Of a stretch of 64,000 nucleotides of DNA, positions 1-64,000 are shown in pieces. The DNA comes from a virus. The stretch covers positions 885 through 64,884 of the IMG/VR virus record IMGVR_UViG_3300036790_000049, one strand, 5' to 3'. Made by a program: the position numbers and the translations under genes. The first letter of the stretch is position 1, and each line of letters opens with the position of its first letter. The notes below the pieces were generated by a model. That model made no database searches and was not told the origin of the DNA. It saw only the letters and a program-made list of their open reading frames with translations.

Positions 1-14
1 TCACGGAGGTAGAA

Positions 15-251
15 ATGCAGCTTCATGAATTCGTTGACGACGGTTCCGATCCCGGTAATTGCGCGAAATGCCACTTCTTTCACGCCAACCCGGAATACAA
101 AACCGAATACGCAAAGGCATACGCAAATCTTGTTGCGGCCAAATCCGCGTATGACGAAAATCCCAACGTCAAGAATAAGGAAACTCTGCGCCTAGCGGAT
201 TACGCGCTAGGCGAAGTTGAGGAGTATTTCGCTAGCGATAGCGATTTGTAG
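15..251 (+). CDS. hypothetical protein
   Basis: GGAGGTAG Shine-Dalgarno 5' of ATG; 78 aa ORF with CxxC. Confidence 0.7.
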   Translation: MQLHEFVDDGSDPGNCAKCHFFHANPEYKTEYAKAYANLVAAKSAYDENPNVKNKETLRLADYALGEVEEYFASDSDL

Positions 252-340
252 AAAAAAGCGCGCGGCGTCTTGGACGTACGCAGCAAAGCAACCGCGCGCA
301 CAATGCCAAATCGGCAGAACAAAAAAATCGGAGGTAGGAA

Positions 341-646
341 ATGCAATACCCAATCGCACCAAGTCACGGAATTGGATGGCACGTGAATTCCGACCACATG
401 ATTTCACCGCCAAGTGATATCGACGGATTCGATGTGTGCGTATTCATCGCGGACAATCCGGAAGAGAATTCCTCCGGATTCGCAGTCACTTTCGTTCCGG
501 ATGCACCCGAGCAATTCCACATATGGGGTTGCCGCTTGGATTCCGAAGAGTGTTGGACGGCAAGTCACGAAAGCCGATCCGCAACTTACCTCGCGGCAAT
601 CGTCGCGATCGCTTCCTACGTTTCGGAAGTCAAGGTGTCACGATGA
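341..646 (+). CDS. hypothetical protein
   Basis: CGGAGGTAGGAAATG start context; 101 aa; ATGA overlap with next gene. Confidence 0.7.
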   Translation: MQYPIAPSHGIGWHVNSDHMISPPSDIDGFDVCVFIADNPEENSSGFAVTFVPDAPEQFHIWGCRLDSEECWTASHESRSATYLAAIVAIASYVSEVKVSR

Positions 647-1020
647 ATGCGGAGAACGACCAAGACAGAACGTGGCGCATGCGGAACGAGCAAGCGGAAC
701 GCGTTTCCGCCGTCTCTGCGAAATACGGTCTCTATGGATTGCCGGAAGTCGTGAACGGGAAACCGGTCATAGCGGCAATTCGCCTGCCCGACAGAGAAGG
801 ATTGATAAAAGGGCAGCACGTAGTTATCTGCCGGGAAGTGCAGAGCGTTCCGCGAGTCGATACGGACTGCGGGGCCAATCACGCATACATCGTGTGGTAC
901 GTGTGGCCGAACACGAATCCCGAGCTATCCGCAGAATGGATAGCTCACCAAGGGAATTACGACATGACGCTTGACCGTGCGCTTGATGAGTTCAAGCGGC
1001 GCTGTTTCGTAGACAGCTAG
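643..1020 (+). CDS. hypothetical protein (start MNAENDQD)
   Basis: ATG at 643 overlaps the TGA of the upstream gene and is in frame with ORF 436..1020. Confidence 0.65.
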   Translation: MNAENDQDRTWRMRNEQAERVSAVSAKYGLYGLPEVVNGKPVIAAIRLPDREGLIKGQHVVICREVQSVPRVDTDCGANHAYIVWYVWPNTNPELSAEWIAHQGNYDMTLDRALDEFKRRCFVDS

Positions 1021-1135
1021 ACGGATAGGTAGCGTCGAATTCCGGAACTGCCGGAACTTACAGAATCTGGTGTTTCGGAATTCGGCGCGGTTTACCCGTC
1101 GGGTAGCCAAGATCAACAATCGGAGGTTAGGGAAA

Positions 1136-1321
1136 ATGCCAAGATCCAACAACCGCGCGCCTCACAACGTCCGCACGACGCGGAAGCACTCCACGTATGA
1201 GCGCACACAGCTTGCACGGGCAAAGACCGTCAGCGAAGCTCTCAAGGCTGCGCTCGAACGGCCGACGATGTTCATTGACGAGCCGGACATGATTTTCGGC
1301 ATGACCAAGACCGGCTCGTAA
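1136..1321 (+). CDS. small hypothetical protein carrying a copy of the Walker-B segment of the DUF3631 ATPase
   Basis: CGGAGGTTAGGGAAAATG start; C-terminus LERPTMFIDEPDMIFG nearly identical to LEQPTMFIDETDTIFG in 2675..4054. Confidence 0.65.
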   Translation: MPRSNNRAPHNVRTTRKHSTYERTQLARAKTVSEALKAALERPTMFIDEPDMIFGMTKTGS

Positions 1322-1479
1322 TGGGACCGTTCTGCTCATGCACCCCGAAACGGCTTTGCGACGCGTGCAAGCAACGCGGTTACAAGAATTCGCTTGCCGG
1401 GTATGCGGAACGCATTTATCCGCAGCAGGTGACCGAAGCGGAAATACAGGAATACGAGAAGAGAATGGCAAATGTCTAA
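1321..1479 (+). CDS. small Cys-containing hypothetical protein (52 aa, MGPFCSCTPKRLCDACK...)
   Basis: Read by hand; TAATG overlap with upstream gene; below the ORF-track cutoff. Confidence 0.5.
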   Translation: MGPFCSCTPKRLCDACKQRGYKNSLAGYAERIYPQQVTEAEIQEYEKRMANV

Positions 1480-1576
1480 GCAGCAAAAGCAGCAAAAGCG
1501 TTGGCAGGTGCGTTGGGTCGCAATAGCGATCGCAACGCTCATAACGATCATCGCGACCGCTCGCTACGGAGGATAG
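1472..1576 (+). CDS. small membrane peptide (34 aa)
   Basis: MSKQQKQQKRWQVRWVAIAIATLITIIATARYGG: basic N-terminus plus hydrophobic stretch; fills the gap between coupled genes. Confidence 0.45.
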   Translation: MSKQQKQQKRWQVRWVAIAIATLITIIATARYGG

Positions 1577-1834
1577 ATGAATCGCAAGATGACAAAGGGA
1601 ATCGCGCATTACATCCGCGATCGGCGGATGTGCACGCGGAACAATGCGCTTCGCGAGACAGAGCGATTCGCGGTAATGCTCGCAGATCGTTTCAAGCAGG
1701 AGAACCGGTATTTCGATACAGACCGGTTCTATTCGGAATGCGGAATTCCGCAGGACACGATTAACGAGCTAGCGCACGAGTTCTATTCCCGGGGTTATTT
1801 CGATCCCAAGGAAGATTGGCAGTCACTCATCTAG
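1577..1834 (+). CDS. hypothetical protein
   Basis: GGAGG RBS, TAGATG coupling. Confidence 0.7.
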   Translation: MNRKMTKGIAHYIRDRRMCTRNNALRETERFAVMLADRFKQENRYFDTDRFYSECGIPQDTINELAHEFYSRGYFDPKEDWQSLI

Positions 1835-1940
1835 GGAAACGGCACAACTGTGAGCGTCCGTGAAAATGAATTCACGGACGTTCACGGAGGATTCCGTTTC
1901 AATGATCGATTCGGAGACTCACAATCGGAGGTAGGGAAAA

Positions 1941-2348
1941 ATGAAGGCAAGAAAACTGACGCTCGCGGAATTCACGAGCGCAGTCATTACCGTGAGCGAA
2001 GCTCGCTATTCGGGAAACGTCATCGTTCACCCTGACAGCCACGACACAACGGGCGGCAATTCGGCCGTCCGTTTGGCGGTTACCGACTCGCACGGTTCCG
2101 GCAGTCGCACGAGTGCGAGTTACCGTCACGGGCCTTATGCGTGTTGGCACGCACACCGCGACGTTTACCGCGAGGTATTCCGGCGATTCCCGGACGCGGT
2201 ATTCACGGGCGGCCGGTATTGGAAGGTCACCTACGATGCCGCGACTTTCGAGAACGTGTTTCCCGAAACCCGTTACAAGAACATCGGCAGCGAAGTTTTC
2301 CACGTGATAATGCCGGAACTCTGCGAGTGTTTCGATTCGGAGATTTAA
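1941..2348 (+). CDS. hypothetical protein
   Basis: CGGAGGTAGGGAAAAATG start context; 135 aa. Confidence 0.7.
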   Translation: MKARKLTLAEFTSAVITVSEARYSGNVIVHPDSHDTTGGNSAVRLAVTDSHGSGSRTSASYRHGPYACWHAHRDVYREVFRRFPDAVFTGGRYWKVTYDAATFENVFPETRYKNIGSEVFHVIMPELCECFDSEI

Positions 2349-2582
2349 ATGACCGATATTACGCAGTGTTCGTGCGGAATTCCCAACAGTGCCAATTGGC
2401 ACACGCACGTGATACTCACCCGAATGGGCGAAACGACGTATTCCGATATCTACACGTGCGACGATCATTTCCCCGGATATCCCGACGGGTCAATGAGCAT
2501 GCCGGAATTGCTTGGCATGTTCCAATTCGACAATCCGGGAATGTGGTATGTGCTCGAATTCGAGAGCACACATTTGCGGTAG
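2349..2582 (+). CDS. hypothetical protein (Cys/His, possible metal binding)
   Basis: TAAATG coupling to upstream gene. Confidence 0.6.
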   Translation: MTDITQCSCGIPNSANWHTHVILTRMGETTYSDIYTCDDHFPGYPDGSMSMPELLGMFQFDNPGMWYVLEFESTHLR

Positions 2583-2591
2583 CCTGAAAAT

Positions 2592-2628
2592 GAGCGCCAA
2601 TCACTCACCACAATTGGCGCTCGTTTCC
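2592..2628 (+). terminator. intrinsic terminator-like hairpin
   Basis: GAGCGCCAAT...ATTGGCGCTC 10-bp stem followed by GTTTCC, 10 nt after a stop codon. Confidence 0.5.
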
Positions 2629-2674
2629 TAGCTATGGGCAATTGCTAGGACCCAACACAACGGAGGTAGGGAAC

Positions 2675-4054
2675 ATGACGAGCACCACAACTACAGGCAC
2701 CAAGCCACGCGCGGCTGTGACGTCCCCTAGGACGTCCAAGACCACATCCCCTAACACGGGTAAGGGTCGGGCCGCGAGCACGCGGCAGCGTGGACCTGAC
2801 AGCCGTACGGAAGCAGGCAAGCCAACTGCGGCCAAGACTGCCAAGACAGCCGAGACAGCCGAGCCGGTCGAGAAGGCAAACGCCAACTCAGATAACTTCG
2901 GCGCGACGGTTCTAGACGAGACACTCGCATTCCTTGAGCGTTTCGTGCTTTTCCCGTCAAAGGAAAGTGCAGTGATCGCCGCTATATGGTGTGCGCTTTC
3001 TCACGGTCTCGCGGCGTCAACGATTGCGCCACGGCTTTATGCGCAGTCCGGCGAACCGGGATCGGGTAAGACTCACCTGCTCGAAATGCTGTCACTTCTC
3101 TGCGCGAATTCGCGCTTGGAACTAGACCCGACCGGCCCGACCGTTGCAACGGTGATCGCGCTCGAACAGCCAACGATGTTCATTGACGAGACGGACACGA
3201 TTTTCGGCAAGTCGGGAAGCAACGCCGCGAAAGTGCAGCTTCGGTCGATTCTCAATTCCGGCTACAAGCGCGGCGCAATGCTTACCCGGAAGTCGGGTAA
3301 GTCGTACGAGTCGATTCCGGTATTCGCGATGATCGCCTTTGGCGGTCTTGGGCAGTTGCCGGATACGCTCATGTCCCGTTCATTTGTCATCCGCATGCGG
3401 AAGCGCCGCGAAACCGACCGGAAGATAGATGCTTTCCGGCCGCGCATGCATGAGGCGATCGGGAAAGCGACCGGTGCGGCACTCGGAGAATGGATCAAGA
3501 CGCAGCTTGTTGTCTTGGTCAACGCGTGGCCCGATATTCCCGAAGGGATCACCAACCGCGCGGAAGAGATCGCAATGCCGATGCTCGCTATTGCCGATGC
3601 GGCAGGCGGTCATTGGCCGGCCGATGCACGCGCGGCAGTCCGGAAGCTCTTGCTTGACGAGCAGGACGTTGCCGGGCCGACTCCGGTAGAGACATTGCTC
3701 GCGGACATCCGCGCAATGTGGCCCGAAGATGGGCGCACGCGGCTTAGCACGCAGGAACTCACGTTCCTGCTGTTCCAAGTCGAGTCATCGCCGTGGCGCA
3801 TGATCTGGGACCCCGTGAGCGCGTCTCGCGAGCTTTCCAACCTGCTAGCCGGAAAGCACATCGCGCCGCGAAAGGTCGATCTCGGTGGAGGCAAGAAATT
3901 GCAGGGATACCGCAAGGAAGACTTCGCTCTTGCTTGGGCATCAATGGATGCGAAAGCGGAAGCCGATAGTTCCGGAGGTTCCGGCAGTTCCGAGCAAAAC
4001 GAAGATGGGTCGTACACAACGGAGCCGGACATCATGCCGGACGATGACGAGTAA
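2675..4054 (+). CDS. DUF3631-family P-loop ATPase (replication-associated helicase-like)
   Basis: Walker A GEPGSGKT, Walker B MFIDETD, C-terminal NRAEEIAMPMLAIADAAGGHWPADARAA typical of DUF3631 proteins; strong RBS before ATG 2675. Confidence 0.75.
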   Translation: MTSTTTTGTKPRAAVTSPRTSKTTSPNTGKGRAASTRQRGPDSRTEAGKPTAAKTAKTAETAEPVEKANANSDNFGATVLDETLAFLERFVLFPSKESAVIAAIWCALSHGLAASTIAPRLYAQSGEPGSGKTHLLEMLSLLCANSRLELDPTGPTVATVIALEQPTMFIDETDTIFGKSGSNAAKVQLRSILNSGYKRGAMLTRKSGKSYESIPVFAMIAFGGLGQLPDTLMSRSFVIRMRKRRETDRKIDAFRPRMHEAIGKATGAALGEWIKTQLVVLVNAWPDIPEGITNRAEEIAMPMLAIADAAGGHWPADARAAVRKLLLDEQDVAGPTPVETLLADIRAMWPEDGRTRLSTQELTFLLFQVESSPWRMIWDPVSASRELSNLLAGKHIAPRKVDLGGGKKLQGYRKEDFALAWASMDAKAEADSSGGSGSSEQNEDGSYTTEPDIMPDDDE

Positions 4055-4085
4055 CAGCGGCAGCACCTAGGCAACCGTCAAGCCT

Positions 4086-4130
4086 AGCCGCGTACGTCTC
4101 TCACCAAGCCTGTGAGAGACGTACACGGCT
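4086..4130. terminator. long hairpin downstream of the DUF3631 gene
   Basis: 19-bp stem with one mismatch (AGCCGCGTACGTCTCTCAC / GTGAGAGACGTACACGGCT); no U-tract. Confidence 0.5.
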
Positions 4131-4182
4131 AAGTGTGACGGAACCAACCGCACACGAAACCGATCAACCGGAGGTAGGGGAA

Positions 4183-4638
4183 ATGACGGCACGTCAAATG
4201 ATCGCCAACTGGATTGTGTGGACTTCCGCAGCGCTGACCGTGATCGCGGTTGCTTTCGCTTGCGGCTACCTCGCACACAAGTGCCCGCGCAGCGATGAGA
4301 GCAACGCTAACAAGATCGTTGCGGCAAGCCACACAACCACCCGGACGAACCTCTGTTCGTGCGCTAGGCGCAAGCTCGGCGCGCTCGCGGCGGTCGCTGT
4401 CGAAACCGGGCTAGGCACTGTGAGCGCAAGCGGCGATCTGTCGCTGAACGATCACGCACACATCGCGGTGCTGCCGGACGGCAACCCGCACGTGTGGGCG
4501 AGGCAGTTGCGCAGAGGTCACCTCACAGAGCTAGCCCGTGCTGCGGCAGCGATTCACAACCGGGCAAGTGATCATGACTTTGCCCAAGCACTGTACGCAA
4601 CGGGCATGGCGCTAGCTCGCGGCAACTGCCGCGCGTAA
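4183..4638 (+). CDS. membrane-anchored hypothetical protein
   Basis: CGGAGGTAGGGGAAATG start; N-terminal hydrophobic helix. Confidence 0.65.
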   Translation: MTARQMIANWIVWTSAALTVIAVAFACGYLAHKCPRSDESNANKIVAASHTTTRTNLCSCARRKLGALAAVAVETGLGTVSASGDLSLNDHAHIAVLPDGNPHVWARQLRRGHLTELARAAAAIHNRASDHDFAQALYATGMALARGNCRA

Positions 4639-4977
4639 ACGGAACGGGCAGTTTCTATATCCCGACTGGTGACGGTGCGTGACCAAGGCGCGCGAGCGCT
4701 CTGGTCACAATCCGTGAACAGCCGGTATACCAGACCGGGTAGGTAGGGAATCCGCGAGACCAGAGTCGATACTTCCGACCGGATCAGTAGGAAATGGGAA
4801 TGTCCAGTATGTCCGTTTCGTCCGGTTTGTCGGTTTTGCCCCGGTTCGTCCCAGCCCCCGACCCAGCCCAGCCCGGCCCCAGCCCGGCCGTTTAAGACAA
4901 TAGGCCAGAAGCCAGCGCTAGCGCTAGCCAACCCGAGCTATCTTAGCCCAAGCCCGAGCCATAGTCTATGATCCCAC

Positions 4978-5122
4978 TCATCGTCTATAACCTGGATCAT
5001 CGGCTATATCCTGAATCATCGGCTATGACTTGGGTCAATACAGAGCCTCATCGGCTATACAGAGTCTCATCGGCTATAGCCCTAATAGAGTCTCATCGGC
5101 TATGACTTGGCTCATCGGCTAT
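4978..5122. repeat. seven TCATCGGCTAT direct repeats (iteron-like)
   Basis: Copies start at 4978 (one mismatch), 4997, 5016, 5048, 5067, 5093, 5112. Confidence 0.9.
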
Positions 5123-5311
5123 AATCTGGGCTCCGTAAGCGCTAAGCGCTAGCGCTAGCGCTTATGTGAGACCCAGTTCAGTAGGACCCCAGGGCAATCG
5201 AAACAAGACCCCCTGAAAAAGCATGCTTACCAGTATAACGCTAGCGCTATGTGAGACCCAGTTTGAGCATATCTAAGATTGCTTCGGTAAACACAAACAG
5301 AACCAGGAGGG

Positions 5312-5512
5312 TTACCCTCCGGTATCAGGTGGCGGCGTTGCACCGCGATTGCGCATGAGCCGGTCACCGACCCACTCACCGCGCACGAGCCCGTGCACCG
5401 CACCGCAGCAGGTACAGGTGATCCATCCGCAGTGTGGTGAGTTGCAATGTATATCCAGAGCCTTCTCGCCGCAGCGGAAGCACTCCACAGGAGCCGCGTT
5501 CCGTATGTCCAC
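5312..5512 (-). CDS. small Cys-rich zinc-ribbon protein
   Basis: GGGAGGA RBS before GTG 5512; CxxC, CxxxxC and CxCC clusters. Confidence 0.55.
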   Translation of the reverse strand: MDIRNAAPVECFRCGEKALDIHCNSPHCGWITCTCCGAVHGLVRGEWVGDRLMRNRGATPPPDTGG

Positions 5513-5643
5513 GCAAGAATCATCCTCCCACCAGGCAGGTTCCGCAAGTTCCGTTAGTTCCGGGCATAGCGAGAGCCCTGCACTCCCCAAGAATGCAGGG
5601 CTCGCACCAGGCAACGCCACGGTTGCCGTAGGGATCGGCTCGG

Positions 5644-5988
5644 CTAGCCGCCGTACCTGACCACTCCCAGCTTGGCCGTGAACGTCCCGCCCGACAGCGA
5701 TGCGAGAACACCCTTGATATACCGCACCGGTCCTGTGGTCGAGAACGAGATCTTGGTGGTTCCGGTCGCCACTAGCGCTGACCCCAGGGACGCATATCCT
5801 GAGTTGTCGTCCGAGCCGGTAAGCGTGAGTGAGAACGTCGGTGATCCCGTCGTTTCGATCTCGATCGACACGTCGTCTTCTGGCTTCCCGAGATCTACCA
5901 CGACCGTGCCGTTAGCCGCAGCAGCGCTGAACATCGGATAGACACCAGTGTTGTTGACGAAATCCGGATCGGTTGGCGTGTTCGGCAT
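5644..5988 (-). CDS. beta-rich hypothetical protein (possible virion/decoration protein)
   Basis: AAAGGGA RBS; 114 aa alternating hydrophobic/Thr pattern. Confidence 0.65.
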   Translation of the reverse strand: MPNTPTDPDFVNNTGVYPMFSAAAANGTVVVDLGKPEDDVSIEIETTGSPTFSLTLTGSDDNSGYASLGSALVATGTTKISFSTTGPVRYIKGVLASLSGGTFTAKLGVVRYGG

Positions 5989-6002
5989 GAGATCCCTTTC
6001 TG

Positions 6003-6959
6003 TCAGACCAGCGTGTAGCCGACCGCGACGTCCGCACCTTGCGCGTAACGCGAGATCGACAGAGCTTCCGCGTCTGTCGCGGTGAACTTGAGCGTGGTCA
6101 CGACGGACGCGCCGAGCACGTACGACTCGGCGCCAGTCGCTTCCTTGCCGACGATCTGGTTCCAGCCGCCCGCAGCCGACCGGACGGCGATGCGCAGCGC
6201 GGGCGCGTTCGCTGCCGCGCCGCAGTCGTTGACGAACATCACCGACTTGTGCGAGCCTGGCGCGAAAGCGATCTCGGTCTGCACGTTCACGCCGTTGTTG
6301 AGTTGCCCCATCGTGTCCTCCTCGTCAGAAGTGGCAACTGGAGTCGCCACCGTAGTTGCGCCAGGGAATTTCCACTGGCCGTAATCGGCAGCGAGCGCCG
6401 AGTCGAGATCCCACTGCACTCCGAGCGTGGTTCCCGATGAAACGAACTGGTCCATCTCGGCACCGGCATCCCACCGGCCACCAGACCACGCTGCCGTCTG
6501 CCACTGGTACTTGCAGACAGCCGCGACCTCTTCCACGGACGCGAGACCGCCGTACACTCCAGTTGCGCCTTTGCCGAGCACCTGCACCGCGCCAGCGATG
6601 TACGCCTTGACGGTGGCAAGCTGTGAACCAGTGGCGTCAAAGTCAACCGCGAAGTAGACCGGTGCGCCAGCGCCAGCAGGCGCATGCAGCCCACGGAGGT
6701 ACGACCGTGCGTACGTCGCGTCGAGCACGCCTGCCGAGCCACCGGCCAGCGCTCGCTGAGCCGCGTCCTCGAACACGGTCACGATGCCGAGACCCACCTT
6801 GCGGTACGCGGCGATCTCAGCAGCCGTGATGTTCTTGGAGCCGTCGTGCGAGATGTACCGCACCACGAACCTGAACCCGGAAGCAGCGAGAGCTTTCGCT
6901 AGCGTGAGCGCATCCGGTCCAGACGGTCGCCACGCGAAGTCACATCCCTTGAGTGCCAT
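6003..6959 (-). CDS. endolysin, DUF1906 / GH25-like muramidase domain plus C-terminal domain
   Basis: GxDF...FVVRY...KNIT..E...GLGIVTVFE...VYFAVDFD...GVYG...WQT.AWS pattern of Rv2525c-like glycoside hydrolases. Confidence 0.8.
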   Translation of the reverse strand: MALKGCDFAWRPSGPDALTLAKALAASGFRFVVRYISHDGSKNITAAEIAAYRKVGLGIVTVFEDAAQRALAGGSAGVLDATYARSYLRGLHAPAGAGAPVYFAVDFDATGSQLATVKAYIAGAVQVLGKGATGVYGGLASVEEVAAVCKYQWQTAAWSGGRWDAGAEMDQFVSSGTTLGVQWDLDSALAADYGQWKFPGATTVATPVATSDEEDTMGQLNNGVNVQTEIAFAPGSHKSVMFVNDCGAAANAPALRIAVRSAAGGWNQIVGKEATGAESYVLGASVVTTLKFTATDAEALSISRYAQGADVAVGYTLV

Positions 6960-6971
6960 AACCCTGTTTCC

Positions 6972-7430
6972 TCACTTTCCCTCAGTCATTCTCTCGGTGC
7001 CTGCCGATGCCGACAGAGCTACCCTTAGCCGCTCCTGGTGTTCACGGTGCTTCCGGAGAATGTGGCCCTTCTGCGGCTTTCCCTCCGGGTGATGATGGAA
7101 GCACGAGAGCGTTCCCTTGTCGTCTACGTGCACCCGGCCGATCCTCCAGCATCCTGGCTCGTGACAGTTGTGCCGCCGTGCAGTAACCGCAAGAACGCCT
7201 GCGACCCCACTCAGACCCAGAAACGACCACGGCCATACCGACCCGAATCCGCTCCAGTATCCGTAGTACGGCCCGGTCCCCGAATTGCACGATCCTTCTA
7301 CCGGGCAGGTTCCGGTATGTATTGCGAGCCAATGCTGCCCTCCGAGATACCACCAGTAGGAAACCCCGAAACACAGAAGCGGGAATGCAGTAAACAGGAT
7401 GCGCCATCGCCACTTATTACGCCTAGTCAT
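6972..7430 (-). CDS. membrane protein (holin/accessory lysis candidate)
   Basis: Two hydrophobic segments, His/Cys-rich tail; directly upstream of the lysin. Confidence 0.6.
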   Translation of the reverse strand: MTRRNKWRWRILFTAFPLLCFGVSYWWYLGGQHWLAIHTGTCPVEGSCNSGTGPYYGYWSGFGSVWPWSFLGLSGVAGVLAVTARRHNCHEPGCWRIGRVHVDDKGTLSCFHHHPEGKPQKGHILRKHREHQERLRVALSASAGTERMTEGK

Positions 7431-7791
7431 CGGGGTAAGCATTCCTTTGCGAAGCCGGTACGTATCCAGAAGGGATTCCCGGGTGACCTTCCGGTTTCCG
7501 CTTCCGCTGCGCCGCCATTCTACGCCGGATCTCGCCTTCGGCCGCGCCGCCCTCGCCCGAGCTTTTTACCTTGTGGTGACCATGACACAGAGACTGGAGA
7601 TTCCATAGCTCGTCCGGTCCCCGACGGTCGCAATGGTCTACATCTCGCGCCTCTAGCCCGCAGTACCCGACGCCGGGCACCGGCCAGACACAACGGTGCC
7701 CGTCCAGTTCCAGGCGTTCCCTCCGCAGTTCCGGCCAGTTGGCAGGTAGCGGACGAACCCTCCAGGAACCCGGACGGGCACCGTAGCTCAC
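7423..7791 (-). CDS. HNH endonuclease (packaging-associated type)
   Basis: LP.NW..LR...L..DGHRC...DVDH...NLQSLCHGHHKVKS. Confidence 0.85.
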   Translation of the reverse strand: MSYGARPGSWRVRPLPANWPELRRERLELDGHRCVWPVPGVGYCGLEARDVDHCDRRGPDELWNLQSLCHGHHKVKSSGEGGAAEGEIRRRMAAQRKRKPEGHPGIPSGYVPASQRNAYPDD

Positions 7792-7797
7792 AGCGGT

Positions 7798-8157
7798 TTA
7801 GGCGTCGGCGTGGATCGCACCGCAGACCGTCACCGTCACGTGACCACCGGAAGCGCCGAGCGCTGACAGGATGTCCCCCGCGTTGAGCAGGAAACCTCCC
7901 TGCGGGCACACCTCCAGAACTCCGGTGGCCGGAACGTTGGTCGCGTTGCCGATCACCAGAGCCAGGGTCAGCGCGTTGGCGGCGGCAGCCGCAGCGGCGG
8001 CCTTTCGGATGTGCACGGTGATCGCGCCGCCGGTTGCGTCACCGGCTAGCCGGATCGACGTGATCTTGGTCGGAACGGTTGGGGAGACCAGAGCCGTCTC
8101 AGAGGCGACAGGCGCGGACTGAGCCAGAACCTCCGACGCAATGTCACTGTTAGCCAT
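7798..8157 (-). CDS. beta-rich hypothetical protein
   Basis: GGAAAGGAAATACATG start; 119 aa. Confidence 0.65.
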   Translation of the reverse strand: MANSDIASEVLAQSAPVASETALVSPTVPTKITSIRLAGDATGGAITVHIRKAAAAAAAANALTLALVIGNATNVPATGVLEVCPQGGFLLNAGDILSALGASGGHVTVTVCGAIHADA

Positions 8158-8214
8158 GTATTTCCTTTCCAGAACGGTTATTACGAAACTGCATGCACTT
8201 GCGGATGTTCCGGG

Positions 8215-8571
8215 TCAGGAACCCATGAGGTAGTACGTCAGGCCGGAAGAGGCCGACGCGGTGACCTGGACCTCGTCGCCGGAAAGAAGCTCGATTTCCG
8301 GGTCGCGGTGGTCCATCAGGAAACCGAGACCGCCAGCCGGAACCGAGAACAGCAGATCTCCGACCGTTTCCTCGCCGGTACCCGTCAGCGAGTTGGTGTT
8401 GGCCTTGCGGGTGACCTGCACCGAGCAGGTAATCGCAGCGCCAGACGAGTTGTACAGGATCACGCCAGTCAGGACGGTACCCACGTCCGACGCGGTGAAC
8501 TCGGCCGCGGCCGAGCTTGGAGCGGTCCCGGTTGCCAGCAGTGCGCTGGTGCGATCGGTTCCGGAAGTCAT
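8215..8571 (-). CDS. beta-rich hypothetical protein
   Basis: AGAGG RBS; ends LLSGDEVQVTASASSGLTYYLMG, resembling the C-terminus of 7798..8157 (LLNAGDILSALG). Confidence 0.65.
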   Translation of the reverse strand: MTSGTDRTSALLATGTAPSSAAAEFTASDVGTVLTGVILYNSSGAAITCSVQVTRKANTNSLTGTGEETVGDLLFSVPAGGLGFLMDHRDPEIELLSGDEVQVTASASSGLTYYLMGS

Positions 8572-8628
8572 TTTGCCTCTTCTCTTTGTGGTTAAACGAA
8601 AACGGCCGCAGCCGCCAGAGCTAGCGGC

Positions 8629-8967
8629 TTACGGCTCGAAGATCGTGCACTTGAGGGTGGTCGCGCTGGTCTTGAACGACGCCACCCTGCCGAACGTGGC
8701 CACGTCCCGGCGCCCTATCCACTTGATCGCGGACGCTGCCAGAGAGAATGTCTCGCCGGTCACGGCGAGGTTCTCGGGGCCGACAGTCGTGTCCTCCGGG
8801 AAGAACTCGACCGTCGCGGTCGATCCGCCAGTGTTGTTGAACCGGAAGAACGTCACACCGGAGTTGGTGAACGAGTTTCCGTTGGTCGCGTCGGTAACGG
8901 CGTCGGTCGGGTCAGTGAGCGGGGTGTCGCTCAACTGGTTCGACGCCATAGGCGTCGGTGCAGTCAT
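8629..8967 (-). CDS. putative capsid-decoration-like protein
   Basis: GGAGG RBS; D...GNSFTNSG..FFRF.N.G....TV pattern that I recall in small genes next to actinophage capsid genes. Confidence 0.55.
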   Translation of the reverse strand: MTAPTPMASNQLSDTPLTDPTDAVTDATNGNSFTNSGVTFFRFNNTGGSTATVEFFPEDTTVGPENLAVTGETFSLAASAIKWIGRRDVATFGRVASFKTSATTLKCTIFEP

Positions 8968-9024
8968 AGGCGTTTGCCTCCAGATTGAGGGGCAGATTCG
9001 CCCCGTGACGTTGCGCTCGCGATC

Positions 9025-9981
9025 CTACCGCACGTCGGCTGCGGTGACTACCTGCGCGAGGTAATCCCAATCTGCCTCTGGATGAACTGGACGCCCTTCC
9101 GCGTCCCGTTCCCACGGGTCTATTACTGCCCTCTCCCCGGCAAGTACGTCGTACATCTCCCTAGCCATCTCGTCTAGGGCAGAGTAGGTGCGATCCAAGC
9201 GCTCGTCACGCGCGATGGCCACCGACGAATCCTCGCCTAGCAGGTCGTACAGCGCCATGAGATCCGTATCCGTGAAATACGTGTGATCGCCAGAACTGGC
9301 TTCCGCTTCAGCCTCCGCAGTGACCTCGTACGGGTCCGGGGTCTGCATGTCGATGAGATCCTCAGAGATCACCGGGTAAGTCAGCGACTTGCGCGCATGT
9401 TCCGCGTGATCGGCCATTACCCTGGTCATTGTGTCTTCCAGAGAATGGTTTCCGTCCGTTCCGGCATATTCGGTGATCGCGGCGAATGTTCCAGTATCGG
9501 CACCGCCGTCATCTATCTCGTCCGCGTACGCGTCGAACTCTTCGGTACCGTAACCTACTGGTACATCTATCACAGTCCCGAAGTTGTCCCGAACGCGATA
9601 CGGCGGGATCGGTTGTAGCGCATCAGAGACTGGTTCGAGCGCCGTCTCCTCGGAACGTAGTGCTCGATGTGATCCATCGGCGGACGGCTGCGCCGGATCG
9701 CGACTATCGCTGACTCTTCTGCCCAGCGCGGCGATCCTGGCTTTAGCGCTCGCGCTCCCCGTGTCGCCGCGATGCCGTCCATGAACCCTCCCTAGCTCGT
9801 TCACTCCATTTTCCAGAACCGCGTCGAACCCTGCGGTTATTTCTGCCTCGCCCATTCCAGTAAAGGCTGTATCGCCCCACTTCTCGTTATGCCGCATCCT
9901 CCAGAATCCGTATACGGAGAGGACTGCTAGCGCCAGCAGCAGAACGCCGCCGATAACCATTAGCTTGCCTGCGAGGTCCAT
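9025..9981 (-). CDS. membrane-anchored acidic hypothetical protein
   Basis: N-terminal TM helix, Asp/Glu-rich body; GAAGGGA RBS. Confidence 0.65.
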   Translation of the reverse strand: MDLAGKLMVIGGVLLLALAVLSVYGFWRMRHNEKWGDTAFTGMGEAEITAGFDAVLENGVNELGRVHGRHRGDTGSASAKARIAALGRRVSDSRDPAQPSADGSHRALRSEETALEPVSDALQPIPPYRVRDNFGTVIDVPVGYGTEEFDAYADEIDDGGADTGTFAAITEYAGTDGNHSLEDTMTRVMADHAEHARKSLTYPVISEDLIDMQTPDPYEVTAEAEAEASSGDHTYFTDTDLMALYDLLGEDSSVAIARDERLDRTYSALDEMAREMYDVLAGERAVIDPWERDAEGRPVHPEADWDYLAQVVTAADVR

Positions 9982-10029
9982 CAGTGCCCATCCCTTCAGT
10001 TTCTCGCTTACGTAACCTAATCGTAACAC

Positions 10030-10208
10030 GCCGACGACGTGACTACGTGAATACGGATAAACGCAAATTAGCGGCTCGGTACGTATAGCTCTTACGTAAT
10101 CACCCCTTTTACTGGCACATAAGACTGGTGTATTGTATGTGTATCTCGCACATACGTAATATATATAATGTATCCGTATTCACGTATTCAAATATATATA
10201 TTCGCAGG
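10030..10208. promoter_or_regulatory. AT-rich putative replication origin
   Basis: Non-coding, ATATATAT tracts and repeated TACGT(A) immediately 3' of the primase-helicase gene. Confidence 0.55.
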
Positions 10209-12767
10209 TCAGAGGCCATTTCCTGGTGAATACACATCTAGTTTTATGCCGTAACGCATCCGTATTGTCGTTCTGCCCGATTTTGTCGACTGGTCTGGAC
10301 TATCAATAGATTTGGGCTTTGTGCTGGTCTCGGTGCGCTCGTTGACTTCACGTCCAAATACAACAGCGTTCTGCGGATCACCGTGCTTTCCAGCCTCATC
10401 CCACCAGTTACGATACTCCCGGTATAGCTCTGCAACCTCAACCGAGAAGCCTTCCCCGAGTGTGCACATCTCCTGAATAAACTGGTCTACTGGCGACATT
10501 GAGTCGTGGATTTCGGCTGTTATATTGCGCACGTCGTACGGTGCACCCTCTAGTCCGAGCTTCGCGTATAGTTCCCACCCGTGCACGAGCCACGCGAGCA
10601 CCGCACGGTAGTAATCGGGTGTGATCTTGCGCACGAGGTAGATATCGTCAGCCGCGCGTTCTATCTGCGTCACGAACGGAATTCCGGTGACACGGCGCTT
10701 TACCGCACGGTCAGCATGCTTGATCTCGGGCCACTCATTGGTGCACAGCACGGGAGTAAATGCTGGTATGCGTTCTGCGTACTCATTGCTGCGCATCCCG
10801 CGCGCCTCAATACGTCCTCCCGACGTCATAGCCTTGATCACGTCGGCGTGCAGATTCCACTCGGAACTGCCCTCTTCGGCTACTATGAGCCGCCTAGGCA
10901 TGGCCTTGAGGATGTCGGGGCGCGGCGCGTCATCGCGCTTGGTGCGGAACATCGAAAGCTGGAATGGCCCGGACAGTTCGGCACCAAGCGCATTCATGAT
11001 GATGTTGGTAAACGTGGTCTTGCCGGTGGACGTCGGCCCGGTGATAAAGAACAGCATCCGGTCGGGATTTCCGCCGAGCATGCAGTATCCCATCACACGC
11101 TGGAGATATTCCCGGTTCTCGCGCTTCGGCATCACGTCCTCTAGAAAGATATCCCAGTTAACATTCGTAGCGTCCGGATCGTAGTCGTGCGGTACCGCCA
11201 GCCTGCACATATCGCTACTGCGGTGCTCGCGGAACACTGCACCCCGGTCGCCCATCACGAGCGTGCCGTTCTTGAACGTCAGAACATCAGGATTGGCATC
11301 CATCTTCCCGATAGACACGGACATGCCCGTGATCTTGGCCGCGAGCCCGAGCGTTTCCCGGATCTTGGACGCGTTGAGCCCGTTCACCGCGAACGAGTGC
11401 ATGGCCTGCTGTGCTTTTTCATCAGTAATGCAGTCTGCCGACTTATGGAACTCCGCCGCCAGTTGGCGAAGCGCCCGCAGTGCCGCATCCTCATCGGCCG
11501 ACCAGACTCCCCGCTTAGCGTCCCAGTGTATCCACTGCTGCGTTTCCCGGACGTACAGCAGGCGTCCTTTGTTCAGCGCCGAGAACACGCGTGCGCGGGT
11601 ATCATCAGCGCGATCTAGCTCATGCAGTGCTACGACGTACTCTGGACCCACCTTAAGTTTCGCCAGCACACCCTTTAGCCACGGTATCCGGTCGGCACCG
11701 CGCCCGGTAGTCGGGTCACACGTGCATGTGAGCAGGATTCCCCCGGATTTCCCCTCGGTAATCGAGAAGCTGGGGTTGTTGTCCTCGTGCGTGCCGAGCG
11801 GACACGAAATGTGCACCTTCCCGGAAACGATCTCCGCCGTAGCGTCTGGCCGCACGGCCCTGACCGCCCGCACGAGCGCCGCCACCCTTGGTGAGACCCC
11901 TTCGGCACCCGTGGTGTCCGTCGCCTCCCACGCAGCGCGTGAGCGCGTTCCGGACCCTCCCACTCCCACTCCTGCCTCAGAGCCCGAACCCGGCACGACA
12001 TCGGGAAACGCTGCGTCGGTGTCGGGAAGCTGGGACTTGAGATCCTCGTACTCGACTGTCTCACACTGGCGCAGAGAACCGCCTTGCGCGAACAGGTCGC
12101 TCAAGTCGTTGACCCCGAACCACGGGGAGTCTGCCTCGTCCTCGGTTTGCAGCCATTCACCGGGGAGAGCCCGGATGACGATCCTGGATACCCCTAGGTT
12201 CTCCAGTTCGTCATACCGGGCAAGGACGTTGCGGATGCCGGTCAGATCCCGGTCGTAGTAGAGGCGGAACTCGCATTCTGCTCCTACCAGCAACAGTCGT
12301 TGACCTTCCGTCAGGGTTGAGGTGCGAGCCTCTCCCTGATGCACGGTGGTCGCGACGACATTGCCCCCGAGCTTGTCTGCATACCGCTGCGCGCAGTCTG
12401 CGTCCTTCTCCCCAGCGCACCAGAGTACGAGCCCGTGTGGATCACCTAGGACGGGCACGAGGTCTGGCATGTTCCACATGAGGTTGTCGGCAGCGGCGGG
12501 AATCTTGTGGCACCACCCTCCAGCAGCTAGCTTAGACCCTTCATGCTCCGGACAGAATGGCGTTGTCCGGTCTTCCTTCGGCACCTTGTGGCGATATGCC
12601 CACCGGTTCTCCGCGAACTTGGCGTGCACGAAAACCAGGTGGCCTTCTGCATCCGTCCACTTGTGTTCGCGCGGCTTGAACCCAGAACGTACGGAACCTC
12701 CGGAACTAACCGGAGATTGCCCCCGATCGGTTGCGTGAGCCGAGCTTTCCGGTGTACTATCGTTCAC
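10209..12767 (-). CDS. primase-helicase (Toprim-like + Zn-binding + D5/P4-family SF3 helicase)
   Basis: Walker A GPTSTGKT, Walker B LIVAEE, D5_N NPDVLTFKNG, motif C TPVLCTN; N-terminal AGEKDAD and YDRD; CPLGTHEDNNPS Zn motif. Confidence 0.85.
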   Translation of the reverse strand: MNDSTPESSAHATDRGQSPVSSGGSVRSGFKPREHKWTDAEGHLVFVHAKFAENRWAYRHKVPKEDRTTPFCPEHEGSKLAAGGWCHKIPAAADNLMWNMPDLVPVLGDPHGLVLWCAGEKDADCAQRYADKLGGNVVATTVHQGEARTSTLTEGQRLLLVGAECEFRLYYDRDLTGIRNVLARYDELENLGVSRIVIRALPGEWLQTEDEADSPWFGVNDLSDLFAQGGSLRQCETVEYEDLKSQLPDTDAAFPDVVPGSGSEAGVGVGGSGTRSRAAWEATDTTGAEGVSPRVAALVRAVRAVRPDATAEIVSGKVHISCPLGTHEDNNPSFSITEGKSGGILLTCTCDPTTGRGADRIPWLKGVLAKLKVGPEYVVALHELDRADDTRARVFSALNKGRLLYVRETQQWIHWDAKRGVWSADEDAALRALRQLAAEFHKSADCITDEKAQQAMHSFAVNGLNASKIRETLGLAAKITGMSVSIGKMDANPDVLTFKNGTLVMGDRGAVFREHRSSDMCRLAVPHDYDPDATNVNWDIFLEDVMPKRENREYLQRVMGYCMLGGNPDRMLFFITGPTSTGKTTFTNIIMNALGAELSGPFQLSMFRTKRDDAPRPDILKAMPRRLIVAEEGSSEWNLHADVIKAMTSGGRIEARGMRSNEYAERIPAFTPVLCTNEWPEIKHADRAVKRRVTGIPFVTQIERAADDIYLVRKITPDYYRAVLAWLVHGWELYAKLGLEGAPYDVRNITAEIHDSMSPVDQFIQEMCTLGEGFSVEVAELYREYRNWWDEAGKHGDPQNAVVFGREVNERTETSTKPKSIDSPDQSTKSGRTTIRMRYGIKLDVYSPGNGL

Positions 12768-12794
12768 GTTATCTACCTCCGATTGATGACGCCG

Positions 12795-12838
12795 GAAGGC
12801 CCGCGATAAACTGGTTGCCCAGCCAGCGCGGGCCTTTC
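12795..12838. terminator. hairpin between the resolvase and primase genes
   Basis: GAAGGCCCGCG ... CGCGGGCCTTTC inverted repeat. Confidence 0.45.
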
Positions 12839-12869
12839 GTGTCTCTCGGCCTAATCCGTACTGTTTCCC

Positions 12870-13457
12870 TCATCGCGCGGGTTCGCCCCACGCGAGGTCT
12901 CGCATGCTTTCCTTCTCTGAGCATCTCCGCAGCAGGGTCACGGCGTGGCGGAGCGCATCCCTCGCGTGCTCCGAGCCGGGCACGTACAGTCCCCACCGGT
13001 CTAGTCTCTGATCTGTCACAATGCGCTTGGCGGTCGCTGGCTGCTGAAAAAACAACTGGTGCAGTCCCGAATCGGCATCCCACGCACGCAGGTCGGATTT
13101 GATCTTCTCAATCATGCGTACTGGGCTGAGCAGGGAAGCGTCCATAGAGAATTTGCGCAGCACGAATGACTCGACCACAACAGGTATTTTCCAGTGGGAC
13201 GTATCCGCGAACGCAGCGACAAGGCCGGATATCGACGCGGCCTGAGCCTCTTCTGGACCGGTGAACTGCTCGTAGCGGTGCACCTTTATTCCCGCGTACG
13301 GATCGCCGTCGTACATCGTCCCCCACGGCACAGAGACAACCACGAGCCCTGTCGTGCCGCCGGGGTCTACCCCGATGACGGGCAGGTCTATCGGGCTGTA
13401 CGGTGGCAGTGCGAGCCGTGAGGCTGCCGTACCGCGTGTGCTGCCCCGCCTAGCCAC
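12870..13457 (-). CDS. RuvC-like Holliday junction resolvase
   Basis: VIGVDPGGTTG, VVVESF, QQPATAK, HARDALRHA. Confidence 0.8.
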   Translation of the reverse strand: MARRGSTRGTAASRLALPPYSPIDLPVIGVDPGGTTGLVVVSVPWGTMYDGDPYAGIKVHRYEQFTGPEEAQAASISGLVAAFADTSHWKIPVVVESFVLRKFSMDASLLSPVRMIEKIKSDLRAWDADSGLHQLFFQQPATAKRIVTDQRLDRWGLYVPGSEHARDALRHAVTLLRRCSEKESMRDLAWGEPAR

Positions 13458-13647
13458 AGTTGGCCGCGACAGAGCGCGCGATCAGGTCCACGTGCATGGC
13501 CATCGCGTAGAAGTACATCTTGATATAGAGAACCAGCCACGGCGCAAACCACAGCCGCATTATCCGTGCGATCGATTCCCACCCCGCGCCGATTGCGATA
13601 AGTGCAATCCTGAACTCTTGCAGTCCAATTCCCGTTCCCGTTCCCAT
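13450..13647 (-). CDS. small hydrophobic hypothetical protein
   Basis: GGGGAGG RBS before ATG 13647. Confidence 0.5.
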   Translation of the reverse strand: MGTGTGIGLQEFRIALIAIGAGWESIARIMRLWFAPWLVLYIKMYFYAMAMHVDLIARSVAANCG

Positions 13648-13697
13648 TAATACCAGCCTCCCCTTTACGGATGCGGCGGATGAAGATGAAGATGACA

Positions 13698-13731
13698 GAG
13701 GACGCCCGCGTTGCAGGCCACGGGCGTCCTC
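13698..13731 (-). terminator. terminator-like hairpin
   Basis: GAGGACGCCCG ... CGGGCGTCCTC 11-bp stem, ~30 nt after stop 13761. Confidence 0.55.
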
Positions 13732-13760
13732 GCCTTGCGATACTAGCACGTCAAGCGCGG

Positions 13761-14321
13761 TTACATTCCGCTCGGGTCCGGCCGTCCGAAACCGTTCTGC
13801 GAGGGAGGGTAGGTACCGGCAATGCGCCGTTCGCGACCAAGAGTAAACTGGTCCTCCGGACGGCGAGGATCACGGCGCGGCAGCACTTGCCGGGGCGCGA
13901 CGATGCGTTCCGGAAGTTCCGGAGGTACCGAGTACGGACGCGGACGCTGTGGACGCTGCCGTGGCGGACGGGCACCGTTCACCGTAACAGTTCGCGGCTG
14001 GGCAAGCTCGGTAGGAATGATCATGCAGCTTTCGGTGTGCGCGTGTCCCGGCTCGTCGGCCGACAGGCAGGTCATGCCATCGCCGGGGTCAGCGATCTGT
14101 GCTGGAGCGTAGAGCGCCGGAACATTCTCGGGCCGTCCCCGGATCTGCCCGAGTGTCCACGAGCCACGTACCGTCTGGTCTCTGACCGCACGGCACTTTC
14201 CGCAGAACCACAGCACGGTCGTGATGATCACCGTGTCTTGTGTCCTCTGATCGGTGAGCACGCCGGGCTGAACTCCCACGGCGATCCGGAACTTGTCGCG
14301 GCATCCGCACAAAGGCTGCAT
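13761..14321 (-). CDS. hypothetical protein (Cys pairs, Pro/Arg-rich tail)
   Basis: GGGAGG RBS before ATG. Confidence 0.55.
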   Translation of the reverse strand: MQPLCGCRDKFRIAVGVQPGVLTDQRTQDTVIITTVLWFCGKCRAVRDQTVRGSWTLGQIRGRPENVPALYAPAQIADPGDGMTCLSADEPGHAHTESCMIIPTELAQPRTVTVNGARPPRQRPQRPRPYSVPPELPERIVAPRQVLPRRDPRRPEDQFTLGRERRIAGTYPPSQNGFGRPDPSGM

Positions 14322-14324
14322 ATC

Positions 14325-15047
14325 CTAGTCCTCCCTTTCCTGCTCGTCCAAATCTGAACCTTCTGGAATATCGTCACCCTCGGCCATCCATTCCATCCAT
14401 TCCTGGAGCTTTACGCCTTTCTCGCCCTCGTACGGGCCACCGAACCCGAATAGCGCGCGGATCTGCTCGGTATTCAGGAATTGCGCCTCGTCAAACGTGA
14501 GGGTGACGGATGCTGGAACTTCACCGAATCCGGCTTTGCGCACGTGCTCGGTCAAGGCCGGGGCCGACATCTCGTGTGCCTGGAATATAATTCCCCACTT
14601 ATGCGGGCTGGCTAGTGCCTCGTCTATCTGCTCACGGGTCCACGTCTGTCCCGGACGGCCACCGCCGAGTATCGCGTAGCACCACTCCTCTATTTCCCAC
14701 TCCCGGTCTTCTGCCGTCGCGTAACTGGCTTCCGGACGGTATATAGCATGACCGCAGGGACTGGTCTCCTGCGTGAGCACGTAGTAATCGCTATTGTCCG
14801 ATAGGGAACTAGGAAATCTATGGTCAGCGAGCGCCGAAAACGGGTTGGCAACCCTAATGGGAACGAGCAGGTTGTCAGGCCATCCCCCACCCTTCCGGGG
14901 GAATTCCACGCGGTTGAGTATCTGGAGATGACATTTGCCGCCGAGACACACCGCGTTAGCGGGTGCCCCAACGGCAAAGGGGTCATCCCCGCCAAACATC
15001 GCTGTCATATCGAGAGCGGGGTTTTCGTCGTTCTCTGGGTCAATCAC
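14325..15047 (-). CDS. hypothetical protein
   Basis: 240 aa ORF filling the operon. Confidence 0.65.
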   Translation of the reverse strand: MIDPENDENPALDMTAMFGGDDPFAVGAPANAVCLGGKCHLQILNRVEFPRKGGGWPDNLLVPIRVANPFSALADHRFPSSLSDNSDYYVLTQETSPCGHAIYRPEASYATAEDREWEIEEWCYAILGGGRPGQTWTREQIDEALASPHKWGIIFQAHEMSAPALTEHVRKAGFGEVPASVTLTFDEAQFLNTEQIRALFGFGGPYEGEKGVKLQEWMEWMAEGDDIPEGSDLDEQERED

Positions 15048-15059
15048 AGTGTCGTTACC

Positions 15060-15731
15060 CTACTCCCCGACGCCGCAATACTGCGCGAGCGCGTGTGATG
15101 TTTCTGCCTGGTACGTCTTGACCATCGAGTTCATGTCGTGCACGTCCCCGGCCTGCGCCGCGAGATCCGCGTTGGCGAATTCGATCTTGAGCACGGCAAC
15201 CTCGCTAGCGAAGTTGGCACCCGGAGCCTCATCGCCAACCGCCGAGAGCTTACGCGCGAGCACGGGACCGTCTGCCTGCACCGCACGCTGTGACACCACG
15301 GTCTCATCGGTGATCTCGGCAGCGTTCTGGAGTCCGTTGCACGCGCGGACATGAGCGGGCGAGCCGGTGTTTTCTGTGGCTGCCTTCGCCACCTTTGGCG
15401 ATGCCCCGGTTGCCGTAGGGGTGCCGAACGCGTTGTTCGCCGCACCGCAGCCGGACAGTGCGAGCGCGACCAGGAACACGCAGAGGCCGACGATAAGCAG
15501 CAGCAACGCCAAGCTGCCGCGAGGGGTCCGGTGCTGCACGCTGACATTCAGGGTGCTGTGGGATGGCCGCCACGCGAGCGCAGTCTCTACCGGCAGGTCC
15601 CGCCGCTCCCGGTGCAGTCTCCTGAGAGCCGCATCAACCTCCGCTTGCGGAGGGATCGGGAACTCACGGGCGAGCATCTCATCGGTGATACGGGGGATAT
15701 TCCTGGTCGTGTACGGGTCGTCGTTCTGCAT
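15060..15731 (-). CDS. putative lipoprotein / membrane-anchored exported protein
   Basis: GGGAGGTAG RBS; TM helix ending in lipobox-like LALSGC. Confidence 0.6.
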   Translation of the reverse strand: MQNDDPYTTRNIPRITDEMLAREFPIPPQAEVDAALRRLHRERRDLPVETALAWRPSHSTLNVSVQHRTPRGSLALLLLIVGLCVFLVALALSGCGAANNAFGTPTATGASPKVAKAATENTGSPAHVRACNGLQNAAEITDETVVSQRAVQADGPVLARKLSAVGDEAPGANFASEVAVLKIEFANADLAAQAGDVHDMNSMVKTYQAETSHALAQYCGVGE

Positions 15732-15773
15732 GTCACTACCTCCCTGTTCAATTACGTGCCCAGTTAATCGGTA

Positions 15774-15816
15774 CGCCGGGCCGGTGTTCCACAGCTTCCG
15801 CTTCACCGGCCCGGCG
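15774..15816 (-). terminator. hairpin
   Basis: 13-bp perfect stem CGCCGGGCCGGTG / CACCGGCCCGGCG. Confidence 0.55.
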
Positions 15817-15882
15817 CGTCCGATCCTACACGCTCCGTTTACCCTTGCGGAAGAGGGTTCCGGAGGTTCTGGATGTTCTGGT

Positions 15883-16830
15883 CTAGACGCACGCCTTCAC
15901 GCCGGACGCGAAGTAGCTGTACAGCCACTTGCCGGTCGTTCCGTTCGAGTACCCCAGTCGCAGTCCCTTCGGGAACGAGCCGCCGCGATGCGTGACGAAC
16001 GACACGGAGCCGTTTGCCCCAACTGTCAGCGAATGGCCGATGCCGAGATACTTGCCGCTGTTGAGCCGGGTTGACGCGTAGAAGGTCACGTTGCGGTCAC
16101 CCGCAGTGTCGGTGACAGTCCAGTGACGATTGGCGTAGTTGCCGCACACGTCCACGGCCGAGAGCTTGTTCGTCACCGGAGCCGGGGCACACTGGCTAAC
16201 TCCGGTGATATCGCCGCTCGTGGCCTGCGAGCCGTTGTAGGCGTCAGTCCACTGCTGGCAGTCGGCCGCGTCACTGTAGTGCCACGCCCATGTGGTGAGG
16301 TCCGGACCCGCGCCGAAAGTGACGTCGGAGCCAAAGAACTGCTCAACCCAGTCTGTCGTGCTTACGCCGCCGCCACCGGTCCACTTCGCGGGCATGTCGG
16401 CCGCATCGGGGGTGTTTGAACTGGCATCGAACGTCACGGAAGCGGTACCCGAGATCGCAGCTTGCGGACTGCCCGTAATCGGGATGGCCTGCGCCCCCGG
16501 GGAGATGGCCCCGGTCACGGCATATGCGGTTCCGGTGTCCGAGATCGTGCCCGTGTAGCTGTAGCACGACGTTGCCGTAGCGCCGCAGTCGGTCAGGGTG
16601 GCGTCAGCTTCCACGAGAGTAACGGCAGCCGTGCGCGTCATCGAGTCGTTAGCCCAGTTATCTCCGCTGTAGCCGGAATCCGGCCGGGCATGCAGTGCGG
16701 TTGACGCGCTGACGGTGGTAGCTGCGTTTGCGGCCCCGGCGACTGCCAGAGAGACAGCCCCGAAACCAGAGATCGCCGTAACGGCAGACAGCACCGCAAC
16801 GACGACCTTCCTGCTGATGAAACCGTGCAT
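15883..16830 (-). CDS. secreted beta-rich protein
   Basis: Sec signal peptide ending AANA; Thr/Ala/Gly-rich; paired Cys. Confidence 0.7.
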   Translation of the reverse strand: MHGFISRKVVVAVLSAVTAISGFGAVSLAVAGAANAATTVSASTALHARPDSGYSGDNWANDSMTRTAAVTLVEADATLTDCGATATSCYSYTGTISDTGTAYAVTGAISPGAQAIPITGSPQAAISGTASVTFDASSNTPDAADMPAKWTGGGGVSTTDWVEQFFGSDVTFGAGPDLTTWAWHYSDAADCQQWTDAYNGSQATSGDITGVSQCAPAPVTNKLSAVDVCGNYANRHWTVTDTAGDRNVTFYASTRLNSGKYLGIGHSLTVGANGSVSFVTHRGGSFPKGLRLGYSNGTTGKWLYSYFASGVKACV

Positions 16831-16867
16831 GTTCCCTCTTCCTGTTCCTAGACGATAGACACAAAAG

Positions 16868-17002
16868 CCTCGCAGGCCCGGACCCGTTGCTATCCGCCGA
16901 CTGCTACGCGATCCTGGGTTTTAGACCTGTCCGGGAAGACAAGGTACCAGCCCGACTCACAAGAGCGGCGGCCTCGGTCACGCGATATCCGGGCCTGCGA
17001 GG
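16868..17002 (-). ncRNA. candidate structured RNA bounded by a perfect 15-bp inverted repeat
   Basis: CCTCGCAGGCCCGGA (16868-16882) / TCCGGGCCTGCGAGG (16988-17002); internal hairpins; CTTTTGT follows on the minus strand. Confidence 0.4.
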
Positions 17003-17086
17003 TGTTCCGAAGGTACTCCCCTATCTCCCTTCACACAACCCTTTCGGGAAAGGTTCCGGAAGTTCTGGGAGTTCCGGTTAGTGCTG

Positions 17087-17656
17087 TTAGCCGTTCATCG
17101 TCCACTTGCCGTCGGTGGGGTAGTTGACCCCCGGACTTGAGACGACTTCCAGGAACTTGTTGGACGAGTCCCAGACGATGCCCCACGCCTTCCCGTTGCT
17201 CTCGGTTGTGGTAGCACCCTTGCTGATGATCACACCGAACGTGCCGTTGGTCGGCGCGTTGCTGAAATCCTCGTCCGTGTTGCCGTCGCCGCCGGTACAG
17301 GTCAGTTCGATCACGAACCCGGAACCCGGCTCCTCCGGAGATGCCCAGTCCAGGCACAGCTTGGAGAAGTTGTCCTGAATGTGCCAGCAGGTACCGCCGT
17401 TGCAGTTGTTGTCACCCTCGTTGATCAGGGTGTACGTCTGCGGCGTGCCGGTGGTGAATGCTGTCACGCAGCGGGCGTCTCCGCCACCAGTGCAGGAGTT
17501 GGACGTGCCCTGAACGCTCTCGGCTGCCAGCCCGACAATCGTGTAGCTGGTGGAAGCCGATGCGGGTCCGGCGACTGCCACCGCAGCACCGATACCGGCA
17601 AGCGGCACGATGAACGCGGCGGCAATGACGGCCAGCCTTCGCCTAATTCTCAGCAT
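17087..17656 (-). CDS. secreted protein, possible ricin-B/beta-trefoil lectin-like domain
   Basis: Signal peptide ending PASA; W.I.D..SKLCLD...VIELTC pattern; 6 Cys. Confidence 0.55.
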   Translation of the reverse strand: MLRIRRRLAVIAAAFIVPLAGIGAAVAVAGPASASTSYTIVGLAAESVQGTSNSCTGGGDARCVTAFTTGTPQTYTLINEGDNNCNGGTCWHIQDNFSKLCLDWASPEEPGSGFVIELTCTGGDGNTDEDFSNAPTNGTFGVIISKGATTTESNGKAWGIVWDSSNKFLEVVSSPGVNYPTDGKWTMNG

Positions 17657-17719
17657 GTAATTCCTTTCTGTTTGCCGGTCCTCGTGACCGGACGCTTGGC
17701 GATCCGACCCTAGATCCTA

Positions 17720-18043
17720 TTACTCCGGAGTGCTGCTTGCTGCCGGATGCGAAACAGGCGAGGTGGAGACGGGTGGCGAGGAAATCGGCGCACCGGCCAC
17801 CGCACCGGCAGCCGCGTTGACTTCCGCGAGCTTGGCACGCACGAGCGCATCCTTGGCCTCCAGGAGCCTGTGCAGGCCGGTGGTGAGCATCGGCGAGTCC
17901 TTGATCTCGATGATCATGTGCTCGGCCAGGTCGTGCATGTCGGTGGCGATCTCGCGCAGCGGAGACGGCAGGTGCGCCGACTCAAAGAACTGGGCGACGT
18001 GCACGACGGCCGGGTTACGGCCCTCAAGAGTTGACTTTTGCAT
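17720..18043 (-). CDS. conserved phage hypothetical protein
   Basis: QFF...HLP..LR.I...HDLA...T.GL..LLEAKD..VRA pattern familiar from phage proteins. Confidence 0.7.
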   Translation of the reverse strand: MQKSTLEGRNPAVVHVAQFFESAHLPSPLREIATDMHDLAEHMIIEIKDSPMLTTGLHRLLEAKDALVRAKLAEVNAAAGAVAGAPISSPPVSTSPVSHPAASSTPE

Positions 18044-18060
18044 AACTGGTTCTCTCTTTC

Positions 18061-18327
18061 CTAATCCAGTATTCCGGATGCCCGGAGATCTTTTTCGTCA
18101 CTTCCCGTGAAAGTTGCGTAACCCCCATCCTCTTCGTCGGCAATGGTATCTCCTGGATTGGGATCTTTTGCGGCATCCCGGTTGAGGACTTCGGCCACAA
18201 ACTCCGCATCCTCTTTCTGCATTATCTGGCAGAGAAATCTTTCGTTCGGCCGGTCGTTCTTGACAAATACTGACCAGTCGTTCCCTCCCAAATCGTTGCC
18301 TGTTCTGGCCGCACGGTAATAAATCAT
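18061..18327 (-). CDS. hypothetical protein
   Basis: AGAGGAG RBS before ATG 18327. Confidence 0.6.
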   Translation of the reverse strand: MIYYRAARTGNDLGGNDWSVFVKNDRPNERFLCQIMQKEDAEFVAEVLNRDAAKDPNPGDTIADEEDGGYATFTGSDEKDLRASGILD

Positions 18328-18343
18328 TTGACTCCTCTTTCTC

Positions 18344-21300
18344 CTAGTCTGGTTCGATAACCCAGAGATGGTCAACGGCTATTGCGGCTCCGAATCCCTT
18401 GCTCTCGCGGCCGACCACGACTACCGCGTCCTCGCCAACCGTGATTGCGTCGATCTGTGCCTTGAATCTGGGGAAATGGAACCTGTTAAACCGTAGGTAA
18501 ACGTCCTCCTCTCCAGTGTCATAGCATCGGAGCGTGGCGAACTTGGCGAGATCCGGGCGTTTGATGTCCCTGCGGATCTCATCGACTTCGCGGCCGGAAC
18601 GCGCACGCTGGTCCTCGATAATGTCCTTGTAGTCTCTGCCGCGCACTAGACCGCAGTAGACGACCTTCCGGCCTCTGCCCATTGGAGTCTCCCACGTCTG
18701 GCTCTGCATGTCCGTGGAGACGACCGTGGGCATCGGCAGCTTAAGCTCGCCCGCGAGGATCGCCCGCTTGACCTGCCCGATTACATTCGCGGCCCTGAAC
18801 ACTCCGAACGGGTCTGGAGTCTCGGCCCAATCCCGGATCTTGCCGAGCGTCACCGGGCCGATGCCTTTGACCTTGAGCAGGTCTTTCCACTCCCCGCCCC
18901 AAGTATCCGGTGCAAGCTCCTCTGCGCGCTGCTGCACGATCGCACGGGCGGTCACGTCACCGATTCCGGGTACCTGCATGAATCCGGCCTGAATGGATTT
19001 CCGGTCCTCACCGAGCGTCCACGTAACGCTGGAGTTATTCGGATGTGGCGGCAGGAAGCTAATCCCGTGCTCGGCAGCGTCCTTGAGCAGGCGCACTGTG
19101 ACGTTCTCGTTGTCCGCTTTCATCAGCGACGCGGTATAGAACTCCGCTGGGAAGTAGACTTTGAGCCACATGCACCACCAGGCCAAGACCGCATACGACA
19201 CCGAATGCGCAGTGTTAAAGGCATAAGTTCCCGCAGTGACGAGCCGTTTCCAGATCCGTAGAGCGAGATCTTCATCGATATCGTGAAGCCTTTTCGCTCC
19301 GTCTGCGAACTGGCGGAAGTTGACATTGAATGCCGCCTCTCCGAGTTTCTTGGCGATGATGCGACGTACCGAGTTTGCGTCTGTCCAGTCGAATCCGCCG
19401 ATCTCACGGACTACCGCAATGATCTGCTCCTGGTAGATTATCTGCCCGCGTGTTCCGGCAGTGATCTTATCCATTGCCGGGTGCAGTGCTTCCGGCTTCT
19501 CTCTGCCCCACCGGATAGCCGTGTAGATCGTGGTCGTTCCGGAGAACAGAGGACCAGGACGCGACAATGCGTTGATGTCGGCAAGGTCCATGAACCGCTC
19601 CGGCTTCACGTTCCGGTTCACAATCCGGGTAGCTCGTCCCTCGAACTGGAATATGCCGATGACGTCATTCCGCGAGAATGCGGCCATGACTTCCTCGTCC
19701 TTGTCCGAGATCGAGTAGAGGTTCTCAAGGTCCAGCCCGGCTAGTTCTAGCGCATGCGAGATCATGCCCATTGTGGTGAGACCTAGGAAGTCCATTTTAA
19801 GGAAGTCCAGGTACTCGGCATCGTACTTGTCGCATGCCAGAACGCGCAGCTCTCTGCGCCTCTCTCCGGTCCCGGAATTGCGGGTGTACAGCGCAGTCAC
19901 GTCGGTGATTGGCCGCGTCCCCACGACGAGCCCGGCCGCGTGCACGCTCATCCCGCGCATGTTCCCCTCTAGCCGGAATGCCGCCTTGAGATCCGGGTAC
20001 TTGTCGAACACGGCTTGCGCGGCAGGGAAACTGTCCACCGTGTCACTAAGCGACGAATCCAGTCGCATGTCTCCGTCCGACCGGTGCGCAACGAGGTCGT
20101 TGACCGCCGCTATCTCGAACCGTGGCACCCGGTAAACCCGGGCGGCATCTACCAGGCTGTTCTTTCCCCGGTACCGGATGAAGTTCCCGATGTTGCCGAC
20201 GTTATCCTCGCCGTACTTCCGCATGAGATACTGGCGTATCTCCTCGCGGCGTTCGTCGTCAAAGTCGAGATCGATGTCAGGCGGGTCGGGCCTAGCCGGG
20301 TCTATGAACCGTTCCAGCATCATCATCGGGTAGCGCATCGGGTTGATCTCGGTTATCCGCAGCAGGTAGCAGACGAGCGATGCTGCCGCCGAGCCGCGAG
20401 CCGGGCCGACCGAGATGCCGGAATTCTTTGTCCACTGGATGACGTCGGCAGTCGCGATAAAGAAATCCGCGAAGTCCTTGTCGGTGATCATCCCTAGCTC
20501 GCGGTCGATCCGTTCCCGGAATCGCTTTTGCTTGCCCGGCTTAAGCTGGTCGAATCCCCTGTACCGCCATCCCTGCATGACCATGTGAAACAAGTAGTCG
20601 TACGCGGAATCGAATCCCTCTGGCAGCGGGAAGCGCAGCCGTTCGGCTCTAGGCAGCCTCACCCGTGCCCGCTCCGCCAAGCTTGCGGCGTTGCCGATAG
20701 CGCCACGGGCTGCCGAAGGGGACAGCCCAGTGCCGATTAGTTTCTTGTAGAGTGCCTTGTCTGATTTCGGGTAGGTGAGCCGGACGTCGTATTCCCACGA
20801 CTGCGCCTGGACGTCGAATTGCTGATTACCGCGCCCTGCGGCGTGCAAGATGACCTGCATTTCGTTGTCGTCCGGGAAAGGATAGTGAACGTCGCATGTC
20901 GCCACGAGCGGAATTCCCAGTTTTTTACCCAAGCGCTCGTAAGCGGGATTGATCGCGCATGTCTTACCGAGCTTAGGGAAAGCCTGTACCTCCAGAAAAT
21001 ACCGGTCTCCAAGTAGCTCTCGGAAACGTGCGGCCACCTCCCCCGCCGCACGAATATCGGGGGCATGGTCGTCTGTCCCCTTCCCTCCGACAAGAGTGCA
21101 CGCCAGGAGCGAACCCGTACACCCTGAAAGGACAGCGAGACCCTCTCCGTACTGGGCGAGCGATTCGCCCGAAACTGTAGGTTCATAGTAGAACCCCTCT
21201 CCCCACGACTCGGTTACGATCTTCATAAGGTTCTGGTACCCCGGCACGTCTAGCGCGATGACCCCGAGATGCCATTTCATCTTGCGCCGCGTCTCCACGG

Positions 21301-21517
21301 CGGTTGGCCCGGTGTACAGTTCTGCGCCGTAGATCGGCTTGATACCAGCCTTGTCACATGCCTTCTGGTGCCGGACGTGCGAGCTAACATTGCCGTGCTC
21401 GGTCAGGGCAAGGCTTGACATGCCTAGGTCTGCCACCCGGTTGACGTGTGTGACAGGCTGGCCAAATCCGTCCATGTAGGAATAGGTCGAGTGAGTATGC
21501 AGACTAACCCAGTCCAC
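18344..21517 (-). CDS. dnaE: DNA polymerase III alpha subunit (DnaE-type, family C)
   Basis: PHP domain LHTHSTYS..DG...ALTEHG; GPARGSAAASLVCY; PPDIDLDFD; HAAG; KMDFLGL; YAFNTAHSVSY. Confidence 0.95.
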   Translation of the reverse strand: MDWVSLHTHSTYSYMDGFGQPVTHVNRVADLGMSSLALTEHGNVSSHVRHQKACDKAGIKPIYGAELYTGPTAVETRRKMKWHLGVIALDVPGYQNLMKIVTESWGEGFYYEPTVSGESLAQYGEGLAVLSGCTGSLLACTLVGGKGTDDHAPDIRAAGEVAARFRELLGDRYFLEVQAFPKLGKTCAINPAYERLGKKLGIPLVATCDVHYPFPDDNEMQVILHAAGRGNQQFDVQAQSWEYDVRLTYPKSDKALYKKLIGTGLSPSAARGAIGNAASLAERARVRLPRAERLRFPLPEGFDSAYDYLFHMVMQGWRYRGFDQLKPGKQKRFRERIDRELGMITDKDFADFFIATADVIQWTKNSGISVGPARGSAAASLVCYLLRITEINPMRYPMMMLERFIDPARPDPPDIDLDFDDERREEIRQYLMRKYGEDNVGNIGNFIRYRGKNSLVDAARVYRVPRFEIAAVNDLVAHRSDGDMRLDSSLSDTVDSFPAAQAVFDKYPDLKAAFRLEGNMRGMSVHAAGLVVGTRPITDVTALYTRNSGTGERRRELRVLACDKYDAEYLDFLKMDFLGLTTMGMISHALELAGLDLENLYSISDKDEEVMAAFSRNDVIGIFQFEGRATRIVNRNVKPERFMDLADINALSRPGPLFSGTTTIYTAIRWGREKPEALHPAMDKITAGTRGQIIYQEQIIAVVREIGGFDWTDANSVRRIIAKKLGEAAFNVNFRQFADGAKRLHDIDEDLALRIWKRLVTAGTYAFNTAHSVSYAVLAWWCMWLKVYFPAEFYTASLMKADNENVTVRLLKDAAEHGISFLPPHPNNSSVTWTLGEDRKSIQAGFMQVPGIGDVTARAIVQQRAEELAPDTWGGEWKDLLKVKGIGPVTLGKIRDWAETPDPFGVFRAANVIGQVKRAILAGELKLPMPTVVSTDMQSQTWETPMGRGRKVVYCGLVRGRDYKDIIEDQRARSGREVDEIRRDIKRPDLAKFATLRCYDTGEEDVYLRFNRFHFPRFKAQIDAITVGEDAVVVVGRESKGFGAAIAVDHLWVIEPD

Positions 21518-21778
21518 CTAGACTCCCTGAATTCTCGTACGTTCCCTGTTTTCGCGGATCTGCCACACGCAGCGGGCCATGTAGTCACCTCGCGAGAATC
21601 CCTCGTAGACGTCATCCATAACCATTTGCGACCACGACAGAACTGGTTCGCCTTCCGGTGTGTAGCCTGCCGAAGTGACAGCTTCCCGGCCGCCGTCTTT
21701 GGCAATCTGGTCAATGTCTAGTTCGGTGTCCTCTTTCATGTCTTTGTAATATGGCTGTGTGGTGACATACCGGCCCAC
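21518..21778 (-). CDS. hypothetical protein
   Basis: GGGAGG RBS before GTG; TAG abuts dnaE start. Confidence 0.65.
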   Translation of the reverse strand: MGRYVTTQPYYKDMKEDTELDIDQIAKDGGREAVTSAGYTPEGEPVLSWSQMVMDDVYEGFSRGDYMARCVWQIRENRERTRIQGV

Positions 21779-21795
21779 TGCGTGCCTCCCTGTTC

Positions 21796-22419
21796 CTATC
21801 CGTTCGCGCCGGTCAGGCCGACTGACGCCGTTGCGATCCGCTCAATGAGCGCGTCAATGAGCACCGATGCCCGGCCGCTCTCGAATACGCCTTGCGGCGT
21901 CTCGCTCCAGCACATCGATGCCGCCCCGAGAGCTAGGCCGAGAGCTTCCCTGACACTCTCCGCACCTAGGATAGCGTGCGCAGCCTCGCCCGCGACTTCC
22001 TCTGTCGGGATCATGAGCCCGGCGCGCTGCTGTGTGGCCATCGCCTTGAACATGCCGATAGTGCCGAGAGCCTGGTCCCAGGAGTAGAACCGGATTCCCC
22101 GGTCGTCAAGGTAGAACTCGGCCGCGAACTTCCGGCTCGTGCACATAATCAGGTTCCGGGTTTTCCAGAACATCGGCCGCTGACCGTCGTCGGCCACGGC
22201 CGGAATGCCCTGGTCGATGAGCCACTCAGCTACCCTTACTGGATTCCGCGACGTGTGCACGAATATCGCGTAATGCCGCATGAGCGTCTTGAGCCCGTCA
22301 AGCGCGCCGGGATTGGGCGGGTCGTAGATCTGTCCGTCCTGCCATCCCTTGCTGTACCGGTGGATCACCCCGTCGAAATCCACTCCGCCAGCAGCGACGT
22401 AATCCTCAGTGAGCGCCAA
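21796..22419 (-). CDS. HAD-superfamily phosphatase (5'-nucleotidase/polynucleotide phosphatase-like)
   Basis: Motif I DFDGVI, motif II HTSR, motif IV YLDDR. Confidence 0.75.
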   Translation of the reverse strand: MALTEDYVAAGGVDFDGVIHRYSKGWQDGQIYDPPNPGALDGLKTLMRHYAIFVHTSRNPVRVAEWLIDQGIPAVADDGQRPMFWKTRNLIMCTSRKFAAEFYLDDRGIRFYSWDQALGTIGMFKAMATQQRAGLMIPTEEVAGEAAHAILGAESVREALGLALGAASMCWSETPQGVFESGRASVLIDALIERIATASVGLTGANG

Positions 22420-22645
22420 TTTCCTTGTCCTTGTCTTCTAGATACCGGATCGCCTCCTGCGCAACGCGCATGTACTCTGGAGACGGGTCTTTCCGGATTT
22501 CCTGCCCGGGAATGTAATTGTCCCAGATCGCATCGCGCATGCGCTTAGGCAGTCTTCTCCAGTCTGCCTTGCACATGAACATGTGCGGGGGAACCTTGAC
22601 CATGCAGCCGGTACGGTGACAGGTATGCGGAATGATCTTAGTCAT
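22406..22645 (-). CDS. small Cys/His zinc-binding protein
   Basis: HTCHRTGC...MFMC..DW..LP...R.AIW..Y.PGQE. Confidence 0.7.
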   Translation of the reverse strand: MTKIIPHTCHRTGCMVKVPPHMFMCKADWRRLPKRMRDAIWDNYIPGQEIRKDPSPEYMRVAQEAIRYLEDKDKEIGAH

Positions 22646-23369
22646 GTGAGGCTGGTTCCACCCCGTTGCGTGCCCAGTCGTCGGCCGACATGACGGCCTG
22701 CTTCTGGAACTCGGCATACTGCGCGACCGGAATCCACCCGGAGCGGACTGCCTTGCTTCGGTGCATTTCGCCGTGCTCGTTGAAATGCGCGAGTAGTTCT
22801 AGAATCACGATTTGCAGGTGCACGCGGTATTGCATTTCCTTGTCGGCCCGGAGCCGTTCCGCGTCGATCTTCTCGCGCAGCCCGGACGGCCCCTCGCCGG
22901 GAGGAACTCCGTGCCAGTCGTCCCGAGCCCGTACGGTGTCGCCCCATGCCTCAGTGACCATCGCGAGGAACGAGCCGAGAACGAAGTCTGGTGTATTGCT
23001 GTAGTTCTCGATCGAGTACCGGTTGATCACCTCGGCCAGTGCGTCGTGCAATGGCATCTTCGGTTCTGTGCGCAGCATCGGCTCGGACGGTGACATGGCC
23101 ATATAGGCGTCCGCCGTCTCCGCGTGCACGTCCTTTCCGGCCTGCACGGCTTCGGCATCGGTTCCGTTAGTTCCGGAAGTTCTGGGGTTCTTCATTGCTT
23201 CCTCCTCGTTTATGTACCGAATCCACTCACGGTCACCCGATGTGAGCTTCTCGGATACCTGGATCATCGCGCCTTGCGGTGAGTAAGCGCGCTCCCTGAT
23301 GCTCATCCGGTGATCGCCGCACTCGTCCCGGATTGTGACCGTGAACAACTGGAGCTTAGGCTTCACCAT
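22638..23369 (-). CDS. hypothetical protein (two in-frame RBS-associated starts)
   Basis: GGAG RBS at ATG 23369 and GAGGAGG RBS at internal ATG (MKNPRT); INRYSIENYSNTPDFVL domain. Confidence 0.6.
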   Translation of the reverse strand: MVKPKLQLFTVTIRDECGDHRMSIRERAYSPQGAMIQVSEKLTSGDREWIRYINEEEAMKNPRTSGTNGTDAEAVQAGKDVHAETADAYMAMSPSEPMLRTEPKMPLHDALAEVINRYSIENYSNTPDFVLGSFLAMVTEAWGDTVRARDDWHGVPPGEGPSGLREKIDAERLRADKEMQYRVHLQIVILELLAHFNEHGEMHRSKAVRSGWIPVAQYAEFQKQAVMSADDWARNGVEPASHD

Positions 23370-23391
23370 GGTTACTCCTATGTTCGGCTCG

Positions 23392-24090
23392 TTAGACATG
23401 CTTGCCACGCCGGTACCGCCCTTCTTTCTTGCGTTCCTGAACGAGTGCACCGATCATAGACCAGTCGGCATCCCATAGTTCGCGCATTTCGGTGCTGCGC
23501 AAAGCCGACGGGTGCACGGTCGGGAAGACATCCCACGTCGTGCCGCTGCCGGTGAGATGCCGTGGCAGTTCCACCCTTATCAGAACGCCGTGCATGCGCA
23601 ATAGCGTCTGTTTCCGGTAGAGATCCCCGGTGATCGCGGTCAGTGCCGACCTTCCGAGCGTGACAAGCAGCGGAGCGGCCTCTCCTGGCATCCGGTTTCC
23701 GCCGTGCGCGATGATCCCTAGCTCGCGGAACAGGTAGTCGCGGGACGCGTCGATCTCGTGCTTGTCTGGTGTCCGCGTCTTGCCGTCCGGATCGCGTGGC
23801 CATATCTTCACGGCGTTGGTGATCCAGCATTTCGCCGGGTCTATGCCGTGCTCCTCCATCGCATAGCGCAGCTTGCGCCCGGTATAGCCCACGAACGGGC
23901 GTCTAGCCGCGTTCTCCGACCTTCCGGGAGCTTCCCCGAGCAGGACGGCCAGCGGGTTGTGCGAGCCCTCCCCGGGCACTACAGCGCCGTCTAGGTCGGA
24001 TAGCTCGTCCTTACGGTCCCGGTAATCCAGATACAGCGCGGAGATCGCCGCCGTCGTCTCCGGGTCCGGATCGTGCCTGTTCGCTCCCAT
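23392..24090 (-). CDS. uracil-DNA glycosylase family-4-like protein
   Basis: VVPGEG..., GEAPG motif A, PFVG.TG, ITNAVK, LVTLGR.A, FPTVHPS motif B. Confidence 0.85.
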   Translation of the reverse strand: MGANRHDPDPETTAAISALYLDYRDRKDELSDLDGAVVPGEGSHNPLAVLLGEAPGRSENAARRPFVGYTGRKLRYAMEEHGIDPAKCWITNAVKIWPRDPDGKTRTPDKHEIDASRDYLFRELGIIAHGGNRMPGEAAPLLVTLGRSALTAITGDLYRKQTLLRMHGVLIRVELPRHLTGSGTTWDVFPTVHPSALRSTEMRELWDADWSMIGALVQERKKEGRYRRGKHV

Positions 24091-24442
24091 TCTCTGCCTC
24101 CGCCTCCCTCTCCCTCTCCCTTTCTCCCTGTTCACTTTGCCGGAACTGGAAATAACCGGTTCGCTTGCAATTGCCGCAAGTTACCCTGTCCAGTTCGGTC
24201 GTAGTGAAGTGCGGCGGTGAGCCGCACGACGCCCGGCCGTTTCCCGGTCCCTGCTGTAGGTGCCACTGGTAGTTGGATGTCTCGGCTCGCGGACGCCGGT
24301 AGACCGGAGGAGACGAGAAAGTACCTGTCCAGACTCGTGCGTTACGCGCTGCCCGGTCGGCACCCTCCCGGTTCCCTTCCCGTCTCCGAATCCGCGCGAC
24401 CTGCCGCCATAGCTCGGCAGCGCTCGTCTCGGGATATGGCAT
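24011..24442 (-). CDS. hypothetical protein (possible Zn finger)
   Basis: Fills the gap between genes; H...CG...TCGNC; overlaps the UDG gene by ~80 nt. Confidence 0.4.
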   Translation of the reverse strand: MPYPETSAAELWRQVARIRRREGNREGADRAARNARVWTGTFSSPPVYRRPRAETSNYQWHLQQGPGNGRASCGSPPHFTTTELDRVTCGNCKRTGYFQFRQSEQGEREREREAEAENGSEQARSGPGDDGGDLRAVSGLPGP

Positions 24443-24457
24443 GTCGTCTGTCTGGTA

Positions 24458-24928
24458 TCAGTCTTGCGGGTCCGGGTCGAAATCGTACGGGGCACCCCAC
24501 TTGCCCCACGGCCTGAGCCCGGCCGACCGCATCGCCATGCCGCCGTAGTTGATCAAGTCAACCGTGGAGTCCGACAGCCACGGCGATTCACCACGACGCC
24601 AGCACCGGAACCACAGCCGCATGACCTTTTTCCGCAGTTCTATCAGGATCGGCATGTAGCCGCCCTCTTTCCACGTACCGCCTTTCGGGTCGTAGCCGCG
24701 CTCACACATGATCCGCAGTGCGGGCACGAACGCGTCACACAGTTGCGCTATCGCGTCCTCAGTAGGCGCGAGCCCGGCCACCCGCATGAAGACATCGGCT
24801 GCCTTCATCAGTTCCCCGGTATCGACGTCCTGGACCATGAAGGACTGCGCATCCGGAAACATGCGCTCGGTCTTATCGGTCCTTTCGGTCTTCTCGGTCT
24901 TCTCGGTCTTCGCGTGTTCCTTCGGCAT
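24458..24928 (-). CDS. DUF1599 / nucleotide-modification-associated domain-like (MazG-related helical) protein
   Basis: RKK..RL...W..GE....DSTVDLINY resembles the DUF1599 core; N-terminal KTE 9-bp tandem repeats. Confidence 0.5.
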   Translation of the reverse strand: MPKEHAKTEKTEKTERTDKTERMFPDAQSFMVQDVDTGELMKAADVFMRVAGLAPTEDAIAQLCDAFVPALRIMCERGYDPKGGTWKEGGYMPILIELRKKVMRLWFRCWRRGESPWLSDSTVDLINYGGMAMRSAGLRPWGKWGAPYDFDPDPQD

Positions 24929-25266
24929 TAGCTGCCAAGCCCCTCTTCCTTTACCAGGTACCCGGCGAAGAATCCGGCCACGACCGATGCGGCAGCCGCG
25001 ATCTCGCCGGACGTCTCGATTGACAGGTGCAGTCCCGAGCGGGTGATCACGTAGGTGACCACGAGCCCGAGCACATGACCGAGGTTCTGGGAAATCACCT
25101 TTTTGGCGATCGGCTTGCCACCGGTCACCTTGAGAATGAGCTTGCCGATTCCCTTCGGCGCGGTCACTGTAGGGAGCTTTTGCCCCGCCACTCCGGGTCC
25201 GTTGTCCGTGCCGACCCCGGCATTGCTAGCCACTCCACCGGCTGGATTCGGAACTGGTGTCCCCAT
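24928..25266 (-). CDS. two-TM membrane protein (holin-like)
   Basis: GGAG RBS; two hydrophobic helices; TAATG coupling to the next gene. Confidence 0.55.
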   Translation of the reverse strand: MGTPVPNPAGGVASNAGVGTDNGPGVAGQKLPTVTAPKGIGKLILKVTGGKPIAKKVISQNLGHVLGLVVTYVITRSGLHLSIETSGEIAAAASVVAGFFAGYLVKEEGLGS

Positions 25267-26135
25267 TTCTCACTGCTCCATTCACTTGAGGGAACGCCGG
25301 ACTTCGCAAAGTTCTGCACGCGTTCCCTTATCTGGCAGAACCGGTCGGTTGCTGCCATGAATTCACACTTGCCGGTGAGGTAGCAGATTGGGCGGAACAT
25401 ATCCGCGATGGCGTCGAACTCCCAGTTCGTAGCTCCCCGGTAATCCCGGATAGCATTGACCATCGCGGTCCACACGAGCCGCCATTCAAACTGGGCTTGT
25501 GTGCAAAGCCGGTTCCCCGCGTGTTCCGCGAGGTTCCGGAGGTTCGTCTTGTAATGCACCTTGGTCAGGATATTGGTCGGCAGCATACCGCGTGCATCCT
25601 CGGCCGGAATGCCCTGATCAATGAGCCAGTTGTACGTCACCCCGGCCTCGTACATATGCTGGTGCCACGTCTCGCGGATAGGATCTTCCGGCGATAGCTC
25701 CGCTATGCCCGGCGGCATGGCAACTTCCCACGACGCGTTGCGCTTGACCGCAAACCGCTGTGACTCCTGCACATAGACCGCCGTGCGCTGCCGTACAAGC
25801 TGGTGAGTGAATGCGCGAGTCACGTTCTCGATGAGGAAGTGCAGGTCGATGAATTCGAGCGGTGCCTGCAATCTAGTCCTGGTCATGTCCTGCCACCACG
25901 AAAGCGCACGTTCCTTGCTCACGTCGGCCGGGTTGCGCACCACCTCACCCCGGTATAGCTCGGCAGCCGCAGCCATCGTGCGCAGCGGGTACGGCGTCAT
26001 TTGCACCAGCGTGACGACGGGATGAATAGTCTGGTCCTCGTCACCGGGATGCAGCGGTCCTCCTGCCTCGTTGACCGGCGCAGCATCGTACATTGCCACG
26101 TCCGCCCACCGTGCGACTTCCTTACCACTCTCCAT
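25164..26135 (-). CDS. thyX: flavin-dependent thymidylate synthase
   Basis: APLEF...F.IENVTRAFTHQLVRQR...QESQRF; EDARG.LP; R.C..AQ.EWR. Confidence 0.85.
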   Translation of the reverse strand: MESGKEVARWADVAMYDAAPVNEAGGPLHPGDEDQTIHPVVTLVQMTPYPLRTMAAAAELYRGEVVRNPADVSKERALSWWQDMTRTRLQAPLEFIDLHFLIENVTRAFTHQLVRQRTAVYVQESQRFAVKRNASWEVAMPPGIAELSPEDPIRETWHQHMYEAGVTYNWLIDQGIPAEDARGMLPTNILTKVHYKTNLRNLAEHAGNRLCTQAQFEWRLVWTAMVNAIRDYRGATNWEFDAIADMFRPICYLTGKCEFMAATDRFCQIRERVQNFAKSGVPSSEWSSEKWGHQFRIQPVEWLAMPGSARTTDPEWRGKSSLQ

Positions 26136-26171
26136 TGAGCCCTCCCTGTTCTGGAATTCACGAGCCCCGCG

Positions 26172-26726
26172 CTACTGCCGGATAAGCTGTGTCACGAGCA
26201 TGAGGTTGCGCTCGTTTAGGCCGATCATCAGGTTAATCCCGATCTCGAATTCCCACCCCGAGCGCATCCCGGCCTTGTCCGAGTACGGATTGTGGAAGAG
26301 GTTGCGCCACGTCTCTTCGCACCAGAATGTCTTGTGGTCGAGATCGTGATAGGCACCCTGCGAAAGCCGGTGCGGCACTACCACGTTGAGCGCACCACGG
26401 GAAACTAGCACCCTCTGGCACTCACGCAGCGTCCGGATAACACCTTCCGGGGTGAGGTGCTCGAACAGGTGCAGTGCGTATATCACGGATACTTTTGAAT
26501 CGCCCCACGGAAGATCCATAGTTTCCGCATCCCATTCCGGATAGTCAAGCTCGTACGAGCGGCCGACCGACTTGCGGCCCGCGCCGATATTGAGCGATAC
26601 AGCTTCCGGCCCGATGTCCATTGCTGGAGTACGGAACGGCCACACTTTCCTGTTGGCACCTGCCTGGAATAGCTCGATCACATCTCTCGGCGCGGGCCAG
26701 TGCATGCCGGGATCGTTCTCGTTCAT
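26172..26726 (-). CDS. class I SAM-dependent methyltransferase
   Basis: LNIGAG motif I; D....LPW.DS.V..IYA.HLFEHL; ECQRVL..G.L...VPH. Confidence 0.8.
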   Translation of the reverse strand: MNENDPGMHWPAPRDVIELFQAGANRKVWPFRTPAMDIGPEAVSLNIGAGRKSVGRSYELDYPEWDAETMDLPWGDSKVSVIYALHLFEHLTPEGVIRTLRECQRVLVSRGALNVVVPHRLSQGAYHDLDHKTFWCEETWRNLFHNPYSDKAGMRSGWEFEIGINLMIGLNERNLMLVTQLIRQ

Positions 26727-27637
26727 ACTTCCCTCCCGTTCTTGATGCCCGTGAGCACTCGTGACCACGCGTCGTGTCTCTGGTCACTTATGAGTGCGCT
26801 GCGAGTGTCATAGTAAGCCGTGTCAACCCATGTCTCGTTACGCCACGCACCGAACCTGCCAGTGCGCAGCACATAAGGATGGCAATTACAGTTGGTTGAT
26901 ATCGGTTTCCTGATGATTCGGATCGATGACCCGAATCCCATTCCCTCAATATTCGCGTGATCCAGTGCTCTCGAAACTGGCCACTCGGTCACCTCTATCC
27001 CGAAGATCCTAGAGCTACGAGACCATTCAACCGAGGGGTCCGCGTTAAAGATGATCGTGTCGTCTGGCTGTCCGGGGAAAATGGCTTCCGGGGTGACAGC
27101 TACCTGCACCGTCTCGAATGAATGACGCCGGTCACACAAGCTCCGTGCCGGTGCAGTGCAGACAACGAGCACGGCTGGGTCTCCAGCAATCGCATTCATC
27201 TCATACGAGGTGACCCACTTGTTCTCGATAGTATCCGAGTACAATTCCCAGAGCCGATCGTACGCTTCCGGGAATCGCCATGCGTGGTATCCAGGAGAGA
27301 GGATATCTCCGTTGATGTTGATGTTGATGTCGCCGTACATCTTGGTCCGGTAGTCCAGTATCGAACCACCGATGACTATCTGACGGATATAACCGTACGG
27401 GTGATCTACGGTGATCCCCGGAATTGCCCGTTGCAGGAGCAGAGGCCCCCGCTGCGGGGTCTTCACCTTCGGGGCTATGACCCGTACCGGATACCCGAGC
27501 CCGTACGCAGCATGCGCCGCAGCGAGCCCGGCAGGACCGCAGCCGATCACCACGACCGACTGAATCCGGCCGCGCACCGTCACCCCGGACCCTTCGGCAG
27601 TCGTGGCGTCCGCGCTCTCGTCGCTCACTCTGGCCAC
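26723..27637 (-). CDS. FAD-dependent oxidoreductase
   Basis: Rossmann VVVIGCGPAGLAAAHAA; C-terminal GRFGAW; ATGA overlap with the methyltransferase. Confidence 0.8.
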   Translation of the reverse strand: MARVSDESADATTAEGSGVTVRGRIQSVVVIGCGPAGLAAAHAAYGLGYPVRVIAPKVKTPQRGPLLLQRAIPGITVDHPYGYIRQIVIGGSILDYRTKMYGDINININGDILSPGYHAWRFPEAYDRLWELYSDTIENKWVTSYEMNAIAGDPAVLVVCTAPARSLCDRRHSFETVQVAVTPEAIFPGQPDDTIIFNADPSVEWSRSSRIFGIEVTEWPVSRALDHANIEGMGFGSSIRIIRKPISTNCNCHPYVLRTGRFGAWRNETWVDTAYYDTRSALISDQRHDAWSRVLTGIKNGREV

Positions 27638-28074
27638 GTCTCCATCTTGGAGATAGCACGGGTCCGCGAAGTAAGCGTGACGTGATGACCGCCTCCTGGA
27701 GTCCAGCTATGCAGGAGTTCATGCTCGTGCGGTTCCGGCAGGAAAAACGAGACCGAGTGACCGTCTCCGTACGTGGCGGTTACCTCCACTGACGCCACGG
27801 CTGCCGACAGGGCTCGAAGTTCCGAAGGTTCTGGAGGTACCGGCTCATTCGGCGGTACCGGCTCATTCGGCGGAACGTCGGGTACGCGGCCCCGAGCTTG
27901 CGTACGCGGGCCTGGCTTGCCCGGTGGTGGCCCGGGTACCGGCTGCATCGGTGCGCCTCTCTGCCGCTGCTGCCGTAGCCGCTGAATCTCGTCTCCGAAC
28001 GCACCGTCAACCGGAGCCGGACCCGTCACCACTTCCCCCGGCTCGTTCCCCGTCCCGGGTGACTGCTTGCTCAT
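27625..28074 (-). CDS. Pro-rich hypothetical protein
   Basis: GGAGCAGGAG RBS; PPNEPV tandem (18-bp duplication). Confidence 0.6.
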   Translation of the reverse strand: MSKQSPGTGNEPGEVVTGPAPVDGAFGDEIQRLRQQRQRGAPMQPVPGPPPGKPGPRTQARGRVPDVPPNEPVPPNEPVPPEPSELRALSAAVASVEVTATYGDGHSVSFFLPEPHEHELLHSWTPGGGHHVTLTSRTRAISKMETWPE

Positions 28075-28228
28075 TTTGCTCCTGCTCCCGGAGTACATAT
28101 CCGTTAAAGAATGCGCCGATCATCAGTCCGCGCAGGAATTTAACTGCTCTGGAGTATTCGTCGGGAATGCCGCGCAGCTTACGGTCTGCATAAGCATGCG
28201 CGGCATCCTCTAGTTGTTTCTGGTTCAC
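28007..28228 (-). CDS. hypothetical protein
   Basis: GTGA overlap with upstream gene. Confidence 0.45.
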   Translation of the reverse strand: MNQKQLEDAAHAYADRKLRGIPDEYSRAVKFLRGLMIGAFFNGYVLREQEQNEQAVTRDGERAGGSGDGSGSG

Positions 28229-28746
28229 TCCGCGTCGGGATCTTCCGGTTCTGACTCCGCGTGCGCGTGCTTTTCCTCCATGATCCCGGAGTTGTGCACC
28301 CGCATGTGCAGACCACGGTACGGACGCAACGCAGCACCGGCCTTGAGCTTGGTCTGGCCCTTGAGGATATCCGAGTGCCGTCCCGCGAGGTGCTTGATGA
28401 ACGTCGCGTCGTCCATGTCCTCGTGCGCCGCTACTACAGGGATCTGGTCGGCCGCGTCTTCGCCGTACGGGTCGCCCTCGTCTGTCTCCGGGTCCGGCTC
28501 GTCCTCGTCCCCTTCGGTGATCTCGCCATCGTCCGCGTCCGCCTCGTCCGCCTCGTCCGCGTCGTCTGGCTCGATCTCGTCAGGGTCGATCTCGTCATCG
28601 CCTTCGGCTTCCGCAGCCGCAGCTTCCGCAGCCGCCGCAGCCTTAGCCAGTTTCTTAGCTTTCTTTTCTTTCTTGGCCTTTTTGCGGGCCTTGCGTACGG
28701 CCTTCTCTTCCGCCGTCTCTTCGCGCTCGTCTTCGCCGTTAGTCAC
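28225..28746 (-). CDS. Lys-rich/acidic low-complexity protein with C-terminal His-rich motif
   Basis: GGAGGG RBS before GTG; KKAKKEKKAKK then Asp/Glu tract then FIKHLAGRH...HMRVH...HAH. Confidence 0.65.
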   Translation of the reverse strand: MTNGEDEREETAEEKAVRKARKKAKKEKKAKKLAKAAAAAEAAAAEAEGDDEIDPDEIEPDDADEADEADADDGEITEGDEDEPDPETDEGDPYGEDAADQIPVVAAHEDMDDATFIKHLAGRHSDILKGQTKLKAGAALRPYRGLHMRVHNSGIMEEKHAHAESEPEDPDAE

Positions 28747-28990
28747 GATGATTTCCCTCCTTGTCTGGTCCCTGCTTGTGATCGCAGGAACGGTATCCGG
28801 TGCGCGTCGTGCGGATTCCGATTCCGCCGCACAACTGGCAGGTATGCCTAGGCTCGTCACAGTCTTTGAGTTTCTTTCCTGGACAGCGCGGGCACACCCT
28901 CGGGTCACGCACGAGCGCACGCCGCTCCCGGAAATGGCGGAGTGGCGTGCGCTCGGAAATGCTGGTCTGCGATGCGTAATGCCTAGCCAC
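28739..28990 (-). CDS. zinc-finger protein
   Basis: CPRC...CQLC.G.G. Confidence 0.6.
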   Translation of the reverse strand: MARHYASQTSISERTPLRHFRERRALVRDPRVCPRCPGKKLKDCDEPRHTCQLCGGIGIRTTRTGYRSCDHKQGPDKEGNHRD

Positions 28991-28994
28991 CTCG

Positions 28995-29534
28995 TCAGTC
29001 CTCCAGGTAGACTAGGCACTTGTTCCGGATCGTGGCCTCAAGTGAGCTGCCTGCGTCGTGGGCACGCAGGTCGTCCTCGGAGAGTGAATGCGCGAACACG
29101 TCACGCAGGTACTTAAGCTCGGCGCGGTTGAACTTCTGGTCGGGCGGGCAGGCCACGCGGTTCTTGAGAGCCTGATATACCGGCAGCGACTTGATTACTT
29201 CTCGTGGAGACGACACGATGCCGAGCCCGAACATCATCTTCGGATCGGTTCGGTTGACCCGCTTCCGGACTTCCTTGGCGTGCCGTCGCAGCCACCGGAG
29301 AGCATTCTTGGCATGCTCGCGATCCATGTCCCGGATCTCTATATTCCGGAACTTCCTCGCCTCGCCGTCCCACGAATTCCAGTACACGTCCTGCATGAGG
29401 ATCTTGACGAATTCCTGCACGGCTAGCTCGGCCTGCACGTAGCGGCGTCCCGGACTTACCTCTCTCCGGTTGCGTCCCCACTCGCCCCACTCGTCCGCGA
29501 ATAGCGGGCCATCCCCGATGTCCTCTGTGTCCAT
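28995..29534 (-). CDS. hypothetical protein
   Basis: AGGGAGG RBS before ATG 29534. Confidence 0.7.
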   Translation of the reverse strand: MDTEDIGDGPLFADEWGEWGRNRREVSPGRRYVQAELAVQEFVKILMQDVYWNSWDGEARKFRNIEIRDMDREHAKNALRWLRRHAKEVRKRVNRTDPKMMFGLGIVSSPREVIKSLPVYQALKNRVACPPDQKFNRAELKYLRDVFAHSLSEDDLRAHDAGSSLEATIRNKCLVYLED

Positions 29535-29561
29535 GGTGATATCTACCTCCCTGTTCTCGCC

Positions 29562-29634
29562 GTGTGAGCGCGGCCGTCCCGGTTTTCCATGATCCCGGGA
29601 TCGCAAGGATGTCCCGGAACGGCCGCGCTCTCAC
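29562..29634 (-). terminator. long hairpin
   Basis: 12-bp perfect core GAGCGCGGCCGT / ACGGCCGCGCTC with imperfect extensions. Confidence 0.5.
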
Positions 29635-29700
29635 AAGCTAGCGGGCCTGGACCCCTAATTACAAGGGGGTTCCACAGGTTCCGCTAGTTCCGCTCGCTGC

Positions 29701-30297
29701 CTAGAAGGGATTGTCGTCCTTGCCCTTCTTGCCCTTCTTGCTCTTGGCCTTCTTGCTGGACTTGGCACCCGACACCTCGCCGGTCTTCTCGTCCCAGTCG
29801 TGCCCGGAATCCAGCGGCATATACTTGCGGACGCGGGCGGTGTACTCGCCCTCGTACTTCTCGCGCTTGATGACCATCCGGCAGCGAGCCGACTTGGTTC
29901 CGGGAACCCAGTTCTTGACCTTCTCGACCGGCTGGCCGACGTTGTCCTCGTCCCCGACGATCGTGCGTCCCTTGACGTCAGCGATCGTGAGGCCGAAGAG
30001 AGCGAGGAAAGGCTGGTACCGGAACGCGGCCTTGGGGGTGAACGTCACGTTGTCCCAGACTCCGAGACCGTTGTACACCGCCTCGTCCCCGGTGTTGCCC
30101 TGCGCCTCGACCAGAACCCTGAACATCGGGTTGTCGTTCTGCGAGATCGAGAACCAGAGGCGCTTGATCACGCCCGACAGGATCGTGCCGGACGAGGGGA
30201 TATCGCCGTCGTACTCGTTGAAATCTCCCCGGTCCTCGTACTCGACGTCCAGTTCCTTCTCGTTGAAAACGTCGTCGGAGAGCTTGAGCTTTGGCAT
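29701..30297 (-). CDS. SSB-like / DUF669-like single-stranded DNA-binding protein
   Basis: Follows Sak4-like ATPase; Y.G..P..G......I......S...NPM; C-terminal DDNPF tail. Confidence 0.6.
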   Translation of the reverse strand: MPKLKLSDDVFNEKELDVEYEDRGDFNEYDGDIPSSGTILSGVIKRLWFSISQNDNPMFRVLVEAQGNTGDEAVYNGLGVWDNVTFTPKAAFRYQPFLALFGLTIADVKGRTIVGDEDNVGQPVEKVKNWVPGTKSARCRMVIKREKYEGEYTARVRKYMPLDSGHDWDEKTGEVSGAKSSKKAKSKKGKKGKDDNPF

Positions 30298-30339
30298 GTG
30301 CGTGTTTCCTTGTCTCTCGTACCTCTGGATGGTTCCCTG

Positions 30340-31230
30340 TCAATTGCCCTTATCGGCCTTGGACTTCCGGGCCTTTGACCGTACTGCTGTCTTCTCTTCA
30401 CTCCTCTCTATGCTGGCTATAATCCGGGGCATCACCGACACATCGCCTTCCCGGATGTCGATGTACCGTGGCAGGCACATGAACCGGTCTTTGCACCACT
30501 GGTACGGTCCCCATGCCTCGGTCAGGATTCGGTGCACGGCCTTCTCGGAACGGTCTTTCTCGTTCTTGGCCGGTGCTATCCCGATGAACAGAACGACGTC
30601 CATCTGCGCGGTGACGTACCCGGAGATCGCGTAGTCCTTGCCTTGCAGATCTGGAATGTTGAGGTCTTCGCCTTCGGAGTCCTCGCGGTGCATCATCGTG
30701 GCCACAAAGATCGTGTTGATCTTCATGTCGATAATCCGGTCCACGAACCGCTTGAACATGTTCTGCCACTTCTGGTGATCCTGGATGGCAGGGATATCGA
30801 GATCGCGTGCCTCGTTATCCTCATTGGCCATCTGGAGAATCCACCGGATGAGCAGAACTTGCATCTTGGTGAGCGAGTCGATAATGAGCCAGTCAAACTC
30901 ACCTTGGTGTTCGTCGATCCAGTTTAGCCCGGCCTCGACATGATTCCAGTCCGGGCACCGGAGCACCTTGGCTGTGGACCCGAGCCGCTTGGCCGAGATG
31001 ACACCCTTCTCGGTTGACAGGAACACGGCACGCGGGGCCATCCCTGCCGTGCCGGTCTTCCACGACCCCGGATCACCGAAGATCATGATGTTGACCGACT
31101 CATTGAAACCTGTCAGTTCTTCCGGCGAGATGCGCGGCAGCTTGCGATCCGAGTTGCGGTCGATCGGTGCGCCCCGCTGCCGCGTGGGACGTTTCCGCAG
31201 CGTGACCGTCCCGCCGTCCTTAGCTGCCAT
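30340..31230 (-). CDS. AAA ATPase (Sak4-like / AAA_24)
   Basis: IMIFGDPGSWKT, LIIDSLT, IP.LQGK, AQMDVV. Confidence 0.75.
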   Translation of the reverse strand: MAAKDGGTVTLRKRPTRQRGAPIDRNSDRKLPRISPEELTGFNESVNIMIFGDPGSWKTGTAGMAPRAVFLSTEKGVISAKRLGSTAKVLRCPDWNHVEAGLNWIDEHQGEFDWLIIDSLTKMQVLLIRWILQMANEDNEARDLDIPAIQDHQKWQNMFKRFVDRIIDMKINTIFVATMMHREDSEGEDLNIPDLQGKDYAISGYVTAQMDVVLFIGIAPAKNEKDRSEKAVHRILTEAWGPYQWCKDRFMCLPRYIDIREGDVSVMPRIIASIERSEEKTAVRSKARKSKADKGN

Positions 31231-31597
31231 TGCTCTCTCCTGTAATCCTGGCGGCGGTATCGAAAGACGACTTGTAGCCGAATACCTGCAAGGCGTCCTT
31301 CTGGAAGTACAGCGTTCCGGCCTCTTCGCCGTTGGCCGGATCTGCCAGGATCACCTCTAGCGTGCCGTCGATGACCCGGCCGAACGATCCGAACACGATC
31401 GTATCCTGGCCACCGTCGTTGATCGCACCGCGCGGGCGCAGCCTAATCCAGTCGATCCTCCCTCCGCCGATCCCGGACGGGCGCGTACTCGTGCCCTCAA
31501 CAGCGTCGGCTTCGGCCCGGTTTCCTTCCCGTGCGAGCCGTGCTGCCACGTCCCGCTCGGCTTGCAGCTGGTCCCATTTGCCTTTCGGTTTAGGCAT
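31220..31597 (-). CDS. hypothetical protein
   Basis: GGAGGGAG RBS before ATG 31597. Confidence 0.6.
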   Translation of the reverse strand: MPKPKGKWDQLQAERDVAARLAREGNRAEADAVEGTSTRPSGIGGGRIDWIRLRPRGAINDGGQDTIVFGSFGRVIDGTLEVILADPANGEEAGTLYFQKDALQVFGYKSSFDTAARITGESNGS

Positions 31598-31811
31598 CCT
31601 TGCTCCCTCCGCGTAGCAGTGCGCCGAGCATACTCCGCCGCACCGACAGTTCGGTTGCCGGAATGCCACGAACCTGCGTTTCCGTGTATGCCCGCTCCCG
31701 GCTCTCACCGGCCGCGTACCGGGTAGCCTGCGCGTTGGTGGTCTTCCGCGCGAGCTTGGCCCGGCGTCTTGGGTTGCGCAGCGTACGCTTAAGAGTCTGG
31801 TGTCTGCTCAT
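31590..31811 (-). CDS. small basic hypothetical protein
   Basis: GGAGG RBS, ATGA overlap. Confidence 0.55.
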   Translation of the reverse strand: MSRHQTLKRTLRNPRRRAKLARKTTNAQATRYAAGESRERAYTETQVRGIPATELSVRRSMLGALLRGGSKDA

Positions 31812-32809
31812 GCACCCTCCGATGCCGATTTTCTGTGATCACTGTACGGGTCGCGGCGCGTGTACATCGCGTCCCGGTACGTCTCCCATCCCTTGTCGCC
31901 GTGCTCATGAAGCTGGCACATCTCAAAGAACGGGCATTGCCAATAGCAGGTCCAGTCCACGTTCTTGATGATTGGCAGCCTGCCCTTGCGGATCTCCCGC
32001 ATCCAAATTGCCTCGTCCTGGATCTTCTGCAATTGATGCCCGCGCTCACGCGGGCCGCGCTCGATGTCAAGCCGGACGAACAACGGGCTAGGCTGGACTT
32101 TAGAGATCGTGCCGTTCTTGTTGAGATACCGGCCGCGTGAGTCCTGCTCGCGCTCGTCCGGCATTCCCTTACGCAGGTAGTTGTACCGGATGCCTGCGAT
32201 CTGCTGGTTCTTTTTGAGAATGCCCTCGTCTTGCAGAACCGATGATGCGACCATCCAGTAAGTGCCTGCCTGGTCGTCCATTTCGAGATGCGCGGTCGAG
32301 ATCTGCTTGGCGGTCTTGTGCTCCATGAGCCAGACCTCACCCGTGTCAGCATCGTAGAACACGCCGTCGAATGTGCCCGCGAGCACCACGAGCACCTTGC
32401 CTGGCTTGTCCGGGTCGGGGATCTCGACCTGGAACGTCTGCTCGGTCTGGATAACATCCCACTTCTCGTCATAGTCGTACTTTTTGTAGTAGCCCATGAG
32501 CATTGCATCGCCGAGTGCCTTGGCATCCACGAATACGTCTTCCTGGAAATCGTCCGAGATCGCCGTTCGGATGTCCCGGATGTCATCCTGTACCCACTGA
32601 TCCCACGCCACGTCTAGCCGCAGTCCCCGGCGCTTACCGGGCCGGTACCACTGCGCGAGCGCTACGTGCACGCCGGTCCCGAACCACAGCGCGTTGGCCT
32701 GCTCATACCGGCCTACCAGACCCTCGCGGTACGACCACCACCATTTCTGGGGGCAGCGCCGGAACGTGGTGCGCTCGGAGTTTCGCAGTATCGGCGGTTC
32801 TTTGCTCAT
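31808..32809 (-). CDS. Cas4/RecB-family PD-(D/E)XK exonuclease
   Basis: SER..F.RCP, GTGVH.AL, GTFDGV...LMEHKT, Q...Y, C.WQCPF..MC Fe-S-type cysteines. Confidence 0.85.
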   Translation of the reverse strand: MSKEPPILRNSERTTFRRCPQKWWWSYREGLVGRYEQANALWFGTGVHVALAQWYRPGKRRGLRLDVAWDQWVQDDIRDIRTAISDDFQEDVFVDAKALGDAMLMGYYKKYDYDEKWDVIQTEQTFQVEIPDPDKPGKVLVVLAGTFDGVFYDADTGEVWLMEHKTAKQISTAHLEMDDQAGTYWMVASSVLQDEGILKKNQQIAGIRYNYLRKGMPDEREQDSRGRYLNKNGTISKVQPSPLFVRLDIERGPRERGHQLQKIQDEAIWMREIRKGRLPIIKNVDWTCYWQCPFFEMCQLHEHGDKGWETYRDAMYTRRDPYSDHRKSASEGA

Positions 32810-32994
32810 ACCGTGTCCTCTACCTGTAGCTCTATCTCAGACGCAAGAGGATATCCCCGCTCGCCCGAGCCTTCGCAAGGCTTCATAGCCTTGATCGCCT
32901 TGCTGTACCTGCGGTGGAATACCAGAAAAGACTTTTCGGTACGGCGGGTCTTCCGGCATACCGGGCACCGCTGCCACGTATTCCACGAACCCAT
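32806..32994 (-). CDS. small Zn-binding protein
   Basis: CPVC...H...CEGSG; ATGA overlaps on both sides. Confidence 0.6.
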   Translation of the reverse strand: MGSWNTWQRCPVCRKTRRTEKSFLVFHRRYSKAIKAMKPCEGSGERGYPLASEIELQVEDTV

Positions 32995-33416
32995 CAGTCT
33001 CTACCCTCCCCCGCATCGTCCGGAACTGGTGGAACCTCCGGAACTTCTGGGACTTGGGCAACGACTAGCTCGCCGTCGTCGTCAAGGTCAAGCGTGTACA
33101 CGCCGTGTGGATGACTATCCCACGACCAGCGGGAACGATGCGCTGCCGCGTTGACCGGGCAGTCAAAGAGGTGGCCGTCCCTTCGGCAGCGTGGCGGGTG
33201 CTGGATTGTCCACCCGTCGTCATCGAACTTGATGAGGTGGCCCTCGTCCGGGTCGGCCGGAATGATCCATCCCTGGTCTACGAGCGTACTCATCGCACCG
33301 AGGAATGACTGATGCCGCCGCTTGGATATGTTCGCCCACGGGTAGCGCGTGCCGAAGATGTCTTGCTGGTACTCGTGGAACAACTCCGCAAGTCGCTCCG
33401 CATCTGGCGTTGCCAA
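32994..33416 (-). CDS. hypothetical protein
   Basis: AGGGAGGAG RBS before TTG 33416. Confidence 0.55.
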   Translation of the reverse strand: MATPDAERLAELFHEYQQDIFGTRYPWANISKRRHQSFLGAMSTLVDQGWIIPADPDEGHLIKFDDDGWTIQHPPRCRRDGHLFDCPVNAAAHRSRWSWDSHPHGVYTLDLDDDGELVVAQVPEVPEVPPVPDDAGEGRD

Positions 33417-33451
33417 AGTAAAGGCTCCTCCCTGTTCTGCCCGTACATGCG

Positions 33452-33500
33452 GAAGCCGCCGCACGCGGGGTTCGAACTCTACCCCGGTACGGCGGCTTTC
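33452..33500 (-). terminator. hairpin after the Ala/Lys-rich gene
   Basis: GAAGCCGCCG ... CGGCGGCTTTC outer stem plus GGGG/CCCC inner stem. Confidence 0.55.
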
Positions 33501-33528
33501 GCTACGAGGATCGCGTATTGATCTTGGG

Positions 33529-34224
33529 TTAGTAGGGAGCGGGAGCGCTCGCCCTAGCGGAACCCTTGGAACCTCCAGAACCCTTGCCGACCTTCGCAGC
33601 CTTGGCCGCAGCCTTGGCCTTGCTTCCGGCAGGCGCGGGCGCGGGTGTGGCGGCAGACTTGGCCGCAGCCGGGGCAGACTTGGCCGCAGCGGTACGCGTA
33701 CGGCGCGCGGGTGCCGGGGCCGGGGTGGTGTCCTTCGGAGCCGCAGCGGCAGGCTTACGGCTCCGTGCGGCGGTTCCGGCAGTTCCGGAAGTTCCGGCCG
33801 CAGCCTTGGCAGCGCCACGAGTGGCGGAGCGGGTCGCCGTCCCCTTGGCTGCCGCTGCTGGCTTCGCAGCCTTGGCCGCAGCCTTCGCGGCCTCTGCCTT
33901 GGCCGCCGCCGCTTCCTCGCGTTCGGCGCGCTTGGCCTCGCGGTCGTTGGCCCGGTCGATCTTGGCCTGCTCGCGCTCCTGCGCCGCCGCCTGCCGCGCC
34001 GCGAGATCGGTCTGGTTGACGGACGACTTCTGGAAGAGCATCCGCATCGTGCCGCCCATCGCGACACCCTTCCGGAACGCGTCGATCGCGGGGTTGCTCA
34101 TGCCGTTGGTGACGCCGGTCTGGTCCTCGATCCAGTCGGCGAACCGGACCATCACGTGAGTGGCGTCCTTCTCGGCATACGCTGACAGCGGGTACTCGAT
34201 GACTTCGGCCTGCTTTTTGGCCAT
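33529..34224 (-). CDS. Ala/Lys-rich histone-H1-like putative DNA-binding protein
   Basis: Folded N-terminus then AAKA/PAAA low-complexity basic tail. Confidence 0.7.
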   Translation of the reverse strand: MAKKQAEVIEYPLSAYAEKDATHVMVRFADWIEDQTGVTNGMSNPAIDAFRKGVAMGGTMRMLFQKSSVNQTDLAARQAAAQEREQAKIDRANDREAKRAEREEAAAAKAEAAKAAAKAAKPAAAAKGTATRSATRGAAKAAAGTSGTAGTAARSRKPAAAAPKDTTPAPAPARRTRTAAAKSAPAAAKSAATPAPAPAGSKAKAAAKAAKVGKGSGGSKGSARASAPAPY

Positions 34225-34296
34225 GTTCCCTTGTCCTCCTCTGGTAGATGCTGGTCTCTGCTCCAGTGGAAACCGAGCCTACCCTGTCTGGGGGAG

Positions 34297-36219
34297 CTAC
34301 GCAAGCTGATGAGAAGCGGCGTGGCGGATTATTTCAACTCCCCGGCTCCCGTCTAGGACTTCCTTGCACGCTCCCTCCCTAGCTCCGCAGCGTACGGCTA
34401 TGTCGGCCTCAATCGATTCGAGCGAGCGGAGGTAGTACACCGTGACCGGAACCCGTCCGGCCTCCCTCGAAACCCGGTGCGCGCGGTCCTCAACCTGTAG
34501 CTGCTCGTCTGGAATCGACGTCTCGTCAATGATGATCACGACGTCGGCAGCGTCAAGCGTGATCGACTCGCCACCGGCTTTCGTGTTGATCATCACGACC
34601 CGGTGCTCGTCATCTGGATTGCTGAATTCCCGGACGATATCCTCTCGCGTGCGCTGCTTTGTCTCGCCGGTGATTACGTAATTCGGGAAACCAGCATGCG
34701 CGATTGCCCCGGAGAACAGGTTGATGACCTGCGTAAACTGCGACGCAATGATCACCTTTCCCTCGTTACCGGTAAGGGATGGCAGATTGTCAAGAATCCA
34801 GTTTAGCTTGTTCGATGGTTCCCGTGGCGCAAAGCGCACGCCTGCATTGTCCGAGATCATCACGCCGTAGGTAGTGGATAGCTGCTTGAGCCGGGTCAGT
34901 TCCGCGAGCACGCCGTTGGCCATGAGAATGCCGTCACCGACTTGTGCCCGTGCGTCCTCTGCCATATCCTGGTAAGCGCGGGCCTGCTGCGATTCCATCG
35001 GCAGCCATATCCCGAGCGGGGAATCCGGGACGTCCGGATATAGCGGCGTGCCTGCGTACAGCTTCGGTGGCAGATCCTTGGCCACCTCCGCCTTGGTGCG
35101 GCGCAGCACGTACGGAGCCAGCATCCTGTCGAATGCCGCGCGAGCATCCGGCCGCACATCCTCGCCGGACACTACTAGCCCGTAGTCGCCCTCTTCTACC
35201 TCGAAATACATCTTGGCGTAACGCCAGTAAGACGTAAACACATCGGGACGCAGCCAGTTAAGCGTTCCCCACATGTTTATCACCTTGCCGCGAAATGGCG
35301 TCCCGGAAAGTGCGAGCTTGAGACCGCCCTCTTTCACCGGCAGCCGCATAGCTCCCAATCTAGTCTGGCTTATCTTGGCAGACTTGGAACCGTCCTCGTG
35401 ATGCATGACCGAGAGATGCGACTTGCCGATGAGCGCGTTATGGCTCTCGTCAAAGACAACCGCATCCCAGTCGCTCTCAAACAGGTACCTGAATTCCGGC
35501 GACTCGTAGCGCTGGTTTTCTACGTAGTCCGTTCGCATCCGGACCATCTCCACATTGCATATCAGTATGCACATCTTGTCCGGGAACTCTTGGCATGCTA
35601 TGTAATACTCCGACATGGTAAAGTCCCGCTGCGCCCGCGTGCCGTCGCACACAAACGTCTGGACGTTACCCCCGAGCCATCGGTGCGCCTCACGTTCCCA
35701 AACGGCCCTGAGCGCCGTTTTGCGGCAGAACACGAGCACCCGGTGGGCGTGGGCTAGGGTGAGTGCCCCGAGCGTCTCTAGGGTCTTCCCAAGGCCCGGC
35801 TCGTCGGCATTGAGCGTTGACCCGCCGTCAAGCGCGAACTTGGCCCCTACTGCCTGAAACGGGCGGTTGCTATAGGCCATGTCCAGAAGTGGCGCTAGTT
35901 CCGCTAGTTCCGGAAGTTCCGCCGAGCCTGCCATGCGAAGCGTGGTCTGGTTATTCTCCCTGATCACCTCTGCCTTTGCCCACGCGGATAGCTCGGGTCC
36001 GATCTCCAGCATGTCCCCGAACACGAGCCGCAGTTGCCTGCACACCTCAAGGTCAAGCGGGTAGGTCCAGCCTAGGAACTTGTCCCGGTAGCCGGTCTTG
36101 TCCCATAGCGCAGAGACACCGGGTACCTGCTTAGCCATGTCCTTACCGGCTCCGCCGAGCCATGGCACCTTAGCAAGTATCCGGTTGTCTCCGTGCCGTT
36201 CGATATGAACGGTCGGCAT
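34297..36219 (-). CDS. SNF2-like (SF2) DNA helicase
   Basis: ADEPGLGKT, VFDESH, LALSGTP, LRRTK, Q.EDRAHR. Confidence 0.9.
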   Translation of the reverse strand: MPTVHIERHGDNRILAKVPWLGGAGKDMAKQVPGVSALWDKTGYRDKFLGWTYPLDLEVCRQLRLVFGDMLEIGPELSAWAKAEVIRENNQTTLRMAGSAELPELAELAPLLDMAYSNRPFQAVGAKFALDGGSTLNADEPGLGKTLETLGALTLAHAHRVLVFCRKTALRAVWEREAHRWLGGNVQTFVCDGTRAQRDFTMSEYYIACQEFPDKMCILICNVEMVRMRTDYVENQRYESPEFRYLFESDWDAVVFDESHNALIGKSHLSVMHHEDGSKSAKISQTRLGAMRLPVKEGGLKLALSGTPFRGKVINMWGTLNWLRPDVFTSYWRYAKMYFEVEEGDYGLVVSGEDVRPDARAAFDRMLAPYVLRRTKAEVAKDLPPKLYAGTPLYPDVPDSPLGIWLPMESQQARAYQDMAEDARAQVGDGILMANGVLAELTRLKQLSTTYGVMISDNAGVRFAPREPSNKLNWILDNLPSLTGNEGKVIIASQFTQVINLFSGAIAHAGFPNYVITGETKQRTREDIVREFSNPDDEHRVVMINTKAGGESITLDAADVVIIIDETSIPDEQLQVEDRAHRVSREAGRVPVTVYYLRSLESIEADIAVRCGAREGACKEVLDGSRGVEIIRHAASHQLA

Positions 36220-36228
36220 GTGCTCTCC

Positions 36229-36498
36229 CTAGCGGCTGAACGGTCGTCTGGCCATCCACCGGCCGATGATCTCGCCGGGCCACGTCCACGGCGGTTGCGT
36301 GCGCGTCTCACGCGGCGTGTAGAGCTTCGGGATGGCGAACCGGTGCCCGCATGCCCGGCATCGCGGCGGGAAACTCTCCGTGCAACTCGCGCCGCAGCAC
36401 GGGGTATGCCGCAGCGTGGCCACGGCTACCGCGAGATCCCACTTGACATCTTCGGCCGTTCGGTTGATCTCGTCTAGGAAATCCGACTCTGGACTCAC
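36229..36498 (-). CDS. Cys-containing hypothetical protein
   Basis: GGGAG RBS, GTGA overlap; CC...C...CRAC. Confidence 0.55.
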   Translation of the reverse strand: MSPESDFLDEINRTAEDVKWDLAVAVATLRHTPCCGASCTESFPPRCRACGHRFAIPKLYTPRETRTQPPWTWPGEIIGRWMARRPFSR

Positions 36499-36917
36499 AG
36501 CGTCTCCCACGTAATCTCGGGGTTGTCCTGCCACTCGCCGCTGACTTCCTTCGCGGCGGTCTTGGCAAACCGGATCTCGGTCGTCCCTGCGTTGCCACGG
36601 CCGAAGTCGTCAAGCGGCTCGAACCCGTCAAGTTCCTCTACCTTTTTCGGTGGCAGCGCCGCGAGGTACCCACGGTAGTAGGGGATCTGGTCATCGTCCC
36701 GGATCTCGAAATAGCTGCCGTTCCTGAGCGCGTAGAGAATCGCCTCCGAGGTGATTCCGGACGGCCCCGCTATCCCGATCTCGTCGCGGTGACCCTCTTC
36801 TGGCATGTCCACGCGCGGCTCTAGGCAGTCCTCGGTTATGACCCACACGTATTCCGGCCGGGAATCACGCGGGACATCCTTGTCGTAGAAACTGGCGAAC
36901 TCGTCCTCAACTGACAT
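36495..36917 (-). CDS. hypothetical protein
   Basis: AGGGAGG RBS; F...DDD...YY.G pattern. Confidence 0.65.
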   Translation of the reverse strand: MSVEDEFASFYDKDVPRDSRPEYVWVITEDCLEPRVDMPEEGHRDEIGIAGPSGITSEAILYALRNGSYFEIRDDDQIPYYRGYLAALPPKKVEELDGFEPLDDFGRGNAGTTEIRFAKTAAKEVSGEWQDNPEITWETL

Positions 36918-36931
36918 TGCTTCCTCCCTGT

Positions 36932-37846
36932 TCATGACGGGAGCGCCGTCCTTGACCCGGAGACTCCCCCGCGCCCGCCCGTGAGGTCGGCCTCGCGAGC
37001 CTTGGCCCTGCCCGCCTCCGCCGCGTCCCAGTTGGTACGGTGGTGGCCCGAGAGCCTGACCGTCTTGGTCTCGGGAAACTGGTCCTGCATCCACTCGTCA
37101 AGACCTTCGGAGCGCAGCACGAGCGCGGTTGAATGCGTGTGCGCGCCCTGCAATGCCCACAGCCGCTCCTGGATCTCGGACACGTAGAACTGCGCGAAGC
37201 TCTTGATCCACTGAATCCGGTTGCCGGTCGCAACGGGGGTTTCATCGTTCGCCTTGCACCACTTGAAATAGGCGGCCTTGATCCGGCTGCCGGTCTGCGA
37301 AGCGGTTGACTGGTTTCCGTCCCACATGACATCCGGCTTGATCCGGCCGATGTCGAGCCAGTTTAGGCCCATGTGGTGCAGTCGCACGATGTTTTCCTGC
37401 TCACTCTCGTACTCGTCCCACTTCGGCGCGAGCGCGTTTCCGAGATGCAGGAAAACCGTGGTGAACAAGATCTCGAAAAACGACAGGTCGGACTGGAACC
37501 CGAAGATACCGGCCTGCACGGTCTTGCCGTAACCGTAGCCGTAGAGCATCGTCCGGCACCGGCAGTAGCGCGCGACCGAATCGGCAAGCTGCACGAGGAA
37601 CGGACGCGCGGGATTCTTCTGGTCACAGAGCTTGATCATCAACCGCGCAGGCTTGCGCTGTTCCGCTACCGGCTTGGCCTGCTCCAGTTCCGCGTCCTCA
37701 ATCGCGTACTTGTGCATGAGCGCGTCGGCCTTCGCGTGGTACGCCTTGGCCTCGGTCGTGTTGTACGCACTGGACTTTGGGTCTTCGCAGTCCATCGCCT
37801 TGTCGATAAGAGCGCGGACCCTGCGAAGTACGTCATTGAGTTCCAT
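36932..37846 (-). CDS. DUF2786-domain protein
   Basis: L.RVRAL..KA......EA.AY..KA..LM.KYAIE. Confidence 0.75.
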   Translation of the reverse strand: MELNDVLRRVRALIDKAMDCEDPKSSAYNTTEAKAYHAKADALMHKYAIEDAELEQAKPVAEQRKPARLMIKLCDQKNPARPFLVQLADSVARYCRCRTMLYGYGYGKTVQAGIFGFQSDLSFFEILFTTVFLHLGNALAPKWDEYESEQENIVRLHHMGLNWLDIGRIKPDVMWDGNQSTASQTGSRIKAAYFKWCKANDETPVATGNRIQWIKSFAQFYVSEIQERLWALQGAHTHSTALVLRSEGLDEWMQDQFPETKTVRLSGHHRTNWDAAEAGRAKAREADLTGGRGGVSGSRTALPS

Positions 37847-37890
37847 GTACCTACCTCCCGTTCTAGCCTTCCCTTGCCCGACAACACGAA

Positions 37891-37917
37891 GCCTACCCCT
37901 CACCTGGAGGGGTAGGC
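37891..37917 (-). terminator. hairpin
   Basis: GCCTACCCCTC-ACCTG-GAGGGGTAGGC, 11-bp perfect stem. Confidence 0.6.
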
Positions 37918-37948
37918 AACGTGGTTCCGGAAGTTCTGGAGGTTCCGG

Positions 37949-38134
37949 CTACTCGGGATCGGTGTACGCGTTGATCCCGATCGTGACGTCGGTGCCGGGG
38001 ATGACCTGGTTGCCGCCCGTGGTTCCGACCATCATTTTCTTGCCGGACGCGGACGGCCCGAGCCGCTTGGTCAGGTCGATAGTGATGGTCGCCGTCTTCT
38101 TGTCTGACGACACGGAGATCTTGACATTCTTCAT
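37949..38134 (-). CDS. small conserved phage protein
   Basis: AGGGAGG RBS; IDL....GPSASGK...V.TT.GN. Confidence 0.75.
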   Translation of the reverse strand: MKNVKISVSSDKKTATITIDLTKRLGPSASGKKMMVGTTGGNQVIPGTDVTIGINAYTDPE

Positions 38135-38200
38135 TGGTGCCTCCCTGTTCTCGTTGGTTGAGCGTCACACGTTATCACTCCGGTTGGGAACTGTCCCGCC

Positions 38201-38380
38201 CTATCCGAAGTCCCTTCGCAGGATAGTCTCTATCCGGCCTGCCTCTTCCCGTTCCTCATCGGTGAGCCCGTTCCCGGCTAGATGGCTCCGTAGCTCGTCC
38301 ATCCTGAGACGCAACGCGTCGCGTACGACATTGGCCTCCGCAAGCTGCCACTTGACCGAGAAGTTAGCTTTTGCTGGCAC
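38201..38380 (-). CDS. small hypothetical protein (59 aa)
   Basis: Read by hand; AAGGGAGG RBS before GTG; below the ORF-track cutoff. Confidence 0.6.
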   Translation of the reverse strand: MPAKANFSVKWQLAEANVVRDALRLRMDELRSHLAGNGLTDEEREEAGRIETILRRDFG

Positions 38381-38400
38381 TGGTTATCACCTCCCTTCGC

Positions 38401-39168
38401 TTAGGCTGCGTTGCCGCTCATCTTGCCGTAGCAGGTCTTGCCCATGGCGCGCTCTATCGACTCCTCAAGGGTGAGGGTCGCGCCGCAGCGCACACAGCAT
38501 CCGTAGATCTGGCCGAACTCGATAGCCTCATCAAGCGTCATCTTCCGGTGCCCGCGCAGGAACCGGACGGCAAGACCGAGGTATTCCCACTCGATCGTTG
38601 CGGGCGCAGTGACCTTGCCGTCCTCGTCCCGCTCTGGTTCAACGGCGACGTGCAAGCGCTTGGCGCACATCTTCCCGGAGCCGTGCACCGCCTTGTAGAC
38701 CTTGAGCACGTCTTGCCGCCCGCTTTCCACCTTGACGTACATTCCGTCCGCTGGTTCCGGCTCGTCTTCCCTGGCCGTGGCCTTTGCCCTGCGTCCCCTT
38801 GGCGGGACTTCGCTTACCCACTCGGAACGGCGGAGCCTGGTGATAGCTCCCGGTGTGTGCTCGAATTTCCCGTCAACCAGGATCGACGCGTACGGAAGCT
38901 GCGTGCGCCCAGATATCTTCACCTGGAATGTCTGCGCGTCGTGCACGTAGATCCCCGGAGGCATCTCCTCCGCAGTGACCGGCGTGTGGCCCGCTCCGCT
39001 ACGGCTTGGCGGAGGGGCCTCATTGAGGTAGGGACGCCGGGGTGGCTCGGGGAAGTACCCGCGCGGCGCGTCCTCGTTCACAACCGGGACGTTTGCCCCG
39101 CCGTAGCATTCCCGTACCTGCTGGGTTGTCGCGTGCGTCTTGCTGCAATGTCCGCAGATCATTGGCAT
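38401..39168 (-). CDS. DUF6011-domain zinc-binding protein
   Basis: C-terminal CCVRCGATLT.EESI.R.MG.TC; N-terminal CGHC...H...C. Confidence 0.75.
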   Translation of the reverse strand: MPMICGHCSKTHATTQQVRECYGGANVPVVNEDAPRGYFPEPPRRPYLNEAPPPSRSGAGHTPVTAEEMPPGIYVHDAQTFQVKISGRTQLPYASILVDGKFEHTPGAITRLRRSEWVSEVPPRGRRAKATAREDEPEPADGMYVKVESGRQDVLKVYKAVHGSGKMCAKRLHVAVEPERDEDGKVTAPATIEWEYLGLAVRFLRGHRKMTLDEAIEFGQIYGCCVRCGATLTLEESIERAMGKTCYGKMSGNAA

Positions 39169-39278
39169 GCCTAGCTCCCTTCTCTCGGGGTCTAGCCTAC
39201 CCGTCCCAGTTCCGTTAGTTCCGGTGGTACGGAGTCCAGACACGCCCGGTGCTCGGTCTCTTTGTCCCTCTATGCGGT

Positions 39279-39308
39279 ACTATATCCCGTTTCGTCCGAG
39301 TTTAGCAA
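39279..39308 (-). promoter_or_regulatory. sigma70/HrdB-type promoter for the replication module
   Basis: -35 TTGCTA, 18-bp spacer, -10 TATAGT, ~110 nt upstream of ATG 39168. Confidence 0.6.
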
Positions 39309-39536
39309 GCGAGACTCGCCGGATAGCTCGACTCACGTAAGTTGCTACCGTAAGATGCTTGCGTGCGGTTGCGGTCCTCGTGCCCCGCCTCCGCGCCAGG
39401 CTGGTTCCCTCAGTCCTGCTCCTATAGGCCGGTGGGCGGTTCTTGACTCCCTGTTCTCCCGCCCACCGTCCTGGGATTGCGAACCCGTATCGGATCGTGT
39501 AGTCTCGCCGCTGCGTTCCCTTACCGGTGTCGCCAG

Positions 39537-39594
39537 ACAGCCCGGCTTTCCGCCGCTCCCTTGCTCGGTCGCGGTATCAGGAGAGCCGGGCTGT
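39537..39594 (-). terminator. stem-loop ending the tail operon
   Basis: ACAGCCCGGCT / AGCCGGGCTGT 11-bp perfect stem. Confidence 0.5.
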
Positions 39595-39633
39595 TTATGT
39601 CTGCCTAGTTCCGGTAGTTCCGGATGTTCCGGG

Positions 39634-41328
39634 TTAGACCGCCCTGACATTCATCAAGATCGGGCCACCCTCGGTGCTGGCCGTCAGGGTCGTGGAAGTA
39701 AACGCCTGGGACTTGATAGTCAAAGAGTTGGTCGTGGACGCGAATAGCAAATCGAGATTGTAGCTCGTGCCGGGCGTCACGGGCACCAGGAACTTCACAG
39801 TCTGAATATCGTCGGTCGTAGCGTTGGCCATTGTGCGCTGCCACGCATCACCAAGGATCGGGGTGGCAGTGCCGTGCGCTGCCAGTGCAAAGCCGATCAC
39901 CGTGGAAGCAGTAGCCTCGGTGACCACGAACGTCGCTTCAACCCAGACAAAGCCGGACGGCGGCGCGACGAAACTGCCGGTGTTGACGTTGGCGCTCGAC
40001 ACCGCTTCGTAGGTGGTGCTGGTTGTACTGAAAGTATTCGTCGTGTCGTACTTGGTCGGCGCGCACAAGAACTCGCCGGGTGCTGCGCTGCCGATGAATG
40101 AGGTGTTGCCGCCACCGTTGTGATAGGGCGATGTCGCACCGTTGATGTTCCCGGCCCGCAAGTCCACCGAGTTGCTGTCGGTCATTGACACGCCGTAGAT
40201 CGGGGCACCGCTGGCCACGCGGTTGATAAATCCGGGTGCCTTGACTGTGCCCGAGAAGCTGGTGACATTCATCGCCGACGACACGCCGTCAATTCCGGAC
40301 CCGTCGTCCGAGCAGCCACTAAGATGATAAATGCCAGTTCCTGCACCGGTAAACTTCCAGCCTTCCTGGTAGTTGCTCTGTGACGTGCAGTTCGAGAGGT
40401 GGACAATGCCGGTGAACCCGGAGTTGGCGGTGAATAGCCATCCGGGTCCAGCAGTACTGGTCTCTCCCTTTGCGCAGTCGAACCGGGTGTTATTGCAGTT
40501 GATGACATTCCATGCGTAGTTCTTGTTGCCGGTTGACTCGGTCATGTAGATATAGGAGTCGGCCACGCCGCTCATGGTGACTCCGCCGGTACCGCCGACA
40601 AAGTGGCAGTGATCCAGAGTGATCAGATCTGGCGGGGAAAACTCGGCAGCCACAGCATGCAGGCAATCTCCGCCTAGCTGGGCATCGCCACCACCGTAGA
40701 CGATGACACCTTTCAGGGTCACGCAAGCGGTATTGTCCTGAATCAGAATGCCATGCAGGTTGTTCCCGTCCGGCGTATTAGACAGGTCCAGCGATATGCC
40801 CTGCAACCGCTGAGCACCACCCTGTACGTCCTCCGCGGAAACCATGACGATAGTCCCGGTTGCCGCGTCCGCGTCGGCAAATGTGTCTGTGGCCTTGAGG
40901 ATAGCGCCAGCCAGCGCTAGTCCTCCGACACCGTAGTCTGCACTGGGATCACCGAATGATTCCGAAGACAGCGGACAGGTCAGGCCCCCGGCTACAGGAA
41001 CTGTCAGCGGTGCCGAGTAGTTGAAAGTGCCAACTTGCAATGGTGCTACGCCGCCGAGGTTTAGCAGGTTCTGGATGTTCGTCGTGTCGTCGCCGTCGCC
41101 GCCGATCGGTGGCAGTCCCGGACCCATGAACGTGCCGGTGATCATTGCTTGCAGTGCAGCTACATTGATTGCGTTGTCGCCCGGGATGGAAGTATTGCCC
41201 GGCGCTCCGGCCATCCCAGCAAGAACAGCGGCCAGGAGTGCTTCCATATCAGACAGGTCAAGGGAACTCTGAGACGGAGTACCCGGCACAGTTCTGTTTT
41301 CCAGAGGGATAACGGATACAGCCGTCAT
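39634..41328 (-). CDS. tailspike-like protein with right-handed parallel beta-helix (pectin-lyase-like)
   Basis: GDGDDTTNIQNLLN...G.F start and repeated N/G/I beta-helix rungs (HGILI, DCLH, GVTM, GWLF, GWKF). Confidence 0.7.
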   Translation of the reverse strand: MTAVSVIPLENRTVPGTPSQSSLDLSDMEALLAAVLAGMAGAPGNTSIPGDNAINVAALQAMITGTFMGPGLPPIGGDGDDTTNIQNLLNLGGVAPLQVGTFNYSAPLTVPVAGGLTCPLSSESFGDPSADYGVGGLALAGAILKATDTFADADAATGTIVMVSAEDVQGGAQRLQGISLDLSNTPDGNNLHGILIQDNTACVTLKGVIVYGGGDAQLGGDCLHAVAAEFSPPDLITLDHCHFVGGTGGVTMSGVADSYIYMTESTGNKNYAWNVINCNNTRFDCAKGETSTAGPGWLFTANSGFTGIVHLSNCTSQSNYQEGWKFTGAGTGIYHLSGCSDDGSGIDGVSSAMNVTSFSGTVKAPGFINRVASGAPIYGVSMTDSNSVDLRAGNINGATSPYHNGGGNTSFIGSAAPGEFLCAPTKYDTTNTFSTTSTTYEAVSSANVNTGSFVAPPSGFVWVEATFVVTEATASTVIGFALAAHGTATPILGDAWQRTMANATTDDIQTVKFLVPVTPGTSYNLDLLFASTTNSLTIKSQAFTSTTLTASTEGGPILMNVRAV

Positions 41329-41343
41329 TTCAGATCATCTCCA

Positions 41344-43068
41344 TTATGCGTCGTAACCCACTACGAGCACGTTGTCAAAGTTAACCGTGGCGTTGGCGTC
41401 TGCCGTACGCACGGTAGACAGCCGGTATTTAACGGCGGTGAGTGTCGGCAGGCCCGACGAGATCGTATGACGGCTCGTCCACGTCTCGCCGTCCGGCGAA
41501 GTGTAGAACGTGAGTGTTCCGGACACCAGGGTCATCTTCCACCACTTGTGGTTGGTATTGTCATAAGCGATGGTTGTGTCGGTGTTGGTGCCGCCCGTCC
41601 GCGAGCGCATGAGCAGGTTGGTGCCGCTCTGGCCCATGCCGATGTAGTCGTTGGCGTCCACGTACATCTGCATGAGAGTCAGGCCCGACGCGAGCGCGGG
41701 CATCGTGACCGCCTCTACTTCTGCCCGCAGTCCTGAGAATGCAACTGTGTCCGTAGACACCAGGTTGTCATTTCCCGTGGTTGTACAGGTCAACTGCACC
41801 TGCGCGCCCTCAATGGTGGCAGTAGATCCACCCGGCACGGTCCAGGCCGACGAGAAGAGTCCCCCGTCAAAGTTCTCGAATCCGTCCTCCAGGAACGGTG
41901 CCCAAGGCGTGACCGGGTACACGGCTGTAATCTGCTCTACCATGTTGGTCCAGTATGCAGCACCAACCGCCGCGTACTTGCCGCCGCCACTCGCGCCCGG
42001 AAGCGTGTCGTACGGGTTGGCCAGCGTGTCATCGGTAATGAACACATACCCGGCCCGGTTAGCTCGCGTAAGCGATAGTGCCTCATCCCTCATCTGTTCC
42101 GAGTAGCAGGCGAACACGACATGCATAAACCGGTTGCTGGGATAGTTGATCGCCCACGATGGATTGGTGAATGCGCGGTACTGTCCTATATCGCCCTCGA
42201 AAATCGAGACGATATCGCAGGCATCCATATACGACTCGTCCGGCGTGATACCCGGATTGATCACGACGATGCGCAGACCGGTAGTCTTGGCCTTCACATA
42301 GTTGTACAGGTTCAGGTAGAACGGCTGGTCTCCCGTGTCGATAGACACCTCGTCAAAGAGAATGCCGTCCACGTTGTAGAACGTGTACCAGTCGTCAATC
42401 TGTCCCTCGATCGTGGGCACGTCGCCCGCGCCGTAATTGGTCGCCACATACCCAAGGCAGGTCACCCCGGCTGCGCGCAACTGGGAAAGCTGCGCGGTGA
42501 AGTCAGCATTGGGGGAACCACCGGGGCCGCTGTCCACGTTCACGAACGTGAGCGCGAAGTAGGGACTGGCAGCTTGCAGGGTTGCCCACGTCCCGCCGCC
42601 GTCGTCAAAGTACGTCGGGTAGATGTAGAACGGGCCGCCGATCCGCTGTACCGCATCCCCCATGCGCCATGGCGTGATTTCCTGTCCAGGGAGAGTGCTC
42701 CCGCCTGGACCGAGTGCGCCGCCGAGCAGTCCCGTGACGTTGGCCTCTATTGTGTCGATCTCGGCCGACAAGTCCGTTGCGAAGATCCAGTACCTAGGAC
42801 CAGCCCCGGCACTCGCGTCGGCCGCCATCATCCGGGTGTCCGGCGTGGTAGAAGGACCAGAGAACTCCGGAAGGAACCCGTTGCTGTCCGTGGTGATCGA
42901 CGTTACGGGCGTACCGGTGTTGTCCAGAAGATCGGTAATTACCGATCCTCCAGTTATATCGGTAAAGAACAGGATCGCGGTAGACGCAACCGGCTCGGCA
43001 TCGCTCGTAGTGCCGTCGATCTGCAGAACCCAGTCAGTCGCGCCGCCACCGAAAGCATGCCGTGGCAT
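41344..43068 (-). CDS. tail fibre/spike with spherulation-specific family 4 (GH135) domain and C-terminal lectin-like domain
   Basis: YIYP...W..L...VN..SGPG...LGYVAT.YG...W...Y.VDGILFDE...INPG...DI..IFE...H.V...GYVFITD...NPY..LP. Confidence 0.8.
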   Translation of the reverse strand: MPRHAFGGGATDWVLQIDGTTSDAEPVASTAILFFTDITGGSVITDLLDNTGTPVTSITTDSNGFLPEFSGPSTTPDTRMMAADASAGAGPRYWIFATDLSAEIDTIEANVTGLLGGALGPGGSTLPGQEITPWRMGDAVQRIGGPFYIYPTYFDDGGGTWATLQAASPYFALTFVNVDSGPGGSPNADFTAQLSQLRAAGVTCLGYVATNYGAGDVPTIEGQIDDWYTFYNVDGILFDEVSIDTGDQPFYLNLYNYVKAKTTGLRIVVINPGITPDESYMDACDIVSIFEGDIGQYRAFTNPSWAINYPSNRFMHVVFACYSEQMRDEALSLTRANRAGYVFITDDTLANPYDTLPGASGGGKYAAVGAAYWTNMVEQITAVYPVTPWAPFLEDGFENFDGGLFSSAWTVPGGSTATIEGAQVQLTCTTTGNDNLVSTDTVAFSGLRAEVEAVTMPALASGLTLMQMYVDANDYIGMGQSGTNLLMRSRTGGTNTDTTIAYDNTNHKWWKMTLVSGTLTFYTSPDGETWTSRHTISSGLPTLTAVKYRLSTVRTADANATVNFDNVLVVGYDA

Positions 43069-43076
43069 AGTTCCTC

Positions 43077-43400
43077 CTAAACAGGATTAATAATGAATGG
43101 TCCCTGAGCCAGTGTCGTCTCGTAGTCGCCTATCGTTGTCAGCGCATCCACGCGATACCACATCGTACCCGGCGTGAGAATCTCGGTACCAGGAATCTCG
43201 ACCGACAGAATGCCGTTAGCCGCGTCCACGACCGTGCCGTCTAGCTGCACTCCGCTCTCGTCGTCGGAAGTATCCGATGCCTTGAGAGTCATCTGGATAT
43301 TGTAATCCGACAAATCGAATGCCGACGTTCCCTGAAACGCAGTCCACGTCCGCGTGACCGTATTTCCCTGCGGCACCTGCACGATAATGGTGCTGGACAT
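43077..43400 (-). CDS. BppU-N-like baseplate/tail accessory protein
   Basis: QG.T......FDLSDY...TLK...DA.NG...V.I. Confidence 0.55.
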   Translation of the reverse strand: MSSTIIVQVPQGNTVTRTWTAFQGTSAFDLSDYNIQMTLKASDTSDDESGVQLDGTVVDAANGILSVEIPGTEILTPGTMWYRVDALTTIGDYETTLAQGPFIINPV

Positions 43401-44668
43401 TAGGAACCTCTCACTGCCTCGATCGCGGGTGTTTCATCAGTCATTGTCAGGTAGTCATCGGCTCGCCACAGTACCGCCGTGACGTCGGTATTGTGCCACA
43501 GAACCGCAGTGACCGGAGAGTCCTCCTCGACAGCCCGGTAATACGTGCCAAATATCTGCATCTTCGGCAGGATGACCCCGCCACTGAGAATTGGCTGTGT
43601 GGAGACAACCGCGCCCTCTGCGGCGATCCGCATTTTCGGGAACGCCACGGCTGCCGAAAGGGTGACGATCGGCTCCAGCGTCCCCGATACACGCATCTTC
43701 GGCAGGATAGCTCCGCCGCTCAGCGGGTCCACTTCGGCTGCGCTCGCAGACAGCTGCATCTTCGGGAGGGTAACGCTGCCGCTTATATCCAGTACTTCGG
43801 ATGCTTGCGCAGACAGCCGCATCTTGGGAAGAGTGACACCGCAACTAACCGTCAGAACTTCCCTGACCGAAGCCGACAAGCGCATCTTCGGGAGGATTAC
43901 TCCGCCGCTAAGTGCCAGCAGTTCGGTTGCCGCGGCCGAGAGCTTCATCTTCGGGAGCGTGACGGAGCCCGAGCCGATGATCTGCGCCGGTCCCAGATAA
44001 CCGGTGTCGGAAGCTCCCAGATCGTCTAGGTAGATAGTGAACGAAGCGACCGATGACGGGTCACCGAATCGTATCTGCGTGATTGCAGATGACGTGTTGA
44101 GGGTGGCTGCTGTGGCCTGCGTCTCGGTCGCCGTTACCGAGTCCATCGAGTTGAATATCGATACCGAAACCTGGCCTACTGTCGCTGACCCGGTTATGAA
44201 TCCCTCGATCCGGGACCAGGAGCCTACGTTTATTGCATTCGTGGTTGACGTGATGCCGTTGCCGGGGAATGTCTGCGAAGTTCCAGCCGCGTTAAGTGCG
44301 CTCAGCTTCCCGGTGGTGTTTAGCTGCACACCGCCGATGAAGGTAGAGCCGTTCAGAATCGAGAAAAGGCGAACTCCAGCAGTAGGCAGTGCCGATAGCC
44401 ATACGTAAGCCCGGAAGTAAACAGTCGGGATACTGGTAGCAGTAAGTGAAGTTGACCAGGCAAGACTTACGTTTACAACGGACGCAGGCTCAACAAGTTT
44501 GGCAGACAGGAAACCGTGGGCCGCCTCGGTACTGCTGAACGTCAGGGTGCCCCCGGACCCGATAGTAACCACGTTGAACGCAGTGTTTCCGGTACCTCCA
44601 GAGTTAGCGGTAGATACCGTGGTTCCGTTAGTGCCGTTCTCAAGGTTGTTACGCAGGTAGACAGCCAC
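43400..44668 (-). CDS. minor tail protein: ConA-like domain plus seven ~21-aa repeats
   Basis: G.V.LPKM.LSA repeat x7. Confidence 0.65.
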   Translation of the reverse strand: MAVYLRNNLENGTNGTTVSTANSGGTGNTAFNVVTIGSGGTLTFSSTEAAHGFLSAKLVEPASVVNVSLAWSTSLTATSIPTVYFRAYVWLSALPTAGVRLFSILNGSTFIGGVQLNTTGKLSALNAAGTSQTFPGNGITSTTNAINVGSWSRIEGFITGSATVGQVSVSIFNSMDSVTATETQATAATLNTSSAITQIRFGDPSSVASFTIYLDDLGASDTGYLGPAQIIGSGSVTLPKMKLSAAATELLALSGGVILPKMRLSASVREVLTVSCGVTLPKMRLSAQASEVLDISGSVTLPKMQLSASAAEVDPLSGGAILPKMRVSGTLEPIVTLSAAVAFPKMRIAAEGAVVSTQPILSGGVILPKMQIFGTYYRAVEEDSPVTAVLWHNTDVTAVLWRADDYLTMTDETPAIEAVRGS

Positions 44669-44695
44669 GGCTCACCTCCCTCCGGGGCAGGGAGA

Positions 44696-45133
44696 TTATT
44701 CCGGCTGCACGATCGTGAACGCCGACGCCTGCACGATGTCGCCAGCGACGATCGACGTGGTTGGAATGGTCAGGTCGAACGAGCCTCCCGTGGCGCCCAC
44801 GGAGCCGTCCATGACCACGGTCGTGCCGTCGCTCTTGTACGCCCGGAACCACGCGGCGGTGCCGGTAGCTGCCGCGTCACTGTCCTGCGTGATCGCATTG
44901 GCCGTAGCGGTGACGATCTTGGAACCTGCCGAGCCGGTCGCCACTGGCGGGGTTGCGAACGCGGGGTTGCCGAACGTCAGCGTGGAAAGCAGGGTCTGGG
45001 CACCGATCGCCGTGTTGGCGTCGGTCGGCTGCGATCCCGAGAAGATCTCGATCTTGCCCGAGTTGAGCAATGCCATCGCGGCTTCCAGAGTCACGATGCA
45101 TGTGTTGTCCGCGAAGAACGGGTTATTGGTCAT
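44696..45133 (-). CDS. virion structural protein
   Basis: G.IEIFSG.QP.DA......TLL..LT...PAF...A.A.G.A.WFR...DG.VG conserved phage pattern. Confidence 0.7.
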   Translation of the reverse strand: MTNNPFFADNTCIVTLEAAMALLNSGKIEIFSGSQPTDANTAIGAQTLLSTLTFGNPAFATPPVATGSAGSKIVTATANAITQDSDAAATGTAAWFRAYKSDGTTVVMDGSVGATGGSFDLTIPTTSIVAGDIVQASAFTIVQPE

Positions 45134-45157
45134 TGGTTCCCTCTCCTAGAGAGGCCA

Positions 45158-45178
45158 CGAACCGCGCGGAGCGGTTCG
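45158..45178 (-). terminator. small hairpin
   Basis: CGAACCGC-GCGGA-GCGGTTCG. Confidence 0.4.
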
Positions 45179-45261
45179 CAGCCTCAAGATCACGAGCAGA
45201 TCCTACCGGGATGCACCTTCCGGCGCTCGTCCCGGCAGAATCGCTCTCAGCGCTGCGCGTG

Positions 45262-45639
45262 CTACTCATCCCGCTGGGCAGGTTCCGGTAGTTCCGCTAG
45301 TTCCGGTCTCTGCTGCGAGTGCCCGTTGAGCTTGTCGTTCCGCTGCAACCGGTAGATCTGGAAAAAGAACGTAACCGACCGCACCGGTATCAGGCAAAGA
45401 ACGACGATCTCAAACCAGCCGAACCAGATAGACGTGATCGGCACATTGAATAGCCGGTGGATGACGGACGGCAGCAGTGCCAGCGATGCCAGCCAGTCAA
45501 GCGTTACGAGCGCCGGGCCATACGGTGCCTTCCTCCAATCCCAGATAATGAGCAAGACTACGGGAAGCAGCGCAGTAGACCAGAAGGCAAACTCAACCGC
45601 CCACTGCGCGATATGTCCCTGTAGCACTAGCTGTCCCAT
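45262..45639 (-). CDS. multi-TM membrane protein (putative holin)
   Basis: Three hydrophobic segments; W.W...P.G pattern. Confidence 0.6.
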   Translation of the reverse strand: MGQLVLQGHIAQWAVEFAFWSTALLPVVLLIIWDWRKAPYGPALVTLDWLASLALLPSVIHRLFNVPITSIWFGWFEIVVLCLIPVRSVTFFFQIYRLQRNDKLNGHSQQRPELAELPEPAQRDE

Positions 45640-45866
45640 GTGTCGCCGTTCCTCCCCATGCCTGGACCGCGCCGGATCTCACGGGCCAGGGCTGTCACAT
45701 TATTGCGGTCACGCATCTCACGGAGCCCCCGGCGTAGCGGTTCCTCTTTGCTGGCAAGGTGCTCCGATATCGCAAGCTCCTCCTGAGCACGAGCCACGCC
45801 CACGGGGTCTCCGCGCTGCTGTGTCTGTGCTTTCATTTTCTTAGCCTTCCGCCAGCGGAATAGCAT
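45627..45866 (-). CDS. small lysis-cassette-associated protein
   Basis: TAATG coupling; position between two membrane genes. Confidence 0.55.
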   Translation of the reverse strand: MLFRWRKAKKMKAQTQQRGDPVGVARAQEELAISEHLASKEEPLRRGLREMRDRNNVTALAREIRRGPGMGRNGDTWDS

Positions 45867-46150
45867 TAGTGACGCTCGACCTCCTGGTGCAAGGCTCTCA
45901 GTACCGTAGTCGCGGTCTGTGCCGCTAGCACGCCCGCCTCGTTGCGGTCACGTTCCCGGTCTAGAGCCCTTGTCAGTAGATCAATCTGCTTGTTCTTATC
46001 GGTGATGATGACATCTTTGTCATCCATTGCCTTGTCATGAACACTCTCTGGAAGTATCTTCCCAGAAACGAACAAATACAATCCGAAGATCAGGACGAAT
46101 AGCGCTCCGCCTGCTCCGGTTACGAATGGCAGGATATCGGTGGGTTCCAT
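45866..46150 (-). CDS. membrane protein (putative holin)
   Basis: N-terminal TM then coiled coil; follows tail genes. Confidence 0.6.
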   Translation of the reverse strand: MEPTDILPFVTGAGGALFVLIFGLYLFVSGKILPESVHDKAMDDKDVIITDKNKQIDLLTRALDRERDRNEAGVLAAQTATTVLRALHQEVERH

Positions 46151-46174
46151 AATCCCCTCGTGACAAGGTCCAGA

Positions 46175-47188
46175 TCAGAGGGTAGTGACGGTGAGCTTTC
46201 CTCCGGGTTCTGTCTGGAATCCTAGTGGTGTTCCGCTTGTGGCCCCGGAAACAACCAGGTTTCCCGAAGCCGAGAATGTCGCGGTGCCCTCAATGAGCGC
46301 GCCGCCCTCGGTTCCGTTCCCGCATCCCGAGTTCTGCATTCCCGTGTTGGAGCCGATAGCAGTCTGGCTCCTAGACACGATCGGGGAGTTGTTCTGGAGG
46401 TACGTGATCTTTGCCCGGAACGCCGCAGTTGCGGGACCGCTCATGGTCAGGTACGCGTCCTGAGTGCTCTTGCCCACATACGGCACGAACGCCCGGAACT
46501 CTACCGACTGCCCCGCAGCTACCGCAATGGAAAGTCCGGTTATGGCATTCTGAGATGTACCGGTTATGTTCTGGCTTCCGGTCGTGGTCGCCACCTGCAC
46601 AACCGGAATGTAGTTCCAGGCCGAGCCATTCCAGATCATGATCGAGTTGCTTGACGTCTCGACACCGATAGCAGGCTTGGCGGGGGTGGGCCGCGAAGTC
46701 GCGGTGAATATGTACACCGGAGTCCCGGCGAACTGCCGCGCGTCGATAAGCGCGGTGAGCGAGCTATCGGAGTTGGACTGCCACTGCGCTAGAAGGATGT
46801 CCTGGTACCGTGTCGTTGACAGGATCGCCGGGGACGCCGGGGTTGCCGAAGGGGTGCCGGTTATCACCACTGGCTGAACGACCGTCGCGGCGGTCGTGGC
46901 CTGCCGGTCTAGCCGCAGCACTAGCTTGTCTATCCGGTTGCTCCCGGACGCGGCAGGGATGGCCGTGGAAACGCTTGCGTCCGCTCCCCACAACTGCCCG
47001 CGTATGACCGCGTACCCGGCCGCAGCGACCGCCGTGCGCGCTCCCGAGTTGAGCGTTACCTTGAGGTCGCCCGCGCTCGGCTGCGATGCCACGCCGTCAG
47101 CGATGCCCATAGTGAGCATCAGTTCTTCCCACTGCGCGATGGTCGTGAGTTGCTGGTACGAGTTGGGCATCGCGTTCTGGACAGTCAT
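46175..47188 (-). CDS. minor tail protein
   Basis: V..G.A.IRG.........I.AA....RID..VLRLD. Confidence 0.75.
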   Translation of the reverse strand: MTVQNAMPNSYQQLTTIAQWEELMLTMGIADGVASQPSAGDLKVTLNSGARTAVAAAGYAVIRGQLWGADASVSTAIPAASGSNRIDKLVLRLDRQATTAATVVQPVVITGTPSATPASPAILSTTRYQDILLAQWQSNSDSSLTALIDARQFAGTPVYIFTATSRPTPAKPAIGVETSSNSIMIWNGSAWNYIPVVQVATTTGSQNITGTSQNAITGLSIAVAAGQSVEFRAFVPYVGKSTQDAYLTMSGPATAAFRAKITYLQNNSPIVSRSQTAIGSNTGMQNSGCGNGTEGGALIEGTATFSASGNLVVSGATSGTPLGFQTEPGGKLTVTTL

Positions 47189-47191
47189 CGG

Positions 47192-48427
47192 TTATCCAAT
47201 CCTCGCATTCAGAAGCCGTTCCAGTCTCCGGACGCGCTTGGCTAGCTGTGTTGTCACAGAGGTTGAGGTATTTCCCGCGTCCGAGGATACGCCTATCGTC
47301 GGTGTTACGGTCACGGGCGGGTCTTGTGTGCCGTCCATCATGAAATCTACCTGACTCACGATGTCTGAATACCGGTCACCCGATGCAATCTCCACCGTTA
47401 CCTGGTCACCAAGGTAATAGTCGGTGCCGAACTGGAGCTTAGGGATGTCCTGCGCACTCATTGAGAGCGTTGGTGTTAGTACGCCCTGCTGGATTTCCTG
47501 TGTACCGGCCTGTGTATTCTGCGTGGCGTCCGTAGAACTGGTCTGATCGACTAGCGTCTCGATTTTTGTCCACGGGTTGGCCGTTCCGTCGCCCGTAACC
47601 AGGATCGGAGTGGCTGTGCCGAGCACGCAGGCATCGGTAACGGTCGGGTCGGCTATCGAGAGCCCAACCGAGGTCAGGTTTCCCAGTTCTTTCGAGAAAA
47701 ACGCGAGCTTGGACAGGTCTTGCGGCTCGTAAACGTCGAAAGTGATCCCGCCGCCGCCAGAATTAAGCGTAACCTCGGCTCCCATCGGCCCTCCGGTCGC
47801 CACGAGGTTCCGGATGATGTCGAACAGTGCCAGATCGACGCCTGCCGCGAACTTCACGTTGTAGGAGACGACTGCGGAGCCGCGTGCGAGATCGGTGGCG
47901 ACGGTCAGCAGCGGGAAACGCCGGTCGGTGGCTGCGGAAGATCCGAGATTGTTATTCACGTAGTGCTTGATCGCCGTCTCGCACGCTACAGCGGCAACCG
48001 CGTCGGCTGCCGCGTACGTTTGCGATCCCCAGTCGTCGGCAGGGATCGGGAATGCGATCCGGTTGGCGATGATCGCCTCTAGCGTGGCACCTCCGAGCAC
48101 GATCTGGGTTCCCACCGTGAACACAGCGGCCGAGTTGACACCGGGTACCGAGTCCTGATACCCGGGCGTCTCGCACTTGCCGCCGAAGCTGACTTGTCCG
48201 CCCCAGTTGAACCAGACCACGAACCCCTCGTCGGCCATGCAGTCTTTCATGATCTGCCAGATATAATCGCTGTACTTGAATCCGCACGCCCACGAGCCGA
48301 CCTGGTTGTAATAGATCGTCGCGCTCATCGTTTCGAGCGGCAGCACGCACTGAGCGGTGAGCGTCTCGCAGTCGTACAGTGTCGCGGTGATGTCACCGGC
48401 TAGACCCGAACCGATCGGGGATATCAT
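47192..48427 (-). CDS. minor tail protein (ReqiPepy6 Gp37-like / Tal hub)
   Basis: Position after Dit; ..N.VG.W, FG.DY.LGD.VTV. Confidence 0.75.
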   Translation of the reverse strand: MISPIGSGLAGDITATLYDCETLTAQCVLPLETMSATIYYNQVGSWACGFKYSDYIWQIMKDCMADEGFVVWFNWGGQVSFGGKCETPGYQDSVPGVNSAAVFTVGTQIVLGGATLEAIIANRIAFPIPADDWGSQTYAAADAVAAVACETAIKHYVNNNLGSSAATDRRFPLLTVATDLARGSAVVSYNVKFAAGVDLALFDIIRNLVATGGPMGAEVTLNSGGGGITFDVYEPQDLSKLAFFSKELGNLTSVGLSIADPTVTDACVLGTATPILVTGDGTANPWTKIETLVDQTSSTDATQNTQAGTQEIQQGVLTPTLSMSAQDIPKLQFGTDYYLGDQVTVEIASGDRYSDIVSQVDFMMDGTQDPPVTVTPTIGVSSDAGNTSTSVTTQLAKRVRRLERLLNARIG

Positions 48428-49869
48428 GCTCTCCCCCAGCGACGCGTCATGAGCAGTTCAACCTCTGTCCCGGTACCGCCGCTGCTGACTGCCACGTCCA
48501 CGTCGTTGTCGCCGGGAACCAGAGCCCATAGGTCGGCCGGGGTGGTAGCCGTTATCTTGTCCCACCAGTTGGTTCCGTCTCCGAGCGTGGCGCTTTGCTG
48601 CCCCGGAAGTGTCACCACGGTAAGCACGTCGGTGTCTCCGAGCGCATCGGAGAGCCCCCACGACTTTCCAGTCGTGTTGTTGGTCATCACAGGCGTTCCG
48701 GGTCCGGTGATTACCCAGGTCGGGTACGAATCCTCGGTCCCAGAGTTGGTTACCGTGACGTCGCCTAGATCGGTGGCTCCCTGCAATGCGATCGGCAGGA
48801 TAGGCAGGATGCCTACCTGGTTAGAGAACACGATGTTGTCCGCGTAGAGCTTGAGCGACGATGCTGGAGTCGTGAACATTCCGTAAAAGAACGACACAAA
48901 ACCGACCGAGCCATCGGCAGGCACGTCGTAGGTGTAGGTCTTGGTCGTCTTGGTGGTCGCCGCGAGGGTGAACGTGGCAGCGTCCCCGGCCGTCACGAAC
49001 GTAACGCCGTCCGGTGCGTACGCGTTGAATCCGTAACCGGTGTCTGGGCATGAGGCCGACGCGTCAAAGTCCACCGAGACGGAGATGTGCTGACCCGGAG
49101 CTACCGCCATGAGCGGGCCGAAGGCTTGCGGGTCCGCGTGCGTGCCGTCTCCGGTGAGCTTGAGCGAATGCGTGCCTGTGCTCGCGAAGTCGGTTGACTG
49201 CGCGACCGCCGCGCCTGTTCCGCCCGCCTGGTATCCGTCTACGCCGTCCTCGAAATCAATAGTTTCCAGAACGACAGTTGTCGCCGCACTTTCAAAAAGG
49301 AAGTTCTCGGATACCAGGTCGTAAAAAAACGGGTCCATGGCTTGCAGGGTGATCACGTACGTCGTGAACAGCAGTCCGGAAATATCGGTCGAGTCGTTAG
49401 GCTGGTCTACCCCGGCTGTCACATACGCGGTTACCTGCCGCTGCGAGCCGTCCGGTCGCTGCACGATGAGCGTTCCCGGACTAGGCTGGAGATCCCGGAT
49501 CGTGGTGAACGCCCGCGTGAACGCGTCAAGGAAATTCAGGTAATCTGTCTGGCCTACCGCGCCGTCAACCGACATCACGAACACGGTGAGGATGATCTGC
49601 CGTAGCTGGTAGTTGAGAATCTGCGCGATAGCACCGCCTTGCACGAGCGGAACCGACGTCATCTGTACCGGGATACCCGAGAGTCCCGTGATGTCCTCGC
49701 AGATAAACCCCTCGGCCATGTCGAGATCCGAAAGGAACCAGCTATTGCCGTCCGGGTCGATCCACGTCATTTGCAGCCGTTGCGCGGCCGGGACAACGGC
49801 AATCGGAGTTGGCGTTATTACCGGTGGAGGCGTCGGAGATATTGACCCGCGTTGCTTGAGAAGTGGCAT
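48424..49869 (-). CDS. distal tail protein (Dit) with inserted carbohydrate-binding module
   Basis: Follows tape measure; L.A.DPFFY then ~160-aa DFEDG...SLKL...YADN insert, then N.G...YP.W.I.GP...L.PG.N. Confidence 0.75.
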   Translation of the reverse strand: MPLLKQRGSISPTPPPVITPTPIAVVPAAQRLQMTWIDPDGNSWFLSDLDMAEGFICEDITGLSGIPVQMTSVPLVQGGAIAQILNYQLRQIILTVFVMSVDGAVGQTDYLNFLDAFTRAFTTIRDLQPSPGTLIVQRPDGSQRQVTAYVTAGVDQPNDSTDISGLLFTTYVITLQAMDPFFYDLVSENFLFESAATTVVLETIDFEDGVDGYQAGGTGAAVAQSTDFASTGTHSLKLTGDGTHADPQAFGPLMAVAPGQHISVSVDFDASASCPDTGYGFNAYAPDGVTFVTAGDAATFTLAATTKTTKTYTYDVPADGSVGFVSFFYGMFTTPASSLKLYADNIVFSNQVGILPILPIALQGATDLGDVTVTNSGTEDSYPTWVITGPGTPVMTNNTTGKSWGLSDALGDTDVLTVVTLPGQQSATLGDGTNWWDKITATTPADLWALVPGDNDVDVAVSSGGTGTEVELLMTRRWGRA

Positions 49870-52800
49870 CTACTGTCGCCTCCCTACCCTGTTCCTGGCA
49901 GCATTCGCCATGTCCATAGCGCGGAATGCATTCTGTATCCTCGCCTCGAATACTGAATCTGGCATTGTGAAGTAAGCGTTGTAAGTTGAACTCGCTCCCC
50001 CGCCGCCAATGGCGCGTTCGAGCGAGTTCCACTGTGATCCCGAGAATACCGGTTCCGGCGCTCCGGTGCCATTGAGAAGCAGGCTCGCGCCCGGAGGTGC
50101 CCACCCGCCCGCGTCGTACCATCCTGCGGACACCTCATGCGCCCACGCACCGGCCGGTGAGCCGTACCGGCCACGGATGTACCCGAGTCCCCACCGCTCC
50201 TGCGTAACCGGGTCAGTGAGCCAGTCAGCACCGGCAGAGGCCATCTTGTCGGCAGGAAGACTTTGCGGGATTCCGTACGCGCCCGAGGACGGGTTACGGG
50301 CGAACTGGTTCCACCCGCTCTCCCGGTTCCACAGCGCGGTCAGGTAGGGCATCTGGGATGCGACCGACCACCCGAACAGCGGCAGCAGTGCACGGGCAAC
50401 GGCCTGGTTGGCGGCTGCGCTTCCGCCGTGCGCCGAGAGATCCCCGCCTGGCAGCGAGATCGCGGTTCCAGCAGTGATCGCATTCGCGAGCGCTTCCGAG
50501 TCGATCGTGACGTTGGCCGGGTAGTTGGTGGAAACGGAACTGGAAACCCCGGAAACTGCATTGCCCGAATAGCTCACGAGTCCGCCAGCAGCGAATCCGG
50601 GAATGCTGCCGCGCAAGTGATCAACTGCTCCCGCGTTCACCATGGCTGTCGGCACGACAACCTCGCCAGGCATCGCGCGCAGCAATACCGAATCCTGGCC
50701 CGGTATCCCTCCGGTCACGTACCGTCCGGCAGCGGACGGAAGCTCACCGAACGGGAGCTTGGTCCCGAGCGGTCCCGAGATCCCCGGACCCGTAACAGAC
50801 CAGGTACCGTGACCCGACACGGAGACGGCTACCTTCTCGGTCGGCGGGATCTTTTTGATGATGTCGATCAGGTCATCGATCTCACCACGGAGGTTCTTGT
50901 TCTTGGATGCCAGTTGCTCCAGGAAAGGAATTGACTGGTTAAGGACTTGCAGGTCGTGCTTCCGCTGCGCGCCCGTCGCGTTGATCGTGTCAGAGGCTAG
51001 CGTGTTGACGTCCCCGATATAGGTCTTGAATGAGGAGAACGAATCCCGCTGTGCCTGCGTCACGTCGCCAATGCGCCCGTGCGAATTGACAAGCTGTGTG
51101 TTCAGCGATACCAGGTCGTTTTTCATGTTGACGACCGCATCCTCAGCATTGAGGTTAGGTGCGATCATCCGGTTGAACGCGTCGGTTAGCGCGTTGACCT
51201 GGTTTGTGGCGCCGAGTGCCGTGTTCTCGATCGCCTGGAGATCCTTGGCGAACAGGTTCGTCGGCTCGTGCGCCTGCTGTTGTTCCTGGACGAATGCGGC
51301 GATCTTGGTCTGCATTCCCTGCGCCGCGTCTCCGCCCTCTTTGAACGCGTCGGCCGCGCCCTTCTGAGTGGACGCTAGCTGGATCGCCTGCGTTGAGGTC
51401 AGCCCGTACTTGACCTGTAGCGTGGTCAGGTTAGCCTGGAGATTGTTGCCCTGCGTGAGCACCTTCTGCTCGGCGGCTGTCAGGTCGTTTAGCGTCCCGG
51501 TGTAATACTGGGTGACACGCGCCTGCGCGAGCGGAGCCGATGCGATCTCGCCGGTACCGGCTACCTCCTGGCTCTTGTTGAGCGCGGCCTGCTTCTGCCT
51601 AGCCTGGTCCAAAGCGTACGCCAGAGCCCAGTAACCTTGCACGTTAAATCCGGTTGCCTGGTACTGCTTGGAAAGCGCGCTAACCGTGTCGTTGACGGTC
51701 GTGTCGGCGTAGTGGCCCTGGAAGATAATGAGTCCCGCTATGGCGGCGGTGAGGCCGACTACCCACCCGATAGGCGAGATGGCCTCTAGCACGCCCGTAG
51801 CGATAGCGAGAGCGCGCTCCGAGACCGTGAGGCCATCCACTGCCACCGCCGCGCCTGCGGCGCTCACAGCGAATCCTGCGGCTGCGGCGCTGCCCTGGCC
51901 CTCCGCCACGGCTGCCGCAAGGGTGGTCACCGTGAACGTCCGCAATCCAGTGATCGCACCGCCGATCCACGAGAACGCACTGAGTATCTGGAGATCCTTG
52001 AGCGCGGACAGCGGTTTGTACAGCGCGATCGTCAAGACCAGAATGTCGTCAAGCCACGGCGCATTCTTGGACACCACGGCGAGCAGGTTGGCGAACCACG
52101 CAACCGCATGCAGCAACTGGAGCGATAGCGGCTGCATTGCCTCGGTGAGCGAAAAGAACGTGTGGATCAGGGAAACGACTACTTCCCCGATCTCGTGAAT
52201 GTCCGGCCCTAGGTTCTGTGCGACAAACTGGAAGAATTGCTGTGCTTGCGAATCGGACAGTCCCGCGCCGATCTGTGAGAGCAGTCCCGCGATAGCTCCG
52301 CCCGCTGCCTTGGCTAGCGGGATCACTTCTGGGAGGATCTCGTCAATGTCGGTGAGCGCCGCACCGAACACCTGCAATAGCTCCGGCTGGAGCGAAAGGG
52401 AGAGGGTTTTGAATTCCTTCTCCAGATCGATGATCTCCGTCGCCATGAGTTTCTGGTCCTGCGTGAGCGCATTCCATGCCTGTCCAGCCTTGGCAGATCC
52501 GGTAGACATGTCTTGCAGGTACTTCACGACTCCGGACAGAGCCGGTGCCGCGAGCGCCGAGAACGCACCGACGCCAATGCCCGCCACCGCGAACGCCGGG
52601 GCAATTGCCACAGCGCCCGCGATGAGCGAGACTAGCCACGAGCGAACGGTACTGGCGTTGTGAACGTCAACGTCCACGTCCACCTTTTTGCCGTTTAGCT
52701 CGTCTGCCTTCCGCTTGGTGTCATCCAGAGCGAAGTCGGCAGCCGCGTTATCTACCCCGACGCGCAGCCTTACATCGTTGAGTTTCTCGTTGATCCGTGC

Positions 52801-52935
52801 GGCGAGAATATCACCAGTCTCGGAACCGATCGTGTCGGCATCTTTGAGCAGGGAATCCCGGAGCTTGTCGGCAAAGGTCTCTGCCGATGGCACGACAGAG
52901 ACCGCTACCGAGCCGATCAGGATGCGATCAGCCAT
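49870..52935 (-). CDS. tape measure protein with C-terminal lytic-transglycosylase-like domain
   Basis: IG...VSVVP; Ala/Leu-rich; LWNRESGWN..A.NPSSGAYGIPQ.LP..KM...G.DW...QERWGL.YI..RYGSP. Confidence 0.9.
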   Translation of the reverse strand: MADRILIGSVAVSVVPSAETFADKLRDSLLKDADTIGSETGDILAARINEKLNDVRLRVGVDNAAADFALDDTKRKADELNGKKVDVDVDVHNASTVRSWLVSLIAGAVAIAPAFAVAGIGVGAFSALAAPALSGVVKYLQDMSTGSAKAGQAWNALTQDQKLMATEIIDLEKEFKTLSLSLQPELLQVFGAALTDIDEILPEVIPLAKAAGGAIAGLLSQIGAGLSDSQAQQFFQFVAQNLGPDIHEIGEVVVSLIHTFFSLTEAMQPLSLQLLHAVAWFANLLAVVSKNAPWLDDILVLTIALYKPLSALKDLQILSAFSWIGGAITGLRTFTVTTLAAAVAEGQGSAAAAGFAVSAAGAAVAVDGLTVSERALAIATGVLEAISPIGWVVGLTAAIAGLIIFQGHYADTTVNDTVSALSKQYQATGFNVQGYWALAYALDQARQKQAALNKSQEVAGTGEIASAPLAQARVTQYYTGTLNDLTAAEQKVLTQGNNLQANLTTLQVKYGLTSTQAIQLASTQKGAADAFKEGGDAAQGMQTKIAAFVQEQQQAHEPTNLFAKDLQAIENTALGATNQVNALTDAFNRMIAPNLNAEDAVVNMKNDLVSLNTQLVNSHGRIGDVTQAQRDSFSSFKTYIGDVNTLASDTINATGAQRKHDLQVLNQSIPFLEQLASKNKNLRGEIDDLIDIIKKIPPTEKVAVSVSGHGTWSVTGPGISGPLGTKLPFGELPSAAGRYVTGGIPGQDSVLLRAMPGEVVVPTAMVNAGAVDHLRGSIPGFAAGGLVSYSGNAVSGVSSSVSTNYPANVTIDSEALANAITAGTAISLPGGDLSAHGGSAAANQAVARALLPLFGWSVASQMPYLTALWNRESGWNQFARNPSSGAYGIPQSLPADKMASAGADWLTDPVTQERWGLGYIRGRYGSPAGAWAHEVSAGWYDAGGWAPPGASLLLNGTGAPEPVFSGSQWNSLERAIGGGGASSTYNAYFTMPDSVFEARIQNAFRAMDMANAARNRVGRRQ

Positions 52936-53847
52936 CGTCGCCCCTCGCTCTCCGCTCCATGCGCTGTCGCGCTTGATCCACACGGCGTGACGCCAGGTCT
53001 GTAGCTGCCTGGCGCCGCATTCTCGGGTCTAGCATCATTCTTTGCTGCATCGTGAGCTTCGGCTGCCGCTTCCGCAGTCCCGGCCGCCGTATCCGGTCAG
53101 GAGGTGAGTGCCGCGTTCCCTTCGGCGAGTGCGACATGAGGTACATGTGCTGCATGCTCCTCATCTCGTCAACTAGCAACGCGATTAGCATCTCCAGTTG
53201 TGACCACGGACCCTCCGCCGGATCGCCCGTCGCCGTGCTCTCCTCAACATCTCCGCGCTCCACTGCGCGCTGCCGCTTGACCCGGAGTCCAGTCATCGTT
53301 GCTGACTCCGGTGGCAGGTATTCCAGAAGGTTGGCGAACTTCCGCCAGGTCAGCTTGCTATCCGGCCGGTACAGGTCGTCTAGGTCAAGCTGGTAGTACC
53401 TCTGAAAGTCTGCGCTTAGCGCTTTCGCCTGCGTTGAGAGGATCGAGACGAGCGACTGGATTTTCCCAATCCGCCCGCCAGCCCAGCATGCAGGGTGATG
53501 CTCTGCACTACCTTTTGGATCTGGTAGTTCTTGATGTCGGATGAGGCCCAGTGCCGGAAGTCGTCTTCCGACAATACTCCCTTTGCCCAGCCGGTGAAGT
53601 CTCCCATGGACATCATCCGGGAATAGATGTACTCCCAGCTATCCATGTGCGGGAAGACGAGCACCTTGCCGTTGATCTTCATCCGGAGGGGTCGGCCGAT
53701 GTCAGCCCTGAGAGCCGCGTCCTGCTCGTCAAGATCAACATCGACCTCTTCCTCGTCCTCGTCCTCTTCTACCTCTTCGGCCTGACGATCTTTCGTCTCG
53801 GCCTGAATCCGCGCTCTTTCGGCGGACTGCTTTTCTGCATCTGCCAT
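52928..53847 (-). CDS. tail assembly chaperones (short form 53416..53847; long form via -1 frameshift to 52928)
   Basis: Slippery G GGA AAA at 53467-53461; the -1 frame is open (IQSLVSILS...DFQRYYQLDL..LTWRK) and joins ORF 52928..53296. Confidence 0.85.
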
Positions 53848-53927
53848 TTCGGCCTCCTCGCCAGTCCCGTTACGGGACCATTTACAGCGCTATTGCAGCG
53901 CTTTCCTTAGACCGCTACGGCCGCCTG

Positions 53928-54518
53928 TCAGCTAAAGAAAGCGGACAGGTCCAGCGAGCCGTAGTTGATGTACCGCTGCAACGCGGTACGCCCGGAACCG
54001 ACGGTTGCCGGGTAGAACTGGAGGGTCATCTGGAGTGACGTCGCGTCCGCCTGCTGCACCTGGTCATTGCCACGGTCGGTGACCTTGCCGTTGGGCGCGA
54101 AGAGGCGGATGAGCTTGTCGTTGTCAACTCCGTCGAACACGAAGCAGTACCGGTTGTCCGAGGGGACCTCCGGCATCTGGTAGATCGCGATCTCGTCGGT
54201 CGGCTCCAGCAGGGAGATGTCCACGTCGTCATACAGCGCGCGGACGGCCGGGTTCATGTCCTCCAGATAGGTTGCCTGGAGGGTCTTCGGCGCTCCGGTA
54301 GTAATGGTACGGATCGGGTCGAGTGTCCCGGCCGCGTTGATGTCCTTGAGCGCTTCGGCCAGCTTGTAGATATAGCCGGACGTGTCCAGCCATCCCAGGC
54401 AGACCCACGGCGTTTCCAGGGTCTCGAATCCGGTTGGCGCGTCGGTGCCGAGTGCGGCGTAGTAGCCCACAACATCTCCGCCAGCAAAGACGTTATCGGC
54501 GTTCCTTGTGTCTGTCAT
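53928..54518 (-). CDS. major tail protein
   Basis: G..AP......W..LG.....G; position before the chaperones. Confidence 0.85.
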   Translation of the reverse strand: MTDTRNADNVFAGGDVVGYYAALGTDAPTGFETLETPWVCLGWLDTSGYIYKLAEALKDINAAGTLDPIRTITTGAPKTLQATYLEDMNPAVRALYDDVDISLLEPTDEIAIYQMPEVPSDNRYCFVFDGVDNDKLIRLFAPNGKVTDRGNDQVQQADATSLQMTLQFYPATVGSGRTALQRYINYGSLDLSAFFS

Positions 54519-54532
54519 CGTCCTCTCCGTTT

Positions 54533-54970
54533 TCAGAGATGCGTGTGCAACTCGTAAGTCGCGCTGTATCTAACTAGATCCTGGTTTATGTCCGGAAGCC
54601 ATGACGGCCCCTTGACACAGGAAGCCATTTGAACGACTCCCTGATCCGTAACCAGGTTTCGGATTCCCGCCATCATTCCCTGAATGAACGTAGAGCACGA
54701 AGACGACTCCGCGTAGGACGGTGCCAGTACATCGATGTCCACGATCGGACGGTCAGTGAACCTGTTTCGGTTCGCGCCCGACGCCCGCGTTACGCGAACG
54801 GTCGTTACCGGAAACGTCTCCGGGAAATCCTGGCACACCCGGTAGCCGTCTCCCTCGCCCATACCCTCTACGGGGCGCAGCGCGGGAAGCTGTGTGTCTA
54901 GCCACCCGATGAGGAGTAGCTCTACATCCGGGAATCCCTTGAGACCGGGAGACGGCGCAGGGTTAGTCAC
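54533..54970 (-). CDS. tail terminator protein
   Basis: FPDVE.LL..WL; V.R.SG; VDIDVLA; RY.ATY. Confidence 0.75.
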   Translation of the reverse strand: MTNPAPSPGLKGFPDVELLLIGWLDTQLPALRPVEGMGEGDGYRVCQDFPETFPVTTVRVTRASGANRNRFTDRPIVDIDVLAPSYAESSSCSTFIQGMMAGIRNLVTDQGVVQMASCVKGPSWLPDINQDLVRYSATYELHTHL

Positions 54971-55304
54971 GGGTAGCCTCCACCGCATTCATCAGCGTAT
55001 GGTGCCCCCGCTGCCTGCTCGTGCCTTTCTCCACGATGAGCGCTTCTGGGGCATCGTTGTACACGAGACCCTCCGCGCGATCGTGCTTGAATCCGCCCTT
55101 ATCCGTTGCACTGGTACCGAACGACCGGGCGTAGCGTCCGGAATGCGGGTCACGCCGGGGGTTGCCGACAGGGGCCGCTGCCTCTGCCGCTTCCTTGATC
55201 AGATCCACGCGCCGCTTCATCTCTTCAACCATGAATGGAGAGCGCAGCATTTCGCCTATGCCCTCGTAAGAGAAGCTCACCCGTGAGCGGAATGCCCCGG
55301 CCAT
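54963..55304 (-). CDS. HK97 gp10-like neck protein
   Basis: APV.....SGRY..S...A.V.NDAP.A..VE.GT......H.L. Confidence 0.75.
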   Translation of the reverse strand: MAGAFRSRVSFSYEGIGEMLRSPFMVEEMKRRVDLIKEAAEAAAPVGNPRRDPHSGRYARSFGTSATDKGGFKHDRAEGLVYNDAPEALIVEKGTSRQRGHHTLMNAVEATRD

Positions 55305-55305
55305 A

Positions 55306-55683
55306 TCAGTCTCCGTCCGATCCGCTTGAGGTATGAGCCGAGCCGCCCGTAACCTCACGCAGATTGAGCATAACCGGTGTCGTGAGGCTCGTGAACGGTG
55401 AGGTCCACTGTGACGGGTCACCGGTTACCTGGTAAGTGTGCCCGGAATACAGAATCCGGTCTAGCGGAGTAGGCGTTACGCCGTCTGGAGGAACGAGGTA
55501 GAGCTTGGCATTCCCGATGATCTCCTCTGCACCTTGCGTGCTTTCCGAAGTCTGCTCGGGAACCCATACACAGTTGTTCACCGTGTAATTCACAGCCTCA
55601 TAGGTGTCATTGCCGCGATCGTCCGGCTTACCGACCGTTACGGCCTGGTAAGTTACGGTTACCCCGCCTGCGAACGACACCAT
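55306..55683 (-). CDS. head-to-tail stopper
   Basis: D.RGND......C...P; DRI...G..YQV.G.P..W.SPF. Confidence 0.8.
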   Translation of the reverse strand: MVSFAGGVTVTYQAVTVGKPDDRGNDTYEAVNYTVNNCVWVPEQTSESTQGAEEIIGNAKLYLVPPDGVTPTPLDRILYSGHTYQVTGDPSQWTSPFTSLTTPVMLNLREVTGGSAHTSSGSDGD

Positions 55684-55689
55684 TGCGGC

Positions 55690-56328
55690 TTACCTCAGTT
55701 CCACAAATGACGTTGCCTGGCTTTCCCGGAAGTCCCGGAGAATTTCCTTGTCCGACTGAGTGATCGCCACGAGCACACCGCCGCCACCGCGTTCCAGCCG
55801 GTAGCTGTACGGGCCGATCGTCTCACCGATGAGACCGGAAGCCATTGTCGGAGCCTGCAATACTGCCAGAGCCGCGTTGGCCACTACCATGACTACTTCA
55901 TCCGGTACATCGTGGAATCCGTGGTTGTAGGTAACCTGGAAAGTCCGGTACAGGTCGGTGTACTCCCACCAGGCTTCCGGAAGGTTGAGGATCGAGTGGG
56001 AGCCGGGATCGATCCGGACAGAATCTATCTGGTCGAATACGAACCACGGCAGGTTGATGTCGGGCAGTCCCTCTCCGCTGCTGCCCTTGGCCACGACGGC
56101 GGTAACCGCGTCGATCGGCTTGCCCGGCAGCTTGATCTCGGAGTCGTGCATATGCACGTTGACGACATCACCAGTGTGGTAAAGGAAGTCCTTTTTGCAG
56201 TAGCGCCGGACCTGCACCGACGCATCACGCAAAAGAGACTCGGCCCGCACCGCCTGGGAAGCGGAGAGCGGCGCACCGAGCCTTGCAACGATGTCGTCGG
56301 TGGATGCCAATGGTGGCAGCGGAGCCAT
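55690..56328 (-). CDS. head-to-tail adaptor
   Basis: LAS.DD...RLG; VTY.HG...VP; ETIGPYSY. Confidence 0.8.
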   Translation of the reverse strand: MAPLPPLASTDDIVARLGAPLSASQAVRAESLLRDASVQVRRYCKKDFLYHTGDVVNVHMHDSEIKLPGKPIDAVTAVVAKGSSGEGLPDINLPWFVFDQIDSVRIDPGSHSILNLPEAWWEYTDLYRTFQVTYNHGFHDVPDEVVMVVANAALAVLQAPTMASGLIGETIGPYSYRLERGGGGVLVAITQSDKEILRDFRESQATSFVELR

Positions 56329-56355
56329 TCGCCCTCCTCCCCTGCTCTAGGCTGC

Positions 56356-56392
56356 GGCCCCGCTCCCCCGGCGAAGTGAAGGGAGCGGGGCC
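56356..56392 (-). terminator. hairpin after the major capsid gene
   Basis: GGCCCCGCTCCC ... GGGAGCGGGGCC 12-bp stem. Confidence 0.6.
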
Positions 56393-56407
56393 TGCCGTGG
56401 GGAGGGG

Positions 56408-57424
56408 TTAGCTGGCGGTCGCGTAACCGGAGGTCGCGATAGCGCCGAACGGCCAGCGCATCGTGGTGTCCCCGGCACCGTCGATCGAGTCGGACGGCTG
56501 CATGATCGTGACCGGGTTCGCAGTCGCGTACGCGAGACGCATGACCAGCCGCATCGCAACCGCGTCCTGCTGCATCAGGTTCATGACCACGTTGCCCGAG
56601 TCGTCGGAGATGACGGCCTGGTCGAACAGCTTGAAAGACATGTCCTGGCGCATGCCGATGATGGCCTTGGAGAAGTCCCCGGCCAGAAGCTGCGCCTTGC
56701 CCGCGTCCCACGAGCCGTTGTCCACCATGGACAGCTTGAAGCCGTACAGCGCGCCGTTCGGCCCCTCGTTCATGTTCATCTGGAAGATCGGGATGCCCTG
56801 CTCCGACCGGATACCGGCCAGCTTCCAGTTGAGACCCGGACGCGCGACGAACCCGTTGACCGTGTAGCCGGTCTGAGACAGGTAGTCCCCGAGCGCAGTC
56901 ACGGACTGGCCGAAGTCGGTCGCGACCTCGGTCGTGCCGCCACCGTCGTCCAGGTAGCCGTCGGTCACGATGTTGCCGGATGCCTCGACGCCCGAGAAGA
57001 TGTCCGTGCCCCACGTGCTGGGCTTGTTCTGACCCCAGAACACGGCCTTGTCGATCATCTGGCCCGCAGCCTCAGCCATCCTCGGCCGGATCTCGTCCCA
57101 CAGCGGAACGTCGGCGTCGTCCAGGTAAGCCTCGGGGATCGGGATGATGGTCGCCAGTTCCTCGACCACCATGAAAACGTTCTTCCACGCGGCCTGCGAG
57201 GTCTGCTTGAGGCCGGTGTCGCCGTTCACCCAGTACGAGACGGGCAGAACGTCCAGGACCGGCATGCGCCAGGTCTTGGACGACAGCGGGACCGACTTGA
57301 GCATGGTGAGTGCCGCGCTGTACTTCGGCATCTCCTGGATGATCTCGGCGCTCAGCGGCTCCGGGACCAGTGAGTCAGATCCGCCCGATGTACGGGAGAC
57401 CTGCTGATTGTAAACGCCAGCCAT
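56408..57424 (-). CDS. major capsid protein (HK97 fold)
   Basis: LVPE..S.EII; MPVL..LP..YWV.GD.G.KQT; EELA.I.PIP; MQQD.VA.R..MR. Confidence 0.9.
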   Translation of the reverse strand: MAGVYNQQVSRTSGGSDSLVPEPLSAEIIQEMPKYSAALTMLKSVPLSSKTWRMPVLDVLPVSYWVNGDTGLKQTSQAAWKNVFMVVEELATIIPIPEAYLDDADVPLWDEIRPRMAEAAGQMIDKAVFWGQNKPSTWGTDIFSGVEASGNIVTDGYLDDGGGTTEVATDFGQSVTALGDYLSQTGYTVNGFVARPGLNWKLAGIRSEQGIPIFQMNMNEGPNGALYGFKLSMVDNGSWDAGKAQLLAGDFSKAIIGMRQDMSFKLFDQAVISDDSGNVVMNLMQQDAVAMRLVMRLAYATANPVTIMQPSDSIDGAGDTTMRWPFGAIATSGYATAS

Positions 57425-57472
57425 TACTGGCTACCCCTTTCCGTAGGCAGTCGGCAAGACCGGCTGCGCTGG

Positions 57473-58222
57473 TTACCTACGACCGATCATGTCCCGGAAC
57501 GCGTCGTTGCCGGAGAACGTCCCAGTTTGACCGGTCGGTGTCCCGCCCGGCCGAAGAGATTCGATCGGCCTGTTCCCTCTCGGGAAGCCGTTGCCCCGGA
57601 TACCAGGGAGCCCGTTACTGCCCGTCATCTCCTGCACCTTGGCGTTGACCGCCTCAGTGATCGCATTCGACAGAGTTTCGGCGCGAGCACCGATCTCATC
57701 TTCGGTCCCGGAACCCAGGAAGTCGATGAACTCGGGTCCGAGGTTGTGCCCTGCCGCCGCCAGTAGCCGGTGCGACTGCGCCTGCGCCTCGCGAGCGTCC
57801 ATCTGTGCCCGCGTAGCCGCTTCCTGCGCCCGCTGCAATTCGGACTTCTGAGCGTCCTCCATGTCCTGGAGCTTTTTGACCGCAGCGTTACCGGCCTTAG
57901 CGCGCTTTTCCTGCTCTCGCGCGGCTAGCTGTAGCTGCCGTGACCGGGCACGCTCGTTCTCCAGCTGCTGCTCGATCGAAAGACCCGCGTTCGGGTCGGC
58001 TGTACCAGTGCCGTTGTCGTTCCCGGACTGGTTGTCCGAACCGGAGTTGTCGCCAAGCAGCGCGCCAAGTGCCGCGTTGCCGTCGAATGCATCTCCGCCA
58101 CCGTCGCCGGTACCTGCGGAACTTCCGGAACCTCCGTTAGTTCCGCCCTGGTTACCTTGCGGGTCTTGCGCTCCTGCGCCAACGCCAGGGTTACCCTGGT
58201 CACCGGCTCCTGTGTGAGACAT
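57473..58222 (-). CDS. capsid scaffolding protein
   Basis: Gly/Asp-rich N-terminus, coiled coil SELQRAQE, RP.E.LR.G C-terminus; position before capsid. Confidence 0.8.
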   Translation of the reverse strand: MSHTGAGDQGNPGVGAGAQDPQGNQGGTNGGSGSSAGTGDGGGDAFDGNAALGALLGDNSGSDNQSGNDNGTGTADPNAGLSIEQQLENERARSRQLQLAAREQEKRAKAGNAAVKKLQDMEDAQKSELQRAQEAATRAQMDAREAQAQSHRLLAAAGHNLGPEFIDFLGSGTEDEIGARAETLSNAITEAVNAKVQEMTGSNGLPGIRGNGFPRGNRPIESLRPGGTPTGQTGTFSGNDAFRDMIGRR

Positions 58223-58309
58223 CTTTGCCTGCCTTCTGCATTACGCTTATTGGCTGGAGGACACTATAGCGCACGCTAGCCCGTTCCGGGCACCGTGCCT
58301 GCGGAAAAG

Positions 58310-58585
58310 CTACTTTGAGCCGCTCGCGGTAACCGTTTTCGTGGAACCGTCGGAACTCCAGTTGTCTGGAATCATCGACGTGAACCCGAGCCGCTTCGCT
58401 TCCTTCATGATGAACTTGCGGATCGTGTTGTGATTACCGCTGCCCCTGCCCACTGCCAAGATGGCATTGTGCAAGTCCTGCCGGTTGCGGATGTAGTAGC
58501 GGGGATTTCCCCCGGGCTGAGCCGGTGCCATCGCATGGCCCTGACTCTTGAGGGTACGCAACTGATCCGCAGTTGGATTGGCCAT
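58310..58585 (-). CDS. small head-module protein
   Basis: Y.I.N..DL.NAI.A.GR......IRK.I...A..LG....IPD.W. Confidence 0.7.
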   Translation of the reverse strand: MANPTADQLRTLKSQGHAMAPAQPGGNPRYYIRNRQDLHNAILAVGRGSGNHNTIRKFIMKEAKRLGFTSMIPDNWSSDGSTKTVTASGSK

Positions 58586-58596
58586 GTCTCACCTCC

Positions 58597-59406
58597 CTAT
58601 TGGCCTAGTTGGAGACTTCCCTTATTGTCCCAGTACTTCCGCCATGCCTTAATGGCGGCTTTGCCCGAGAGACCGCGCGTTGCGCGCTGCCATTCCTGGG
58701 CCAAGTCCTTGCTGGTTAGGGATTTTACATCCTGCTTGCGGAAAACGGGAGCCGCAGTGCACGCGCAGTGATTATGCGCCTCGAAACCAGCCGACTGAGC
58801 AGTTTTGTAGACCGCTCCACGAGATGCCAGCATCGCGCAGAAGTAGCACGGGTTACCGGAGGTGATCCGGGCCCACGCAATGGCCTTCGGATCGGCCTTA
58901 ACCGTGTCCAGGACAACGCCACGGCCTGCCGACAGGGCCATCCGGCTCATCGCGCCTGCCAGATTGACTCCTCCGCGCTGGAATGCCTGCTGTAGCGGCT
59001 GACCCTGCTTGATGTCGTGCAGTAGCCGCCCCGGACCCGTCATGTCGAGTACCTGACTAGCTACCGGGAGGTTTAGCGCGGGGGAAGTATTGTCAAATCG
59101 TGGCAGATCCTGGGTAATTCCGGCAAGCTCGCGCGACATTGTGTAGAAATCCTGCGCCGACAGTGCCGACTGGCGGAAAGCTGACTGCAATTCGGCCATC
59201 ATCGCGGCGCGAACGGCAGGCCAGGACGATTTGATCTTGGAAAGATCGAGATGACCCCAAAGTCCGAGCACGTCACGCACGAGGATGGCAGCCAAAACGG
59301 CCTCAGCGAGCCGGTGAGACGTCGCGGCTTGGGAGGCTATACCCGTGGTAGCCCCGGCCGAGATCGCCCCGCTGTGAGGATTTGAGAGCCTTACAGGGAC
59401 AGTCAC
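58597..59406 (-). CDS. MuF-like / capsid maturation-associated protein
   Basis: R..L..GR; WAR.T....C.FC.MLASRG.VY; H..C.C. Confidence 0.8.
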   Translation of the reverse strand: MTVPVRLSNPHSGAISAGATTGIASQAATSHRLAEAVLAAILVRDVLGLWGHLDLSKIKSSWPAVRAAMMAELQSAFRQSALSAQDFYTMSRELAGITQDLPRFDNTSPALNLPVASQVLDMTGPGRLLHDIKQGQPLQQAFQRGGVNLAGAMSRMALSAGRGVVLDTVKADPKAIAWARITSGNPCYFCAMLASRGAVYKTAQSAGFEAHNHCACTAAPVFRKQDVKSLTSKDLAQEWQRATRGLSGKAAIKAWRKYWDNKGSLQLGQ

Positions 59407-59588
59407 CTCCGACCTGCACCTTTACCCCGGCCCAGACGCGATACGCGGATAAGCGTGTACTTATCTGCTTTACCGCCCGGACGCGGCGTCTTGACCTGCG
59501 AGCTTCCAGGTCCGGGTTCCGGGATGAGCGGATCGGTGTCTTCCGATCTCTTGACGTACTGGTCGTACACGCCGCCTGCCATCGTCAC
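59403..59588 (-). CDS. small hypothetical protein
   Basis: GTGA overlaps on both sides. Confidence 0.5.
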   Translation of the reverse strand: MTMAGGVYDQYVKRSEDTDPLIPEPGPGSSQVKTPRPGGKADKYTLIRVSRLGRGKGAGRR

Positions 59589-61366
59589 ACTCCCTGCTCG
59601 CGCGCCTCGTACTGCTGGTATGAACCGGACGCCGGGGTCTGCTGCGGAGTCGTGCTTTGCAGTCCCTTGCTCTGTGCCTTCTCGATGAGGTCGGCCAGTT
59701 CCTCAAGCACGCCGGGCTGAGCGAGCGAAGCCTTCCAGCGTGCCACATCCTGAGCGGAGACGCCGGGAATGCGGGACCAAAGCTCGGGGGCGGGAACGCC
59801 TAGCATCTGGCTCATCTTGCTGAGCGCATCCACCGTCGCGGCGAACGCGCGTGCGGAGGTGTCGCGCCATATCGGCTGAGCGCCGTTGTCCTTCGCGCTC
59901 TTGTCGTCACCTGCCGCGTGTGAGGCCAACTGGAAAGACTGCTTCCACGGCTCGTCTAGCGTGCCCTGTAGCTCCTGCACCTTGCGGTCCAGTCCGTCAC
60001 GCGCTGCCGCGAGCGCTTCCGCCGACAGGTTGGCTACAAGTCCCAGGAGGTGGTACGGGGGAACTTGCCCGATAGTGGACATGTGCCGGATCGAGGCTTC
60101 TATCGAGTTGAGGTAGTCGCCTAGCTCGGTCTGCGAGAACTCACCGAACTTGGTTCCCGGGTCTTCCGCCATCCAGAGCCGGTCGATACCTGCGCGGAAC
60201 GGCTCTTTGGCACGGCCGGTTTCGTCGGTCGGGTCGAATCCGGAAACCCACCGCTGCCGGAACGCGCCGAACTGCTCCGCGATGAGCAGGTCGAACGTGG
60301 TCATGTTGATCTGATCCTGCAACGGCATGAGCGGCTCTACCTCGCCCATCACGTCTAGCTCGCCGTCTAGGTCGATCTCGTGCTGGAACCTGACGATCGG
60401 GCAGACCCCGAGACCGTGCTCGTCCACCCGGCTCGCGCCGTACGGCAGGATGTCATCGGAGTTCGGCCACCGTGGCGCGCGTCCCTGGTCTTCTGCGATC
60501 ATCGTGTACCGGTTGGTGTCGTCGTAAAGCTGGATCACCCGGAACTTTCCCTTGGTCGTGTTCATCGGGAACTCTTCCAGAGCGTAAATCGGCCACTCGT
60601 CGTCCGACTCGTCCGCATAGAAAGCGGTGAGCCGCTTGGGACTGACTGGCTTCATGACCGCTGACAACTGTTCCGCGTCCGGCTGTGACCCGGCCGTCTC
60701 CTCGTTGAACATCTCGGCTGGCAGGATCTTCATATAGCTCAGCCCGTACTTCATGACCGACCGGTACAGGCCGTGCTGCCGCGACATCATCCGGTTGGCC
60801 AGGAAGATCTTCCAGGGTGCCGAAGTCGTCTCCTCGGTCGTGTCGTCAAACAGGAGGTCGGTGGGGATCACCACGGTTGCACCGGGCGTTCCCTGCTGAG
60901 CCGGAACCTGCGGAACCTGCGGAACCGAGGTCTGGTCTAGTGACACGCCGGGGTGATTCGCGAGTGCTTGCGCTCCGGGGTCGGTGGGCGCCACGGCTGG
61001 CGGAGCGGGCATTCCCGGAGTCGGCGCATTCGGGGGTTGTCCTGGTGGCGGCGGTGCGGTTCCGGGAGTTCCGGGGGTTCCGTCCACGTTGACACGGATG
61101 TTCTTGGGCATCGGCCCCGGACTCATCCGGTAGCCGTCAAGGTGCAGGTTCTCGGCAATGACCGAGACTACCAGCGGCAGGAAGTTGACCTTTGCCCTGT
61201 CGCGAATCCAGTTGTACTCGGTCTTCGCACCTCGCGGCGTGTACACCGAGTCGTGGTGTCCCTTGTAGTACCGGTTGATCTTGTTCATCCGGTGAAGCTC
61301 GCGTTGCCGGTAACGCAGGATACTCGCCGCAACCTGGGGCACTTGATCCTGGGGTAGCGTTGCCAT
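59585..61366 (-). CDS. portal protein (SPP1 gp6-like) with Pro-rich insertion
   Basis: YY.G.H; N.LPLVV; GE.EPL..LQD.IN; F.QRW..G; KFGEF.Q.EL; NLSAEAL; WRDT..R. Confidence 0.9.
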   Translation of the reverse strand: MATLPQDQVPQVAASILRYRQRELHRMNKINRYYKGHHDSVYTPRGAKTEYNWIRDRAKVNFLPLVVSVIAENLHLDGYRMSPGPMPKNIRVNVDGTPGTPGTAPPPPGQPPNAPTPGMPAPPAVAPTDPGAQALANHPGVSLDQTSVPQVPQVPAQQGTPGATVVIPTDLLFDDTTEETTSAPWKIFLANRMMSRQHGLYRSVMKYGLSYMKILPAEMFNEETAGSQPDAEQLSAVMKPVSPKRLTAFYADESDDEWPIYALEEFPMNTTKGKFRVIQLYDDTNRYTMIAEDQGRAPRWPNSDDILPYGASRVDEHGLGVCPIVRFQHEIDLDGELDVMGEVEPLMPLQDQINMTTFDLLIAEQFGAFRQRWVSGFDPTDETGRAKEPFRAGIDRLWMAEDPGTKFGEFSQTELGDYLNSIEASIRHMSTIGQVPPYHLLGLVANLSAEALAAARDGLDRKVQELQGTLDEPWKQSFQLASHAAGDDKSAKDNGAQPIWRDTSARAFAATVDALSKMSQMLGVPAPELWSRIPGVSAQDVARWKASLAQPGVLEELADLIEKAQSKGLQSTTPQQTPASGSYQQYEAREQGV

Positions 61367-61374
61367 TCCCTCTC

Positions 61375-63057
61375 CTACTCAAAGCTCCAGAGTCGGCGTC
61401 CGACTTTTTCCTTTTGCTGTCCTGGCAGTTCTAGGTCACCAGCGAGGTACAGACGCCGGACGAGCCGGGCGCCGATCATGGCCACGCAAGCGTCAATCTT
61501 TTTCGGTGAGTCTGGCGACTCTTTGCTAATGCTCACTCCCCACCGGTTCGGAGAACGCCGCGAATTGATCACATGCCGTGCCAGTCGCGAGTCGCCGTCG
61601 TGCTGGAATGACTTGTCCTCCACGATCTCATTGAGCGTTAGCTCGGTAGCCATCGTGAAGTCGTAAACGTGTGTCCGCATATCCCAGGCGATCGGGAGTT
61701 TTTCCTTTCCTCCCGGTACTGCCCAGATCTTTAGCCGTTCGGCATATCGCTGCGGCCAGGTTGTCCGCGCGAACGACTCCCATTCCCTGACGTCCGCAAA
61801 GAACCCGACCGGTGTCCACTTGTTGAACGCGAACTCTACCGCAGCGTCAATCTCATTGACCGGTACCGGCACTACTTCCTTGGTTCCGTCGCGAAGTTTC
61901 TGCGGAGCCCAGATGTCAATGGTGAAGACGAACCCGGAATCGATGTGACACCCGATGAGAGCGGTGTTGTCCTGGGTTCGTGAGCCGTCAAAGAACAGGG
62001 CGATCTCGTCGCCGTCCGGAATCTTGAAATCTGGACAGGCAAGCTGTGACCATTCCTGCGGCTGTACCCACGCGCGGGCAGAACTGCGCGGCTGATTGAG
62101 GTAGAAGCGCCGTGACACCTCTGGCTTGGTGCGTGCGCTGAGAATTTTGCCTTTGGTGTTCCGCTGGTCTACCCAGAAGCAATCGTCATAGACGAATGCG
62201 AGTGCCTTCTCGATACTTAGCTCGCTAGTCAGGTCTGTTTCCGGCGGTGCAATGCGAGCATCGTACAGAATCTGCAACTCAGAGAGCGTCTGGCCCTCTT
62301 CCTGCGCTACCCAGGCGTCGTAGGTTAGCTCCGCGACCGATTCCGCACCAGGTTCCCATGCGTTGCACGTCTCGACCGCCCGGCTTGCCGTCTTGCCGAG
62401 GTTACGGTCCATGACTTCTGCCAGATCGTGCCCTCCGTTGACCCGGTTCCAGTGCTCGGTCTCGTCCATCACCGCGAAAGTGGTCAGCGCGCCCTCTTCG
62501 GCAGAGGCCGACGAGGTGATGACGCGCAATTCACCACCAGAATCGTCATACATCACCGTTTTGCCGACGTCGATGTTGTATTTCTGGACCATGCGGCTCT
62601 TTTTAGTCGCGAGCGCGCGTACCATCCGCATTGTGTTGGCGGTCTGGGACTCTGCTGTGGCCGCAATCTCGATCAATGGCATATCGACGCGTTTACCGAC
62701 GCATCCGCCTGGTACTTTCTTGTCGAAATCCTTGAGTCGTACCGGCGCGCAGAATTCTATCCAGCAATGCGCGCCCGCATTCGGGGATTTGCCCGCGCCT
62801 TTTGCCAGTCTCCGCACGCCGTGGTCGAATATGAAGCGGCCATCCGGGTACACGGAGTACCACCAGAGGTACCAGCGCACCTGCGACTCCACGAACTGCC
62901 ACCGCTGACCCGCTCGCGGGCCGTTCGGGTGCTTGAGCCACGAGCTTGCCCACCGGATCGCTTCCCACCCTAGGGTTAGTTCTGGAATTCCAGACGGAAG
63001 CGTGACAAGCCGGTCCATAGGTGCGACTGGCGGCCGGGTATGAACCGTGTTGCTCAC
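61375..63057 (-). CDS. terL: terminase large subunit
   Basis: RRLAKGAGKSP Walker A, VMDETEHW Walker B, LFFDGS..D.TAL and KIDA.VA nuclease motifs. Confidence 0.92.
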   Translation of the reverse strand: MSNTVHTRPPVAPMDRLVTLPSGIPELTLGWEAIRWASSWLKHPNGPRAGQRWQFVESQVRWYLWWYSVYPDGRFIFDHGVRRLAKGAGKSPNAGAHCWIEFCAPVRLKDFDKKVPGGCVGKRVDMPLIEIAATAESQTANTMRMVRALATKKSRMVQKYNIDVGKTVMYDDSGGELRVITSSASAEEGALTTFAVMDETEHWNRVNGGHDLAEVMDRNLGKTASRAVETCNAWEPGAESVAELTYDAWVAQEEGQTLSELQILYDARIAPPETDLTSELSIEKALAFVYDDCFWVDQRNTKGKILSARTKPEVSRRFYLNQPRSSARAWVQPQEWSQLACPDFKIPDGDEIALFFDGSRTQDNTALIGCHIDSGFVFTIDIWAPQKLRDGTKEVVPVPVNEIDAAVEFAFNKWTPVGFFADVREWESFARTTWPQRYAERLKIWAVPGGKEKLPIAWDMRTHVYDFTMATELTLNEIVEDKSFQHDGDSRLARHVINSRRSPNRWGVSISKESPDSPKKIDACVAMIGARLVRRLYLAGDLELPGQQKEKVGRRLWSFE

Positions 63058-63497
63058 GGAACGGCCTTAAGCTTGGTGTACCAGTTATCGGCTTCCTCGT
63101 CACCGGCCGATTCGTCCGGGTCGGCAGTGCCCGCAGCGCGGTCTAGCTCTATCTGGACCCTGCGTCGTGACGACTCGGTGCACAAGAGATCGCCGCACGC
63201 CTGCACCACTACCGCCGCGAGCCCCGCAGTCGGGTGCCGGATCGTCTCCATCATCAGACGGCCGACATAAACCGCAGTCGCCCAGTCCGAATCCGCGAAA
63301 TATATGGCCTGCCCTGACGTGCGGAGCGCGTCGTACCACTCACGAGCGAATCCATCGAGCCATTCCGGTGCCTCTGGTCCGCATATGTCTTCGGTTGCAT
63401 TAGGAACGTGGTCAACTCCGGAGTCCCATCCACCGGCCCTATTGGGATTTCCTAGATGCTGATCACTTCGTTTCTTTTGGGCAGGCATTACGCCCAT
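63054..63497 (-). CDS. terS: terminase small subunit
   Basis: W..L..SGQ..YF..SDW; L..TE..RRR..IEL; GTGA overlap with terL. Confidence 0.85.
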   Translation of the reverse strand: MGVMPAQKKRSDQHLGNPNRAGGWDSGVDHVPNATEDICGPEAPEWLDGFAREWYDALRTSGQAIYFADSDWATAVYVGRLMMETIRHPTAGLAAVVVQACGDLLCTESSRRRVQIELDRAAGTADPDESAGDEEADNWYTKLKAVP

Positions 63498-63599
63498 CCT
63501 TTCCCGCTATTACAGCGGCTCCAAACTGTAAACGCCCGCCCAGAGTCTATCTCGACTCCGAGCGGGCGTCTACTTCGCCCCTCCGCCTCTGTGCTGGGC

Positions 63600-64000
63600 T
63601 CAGCTAGAGGCGGGCTGGGCGTCCGGCGTGCCGCTGGCAGCGGTCGGGTCCGAGCCGGACCCGTCCGTGCTCCCGGCTCCGCCGTCACTCGTGACGTCCC
63701 CACTGTCCCCGGCGTCCGTGCTGCCGTCCGTCGGGGTCGTGCTGCCGTCCGTGCCGTCGTCGCCACCGCTGGCGGGAGCGGCAGGCGGAACGAGACCGGC
63801 GGCCGACGCGGCGGCGGCGGACAGGCCCGACGCCACGCTGTCCAGGCTGGACACGGCCGACTGCAACCCCGAGAGGTCGAGCGGCTGGCCGGTGGTCTGC
63901 TGCGCCTGAGCGGCGAGCGCGGCGTTGAGTTCGGTCTGGACCTGCGCCACGGCGGTTGCGAGTGTGCTCTCGTCGCCCTGCAACTGCGTTACCAGCGCGT
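63600..64000 (-). CDS. hypothetical protein, 5'-truncated by the window edge
   Basis: Frame open to position 64000; coiled coil then Asp/Gly/Ser-rich tail. Confidence 0.55.
   Translation of the reverse strand, partial: ALVTQLQGDESTLATAVAQVQTELNAALAAQAQQTTGQPLDLSGLQSAVSSLDSVASGLSAAAASAAGLVPPAAPASGGDDGTDGSTTPTDGSTDAGDSGDVTSDGGAGSTDGSGSDPTAASGTPDAQPASS

Follow-up and report, generated by a model that had tools for sequence, protein, structure and literature searches.

The 64,000-nt window of this phage genome (G000) carries 21 copies of a 27-bp triple box, and one further copy, at genome positions 159-185, falls outside it and brings the total to 22. Each box consists of three 9-bp units, nCCGGAACy. 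The box is probably the cognate site of a RepAM-family replication initiator that the phage itself encodes at 2642..4054 (+ strand), with dispersed copies to which further roles can be ascribed; we infer both the binding by the RepAM-like protein and all functions downstream of it. The initiator is the most likely reader because RepAM family members bind DNA repeats, because a box lies in the tail of the phage repAM gene, and because AICE plasmids and a related phage (G019) carry three-unit arrays.

The phage was found in a soil metagenome. A three-unit array with a GGAAC/GTTCC core was present at all 21 of the positions listed in an earlier note on this DNA, and the boxes are therefore real, though for five of those reading on the + strand (12681, 33019, 33556, 58106 and 60900) a register one base earlier fitted better. 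The 63 units give the matrix n-C(40)-C(60)-G(53)-G(63)-A(59)-A(63)-C(62)-Y(59), from which it follows that the box is asymmetric. In the whole genome there were 10, 19 and 28 register matches at 0, 1 and 2 core mismatches, respectively, against 0, 0 and 0.17 in 30 dinucleotide-preserving shuffles of the same sequence. Triples were strongly preferred, with 19 found (0.15 expected), no quadruples and one degenerate run of five units. The boxes were absent from 22 whole related phage records (approximately 1.4 Mb of similar GC content) and from 75 of 79 helicase-anchored loci.

These figures bear on the simplest alternative, namely that the boxes share no function and belong to the low-complexity coding repeats (GTx, PEx, SGx) with which high-GC actinomycete genes abound. 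Matches to the pattern in bacterial genomes are indeed nearly all perfect coding microsatellites. However, eight of the phage copies are non-coding, the units of the boxes are not identical, a single DNA word underlies four reading frames, and the density of approximately 340 per Mb compares with roughly 1 per Mb in a 9.5-Mb actinomycete MAG and with none in the related phages. This explanation, which has almost no chance of being correct, was rejected for the whole set on the evidence of the shuffled sequences, of the related phages used as a control and of the boxes in non-coding DNA.

Where boxes are translated, they read as GTx, PEL, SGx/GSx or VPx, all from a single DNA word in four frames, and box frames account for all of the period-3 peptide repeats of these types in the phage proteome. 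GGAAC is in the transcribed sense in 15 of the 21 boxes, the count given in the earlier note, and antisense in six. At all 11 orthologous sites compared, the core positions are 89-100 % conserved while flanks and the loose positions of the units drift, and orthologous genes use different frames across the same site. The repAM tail site, for example, is SGG in G000 and in P0124 but VPE in the other homologues, and a rare GTT valine codon is found at every repAM tail site that is read as VPE. Antisense boxes are also conserved in relatives. The conserved core with drifting flanks, the different frames in orthologues and the retention of antisense copies support selection of the box at the DNA level rather than as a peptide repeat. 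The proposal in the earlier note of a genome-wide, DNA-level array of protein-binding sites is thus upheld as regards the DNA, with binding by a protein as its conditional part.

Among the boxes within genes, one is found, antisense, at codons ~20-28 of a D5-type primase gene (12681..12707, + strand), and one, in the sense orientation, in a weakly supported ORF at 13761-14321 (13906..13932, - strand). Others occupy codons 4-12 of a gene with its ATG at 23192 (23160..23186, - strand; MKN-PRTSGTNGT), the gene at 27625-28098 (27818..27844, - strand; sense, read EPVPPEPSEL), the C-terminal tail of a gene ending at 32994 (33019..33045, + strand; antisense, VPEVPEVPP) and that of the gene at 45262-45639 (45281..45307, - strand; PELAELPEP), where a strong hairpin follows. 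A further box, again antisense, occupies codons ~30-38 in the scaffold gene (58106..58132, + strand) and is conserved in L033. The box in the SNF2 helicase gene (35897..35923, - strand; AELPELAEL) was retained only in the closest relative, and comparison with homologues shows no indel at that site.

The helicase site is informative for a further alternative, in which the boxes are footprints of mobility or recombination, either as an in-frame mini-insertion of 27 bp or as shared boundary sequences that promote exchange of modules. The phage group is highly mosaic, and the placing of boxes at gene boundaries and a length that preserves the reading frame would suit this, as would the location of two boxes in a portal insert that other portals lack (see below). 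Against it, the helicase box is not accompanied by an indel, there are no target duplications, and a three-gene indel that distinguishes G000 from L136 is not bordered by a box on both sides. The copies also differ at all of the loose positions and are therefore not recent copies. We regard a mobile origin as highly improbable. If the box is the RepAM site, the array would have been written into approximately 22 places in this phage clade by sequence change in situ, not by insertion.

The positions of the boxes are not random with respect to genes. Thirteen of the 21 are no more than 60 nt from a gene boundary (5.35 expected; P=6e-4), and eight fall in non-coding DNA, which makes up 9 % of the sequence. 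All eight intergenic boxes in G000 point with transcription; they begin -3 to +8 nt from stop codons, and several abut them. Relatives do have intergenic boxes in the antisense orientation, at 12841 in L136 and 391 in G009. In the left arm, a sense box with a degenerate third unit (1041..1067, + strand) is conserved in L371, as is the box at 5538..5564 (- strand), which is located where two transcription arms converge, just after a strong hairpin. Boxes abut the stop codons of the genes at 15883-16830 (15856..15882, - strand) and 39634-41328 (39607..39633, - strand; followed by a large hairpin), overlap that of 37949-38134 (37923..37949, - strand), or lie 8 nt past that of 17087-17656 (17052..17078, - strand) and 6 nt past that of an SSB-like gene (29668..29694, - strand; orthologous to the box at 16257 in L136). 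Strong, terminator-like hairpins are located downstream of several boxes, and a strong hairpin after a box is also seen in L143.

Some boxes are followed by promoter-like sequences. TTGnnn at +4 to +9 together with TA(G)nnT at +26 to +28 was found after 7 of 42 boxes, of which approximately five are independent, and these are 3 nt upstream of a sigma-A-like promoter sequence. The box at 29668 is followed by TTGTAA (29664-29659) and TAGCTT (29640-29635), and that at 15856 by TTCCGC (15852-15847) and TAGGAT (15828-15823) with promoter spacing. Sigma-A-like hexamers are missing after the other intergenic boxes. At 37923, the apparent promoter (TTGCCT and TAGGCT) coincides with the arms of a hairpin (37917-37891), and a degenerate box in the leader of a DUF6011 gene (39208..39234, - strand) is 3' of a TTGCTA-N18-TATAGT promoter (39308-39279), the opposite of the upstream arrangement.

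The layout at gene boundaries invites two readings without an initiator. In one, the functional form is RNA: three units in an mRNA would be bound by an RNA-binding protein or a nuclease and so control its termination, processing or stability, in the manner of HutP/TRAP-type or nut-like systems. The uniform sense orientation of the intergenic boxes in G000, their -3 to +8 nt distance from stops and the strong hairpins that follow several of them would fit. However, six of the 21 boxes are antisense, and those tested (58106, 60900 and the 33019/33556 region) are conserved in relatives; both orientations are found in convergent pairs and in AICE arrays; and the box has no Rfam match and no covariation that supports a fold. 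An RNA element is accordingly improbable.

In the other, which is unlikely though the less easily dismissed, the phage has a dedicated transcription factor with no relation to RepAM, and the boxes are its operators. Such a stoperator- or P1-C1-like regulator would block or activate RNA polymerase where genes meet, and the repAM copy would be one more target. The polar intergenic layout (8/8 sense), the many boxes abutting stops and the fixed -40 promoter spacing of some would be expected of such operators. Three short tandem repeats would also suit a ribbon-helix-helix-type protein, as proteins of this type bind short tandem repeats cooperatively. On the other side, a scan of approximately 65 proteins against Pfam and PHROGs revealed no HTH, RHH, repressor or integrase, and no gene near the helicase is specific to box-bearing loci. 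A dedicated regulator also leaves unexplained the box at the repAM 3' end and the same 3 x 9 design in unrelated AICEs.

A RepAM-family initiator as the reader would account for these. The gene at 2642..4054 has a DUF3631 domain (Pfam PF12307, E=3e-33), and DUF3631 corresponds to RepAM of pMEA300, a replication initiator family (PMC3218068). The earlier note had listed this ATPase gene among the carriers of a box and had recognized no repressor in the window that would explain the array; the view that the window lacks a recognizable binder is not supported, as the product belongs to an initiator family and is a candidate binder. In pMEA300, RepAM recognizes 8-bp words that recur at the 3' end of the repAM gene (te Poele et al. 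2006, as summarized in the review PMC2440964). In an AF2 model (pLDDT 83), the phage protein has an ATPase core, a helical domain and a C-terminal winged helix (residues 365-425), and the best fold matches are MCM, ORC/Cdc6, vaccinia D5, PriRep1 and the NrS-1 helicase. The CCGGAACy of each unit is probably read by this winged-helix domain.

The three units at 3968..3994 (- strand; read SSGGSGSS) are 60-87 nt before the stop of repAM in G000, a position homologous to that of RepAM-binding arrays, and beyond a conserved AW motif the tail shows homology with the corresponding parts of L377 and C349. A box is present in or just past the repAM tail in five homologues: in the same tail in L371, L373 and L374 (45-67 % identity), 268 nt downstream of the gene in G009, and in C349, an integrated element in a Streptosporangiaceae MAG that has five boxes with the same GGAAC word around primase-RepAM-xis-int. 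The homologue P0125 (L372), at 53 % identity, has no box. Among complete records, the box-bearing G000 and G009 have strong DUF3631 matches, whereas of the 22 box-less records 19 have none and three a weak one; this pattern refers to complete records, the box-bearing L136, L033, L087, L119, L139 and L141 being fragments.

Further members of the family have other words in the same format. The Streptomyces AICE plasmids L377 and L378 use the three-unit 9-bp design with TCCGCTAC, as (nTCCGCTAC)x3 at the repAM 3' end and an inverted triple before xis, and TCCGCTAC and TCCGGAAC are identical at six of eight positions. The related phage G019, which is without boxes, has (GACTAC)x3 in one place only. 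A 9-bp register, usually with three units in a row, is thus common to G000 and its relatives, L377, L378 and G019; this family trait emerges from the comparison made here and not from the 2006 paper. The wing motif varies with the word, QGYR or WGYR being found with GGAAC, KGYY with GCTAC and KGWH with GACTAC. The repAM tail array of G000 is inverted relative to the arrangement in the AICEs, C349 and G019. No inverted partner and no CTTGAT/ATCAAG nick motif was found within ~90 nt of it, and the nearest partner boxes are those at 1041 (2.9 kb away) and 5538.

In ordinary RepAM elements, the arrays are confined to a single locus, within the repAM 3' end or adjacent to it, and serve as the putative origin. 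In this phage, candidates for that role are the two convergent pairs, which resemble AICE origins in their layout. One pair (33556-33582, + strand, and 33772-33798, - strand) is in the gene for an A/K/P-rich protein, 215 bp apart, and its boxes are oriented like those of the AICE arrays in L378 and C349. The other (60900-60926, + strand, and 61058-61084, - strand) is in the portal gene, 157 bp apart, and both of its boxes are conserved in L033; it sits in a Pro-rich insert of ~90 aa that is absent from the portals of L119, L122 and GenBank. These pairs may be origin-like loading sites. The solitary polar boxes at boundaries would tie transcription units to the initiator: some would serve as a promoter element at -40 to -66 upstream, and others as a barrier just past stops and before terminators. 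Tentatively, the initiator may have become a genome-wide organizer, with RepAM sites at most boundaries of non-structural units, in frame where needed, plus the origin-like portal pair, so that one protein would coordinate the starts of replication with the starts and stops of transcription. If this is true, a single protein could, for example, keep replication forks and RNA polymerase co-directional. For the nucleoid organization or packaging roles raised in the earlier note we found no support.

Several known systems share some of these features. The stoperators of cluster A mycobacteriophages (L5 gp71, Bxb1 gp69) are ~20-30 asymmetric sites dispersed through the genome, most of them in the short gaps between genes and pointing with transcription. 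The analogy, drawn in the earlier note, holds for the polar distribution, with ~22 asymmetric sites genome-wide and 8/8 intergenic copies in sense, but not for membership of that class. Stoperators are single 13-bp sites of a temperate phage's immunity repressor, whereas here the sites are three 9-bp direct repeats, about half are coding, no repressor or integrase was found among the ~65 proteins scanned, and the candidate reader is a replication protein. KorB of IncP plasmids and C1 of P1 each act at a dozen or more operators, which differ in their position relative to promoters and are in some cases intragenic; the proteins are different, the sites are palindromic or single and asymmetric, and there is no link to an initiator. 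In lambda (ori in gene O), N15 (repA) and P4 (alpha with ori/crr), iterons are in frame, often in a flexible linker, beside or inside the initiator gene. However, these origins are confined to the initiator locus, and the boxes described here are also in portal, scaffold, primase and helicase genes. DnaA boxes are 9-bp asymmetric words that an initiator ATPase recognizes through its C-terminal DNA-binding domain. They cluster at the origin, and others are scattered among promoters at which DnaA acts as a transcription factor. They differ in family and word, and are mostly single or irregularly spaced rather than in fixed triples.

The closest parallels are the RepAM elements themselves. The phage shares with the pMEA300 type a DUF3631/RepAM gene whose coding sequence contains repeats of a short word towards its 3' end, and with the Streptomyces AICE plasmids the same 3 x 9-bp layout; in C349 the very same GGAAC word is used. 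The pMEA300-type origin, as outlined in PMC2440964, is one cluster of ~10 words within ~250 bp that is hairpin-capable and has a pC194-like nick motif. The inverted nearby copies and CTTGAT motif of that type are not seen at 3968, where the repAM copy is inverted and partnerless, and this tailed phage instead has ~22 three-unit arrays distributed over 65 kb; most of them are solitary and polar, and they are found at gene boundaries as well as within unrelated genes. What is new is this spread of a probable RepAM-type site to ~22 places, mostly gene boundaries, in one phage.

The earlier note listed 21 triple boxes, 27-bp arrays of three 9-bp units with a GGAAC/GTTCC core, and all 21 were found in the window. 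A further copy lies beyond the window edge, at genome positions 159-185. Alignment on the core gives the unit n-C-C-G-G-A-A-C-Y. Positions 3-9 vary little, in contrast to the loose positions 1-2, so the site is asymmetric, and the palindrome TTCCGGAA was ruled out as the true site because positions 9, 1 and 2 are too loose. Dinucleotide shuffles gave 0, 0 and 0.17 matches, compared with 10, 19 and 28 in the genome. The arrays nearly always contain three units (19 triples, where 0.15 are expected, and no quadruples).

The box was absent from 75 of the 79 loci around related helicases and from 22 related records scanned in their entirety (some 1.4 Mb), and a search of the box-less relatives for alternative tandem triples with a 7-12-bp unit found none. 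In contrast to the phage boxes, nearly all of the bacterial-genome matches listed are perfect microsatellites in coding DNA, their units being identical. For this reason, and because the true boxes in the Streptosporangiaceae MAG G006 are confined to an element in contig C349, a host regulon was rejected. A reading of GGAAC as an ECF-sigma -35 element was also rejected, as GTT is missing at the required spacing (checked by eye), and the 50-bp motif of Vardy (PMC9671010) is unrelated.

Box-bearing relatives were found in IMG/VR and JGI data, namely L033, L136/L140, L087, L119, L137, L139, L141, L143 and L371, several of which are fragments. The phage under study (G000), itself uncultured, has 22 arrays. 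The L136/L033 contigs, which share a sample and may belong to a single phage, contain at least 11 in 33 kb. The L137/L373 phage has at least five (L373 is on the contig that L137 is on), and G009, another complete phage record, has five register matches (about four arrays). At 11 of 11 orthologous positions (L136, L033 and L371), the core is 89-100 % identical, while the loose positions and the 60-nt flanks are near background. That DNA rather than peptide is conserved, as previously proposed, was borne out, as one word occurs in four of the six possible reading frames (GTx, PEL, SGx/GSx and VPx), and these readings together make up all such period-3 repeats of the proteome. Coding boxes use only those four frames, which give flexible linkers, and are mainly in N- or C-terminal tails. 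They would provide an example of how protein-binding sites can be fitted into the coding DNA of dense phage genomes. The antisense boxes 58106 and 60900 are also conserved, which argues that the boxes function as double-stranded DNA and not as mRNA. A codon-usage test on the boxes is circular and was excluded as evidence, the rare GTT codon excepted.

The box in the helicase gene, retained only in the closest relative, replaces homologous residues with no indel in the alignment. On this basis a mobile 27-bp insertion was rejected, and boxes therefore arise in place. Directly upstream (in the sense direction) of box 27818, at 27845-27885, there is a short tandem duplication, CCGAATGAGCCGGTACCG x2, which has the first unit of that box, GCCGGTACC, in common with it.

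The virus record is 65,151 bp (window, bases 885-64884; GC 60.6 %). Genes were called as crude ORFs and then refined by homology. The minus strand begins with the terminase and portal genes (about 63 to 59.6 kb), followed by capsid, tape measure, tail, SNF2 helicase, DnaE and D5-type primase genes, and the DUF3631 gene (2642-4054) is on a short, opposite-facing plus-strand arm (15-4638). No Rfam families or tRNAs were found within the window. No nucleotide relatives of G000 were found among GenBank phages, and its portal shares 39-44 % identity with the portals of Curtobacterium and Arthrobacter phages. Among public sequencing runs, the sequence was found in a soil metagenome DNA run only, and in no RNA runs. 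The window also encodes a tail protein containing a Spherulin4 (GH135-like) domain (41344-43068), conserved in L136, and, separately, an Rv2525c-like glycoside hydrolase (6003-6959), conserved in L371.

Non-coding DNA makes up 9 % of the window, yet it holds 8 of the 21 boxes, and in all eight of these intergenic copies GGAAC is in the transcription sense. Thirteen of the 21 boxes are within 60 nt of a gene boundary (5.35 expected, P=6e-4), and the median distance from box to boundary is 40 nt vs 171. Across G000 and its relatives, the start of about a dozen intergenic copies is close to the stop codon before it (-3 to +8 nt), and the final base of that codon often doubles as loose position 1. 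TTGnnn at +4 to +9 and TA(G)nnT at +26 to +28 come after seven boxes, of which about five are independent. These hexamers would form a Streptomyces-type sigma-A-like promoter with its -35 3 nt past the box, and the L087 box is followed by a perfect TTGACA-N17-TAGTGT. A generic E. coli-type promoter scan was uninformative for TAGnnT promoters. Box 39208 is an exception, as it is downstream of a TTGCTA-N18-TATAGT promoter. This promoter (39279-39308), the best E. coli-type match in 27-46 kb, is between boxes 39607 and 39208 in a 390-nt gap that separates the tail genes from the DUF6011 gene, and is likely to be the start of the non-structural operon. Terminator-like hairpins follow boxes 37923, 39607, 45281 and L143-3996; the hairpin finder used is simple and misses known hairpins, and was applied to the strongest cases only. 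As the promoter spacing and the hairpins each fit some copies only, the universal features are the box itself, its polarity and its boundary position. Polarity, adjacency to stop codons and fixed promoter spacing lead us to infer a transcription-linked role for the solitary copies, which may act as an upstream promoter element or as a polar barrier at gene ends, though the evidence is mixed.

[quoted passage not shown] Only the two boxes are conserved between the inserts of G000 and L033, and the L087 portal has a different insert in the same place. The first pair is within a gene directly after that for the SNF2 helicase (33529-34224). Its 231-aa product combines a small globular N-terminal domain with a long tail rich in Ala, Lys and Pro (histone-H1/HupB-like), and matches phrog_34140 (no function assigned). 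In the frame of ORF 32994-34067 there is an uncalled gene (32994-~33450) whose product, plausibly a globular protein, finishes with an acidic VPEVPEVPPVPDD tail, a kind of tail common to many RepAM homologues. L136 is without this gene and has there an intergenic four-unit antisense box adjoining TTGACA. The region at 3.9-5.6 kb is a candidate origin, because it combines TCATCGGCTAT repeats (4978-5122), located between boxes 3968 and 5538, with a repAM gene about 1 kb away.

The box is most likely the putative cognate site of the RepAM-type initiator of the phage. Outside the phages, a pattern match (L248) in G006 led to five boxes (contig C349, L369/L370, 12380-18700) in an element with a 1043-aa primase-like ORF, RepAM (DUF3631), an excisionase-type HTH protein and a tyrosine integrase that adjoins a tRNA-like sequence. 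The DUF3631 tail has one sense box, two inverted boxes are just past the stop codon, and the remaining two are inside the primase-like ORF. DUF3631 is the only protein common to this element and the phage. The element also hints at the host range of the GGAAC word. Among the DUF3631 homologues, the genes of L371 (67 % identity), L373 and L374 each contain an antisense box within their final 15-90 nt, and the G009 box is 268 nt downstream. Most other close homologues have a C-terminal VP[ED]VP[ED]VP tail, encoded by this DNA in a different frame, and G000 and the protein P0124 read this DNA as SGG/GSG. In the L373 and L374 tails, all valines are encoded by GTT, a minor codon (16 %).

Among whole records, the complete box-bearing G000 and G009 both have strong DUF3631 matches, and in the 22 box-less records DUF3631 is absent (19) or weak (3). 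A tblastn search of 50,697 GenBank phage records with DUF3631 found one match, a Pseudomonas phage; many uncultured soil contigs of 60-70 kb encode a DUF3631 protein, compared with its near absence in cultured phages. Other candidate binders, the A/K/P-rich P0121 and the DUF6011 protein, were rejected as both also occur in box-less loci and belong to no informative family. Phyletic profiling of 10 kb either side of the helicase found no box-specific gene, and the small gene downstream of repAM was rejected as a conserved partner as it has no homology across phages.

DUF3631 has been equated with RepAM, the replication initiator of pMEA300 (Ghinet et al., PMC3218068). RepAM of pMEA300 binds repeated 8-bp words at the 3' end of its gene; these repeats are a putative origin, and their location hints that RepAM, or xis downstream of it, is involved in regulation (te Poele review, PMC2440964). 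In an AF2 model of the phage DUF3631 protein (pLDDT 83), an ATPase core and a helical domain are accompanied by a C-terminal winged helix, after which come the box-encoded linker and an acidic tail, modelled with low confidence. The top structural matches are MCM, ORC/Cdc6, vaccinia D5, PriRep1 and NrS-1 helicases, and DUF3631 homologues are frequently fused with Toprim, zf-CHC2, PrimPol or DnaB-N domains.

The 3 x 9-bp design appears from these sequences to be a trait of the RepAM family. Two Streptomyces AICE plasmids (PrimPol-DUF3631-HTH-Int) have GTCCGCTAC-TTCCGCTAC-CTCCGCTAC in the repAM tail and the inverted form of this triple about 190 bp further on, ahead of xis, with single copies in between; the words TCCGCTAC and TCCGGAAC differ at 2 of 8 positions. 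In G019, a box-less related phage, the DUF3631 tail contains (GACTAC)x3 in 9-bp register, the single occurrence of that word in 70 kb. The wing motif varies with the word (QGYR or WGYR, KGYY, KGWH), though this correspondence, across three lineages, is only suggestive. On an unrelated IMG/VR contig (L090, 3.9 kb), an AT-richer non-coding cluster of AAGTTCCGA units (600-870), comprising two triples in 9-bp register as well as single and inverted copies, is upstream of a Zn-finger primase-like ORF and looks like a classical iteron origin with nearly the same word.

RepAM-type initiators are little studied and have so far been linked to a single site at their own gene. If our reading is true, the initiator site has been multiplied into a regulon-like array in this phage clade, and the acquisition of global regulatory roles by initiators, as by DnaA, becomes testable. 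Candidate origins and promoters are also supplied for a group of uncultured soil actinophages. Such a cognate site would be of a known kind, and its spread is the undescribed part: AICEs and G019 have the array at one locus, whereas the G000 clade has it at many.

What the first reader, a model, noticed from the sequence alone, without database searches (positions are those of the whole stretch)
15731..45307. Recurring 'stop codon - triple box - strong stem-loop - next gene' architecture
Seen, in mRNA order: stop 39634 / box 39607-39633 / stem 39537-39594; stop 37949 / box 37923-37949 / stem 37891-37917; stop 29701 / box 29668-29694 / stem 29562-29634; stop 17087 / box 17052-17078 / stem 16868-17002; stop 15883 / box 15856-15882 / stem 15774-15816; box 45281-45307 in the last codons before stop 45262 / stem 45158-45178. 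In all six the box reads GGAAC on the transcript. The plus-strand example (stop 1020, box 1041) flips strand and keeps the same transcript sense. Established: lambda nut sites and HK022 put elements are transcript-sense signals upstream of terminators. Inference: an uncharacterised termination/antitermination or mRNA-processing code in which a phage or host factor recognises the triple box just before a terminator.
Basis: partly seen in the sequence, partly recalled or inferred. Interest (0 to 1): 0.82.

Follow-up and report, generated by a model that had tools for sequence, protein, structure and literature searches.

The report
Replication-initiator binding repeats scattered through phage
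The recurring "triple box" is real, but it is most likely the DNA recognition repeat of the phage's own RepAM-type replication initiator, copied to about 21 places across the genome instead of a single origin, not an RNA antitermination signal.

Summary
Three CGGAACY cores in exact 9-nt register occur at 21 places (27 matches vs 0.19 expected), and all six listed stop/box/hairpin cases are as described. The architecture is only part of the picture: 8 boxes are intergenic, all in transcript sense. The other 13 lie inside ORFs, in four reading frames and both orientations, and keep rare codons. About 12 positions are kept in two relatives at 50-80% protein identity, where the flanks no longer align.

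The window encodes a RepAM-family initiator (DUF3631, 2642-4054), and one box sits in that gene's 3' end. In actinomycete integrative elements, plasmids and viral contigs, the same spot of repAM carries 9-nt-phased triplets of 8-bp cores (CCGNNAC). The core differs between RepAM lineages, and four loci use GGAAC. Purified pMEA300 RepAM is reported to bind such repeats (te Poele 2006, via PMC2440964).

So the boxes are best read as RepAM-type DNA sites. What is unusual is their genome-wide spread, seen only in this phage clade. Intergenic copies sit just after stops, in phase with promoter-like hexamers and ahead of conserved hairpins. This suggests a stoperator-like or origin-like role, which is untested. 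The nut/put-like RNA reading is not supported. The same scan had already noted the dispersed box (e1-5351458).

The parts
2642..4054 (+). RepAM-family (DUF3631/PF12307) replication-initiator gene; candidate box-binding protein
   Evidence: Pfam PF12307 E=3.3e-33, above the curated cut-off. Walker A/B motifs and the C-terminal GY..D..AW motif align with AICE RepAMs. The model shows a P-loop core plus a winged-helix-like C-terminus, with weak fold hits only to replication initiators and helicases. PF12307 is equated with RepAM in PMC3218068.
3969..3991 (-). Box inside the 3' end of repAM (antisense; read as SGGSGSS)
   Evidence: The same position holds a box in rel1 (L380 4982-) and holds the RepAM repeats in AICEs.
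1044..1066 (+). Intergenic box after stop 1020 in the plus-strand arm; its first unit pairs with a downstream anti-unit
   Evidence: rel1 has a counterpart at L380 1829+ followed by a hairpin.
5539..5561 (-). Intergenic box at the end of the long minus-strand operon
   Evidence: The rel1 counterpart (rel1 44489 = L380 6396-) is followed by a T-rich terminator.
12684..12706 (+). Antisense box in the first codons of the D5_N primase/helicase gene
13907..13929 (-). Box, probably coding (frame read as PPELPE) in ORF 13761-14321
   Evidence: rel1 35301+ lies in a Pro-rich linker of a called gene.
15857..15879 (-). Intergenic box 3 nt after TAG 15885-15883. It is followed by TTCCGC-N18-TAGGAT (15852-15823) and hairpin 15816-15774.
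   Evidence: z=-4.25.
17053..17075 (-). Intergenic box after stop 17087. It is followed by TTGTGT-N17-TACCTT (17038-17010) and the 135-nt inverted-repeat element 17002-16868.
   Evidence: The box, the promoter-like hexamers and the stem base are conserved in rel1 although the flanking genes differ.
23161..23183 (-). Box in codons 5-12 of a gene (read as RTSGTNGT)
   Evidence: kept in rel1 (26538+).
27819..27841 (-). Box, probably coding (read as PVPPEPSEL) in ORF 27625-28098
   Evidence: frame worked out from the sequence.
29669..29691 (-). Intergenic box after TAG at 29701. It is followed by TTGTAA-N18-TAGCTT (29664-29635) and the long hairpin 29634-29562.
   Evidence: z=-5.55. The box, TAGCKTGTGA and a hairpin of different sequence are kept in rel1 and rel2.
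33022..33044 (+). Antisense box array (33013-33062), read as VPEVPEVPPVP at the end of the DUF6085 ORF
   Evidence: Kept in rel1 (16318-) and in rel2 (16922-), where it lies in a gap between called genes.
33559..33581 (+). Antisense box in the Lys/Ala-rich tail of the 231-aa protein; forms an inverted pair with 33795-33773
33773..33795 (-). Sense box in the same tail (read as GTSGTAGT)
35898..35920 (-). Box about 100 codons into the SNF2 helicase gene (read as ELPELAELA)
   Evidence: Kept in rel1 and rel2, with GAA in 9 of 9 Glu codons (GAA is 32% of Glu codons genome-wide).
37924..37946 (-). Intergenic box 2 nt after TAG 37951-37949. It is followed by hairpin 37917-37891 with tail TTCGTGTTGT, which overlaps TTGCCT-N18-TAGGCT (37919-37890).
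   Evidence: z=-4.21; 17 pairs, 5 compensatory.
39209..39231 (-). Box in the early leader, between the conserved promoter and the first early gene (ATG 39168)
   Evidence: kept in rel1 (9045+) and rel2 (9912+).
39279..39308 (-). Conserved sigma-70-like early promoter TTGCTA-N18-TATAGT
   Evidence: scan. TTGC and TATAGT are invariant in the three-genome alignment, where the flanks are diverged.
39608..39630 (-). Intergenic box 3 nt after TAA 39636-39634 at the end of the late operon; followed by hairpin 39594-39537
   Evidence: z=-3.86. Kept after non-homologous tail genes in rel1 (8715+) and rel2 (9608+).
45282..45304 (-). Box in the last codons of ORF 45262-45639 (read as ELAELPEP); two strong hairpins follow (about 45250-45158)
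   Evidence: z=-4.80; kept in rel1 (3888+) and rel2 (3619+).
58109..58131 (+). Antisense box in ORF 57473-58222 (read as a Gly/Ser linker)
   Evidence: kept in L048 (7226+) and L112 (5795+).
60903..60925 (+). Antisense box in the portal gene (read as VPQVPQVP); inverted partner of 61081-61059, 133 nt away
   Evidence: identical 23 nt in L048.
61059..61081 (-). Sense box in the portal gene (read as GTPGTPGT)
   Evidence: Kept in L048 with different spacers but the same cores.

Best explanation
Each box is a triplet of 8-bp cores (CCGGAACY) in 9-bp register. It is the double-stranded-DNA recognition repeat of the phage's own RepAM-family replication initiator (window 2642-4054).

In integrative elements such triplets are confined to the putative origin at the 3' end of repAM. 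In this phage clade the same kind of site has been multiplied to about 21 places and is kept there by selection. The sites sit where they can be tolerated: the few free bases just after stop codons, and flexible linkers or termini of proteins.

Inferred working model: RepAM protomers (probably three per box, through the C-terminal winged-helix-like part) occupy the asymmetric triplets. At transcription-unit borders the bound protein would act as a polar landmark. It would block or slow RNA polymerase arriving from the upstream gene, in front of the hairpin. It lies in register with the -35-like hexamer of the next unit, so it could set that promoter's activity. In the early leader it could shut early transcription down as initiator accumulates. 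This is stoperator logic run by a replication initiator, much as DnaA or SV40 T antigen double as transcription factors (my knowledge).

Shown here: the sites, their conservation and their kinship with RepAM repeats.
Not shown: binding by this RepAM, and any effect on transcription or replication.
For: - Excess and exact phasing of the boxes.
- Syntenic retention at about 12 positions in rel1 and rel2. Core identity is 86%, against 39% in the +/-30-nt flanks; this figure is biased upward because the sites were ascertained by their cores.
- Cores are conserved while the 2-3 spacer bases drift.
- Coding copies occur in 4 of 6 frames and both orientations. They keep the rare codons GAA, GTT and GGA.
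- RepAM gene with a box in its 3' end, in the window and in rel1.
- 9-nt-phased triplets at the same spot of repAM in AICE-like islands, Streptomyces plasmids and 13 of 19 viral contigs. Closely related RepAM pairs in the tree share a core; the cores seen are GGAAC, GCAAC, GCCAC, GTAAC, GCTAC and others.
- Four of 30 sampled RepAM loci carry GGAAC triplets within 200 nt of the domain end.
- Purified pMEA300 RepAM binds multiple identical 8-bp repeats in its own 3' coding end (PMC2440964, citing te Poele 2006).
- Promoter-like hexamers start 4 or 14 nt after 3 of the 8 intergenic boxes. The chance of that is about 1e-5, and they are conserved in the relatives.
- Conserved hairpins follow the boxes.
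- One box lies in the leader of a conserved early promoter.
Against: - No binding data exist for this protein. RepAM is known as an initiator, not as a transcription factor.
- At the phage's repAM 3' end there is only one triplet, with no inverted partner. The GCAGGTCAG motif that accompanies many AICE triplets is at chance level in the window.
- The phage RepAMs sit on a long branch and do not cluster with the GGAAC-type AICE RepAMs.
- Thirteen boxes lie inside genes, including a sense copy in the portal gene and one in the helicase gene. A roadblock there would cost expression.
- A 9-bp period does not place three sites on one face of B-DNA.
- Orientation relative to transcription is confounded with orientation relative to any origin at the arm junction.
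Confidence: 0.55

Rival explanations
1. The boxes are RepAM sites that act in replication, not transcription. They would be multiple asymmetric loading or initiation sites (auxiliary origins, or initiator-titrating sites). Their common orientation would make forks run with transcription.
For: - RepAM is a replication initiator, and its repeats mark the putative origin in AICEs (PMC2440964).
- Inverted pairs of triplets 133 and 213 nt apart lie in the portal gene and the 231-aa gene, which resembles the AICE origin layout. The portal pair is kept in L048.
- Coding copies in both orientations are under nucleotide-level constraint.
- Strong hairpins sit next to many boxes.
- Orientation flips with the arm.
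Against: - No AT-rich unwinding element or nick-site motif lies next to the boxes. The window's only clear AT-rich stretch (10059-10208) has no box.
- Placement 2-5 nt after stops, in phase with -35-like hexamers and in the early leader, points to transcription.
- 21 origins in 65 kb would be unprecedented.
Confidence: 0.22
2. This is the first reader's idea: the box acts on the transcript. A phage or host RNA-binding oligomer (HutP/TRAP-like, or N-like) would bind the three GGAAC motifs just upstream of a terminator hairpin and modulate termination, or would mark a processing site. Each unit also fits the mycobacterial RNase E context RN|CNU.
For: - All intergenic copies in four genomes are in transcript sense.
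- They start 2-12 nt after stop codons, where the RNA becomes ribosome-free.
- Conserved hairpins follow, one with a T-rich tail and compensatory changes.
- One copy lies in the early leader.
- Three short motifs with 4-nt spacers resemble HutP sites (my knowledge).
- AAC|YU fits RN|CNU (PMC10641625).
Against: - Six antisense copies are conserved at nucleotide level.
- The same architecture is a known dsDNA site of RepAM and sits in repAM 3' ends (PMC2440964).
- No RNA-binding protein family was found in the roughly 50 proteins scanned.
- The box has no conserved RNA structure.
- RNase E needs far less sequence than the 7 conserved positions per unit.
- No RNA data are available.
Confidence: 0.12
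3. The copies have no function of their own. A 27-bp repeat would have spread by slippage, gene conversion or illegitimate recombination from the repAM origin, surviving only where it is harmless (after stops, in linkers).
For: - It is found in four reading frames, always read as flexible peptides, and never in the two frames that would give RN(L/F) or FR(R/K).
- Boxes turn over between relatives: about 5 of 16 window boxes lack a rel1 counterpart, and rel1 has its own at 12652 and 23568.
- Boxes flank swapped gene cassettes.
Against: - Cores are kept while spacers and flanks diverge to near-random, at about 12 syntenic sites across phages with roughly 50% protein identity.
- Rare codons persist.
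- Intergenic copies have a uniform orientation and a fixed phase to promoter-like hexamers.
Confidence: 0.08

Closest known systems
RepAM binding repeats / putative origin of pMEA300-type actinomycete integrative and conjugative elements (te Poele et al. 2006, reviewed in PMC2440964)
   Same: - A PF12307 RepAM gene is present.
- Multiple near-identical 8-bp cores lie inside the 3' end of repAM.
- In the elements I read, triplets are in 9-bp register with cores of the form CCGNNAC. Four loci have the very same GGAAC core.
   Different: - In the elements the repeats are confined to one ~200-bp locus, with direct plus inverted copies and a conserved CTGACC/GCAGGTCAG motif.
- Here there are 21 dispersed triplets, mostly single and direct, at gene borders and inside genes, in a virus that shows no integrase. 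The accompanying motif is absent.
Stoperators of Cluster A mycobacteriophages (L5 gp71; PMC9283540)
   Same: - More than 20 asymmetric protein-binding DNA sites are spread over an actinophage genome.
- They lie in short intergenic spaces near stop codons.
- Their orientation is tied to the direction of transcription.
- One site is associated with the early promoter.
   Different: - Stoperators are single 13-bp sites bound by a monomeric HTH immunity repressor of temperate phages.
- Here each site is three 9-bp units, the likely binder is a replication initiator, no repressor or integrase was found, and most copies are inside genes.
Other dispersed motifs of actinobacteriophages: Cluster K/EF SAS-ESAS, Cluster EC 18-bp motif, Cluster O/EG inverted repeats (PMC7302621, PMC4351075)
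   Same: These are cluster-specific short motifs repeated 5-30 times in intergenic regions. They are uniformly oriented, conserved where the flanks diverge, and of unknown function.
   Different: - Those sit 14-30 bp upstream of start codons and are single units.
- The present boxes sit after stops, are phased triplets, also occur in coding DNA, and can be tied to a named protein family.
Lambda nut / HK022 put and HutP/TRAP-type RNA sites
   Same: They are transcript-sense elements upstream of terminators. HutP sites are three short motifs with 4-nt spacers (my knowledge).
   Different: - nut and put are structured RNAs present once per operon.
- No N-, HutP- or TRAP-like protein was found.
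- Conserved antisense copies and the RepAM link argue for DNA.

Membership tests
RepAM-type binding repeats (pMEA/AICE origins) | Element encodes a RepAM (PF12307/DUF3631) protein | tested here: met
   Window 2642-4054, E=3.3e-33, 115.8 bits against a cut-off of 24. rel1 has one too.
RepAM-type binding repeats (pMEA/AICE origins) | Multiple near-identical 8-bp repeats inside the 3' end of the repAM coding sequence | tested here: met
   Triplet 3991-3969 follows the conserved GY..D..AW motif. The same is true in rel1. The homologous spot in 4+ AICE loci, 2 plasmids and 13 of 19 viral contigs holds phased triplets.
RepAM-type binding repeats (pMEA/AICE origins) | Direct and inverted copies that can form a hairpin around a pC194-like nick site | tested here: inconclusive
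   There is no inverted partner at the phage repAM end. Inverted pairs exist in the portal gene and the 231-aa gene. The AICE-associated GCAGGTCAG is at chance level. CTTGAT was not searched.
RepAM-type binding repeats (pMEA/AICE origins) | Specific binding by the cognate RepAM protein | not testable with these tools
   Known only for pMEA300 RepAM (PMC2440964). The model of the window protein has a winged-helix-like C-terminus at moderate confidence.
Cluster A stoperators | Many asymmetric sites in short intergenic spaces, oriented with transcription | tested here: met
   All 8 intergenic window boxes and all intergenic boxes in the relatives are in sense. However, 13 of 21 are in ORFs.
Cluster A stoperators | 13-bp single site bound by an HTH plus stoperator-domain immunity repressor of a temperate phage | tested here: not met
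   The site is 3 x 9 bp. No repressor, integrase or HTH family turned up in the Pfam/PHROG scans of about 50 proteins.
Lambda nut / HK022 put | Structured RNA element (boxA/boxB hairpin or put stems), one per early operon | tested here: not met
   The box is an unstructured direct repeat in the folds. There are 21 copies, 6 of them antisense.
HutP/TRAP-type RNA-binding sites | Cognate ring-forming RNA-binding protein encoded nearby, and a site that overlaps the terminator or antiterminator | tested here: not met
   No such family was found in the scanned proteins. The boxes end 4-50 nt before the main hairpins.
Intrinsic terminators (the hairpins) | G+C-rich stem-loop followed by a T/U run | tested here: inconclusive
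   Met for 37917-37891 and for the rel1 operon end. The other strong hairpins lack a T run.
Collagen-like or linker-coding tandem repeat | Repeat explained by one reading frame of a protein | tested here: not met
   There are 8 non-coding copies. Coding copies are in 4 frames on both strands, read as GTS, E(L/P)P, VPx and GSG.

The most novel reading that the evidence does not exclude
A replication initiator (RepAM) has been turned into a genome-wide punctuation system of a lytic-looking actinophage. Its asymmetric triplet sites, placed at the ends of genes and in phase with the next promoter, would let initiator occupancy stop, insulate or start transcription units. Some inverted pairs might also fire replication. 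This would couple replication state to the gene-expression programme, a stoperator-like code that arose independently from origin iterons.
Probability: 0.33. Interest if true: 0.8.

Novelty: new variant of a known kind. Interest (0 to 1): 0.62.

Why it matters
Dispersed, oriented motifs are common in actinobacteriophage genomes. Apart from stoperators, almost none has a known binding protein. Here a motif can be tied to a named family with a published in-vitro binding activity, which makes the question directly testable by EMSA or ChIP with one protein.

If the dispersed copies are functional, they would show how origin iterons can be recruited into a genome-wide regulatory or multi-origin system.

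The comparison also extends what is known about RepAM elements: 9-bp-phased triplets with a CCGNNAC core that differs between RepAM lineages. That could help to predict origins and incompatibility or specificity groups of actinomycete integrative elements.

Tried and rejected
- **Close relatives in GenBank phages:** none by DNA or by the 564-aa tail protein. Only distant DnaE hits at about 47-48%.
- **Exact-pattern scans of IMG/VR and of bacterial genomes:** these mostly returned collagen-like or microsatellite coding arrays. They were useful only because they surfaced L048, L112 and the two RepAM islands.
- **The CGGAAC-N3-4-GCAGGTCAG scan:** it gave only chance hits.
- **More distant relatives (L127, L128, L130, L131, L136, L137):** they have no box and no parallel phased motif.
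- **ECF-sigma promoter idea (GGAAC as a -35):** I found no consistent GTT/CGTT 16-17 nt downstream when reading the sequences.
- **Anti-Shine-Dalgarno mimic idea (CCUCC spacers pairing with the next RBS):** not supported by the folds.
- **RNA evidence:** the only sequencing run holding the window is a soil DNA metagenome.
- **RepAM tree:** it did not place the phage proteins with the GGAAC-type AICE proteins; they sit on a long branch.
- **Searches for other RepAM-bearing viruses with dispersed triplets:** none found.
- **One script timed out**; its folding was redone with strand folding.


Full report
**What the window is.** It covers 64,000 of the 65,151 bases of an IMG/VR virus record from soil. 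Gene content is that of a siphovirus-like actinobacteriophage:
- terminase, portal, capsid and tape measure on the minus strand from about 63 kb to 45 kb
- tail genes down to 39.6 kb
- an early/replication block from 39.2 kb to 5.6 kb, with SNF2 helicase, PD-(D/E)XK nuclease, AAA_24, ThyX, UDG, DnaE and a D5_N primase
- a short plus-strand arm at 0-4.6 kb

No integrase or repressor family was found.

**Checking the observation.** GGAAC-N4-GGAAC-N4-GGAAC with up to two mismatches matches 27 times, against 0.19 expected. This collapses to 21 sites plus one likely chance hit. Same-strand GGAAC pairs are spaced almost only 9 or 18 nt apart. A logo of 46 boxes from five genomes gives the 9-nt unit C-C-R-G-A-A-C-Y-N, with no signal in the flanks.

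The architecture is not the whole picture:
- Only eight boxes are intergenic, although all eight are in transcript sense.
- Thirteen lie inside ORFs: seven in sense and six antisense.
- The coding copies are read as GTS, E(L/P)P, VPx or GSG linkers. That is four of the six possible frames. The two frames never used would give basic/aromatic peptides.
- Roughly a quarter of the sizeable intergenic gaps hold a box.
- Sequence downstream of boxes is unusually structured in 5 of 9 cases, against 1 of 11 unboxed gaps.

**Comparative evidence.** Two syntenic relatives were recovered from metagenome assemblies.
- rel1 is a 65.7-kb contig at roughly 50-80% protein identity (L129, L132, L133, L260, L380).
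- rel2 is a 29-kb contig at roughly 35-80% (L134).
- Two structural fragments, L048 and L112, were also found.

Boxes recur at about twelve syntenic places:
- the end of the 125-aa gene
- after the last tail gene, even though that gene is non-homologous among the three phages
- the early leader
- after the 61-aa gene
- helicase codon ~100
- the antisense copy upstream of the 62-aa gene
- after the 198-aa gene
- the N-terminus of the 191-aa gene
- after the gene upstream of the exported-protein cassette
- the operon end
- the repAM 3' end
- the portal and scaffold-region copies

Cores are kept (86% identity; this figure is biased upward by how the sites were found). Flanks fall to 39%, and the spacer bases drift. 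In coding copies the rare codons required by the motif persist. For example, GAA fills 9 of 9 Glu codons of the helicase box in three phages, while GAA is 32% of Glu codons genome-wide. GTT appears in the VPx copies, while GTT is 16% of Val codons. The element is therefore selected at the nucleic-acid level, including copies that are antisense to the genes.

**What the box is.** Two non-microsatellite hits of a pattern scan over bacterial genomes lay next to DUF3631 genes in integrated elements of a Streptosporangiaceae MAG and a Frankiaceae MAG. The Streptosporangiaceae element was annotated and carries PolA/Prim-Pol, DUF3631 and a tyrosine integrase; the Frankiaceae contig ends just after its DUF3631 gene.

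The window's 470-aa plus-strand protein is also DUF3631. PF12307 is the RepAM replication initiator of pMEA300-type integrative and conjugative elements (PMC3218068). The review PMC2440964 reports, citing te Poele et al. [quoted passage not shown] That region is a putative origin that can form a hairpin.

In the window, box 3991-3969 lies at exactly that place, right after the conserved GY..D..AW motif. The same holds in rel1.

I then sampled RepAM loci more widely.
- In 30 loci from 301 actinomycete genomes, four carry GGAAC triplets within 200 nt of the domain end.
- Other loci carry 9-nt-phased triplets at the same spot with different cores: CCGCAAC, CCGCCAC, CCGTAAC, AGCGCTAC.
- Closely related RepAM pairs in the tree share a core.
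- Two circular Streptomyces elements (traB, prim-pol, DUF3631, xis-like HTH, integrase) show three direct TCCGCTAC units in 9-bp register, then scattered copies, then three inverted units, all within about 200 bp.
- Thirteen of 19 RepAM-bearing IMG/VR contigs show a phased triplet near repAM.

One of the 30 sampled genomes (G013, locus L390) is unpublished.

A moderate-confidence model of the window protein has a P-loop core and a winged-helix-like C-terminus. Its weak fold matches are all replication initiators or helicases: MCM, ORC/Cdc6, D5, NrS-1 and AsfvPrimPol.

The triple box is therefore best read as the cognate dsDNA repeat of the phage's RepAM.

**What is unusual.** In every other RepAM element examined, the repeats stay at the repAM locus. 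Only the window shows three or more separate triplet sites. RepAM itself is nearly absent from sequenced phages, with a single distant hit in 50,697 records.

**How the dispersed copies may work (inference).** Intergenic boxes begin 2-12 nt after the stop codon.
- In three window loci a sigma-70-like TTGNNN-N17-18-TANNNT starts 4 nt (29691, 37946) or 14 nt (17075) after the box. L112 shows one at 3 nt, and 15879 has a weaker one at 4 nt. At the 4-nt offset the -35-like hexamer falls in the 9-nt register of the array. The chance of 3 in 8 is about 1e-5, and the hexamers are conserved in the relatives.
- The hairpin after 37946 keeps 17 pairs with five compensatory changes, while its outer arms (the -35- and -10-like hexamers) stay invariant. 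The hairpins after 29691 differ completely in sequence among the three phages but start at a conserved TAGCKTGTGA.
- One box lies about 45-70 nt downstream of a strongly conserved early promoter.
- Boxes also precede the terminal hairpins of the late and early operons.

This fits a bound, asymmetric protein that marks unit borders. It would be a roadblock or insulator for incoming polymerase and a promoter-proximal regulator of the next unit. That is the logic of Cluster A stoperators (PMC9283540), but run by an initiator.

Against this model, many copies are inside genes. Two inverted pairs (portal, kept in L048; the 231-aa gene) mimic the origin layout of integrative elements, so a replication role (auxiliary origins or loading sites) is a serious rival. 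The match between box orientation and transcription direction is equally explained by selection for co-directional forks.

**The RNA reading.** It is disfavoured for these reasons:
- Antisense copies are conserved.
- The box has no RNA structure.
- No RNA-binding family was found.
- The box shares its architecture with RepAM repeats.

It is not excluded. The units do fit the mycobacterial RNase E context RN|CNU (PMC10641625), and no transcript data exist.

**Verdict.** I rate it a new variant of a known kind.

Noticed in passing
window 10059-10208 (and 10204-10212): A strongly AT-rich, repeat-laden stretch (TATATATATTTGAATACG...TATATATATTACGTATGTG) lies just downstream of the D5_N primase/helicase gene in a 60% G+C genome. 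The window's only exact GCAGGTCAG abuts it; this is the motif that accompanies RepAM repeats in integrative elements. It is a candidate unwinding element or origin. One exact 9-mer match is about what chance gives.
   Followed up: partly
window 39279-39308: An early promoter, TTGCTA-N18-TATAGT, has its hexamers invariant in three divergent phages while the surrounding ~400-nt intergenic region is hardly alignable.
   Followed up: yes
window 45133-39634 versus rel1 (L132 3930-8709) and rel2 (L134 3667-9608): The tail-fibre block between box 45304 and box 39630 is mosaic. A spherulin-4 domain protein is shared. The 564-aa protein, a 968-aa beta-helix protein and a 1047-aa protein replace one another. 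The boxes at both borders are kept, like cassette boundaries. The same happens at 17656-15060, where three window-only genes lie between conserved box/promoter/hairpin units.
   Followed up: partly
window 33529-34224: A 231-aa protein has a conserved N-terminal domain (phrog_34140) and a Lys/Ala/Pro-rich histone-H1-like tail ending in APAPY in all three phages. It is a likely non-specific DNA-binding protein. The tail carries an inverted pair of boxes.
   Followed up: no
RepAM loci L391-L401, L411, L412, L414-L432: Across RepAM (DUF3631) elements, the repeats at the repAM 3' end are triplets in 9-bp register with a CCGNNAC-like core. The two middle bases differ between lineages. The triplets are often followed by GCAGGTCAG/CTGACCTGC and by inverted triplets, and they encode the PE/PA-rich tail of RepAM itself.
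   Followed up: partly
L115 (IMGVR_UViG_3300045988_150210) 625-785: An unrelated viral contig has two non-coding GGAAC(T)TTC triplets 140 nt apart on one strand. I did not examine them for a RepAM gene.
   Followed up: no
window 27842-27877: An 18-nt direct duplication, GCCGAATGAGCCGGTACC x2, runs into box 27841-27819. This suggests local slippage or duplication at a box.
   Followed up: no
G000:C1:159-181 (left of the window): A further box (GGAACCAACGGAACCTCCAGAAC, minus strand) lies in the 884 bases of the record that precede the window.
   Followed up: no
phages collection, PV029746.1 31494-32507: The only RepAM-like hit among 50,697 GenBank phage records is in a Pseudomonas phage (Phipami28, 31% identity). 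RepAM is otherwise unrepresented in isolated phages.
   Followed up: no
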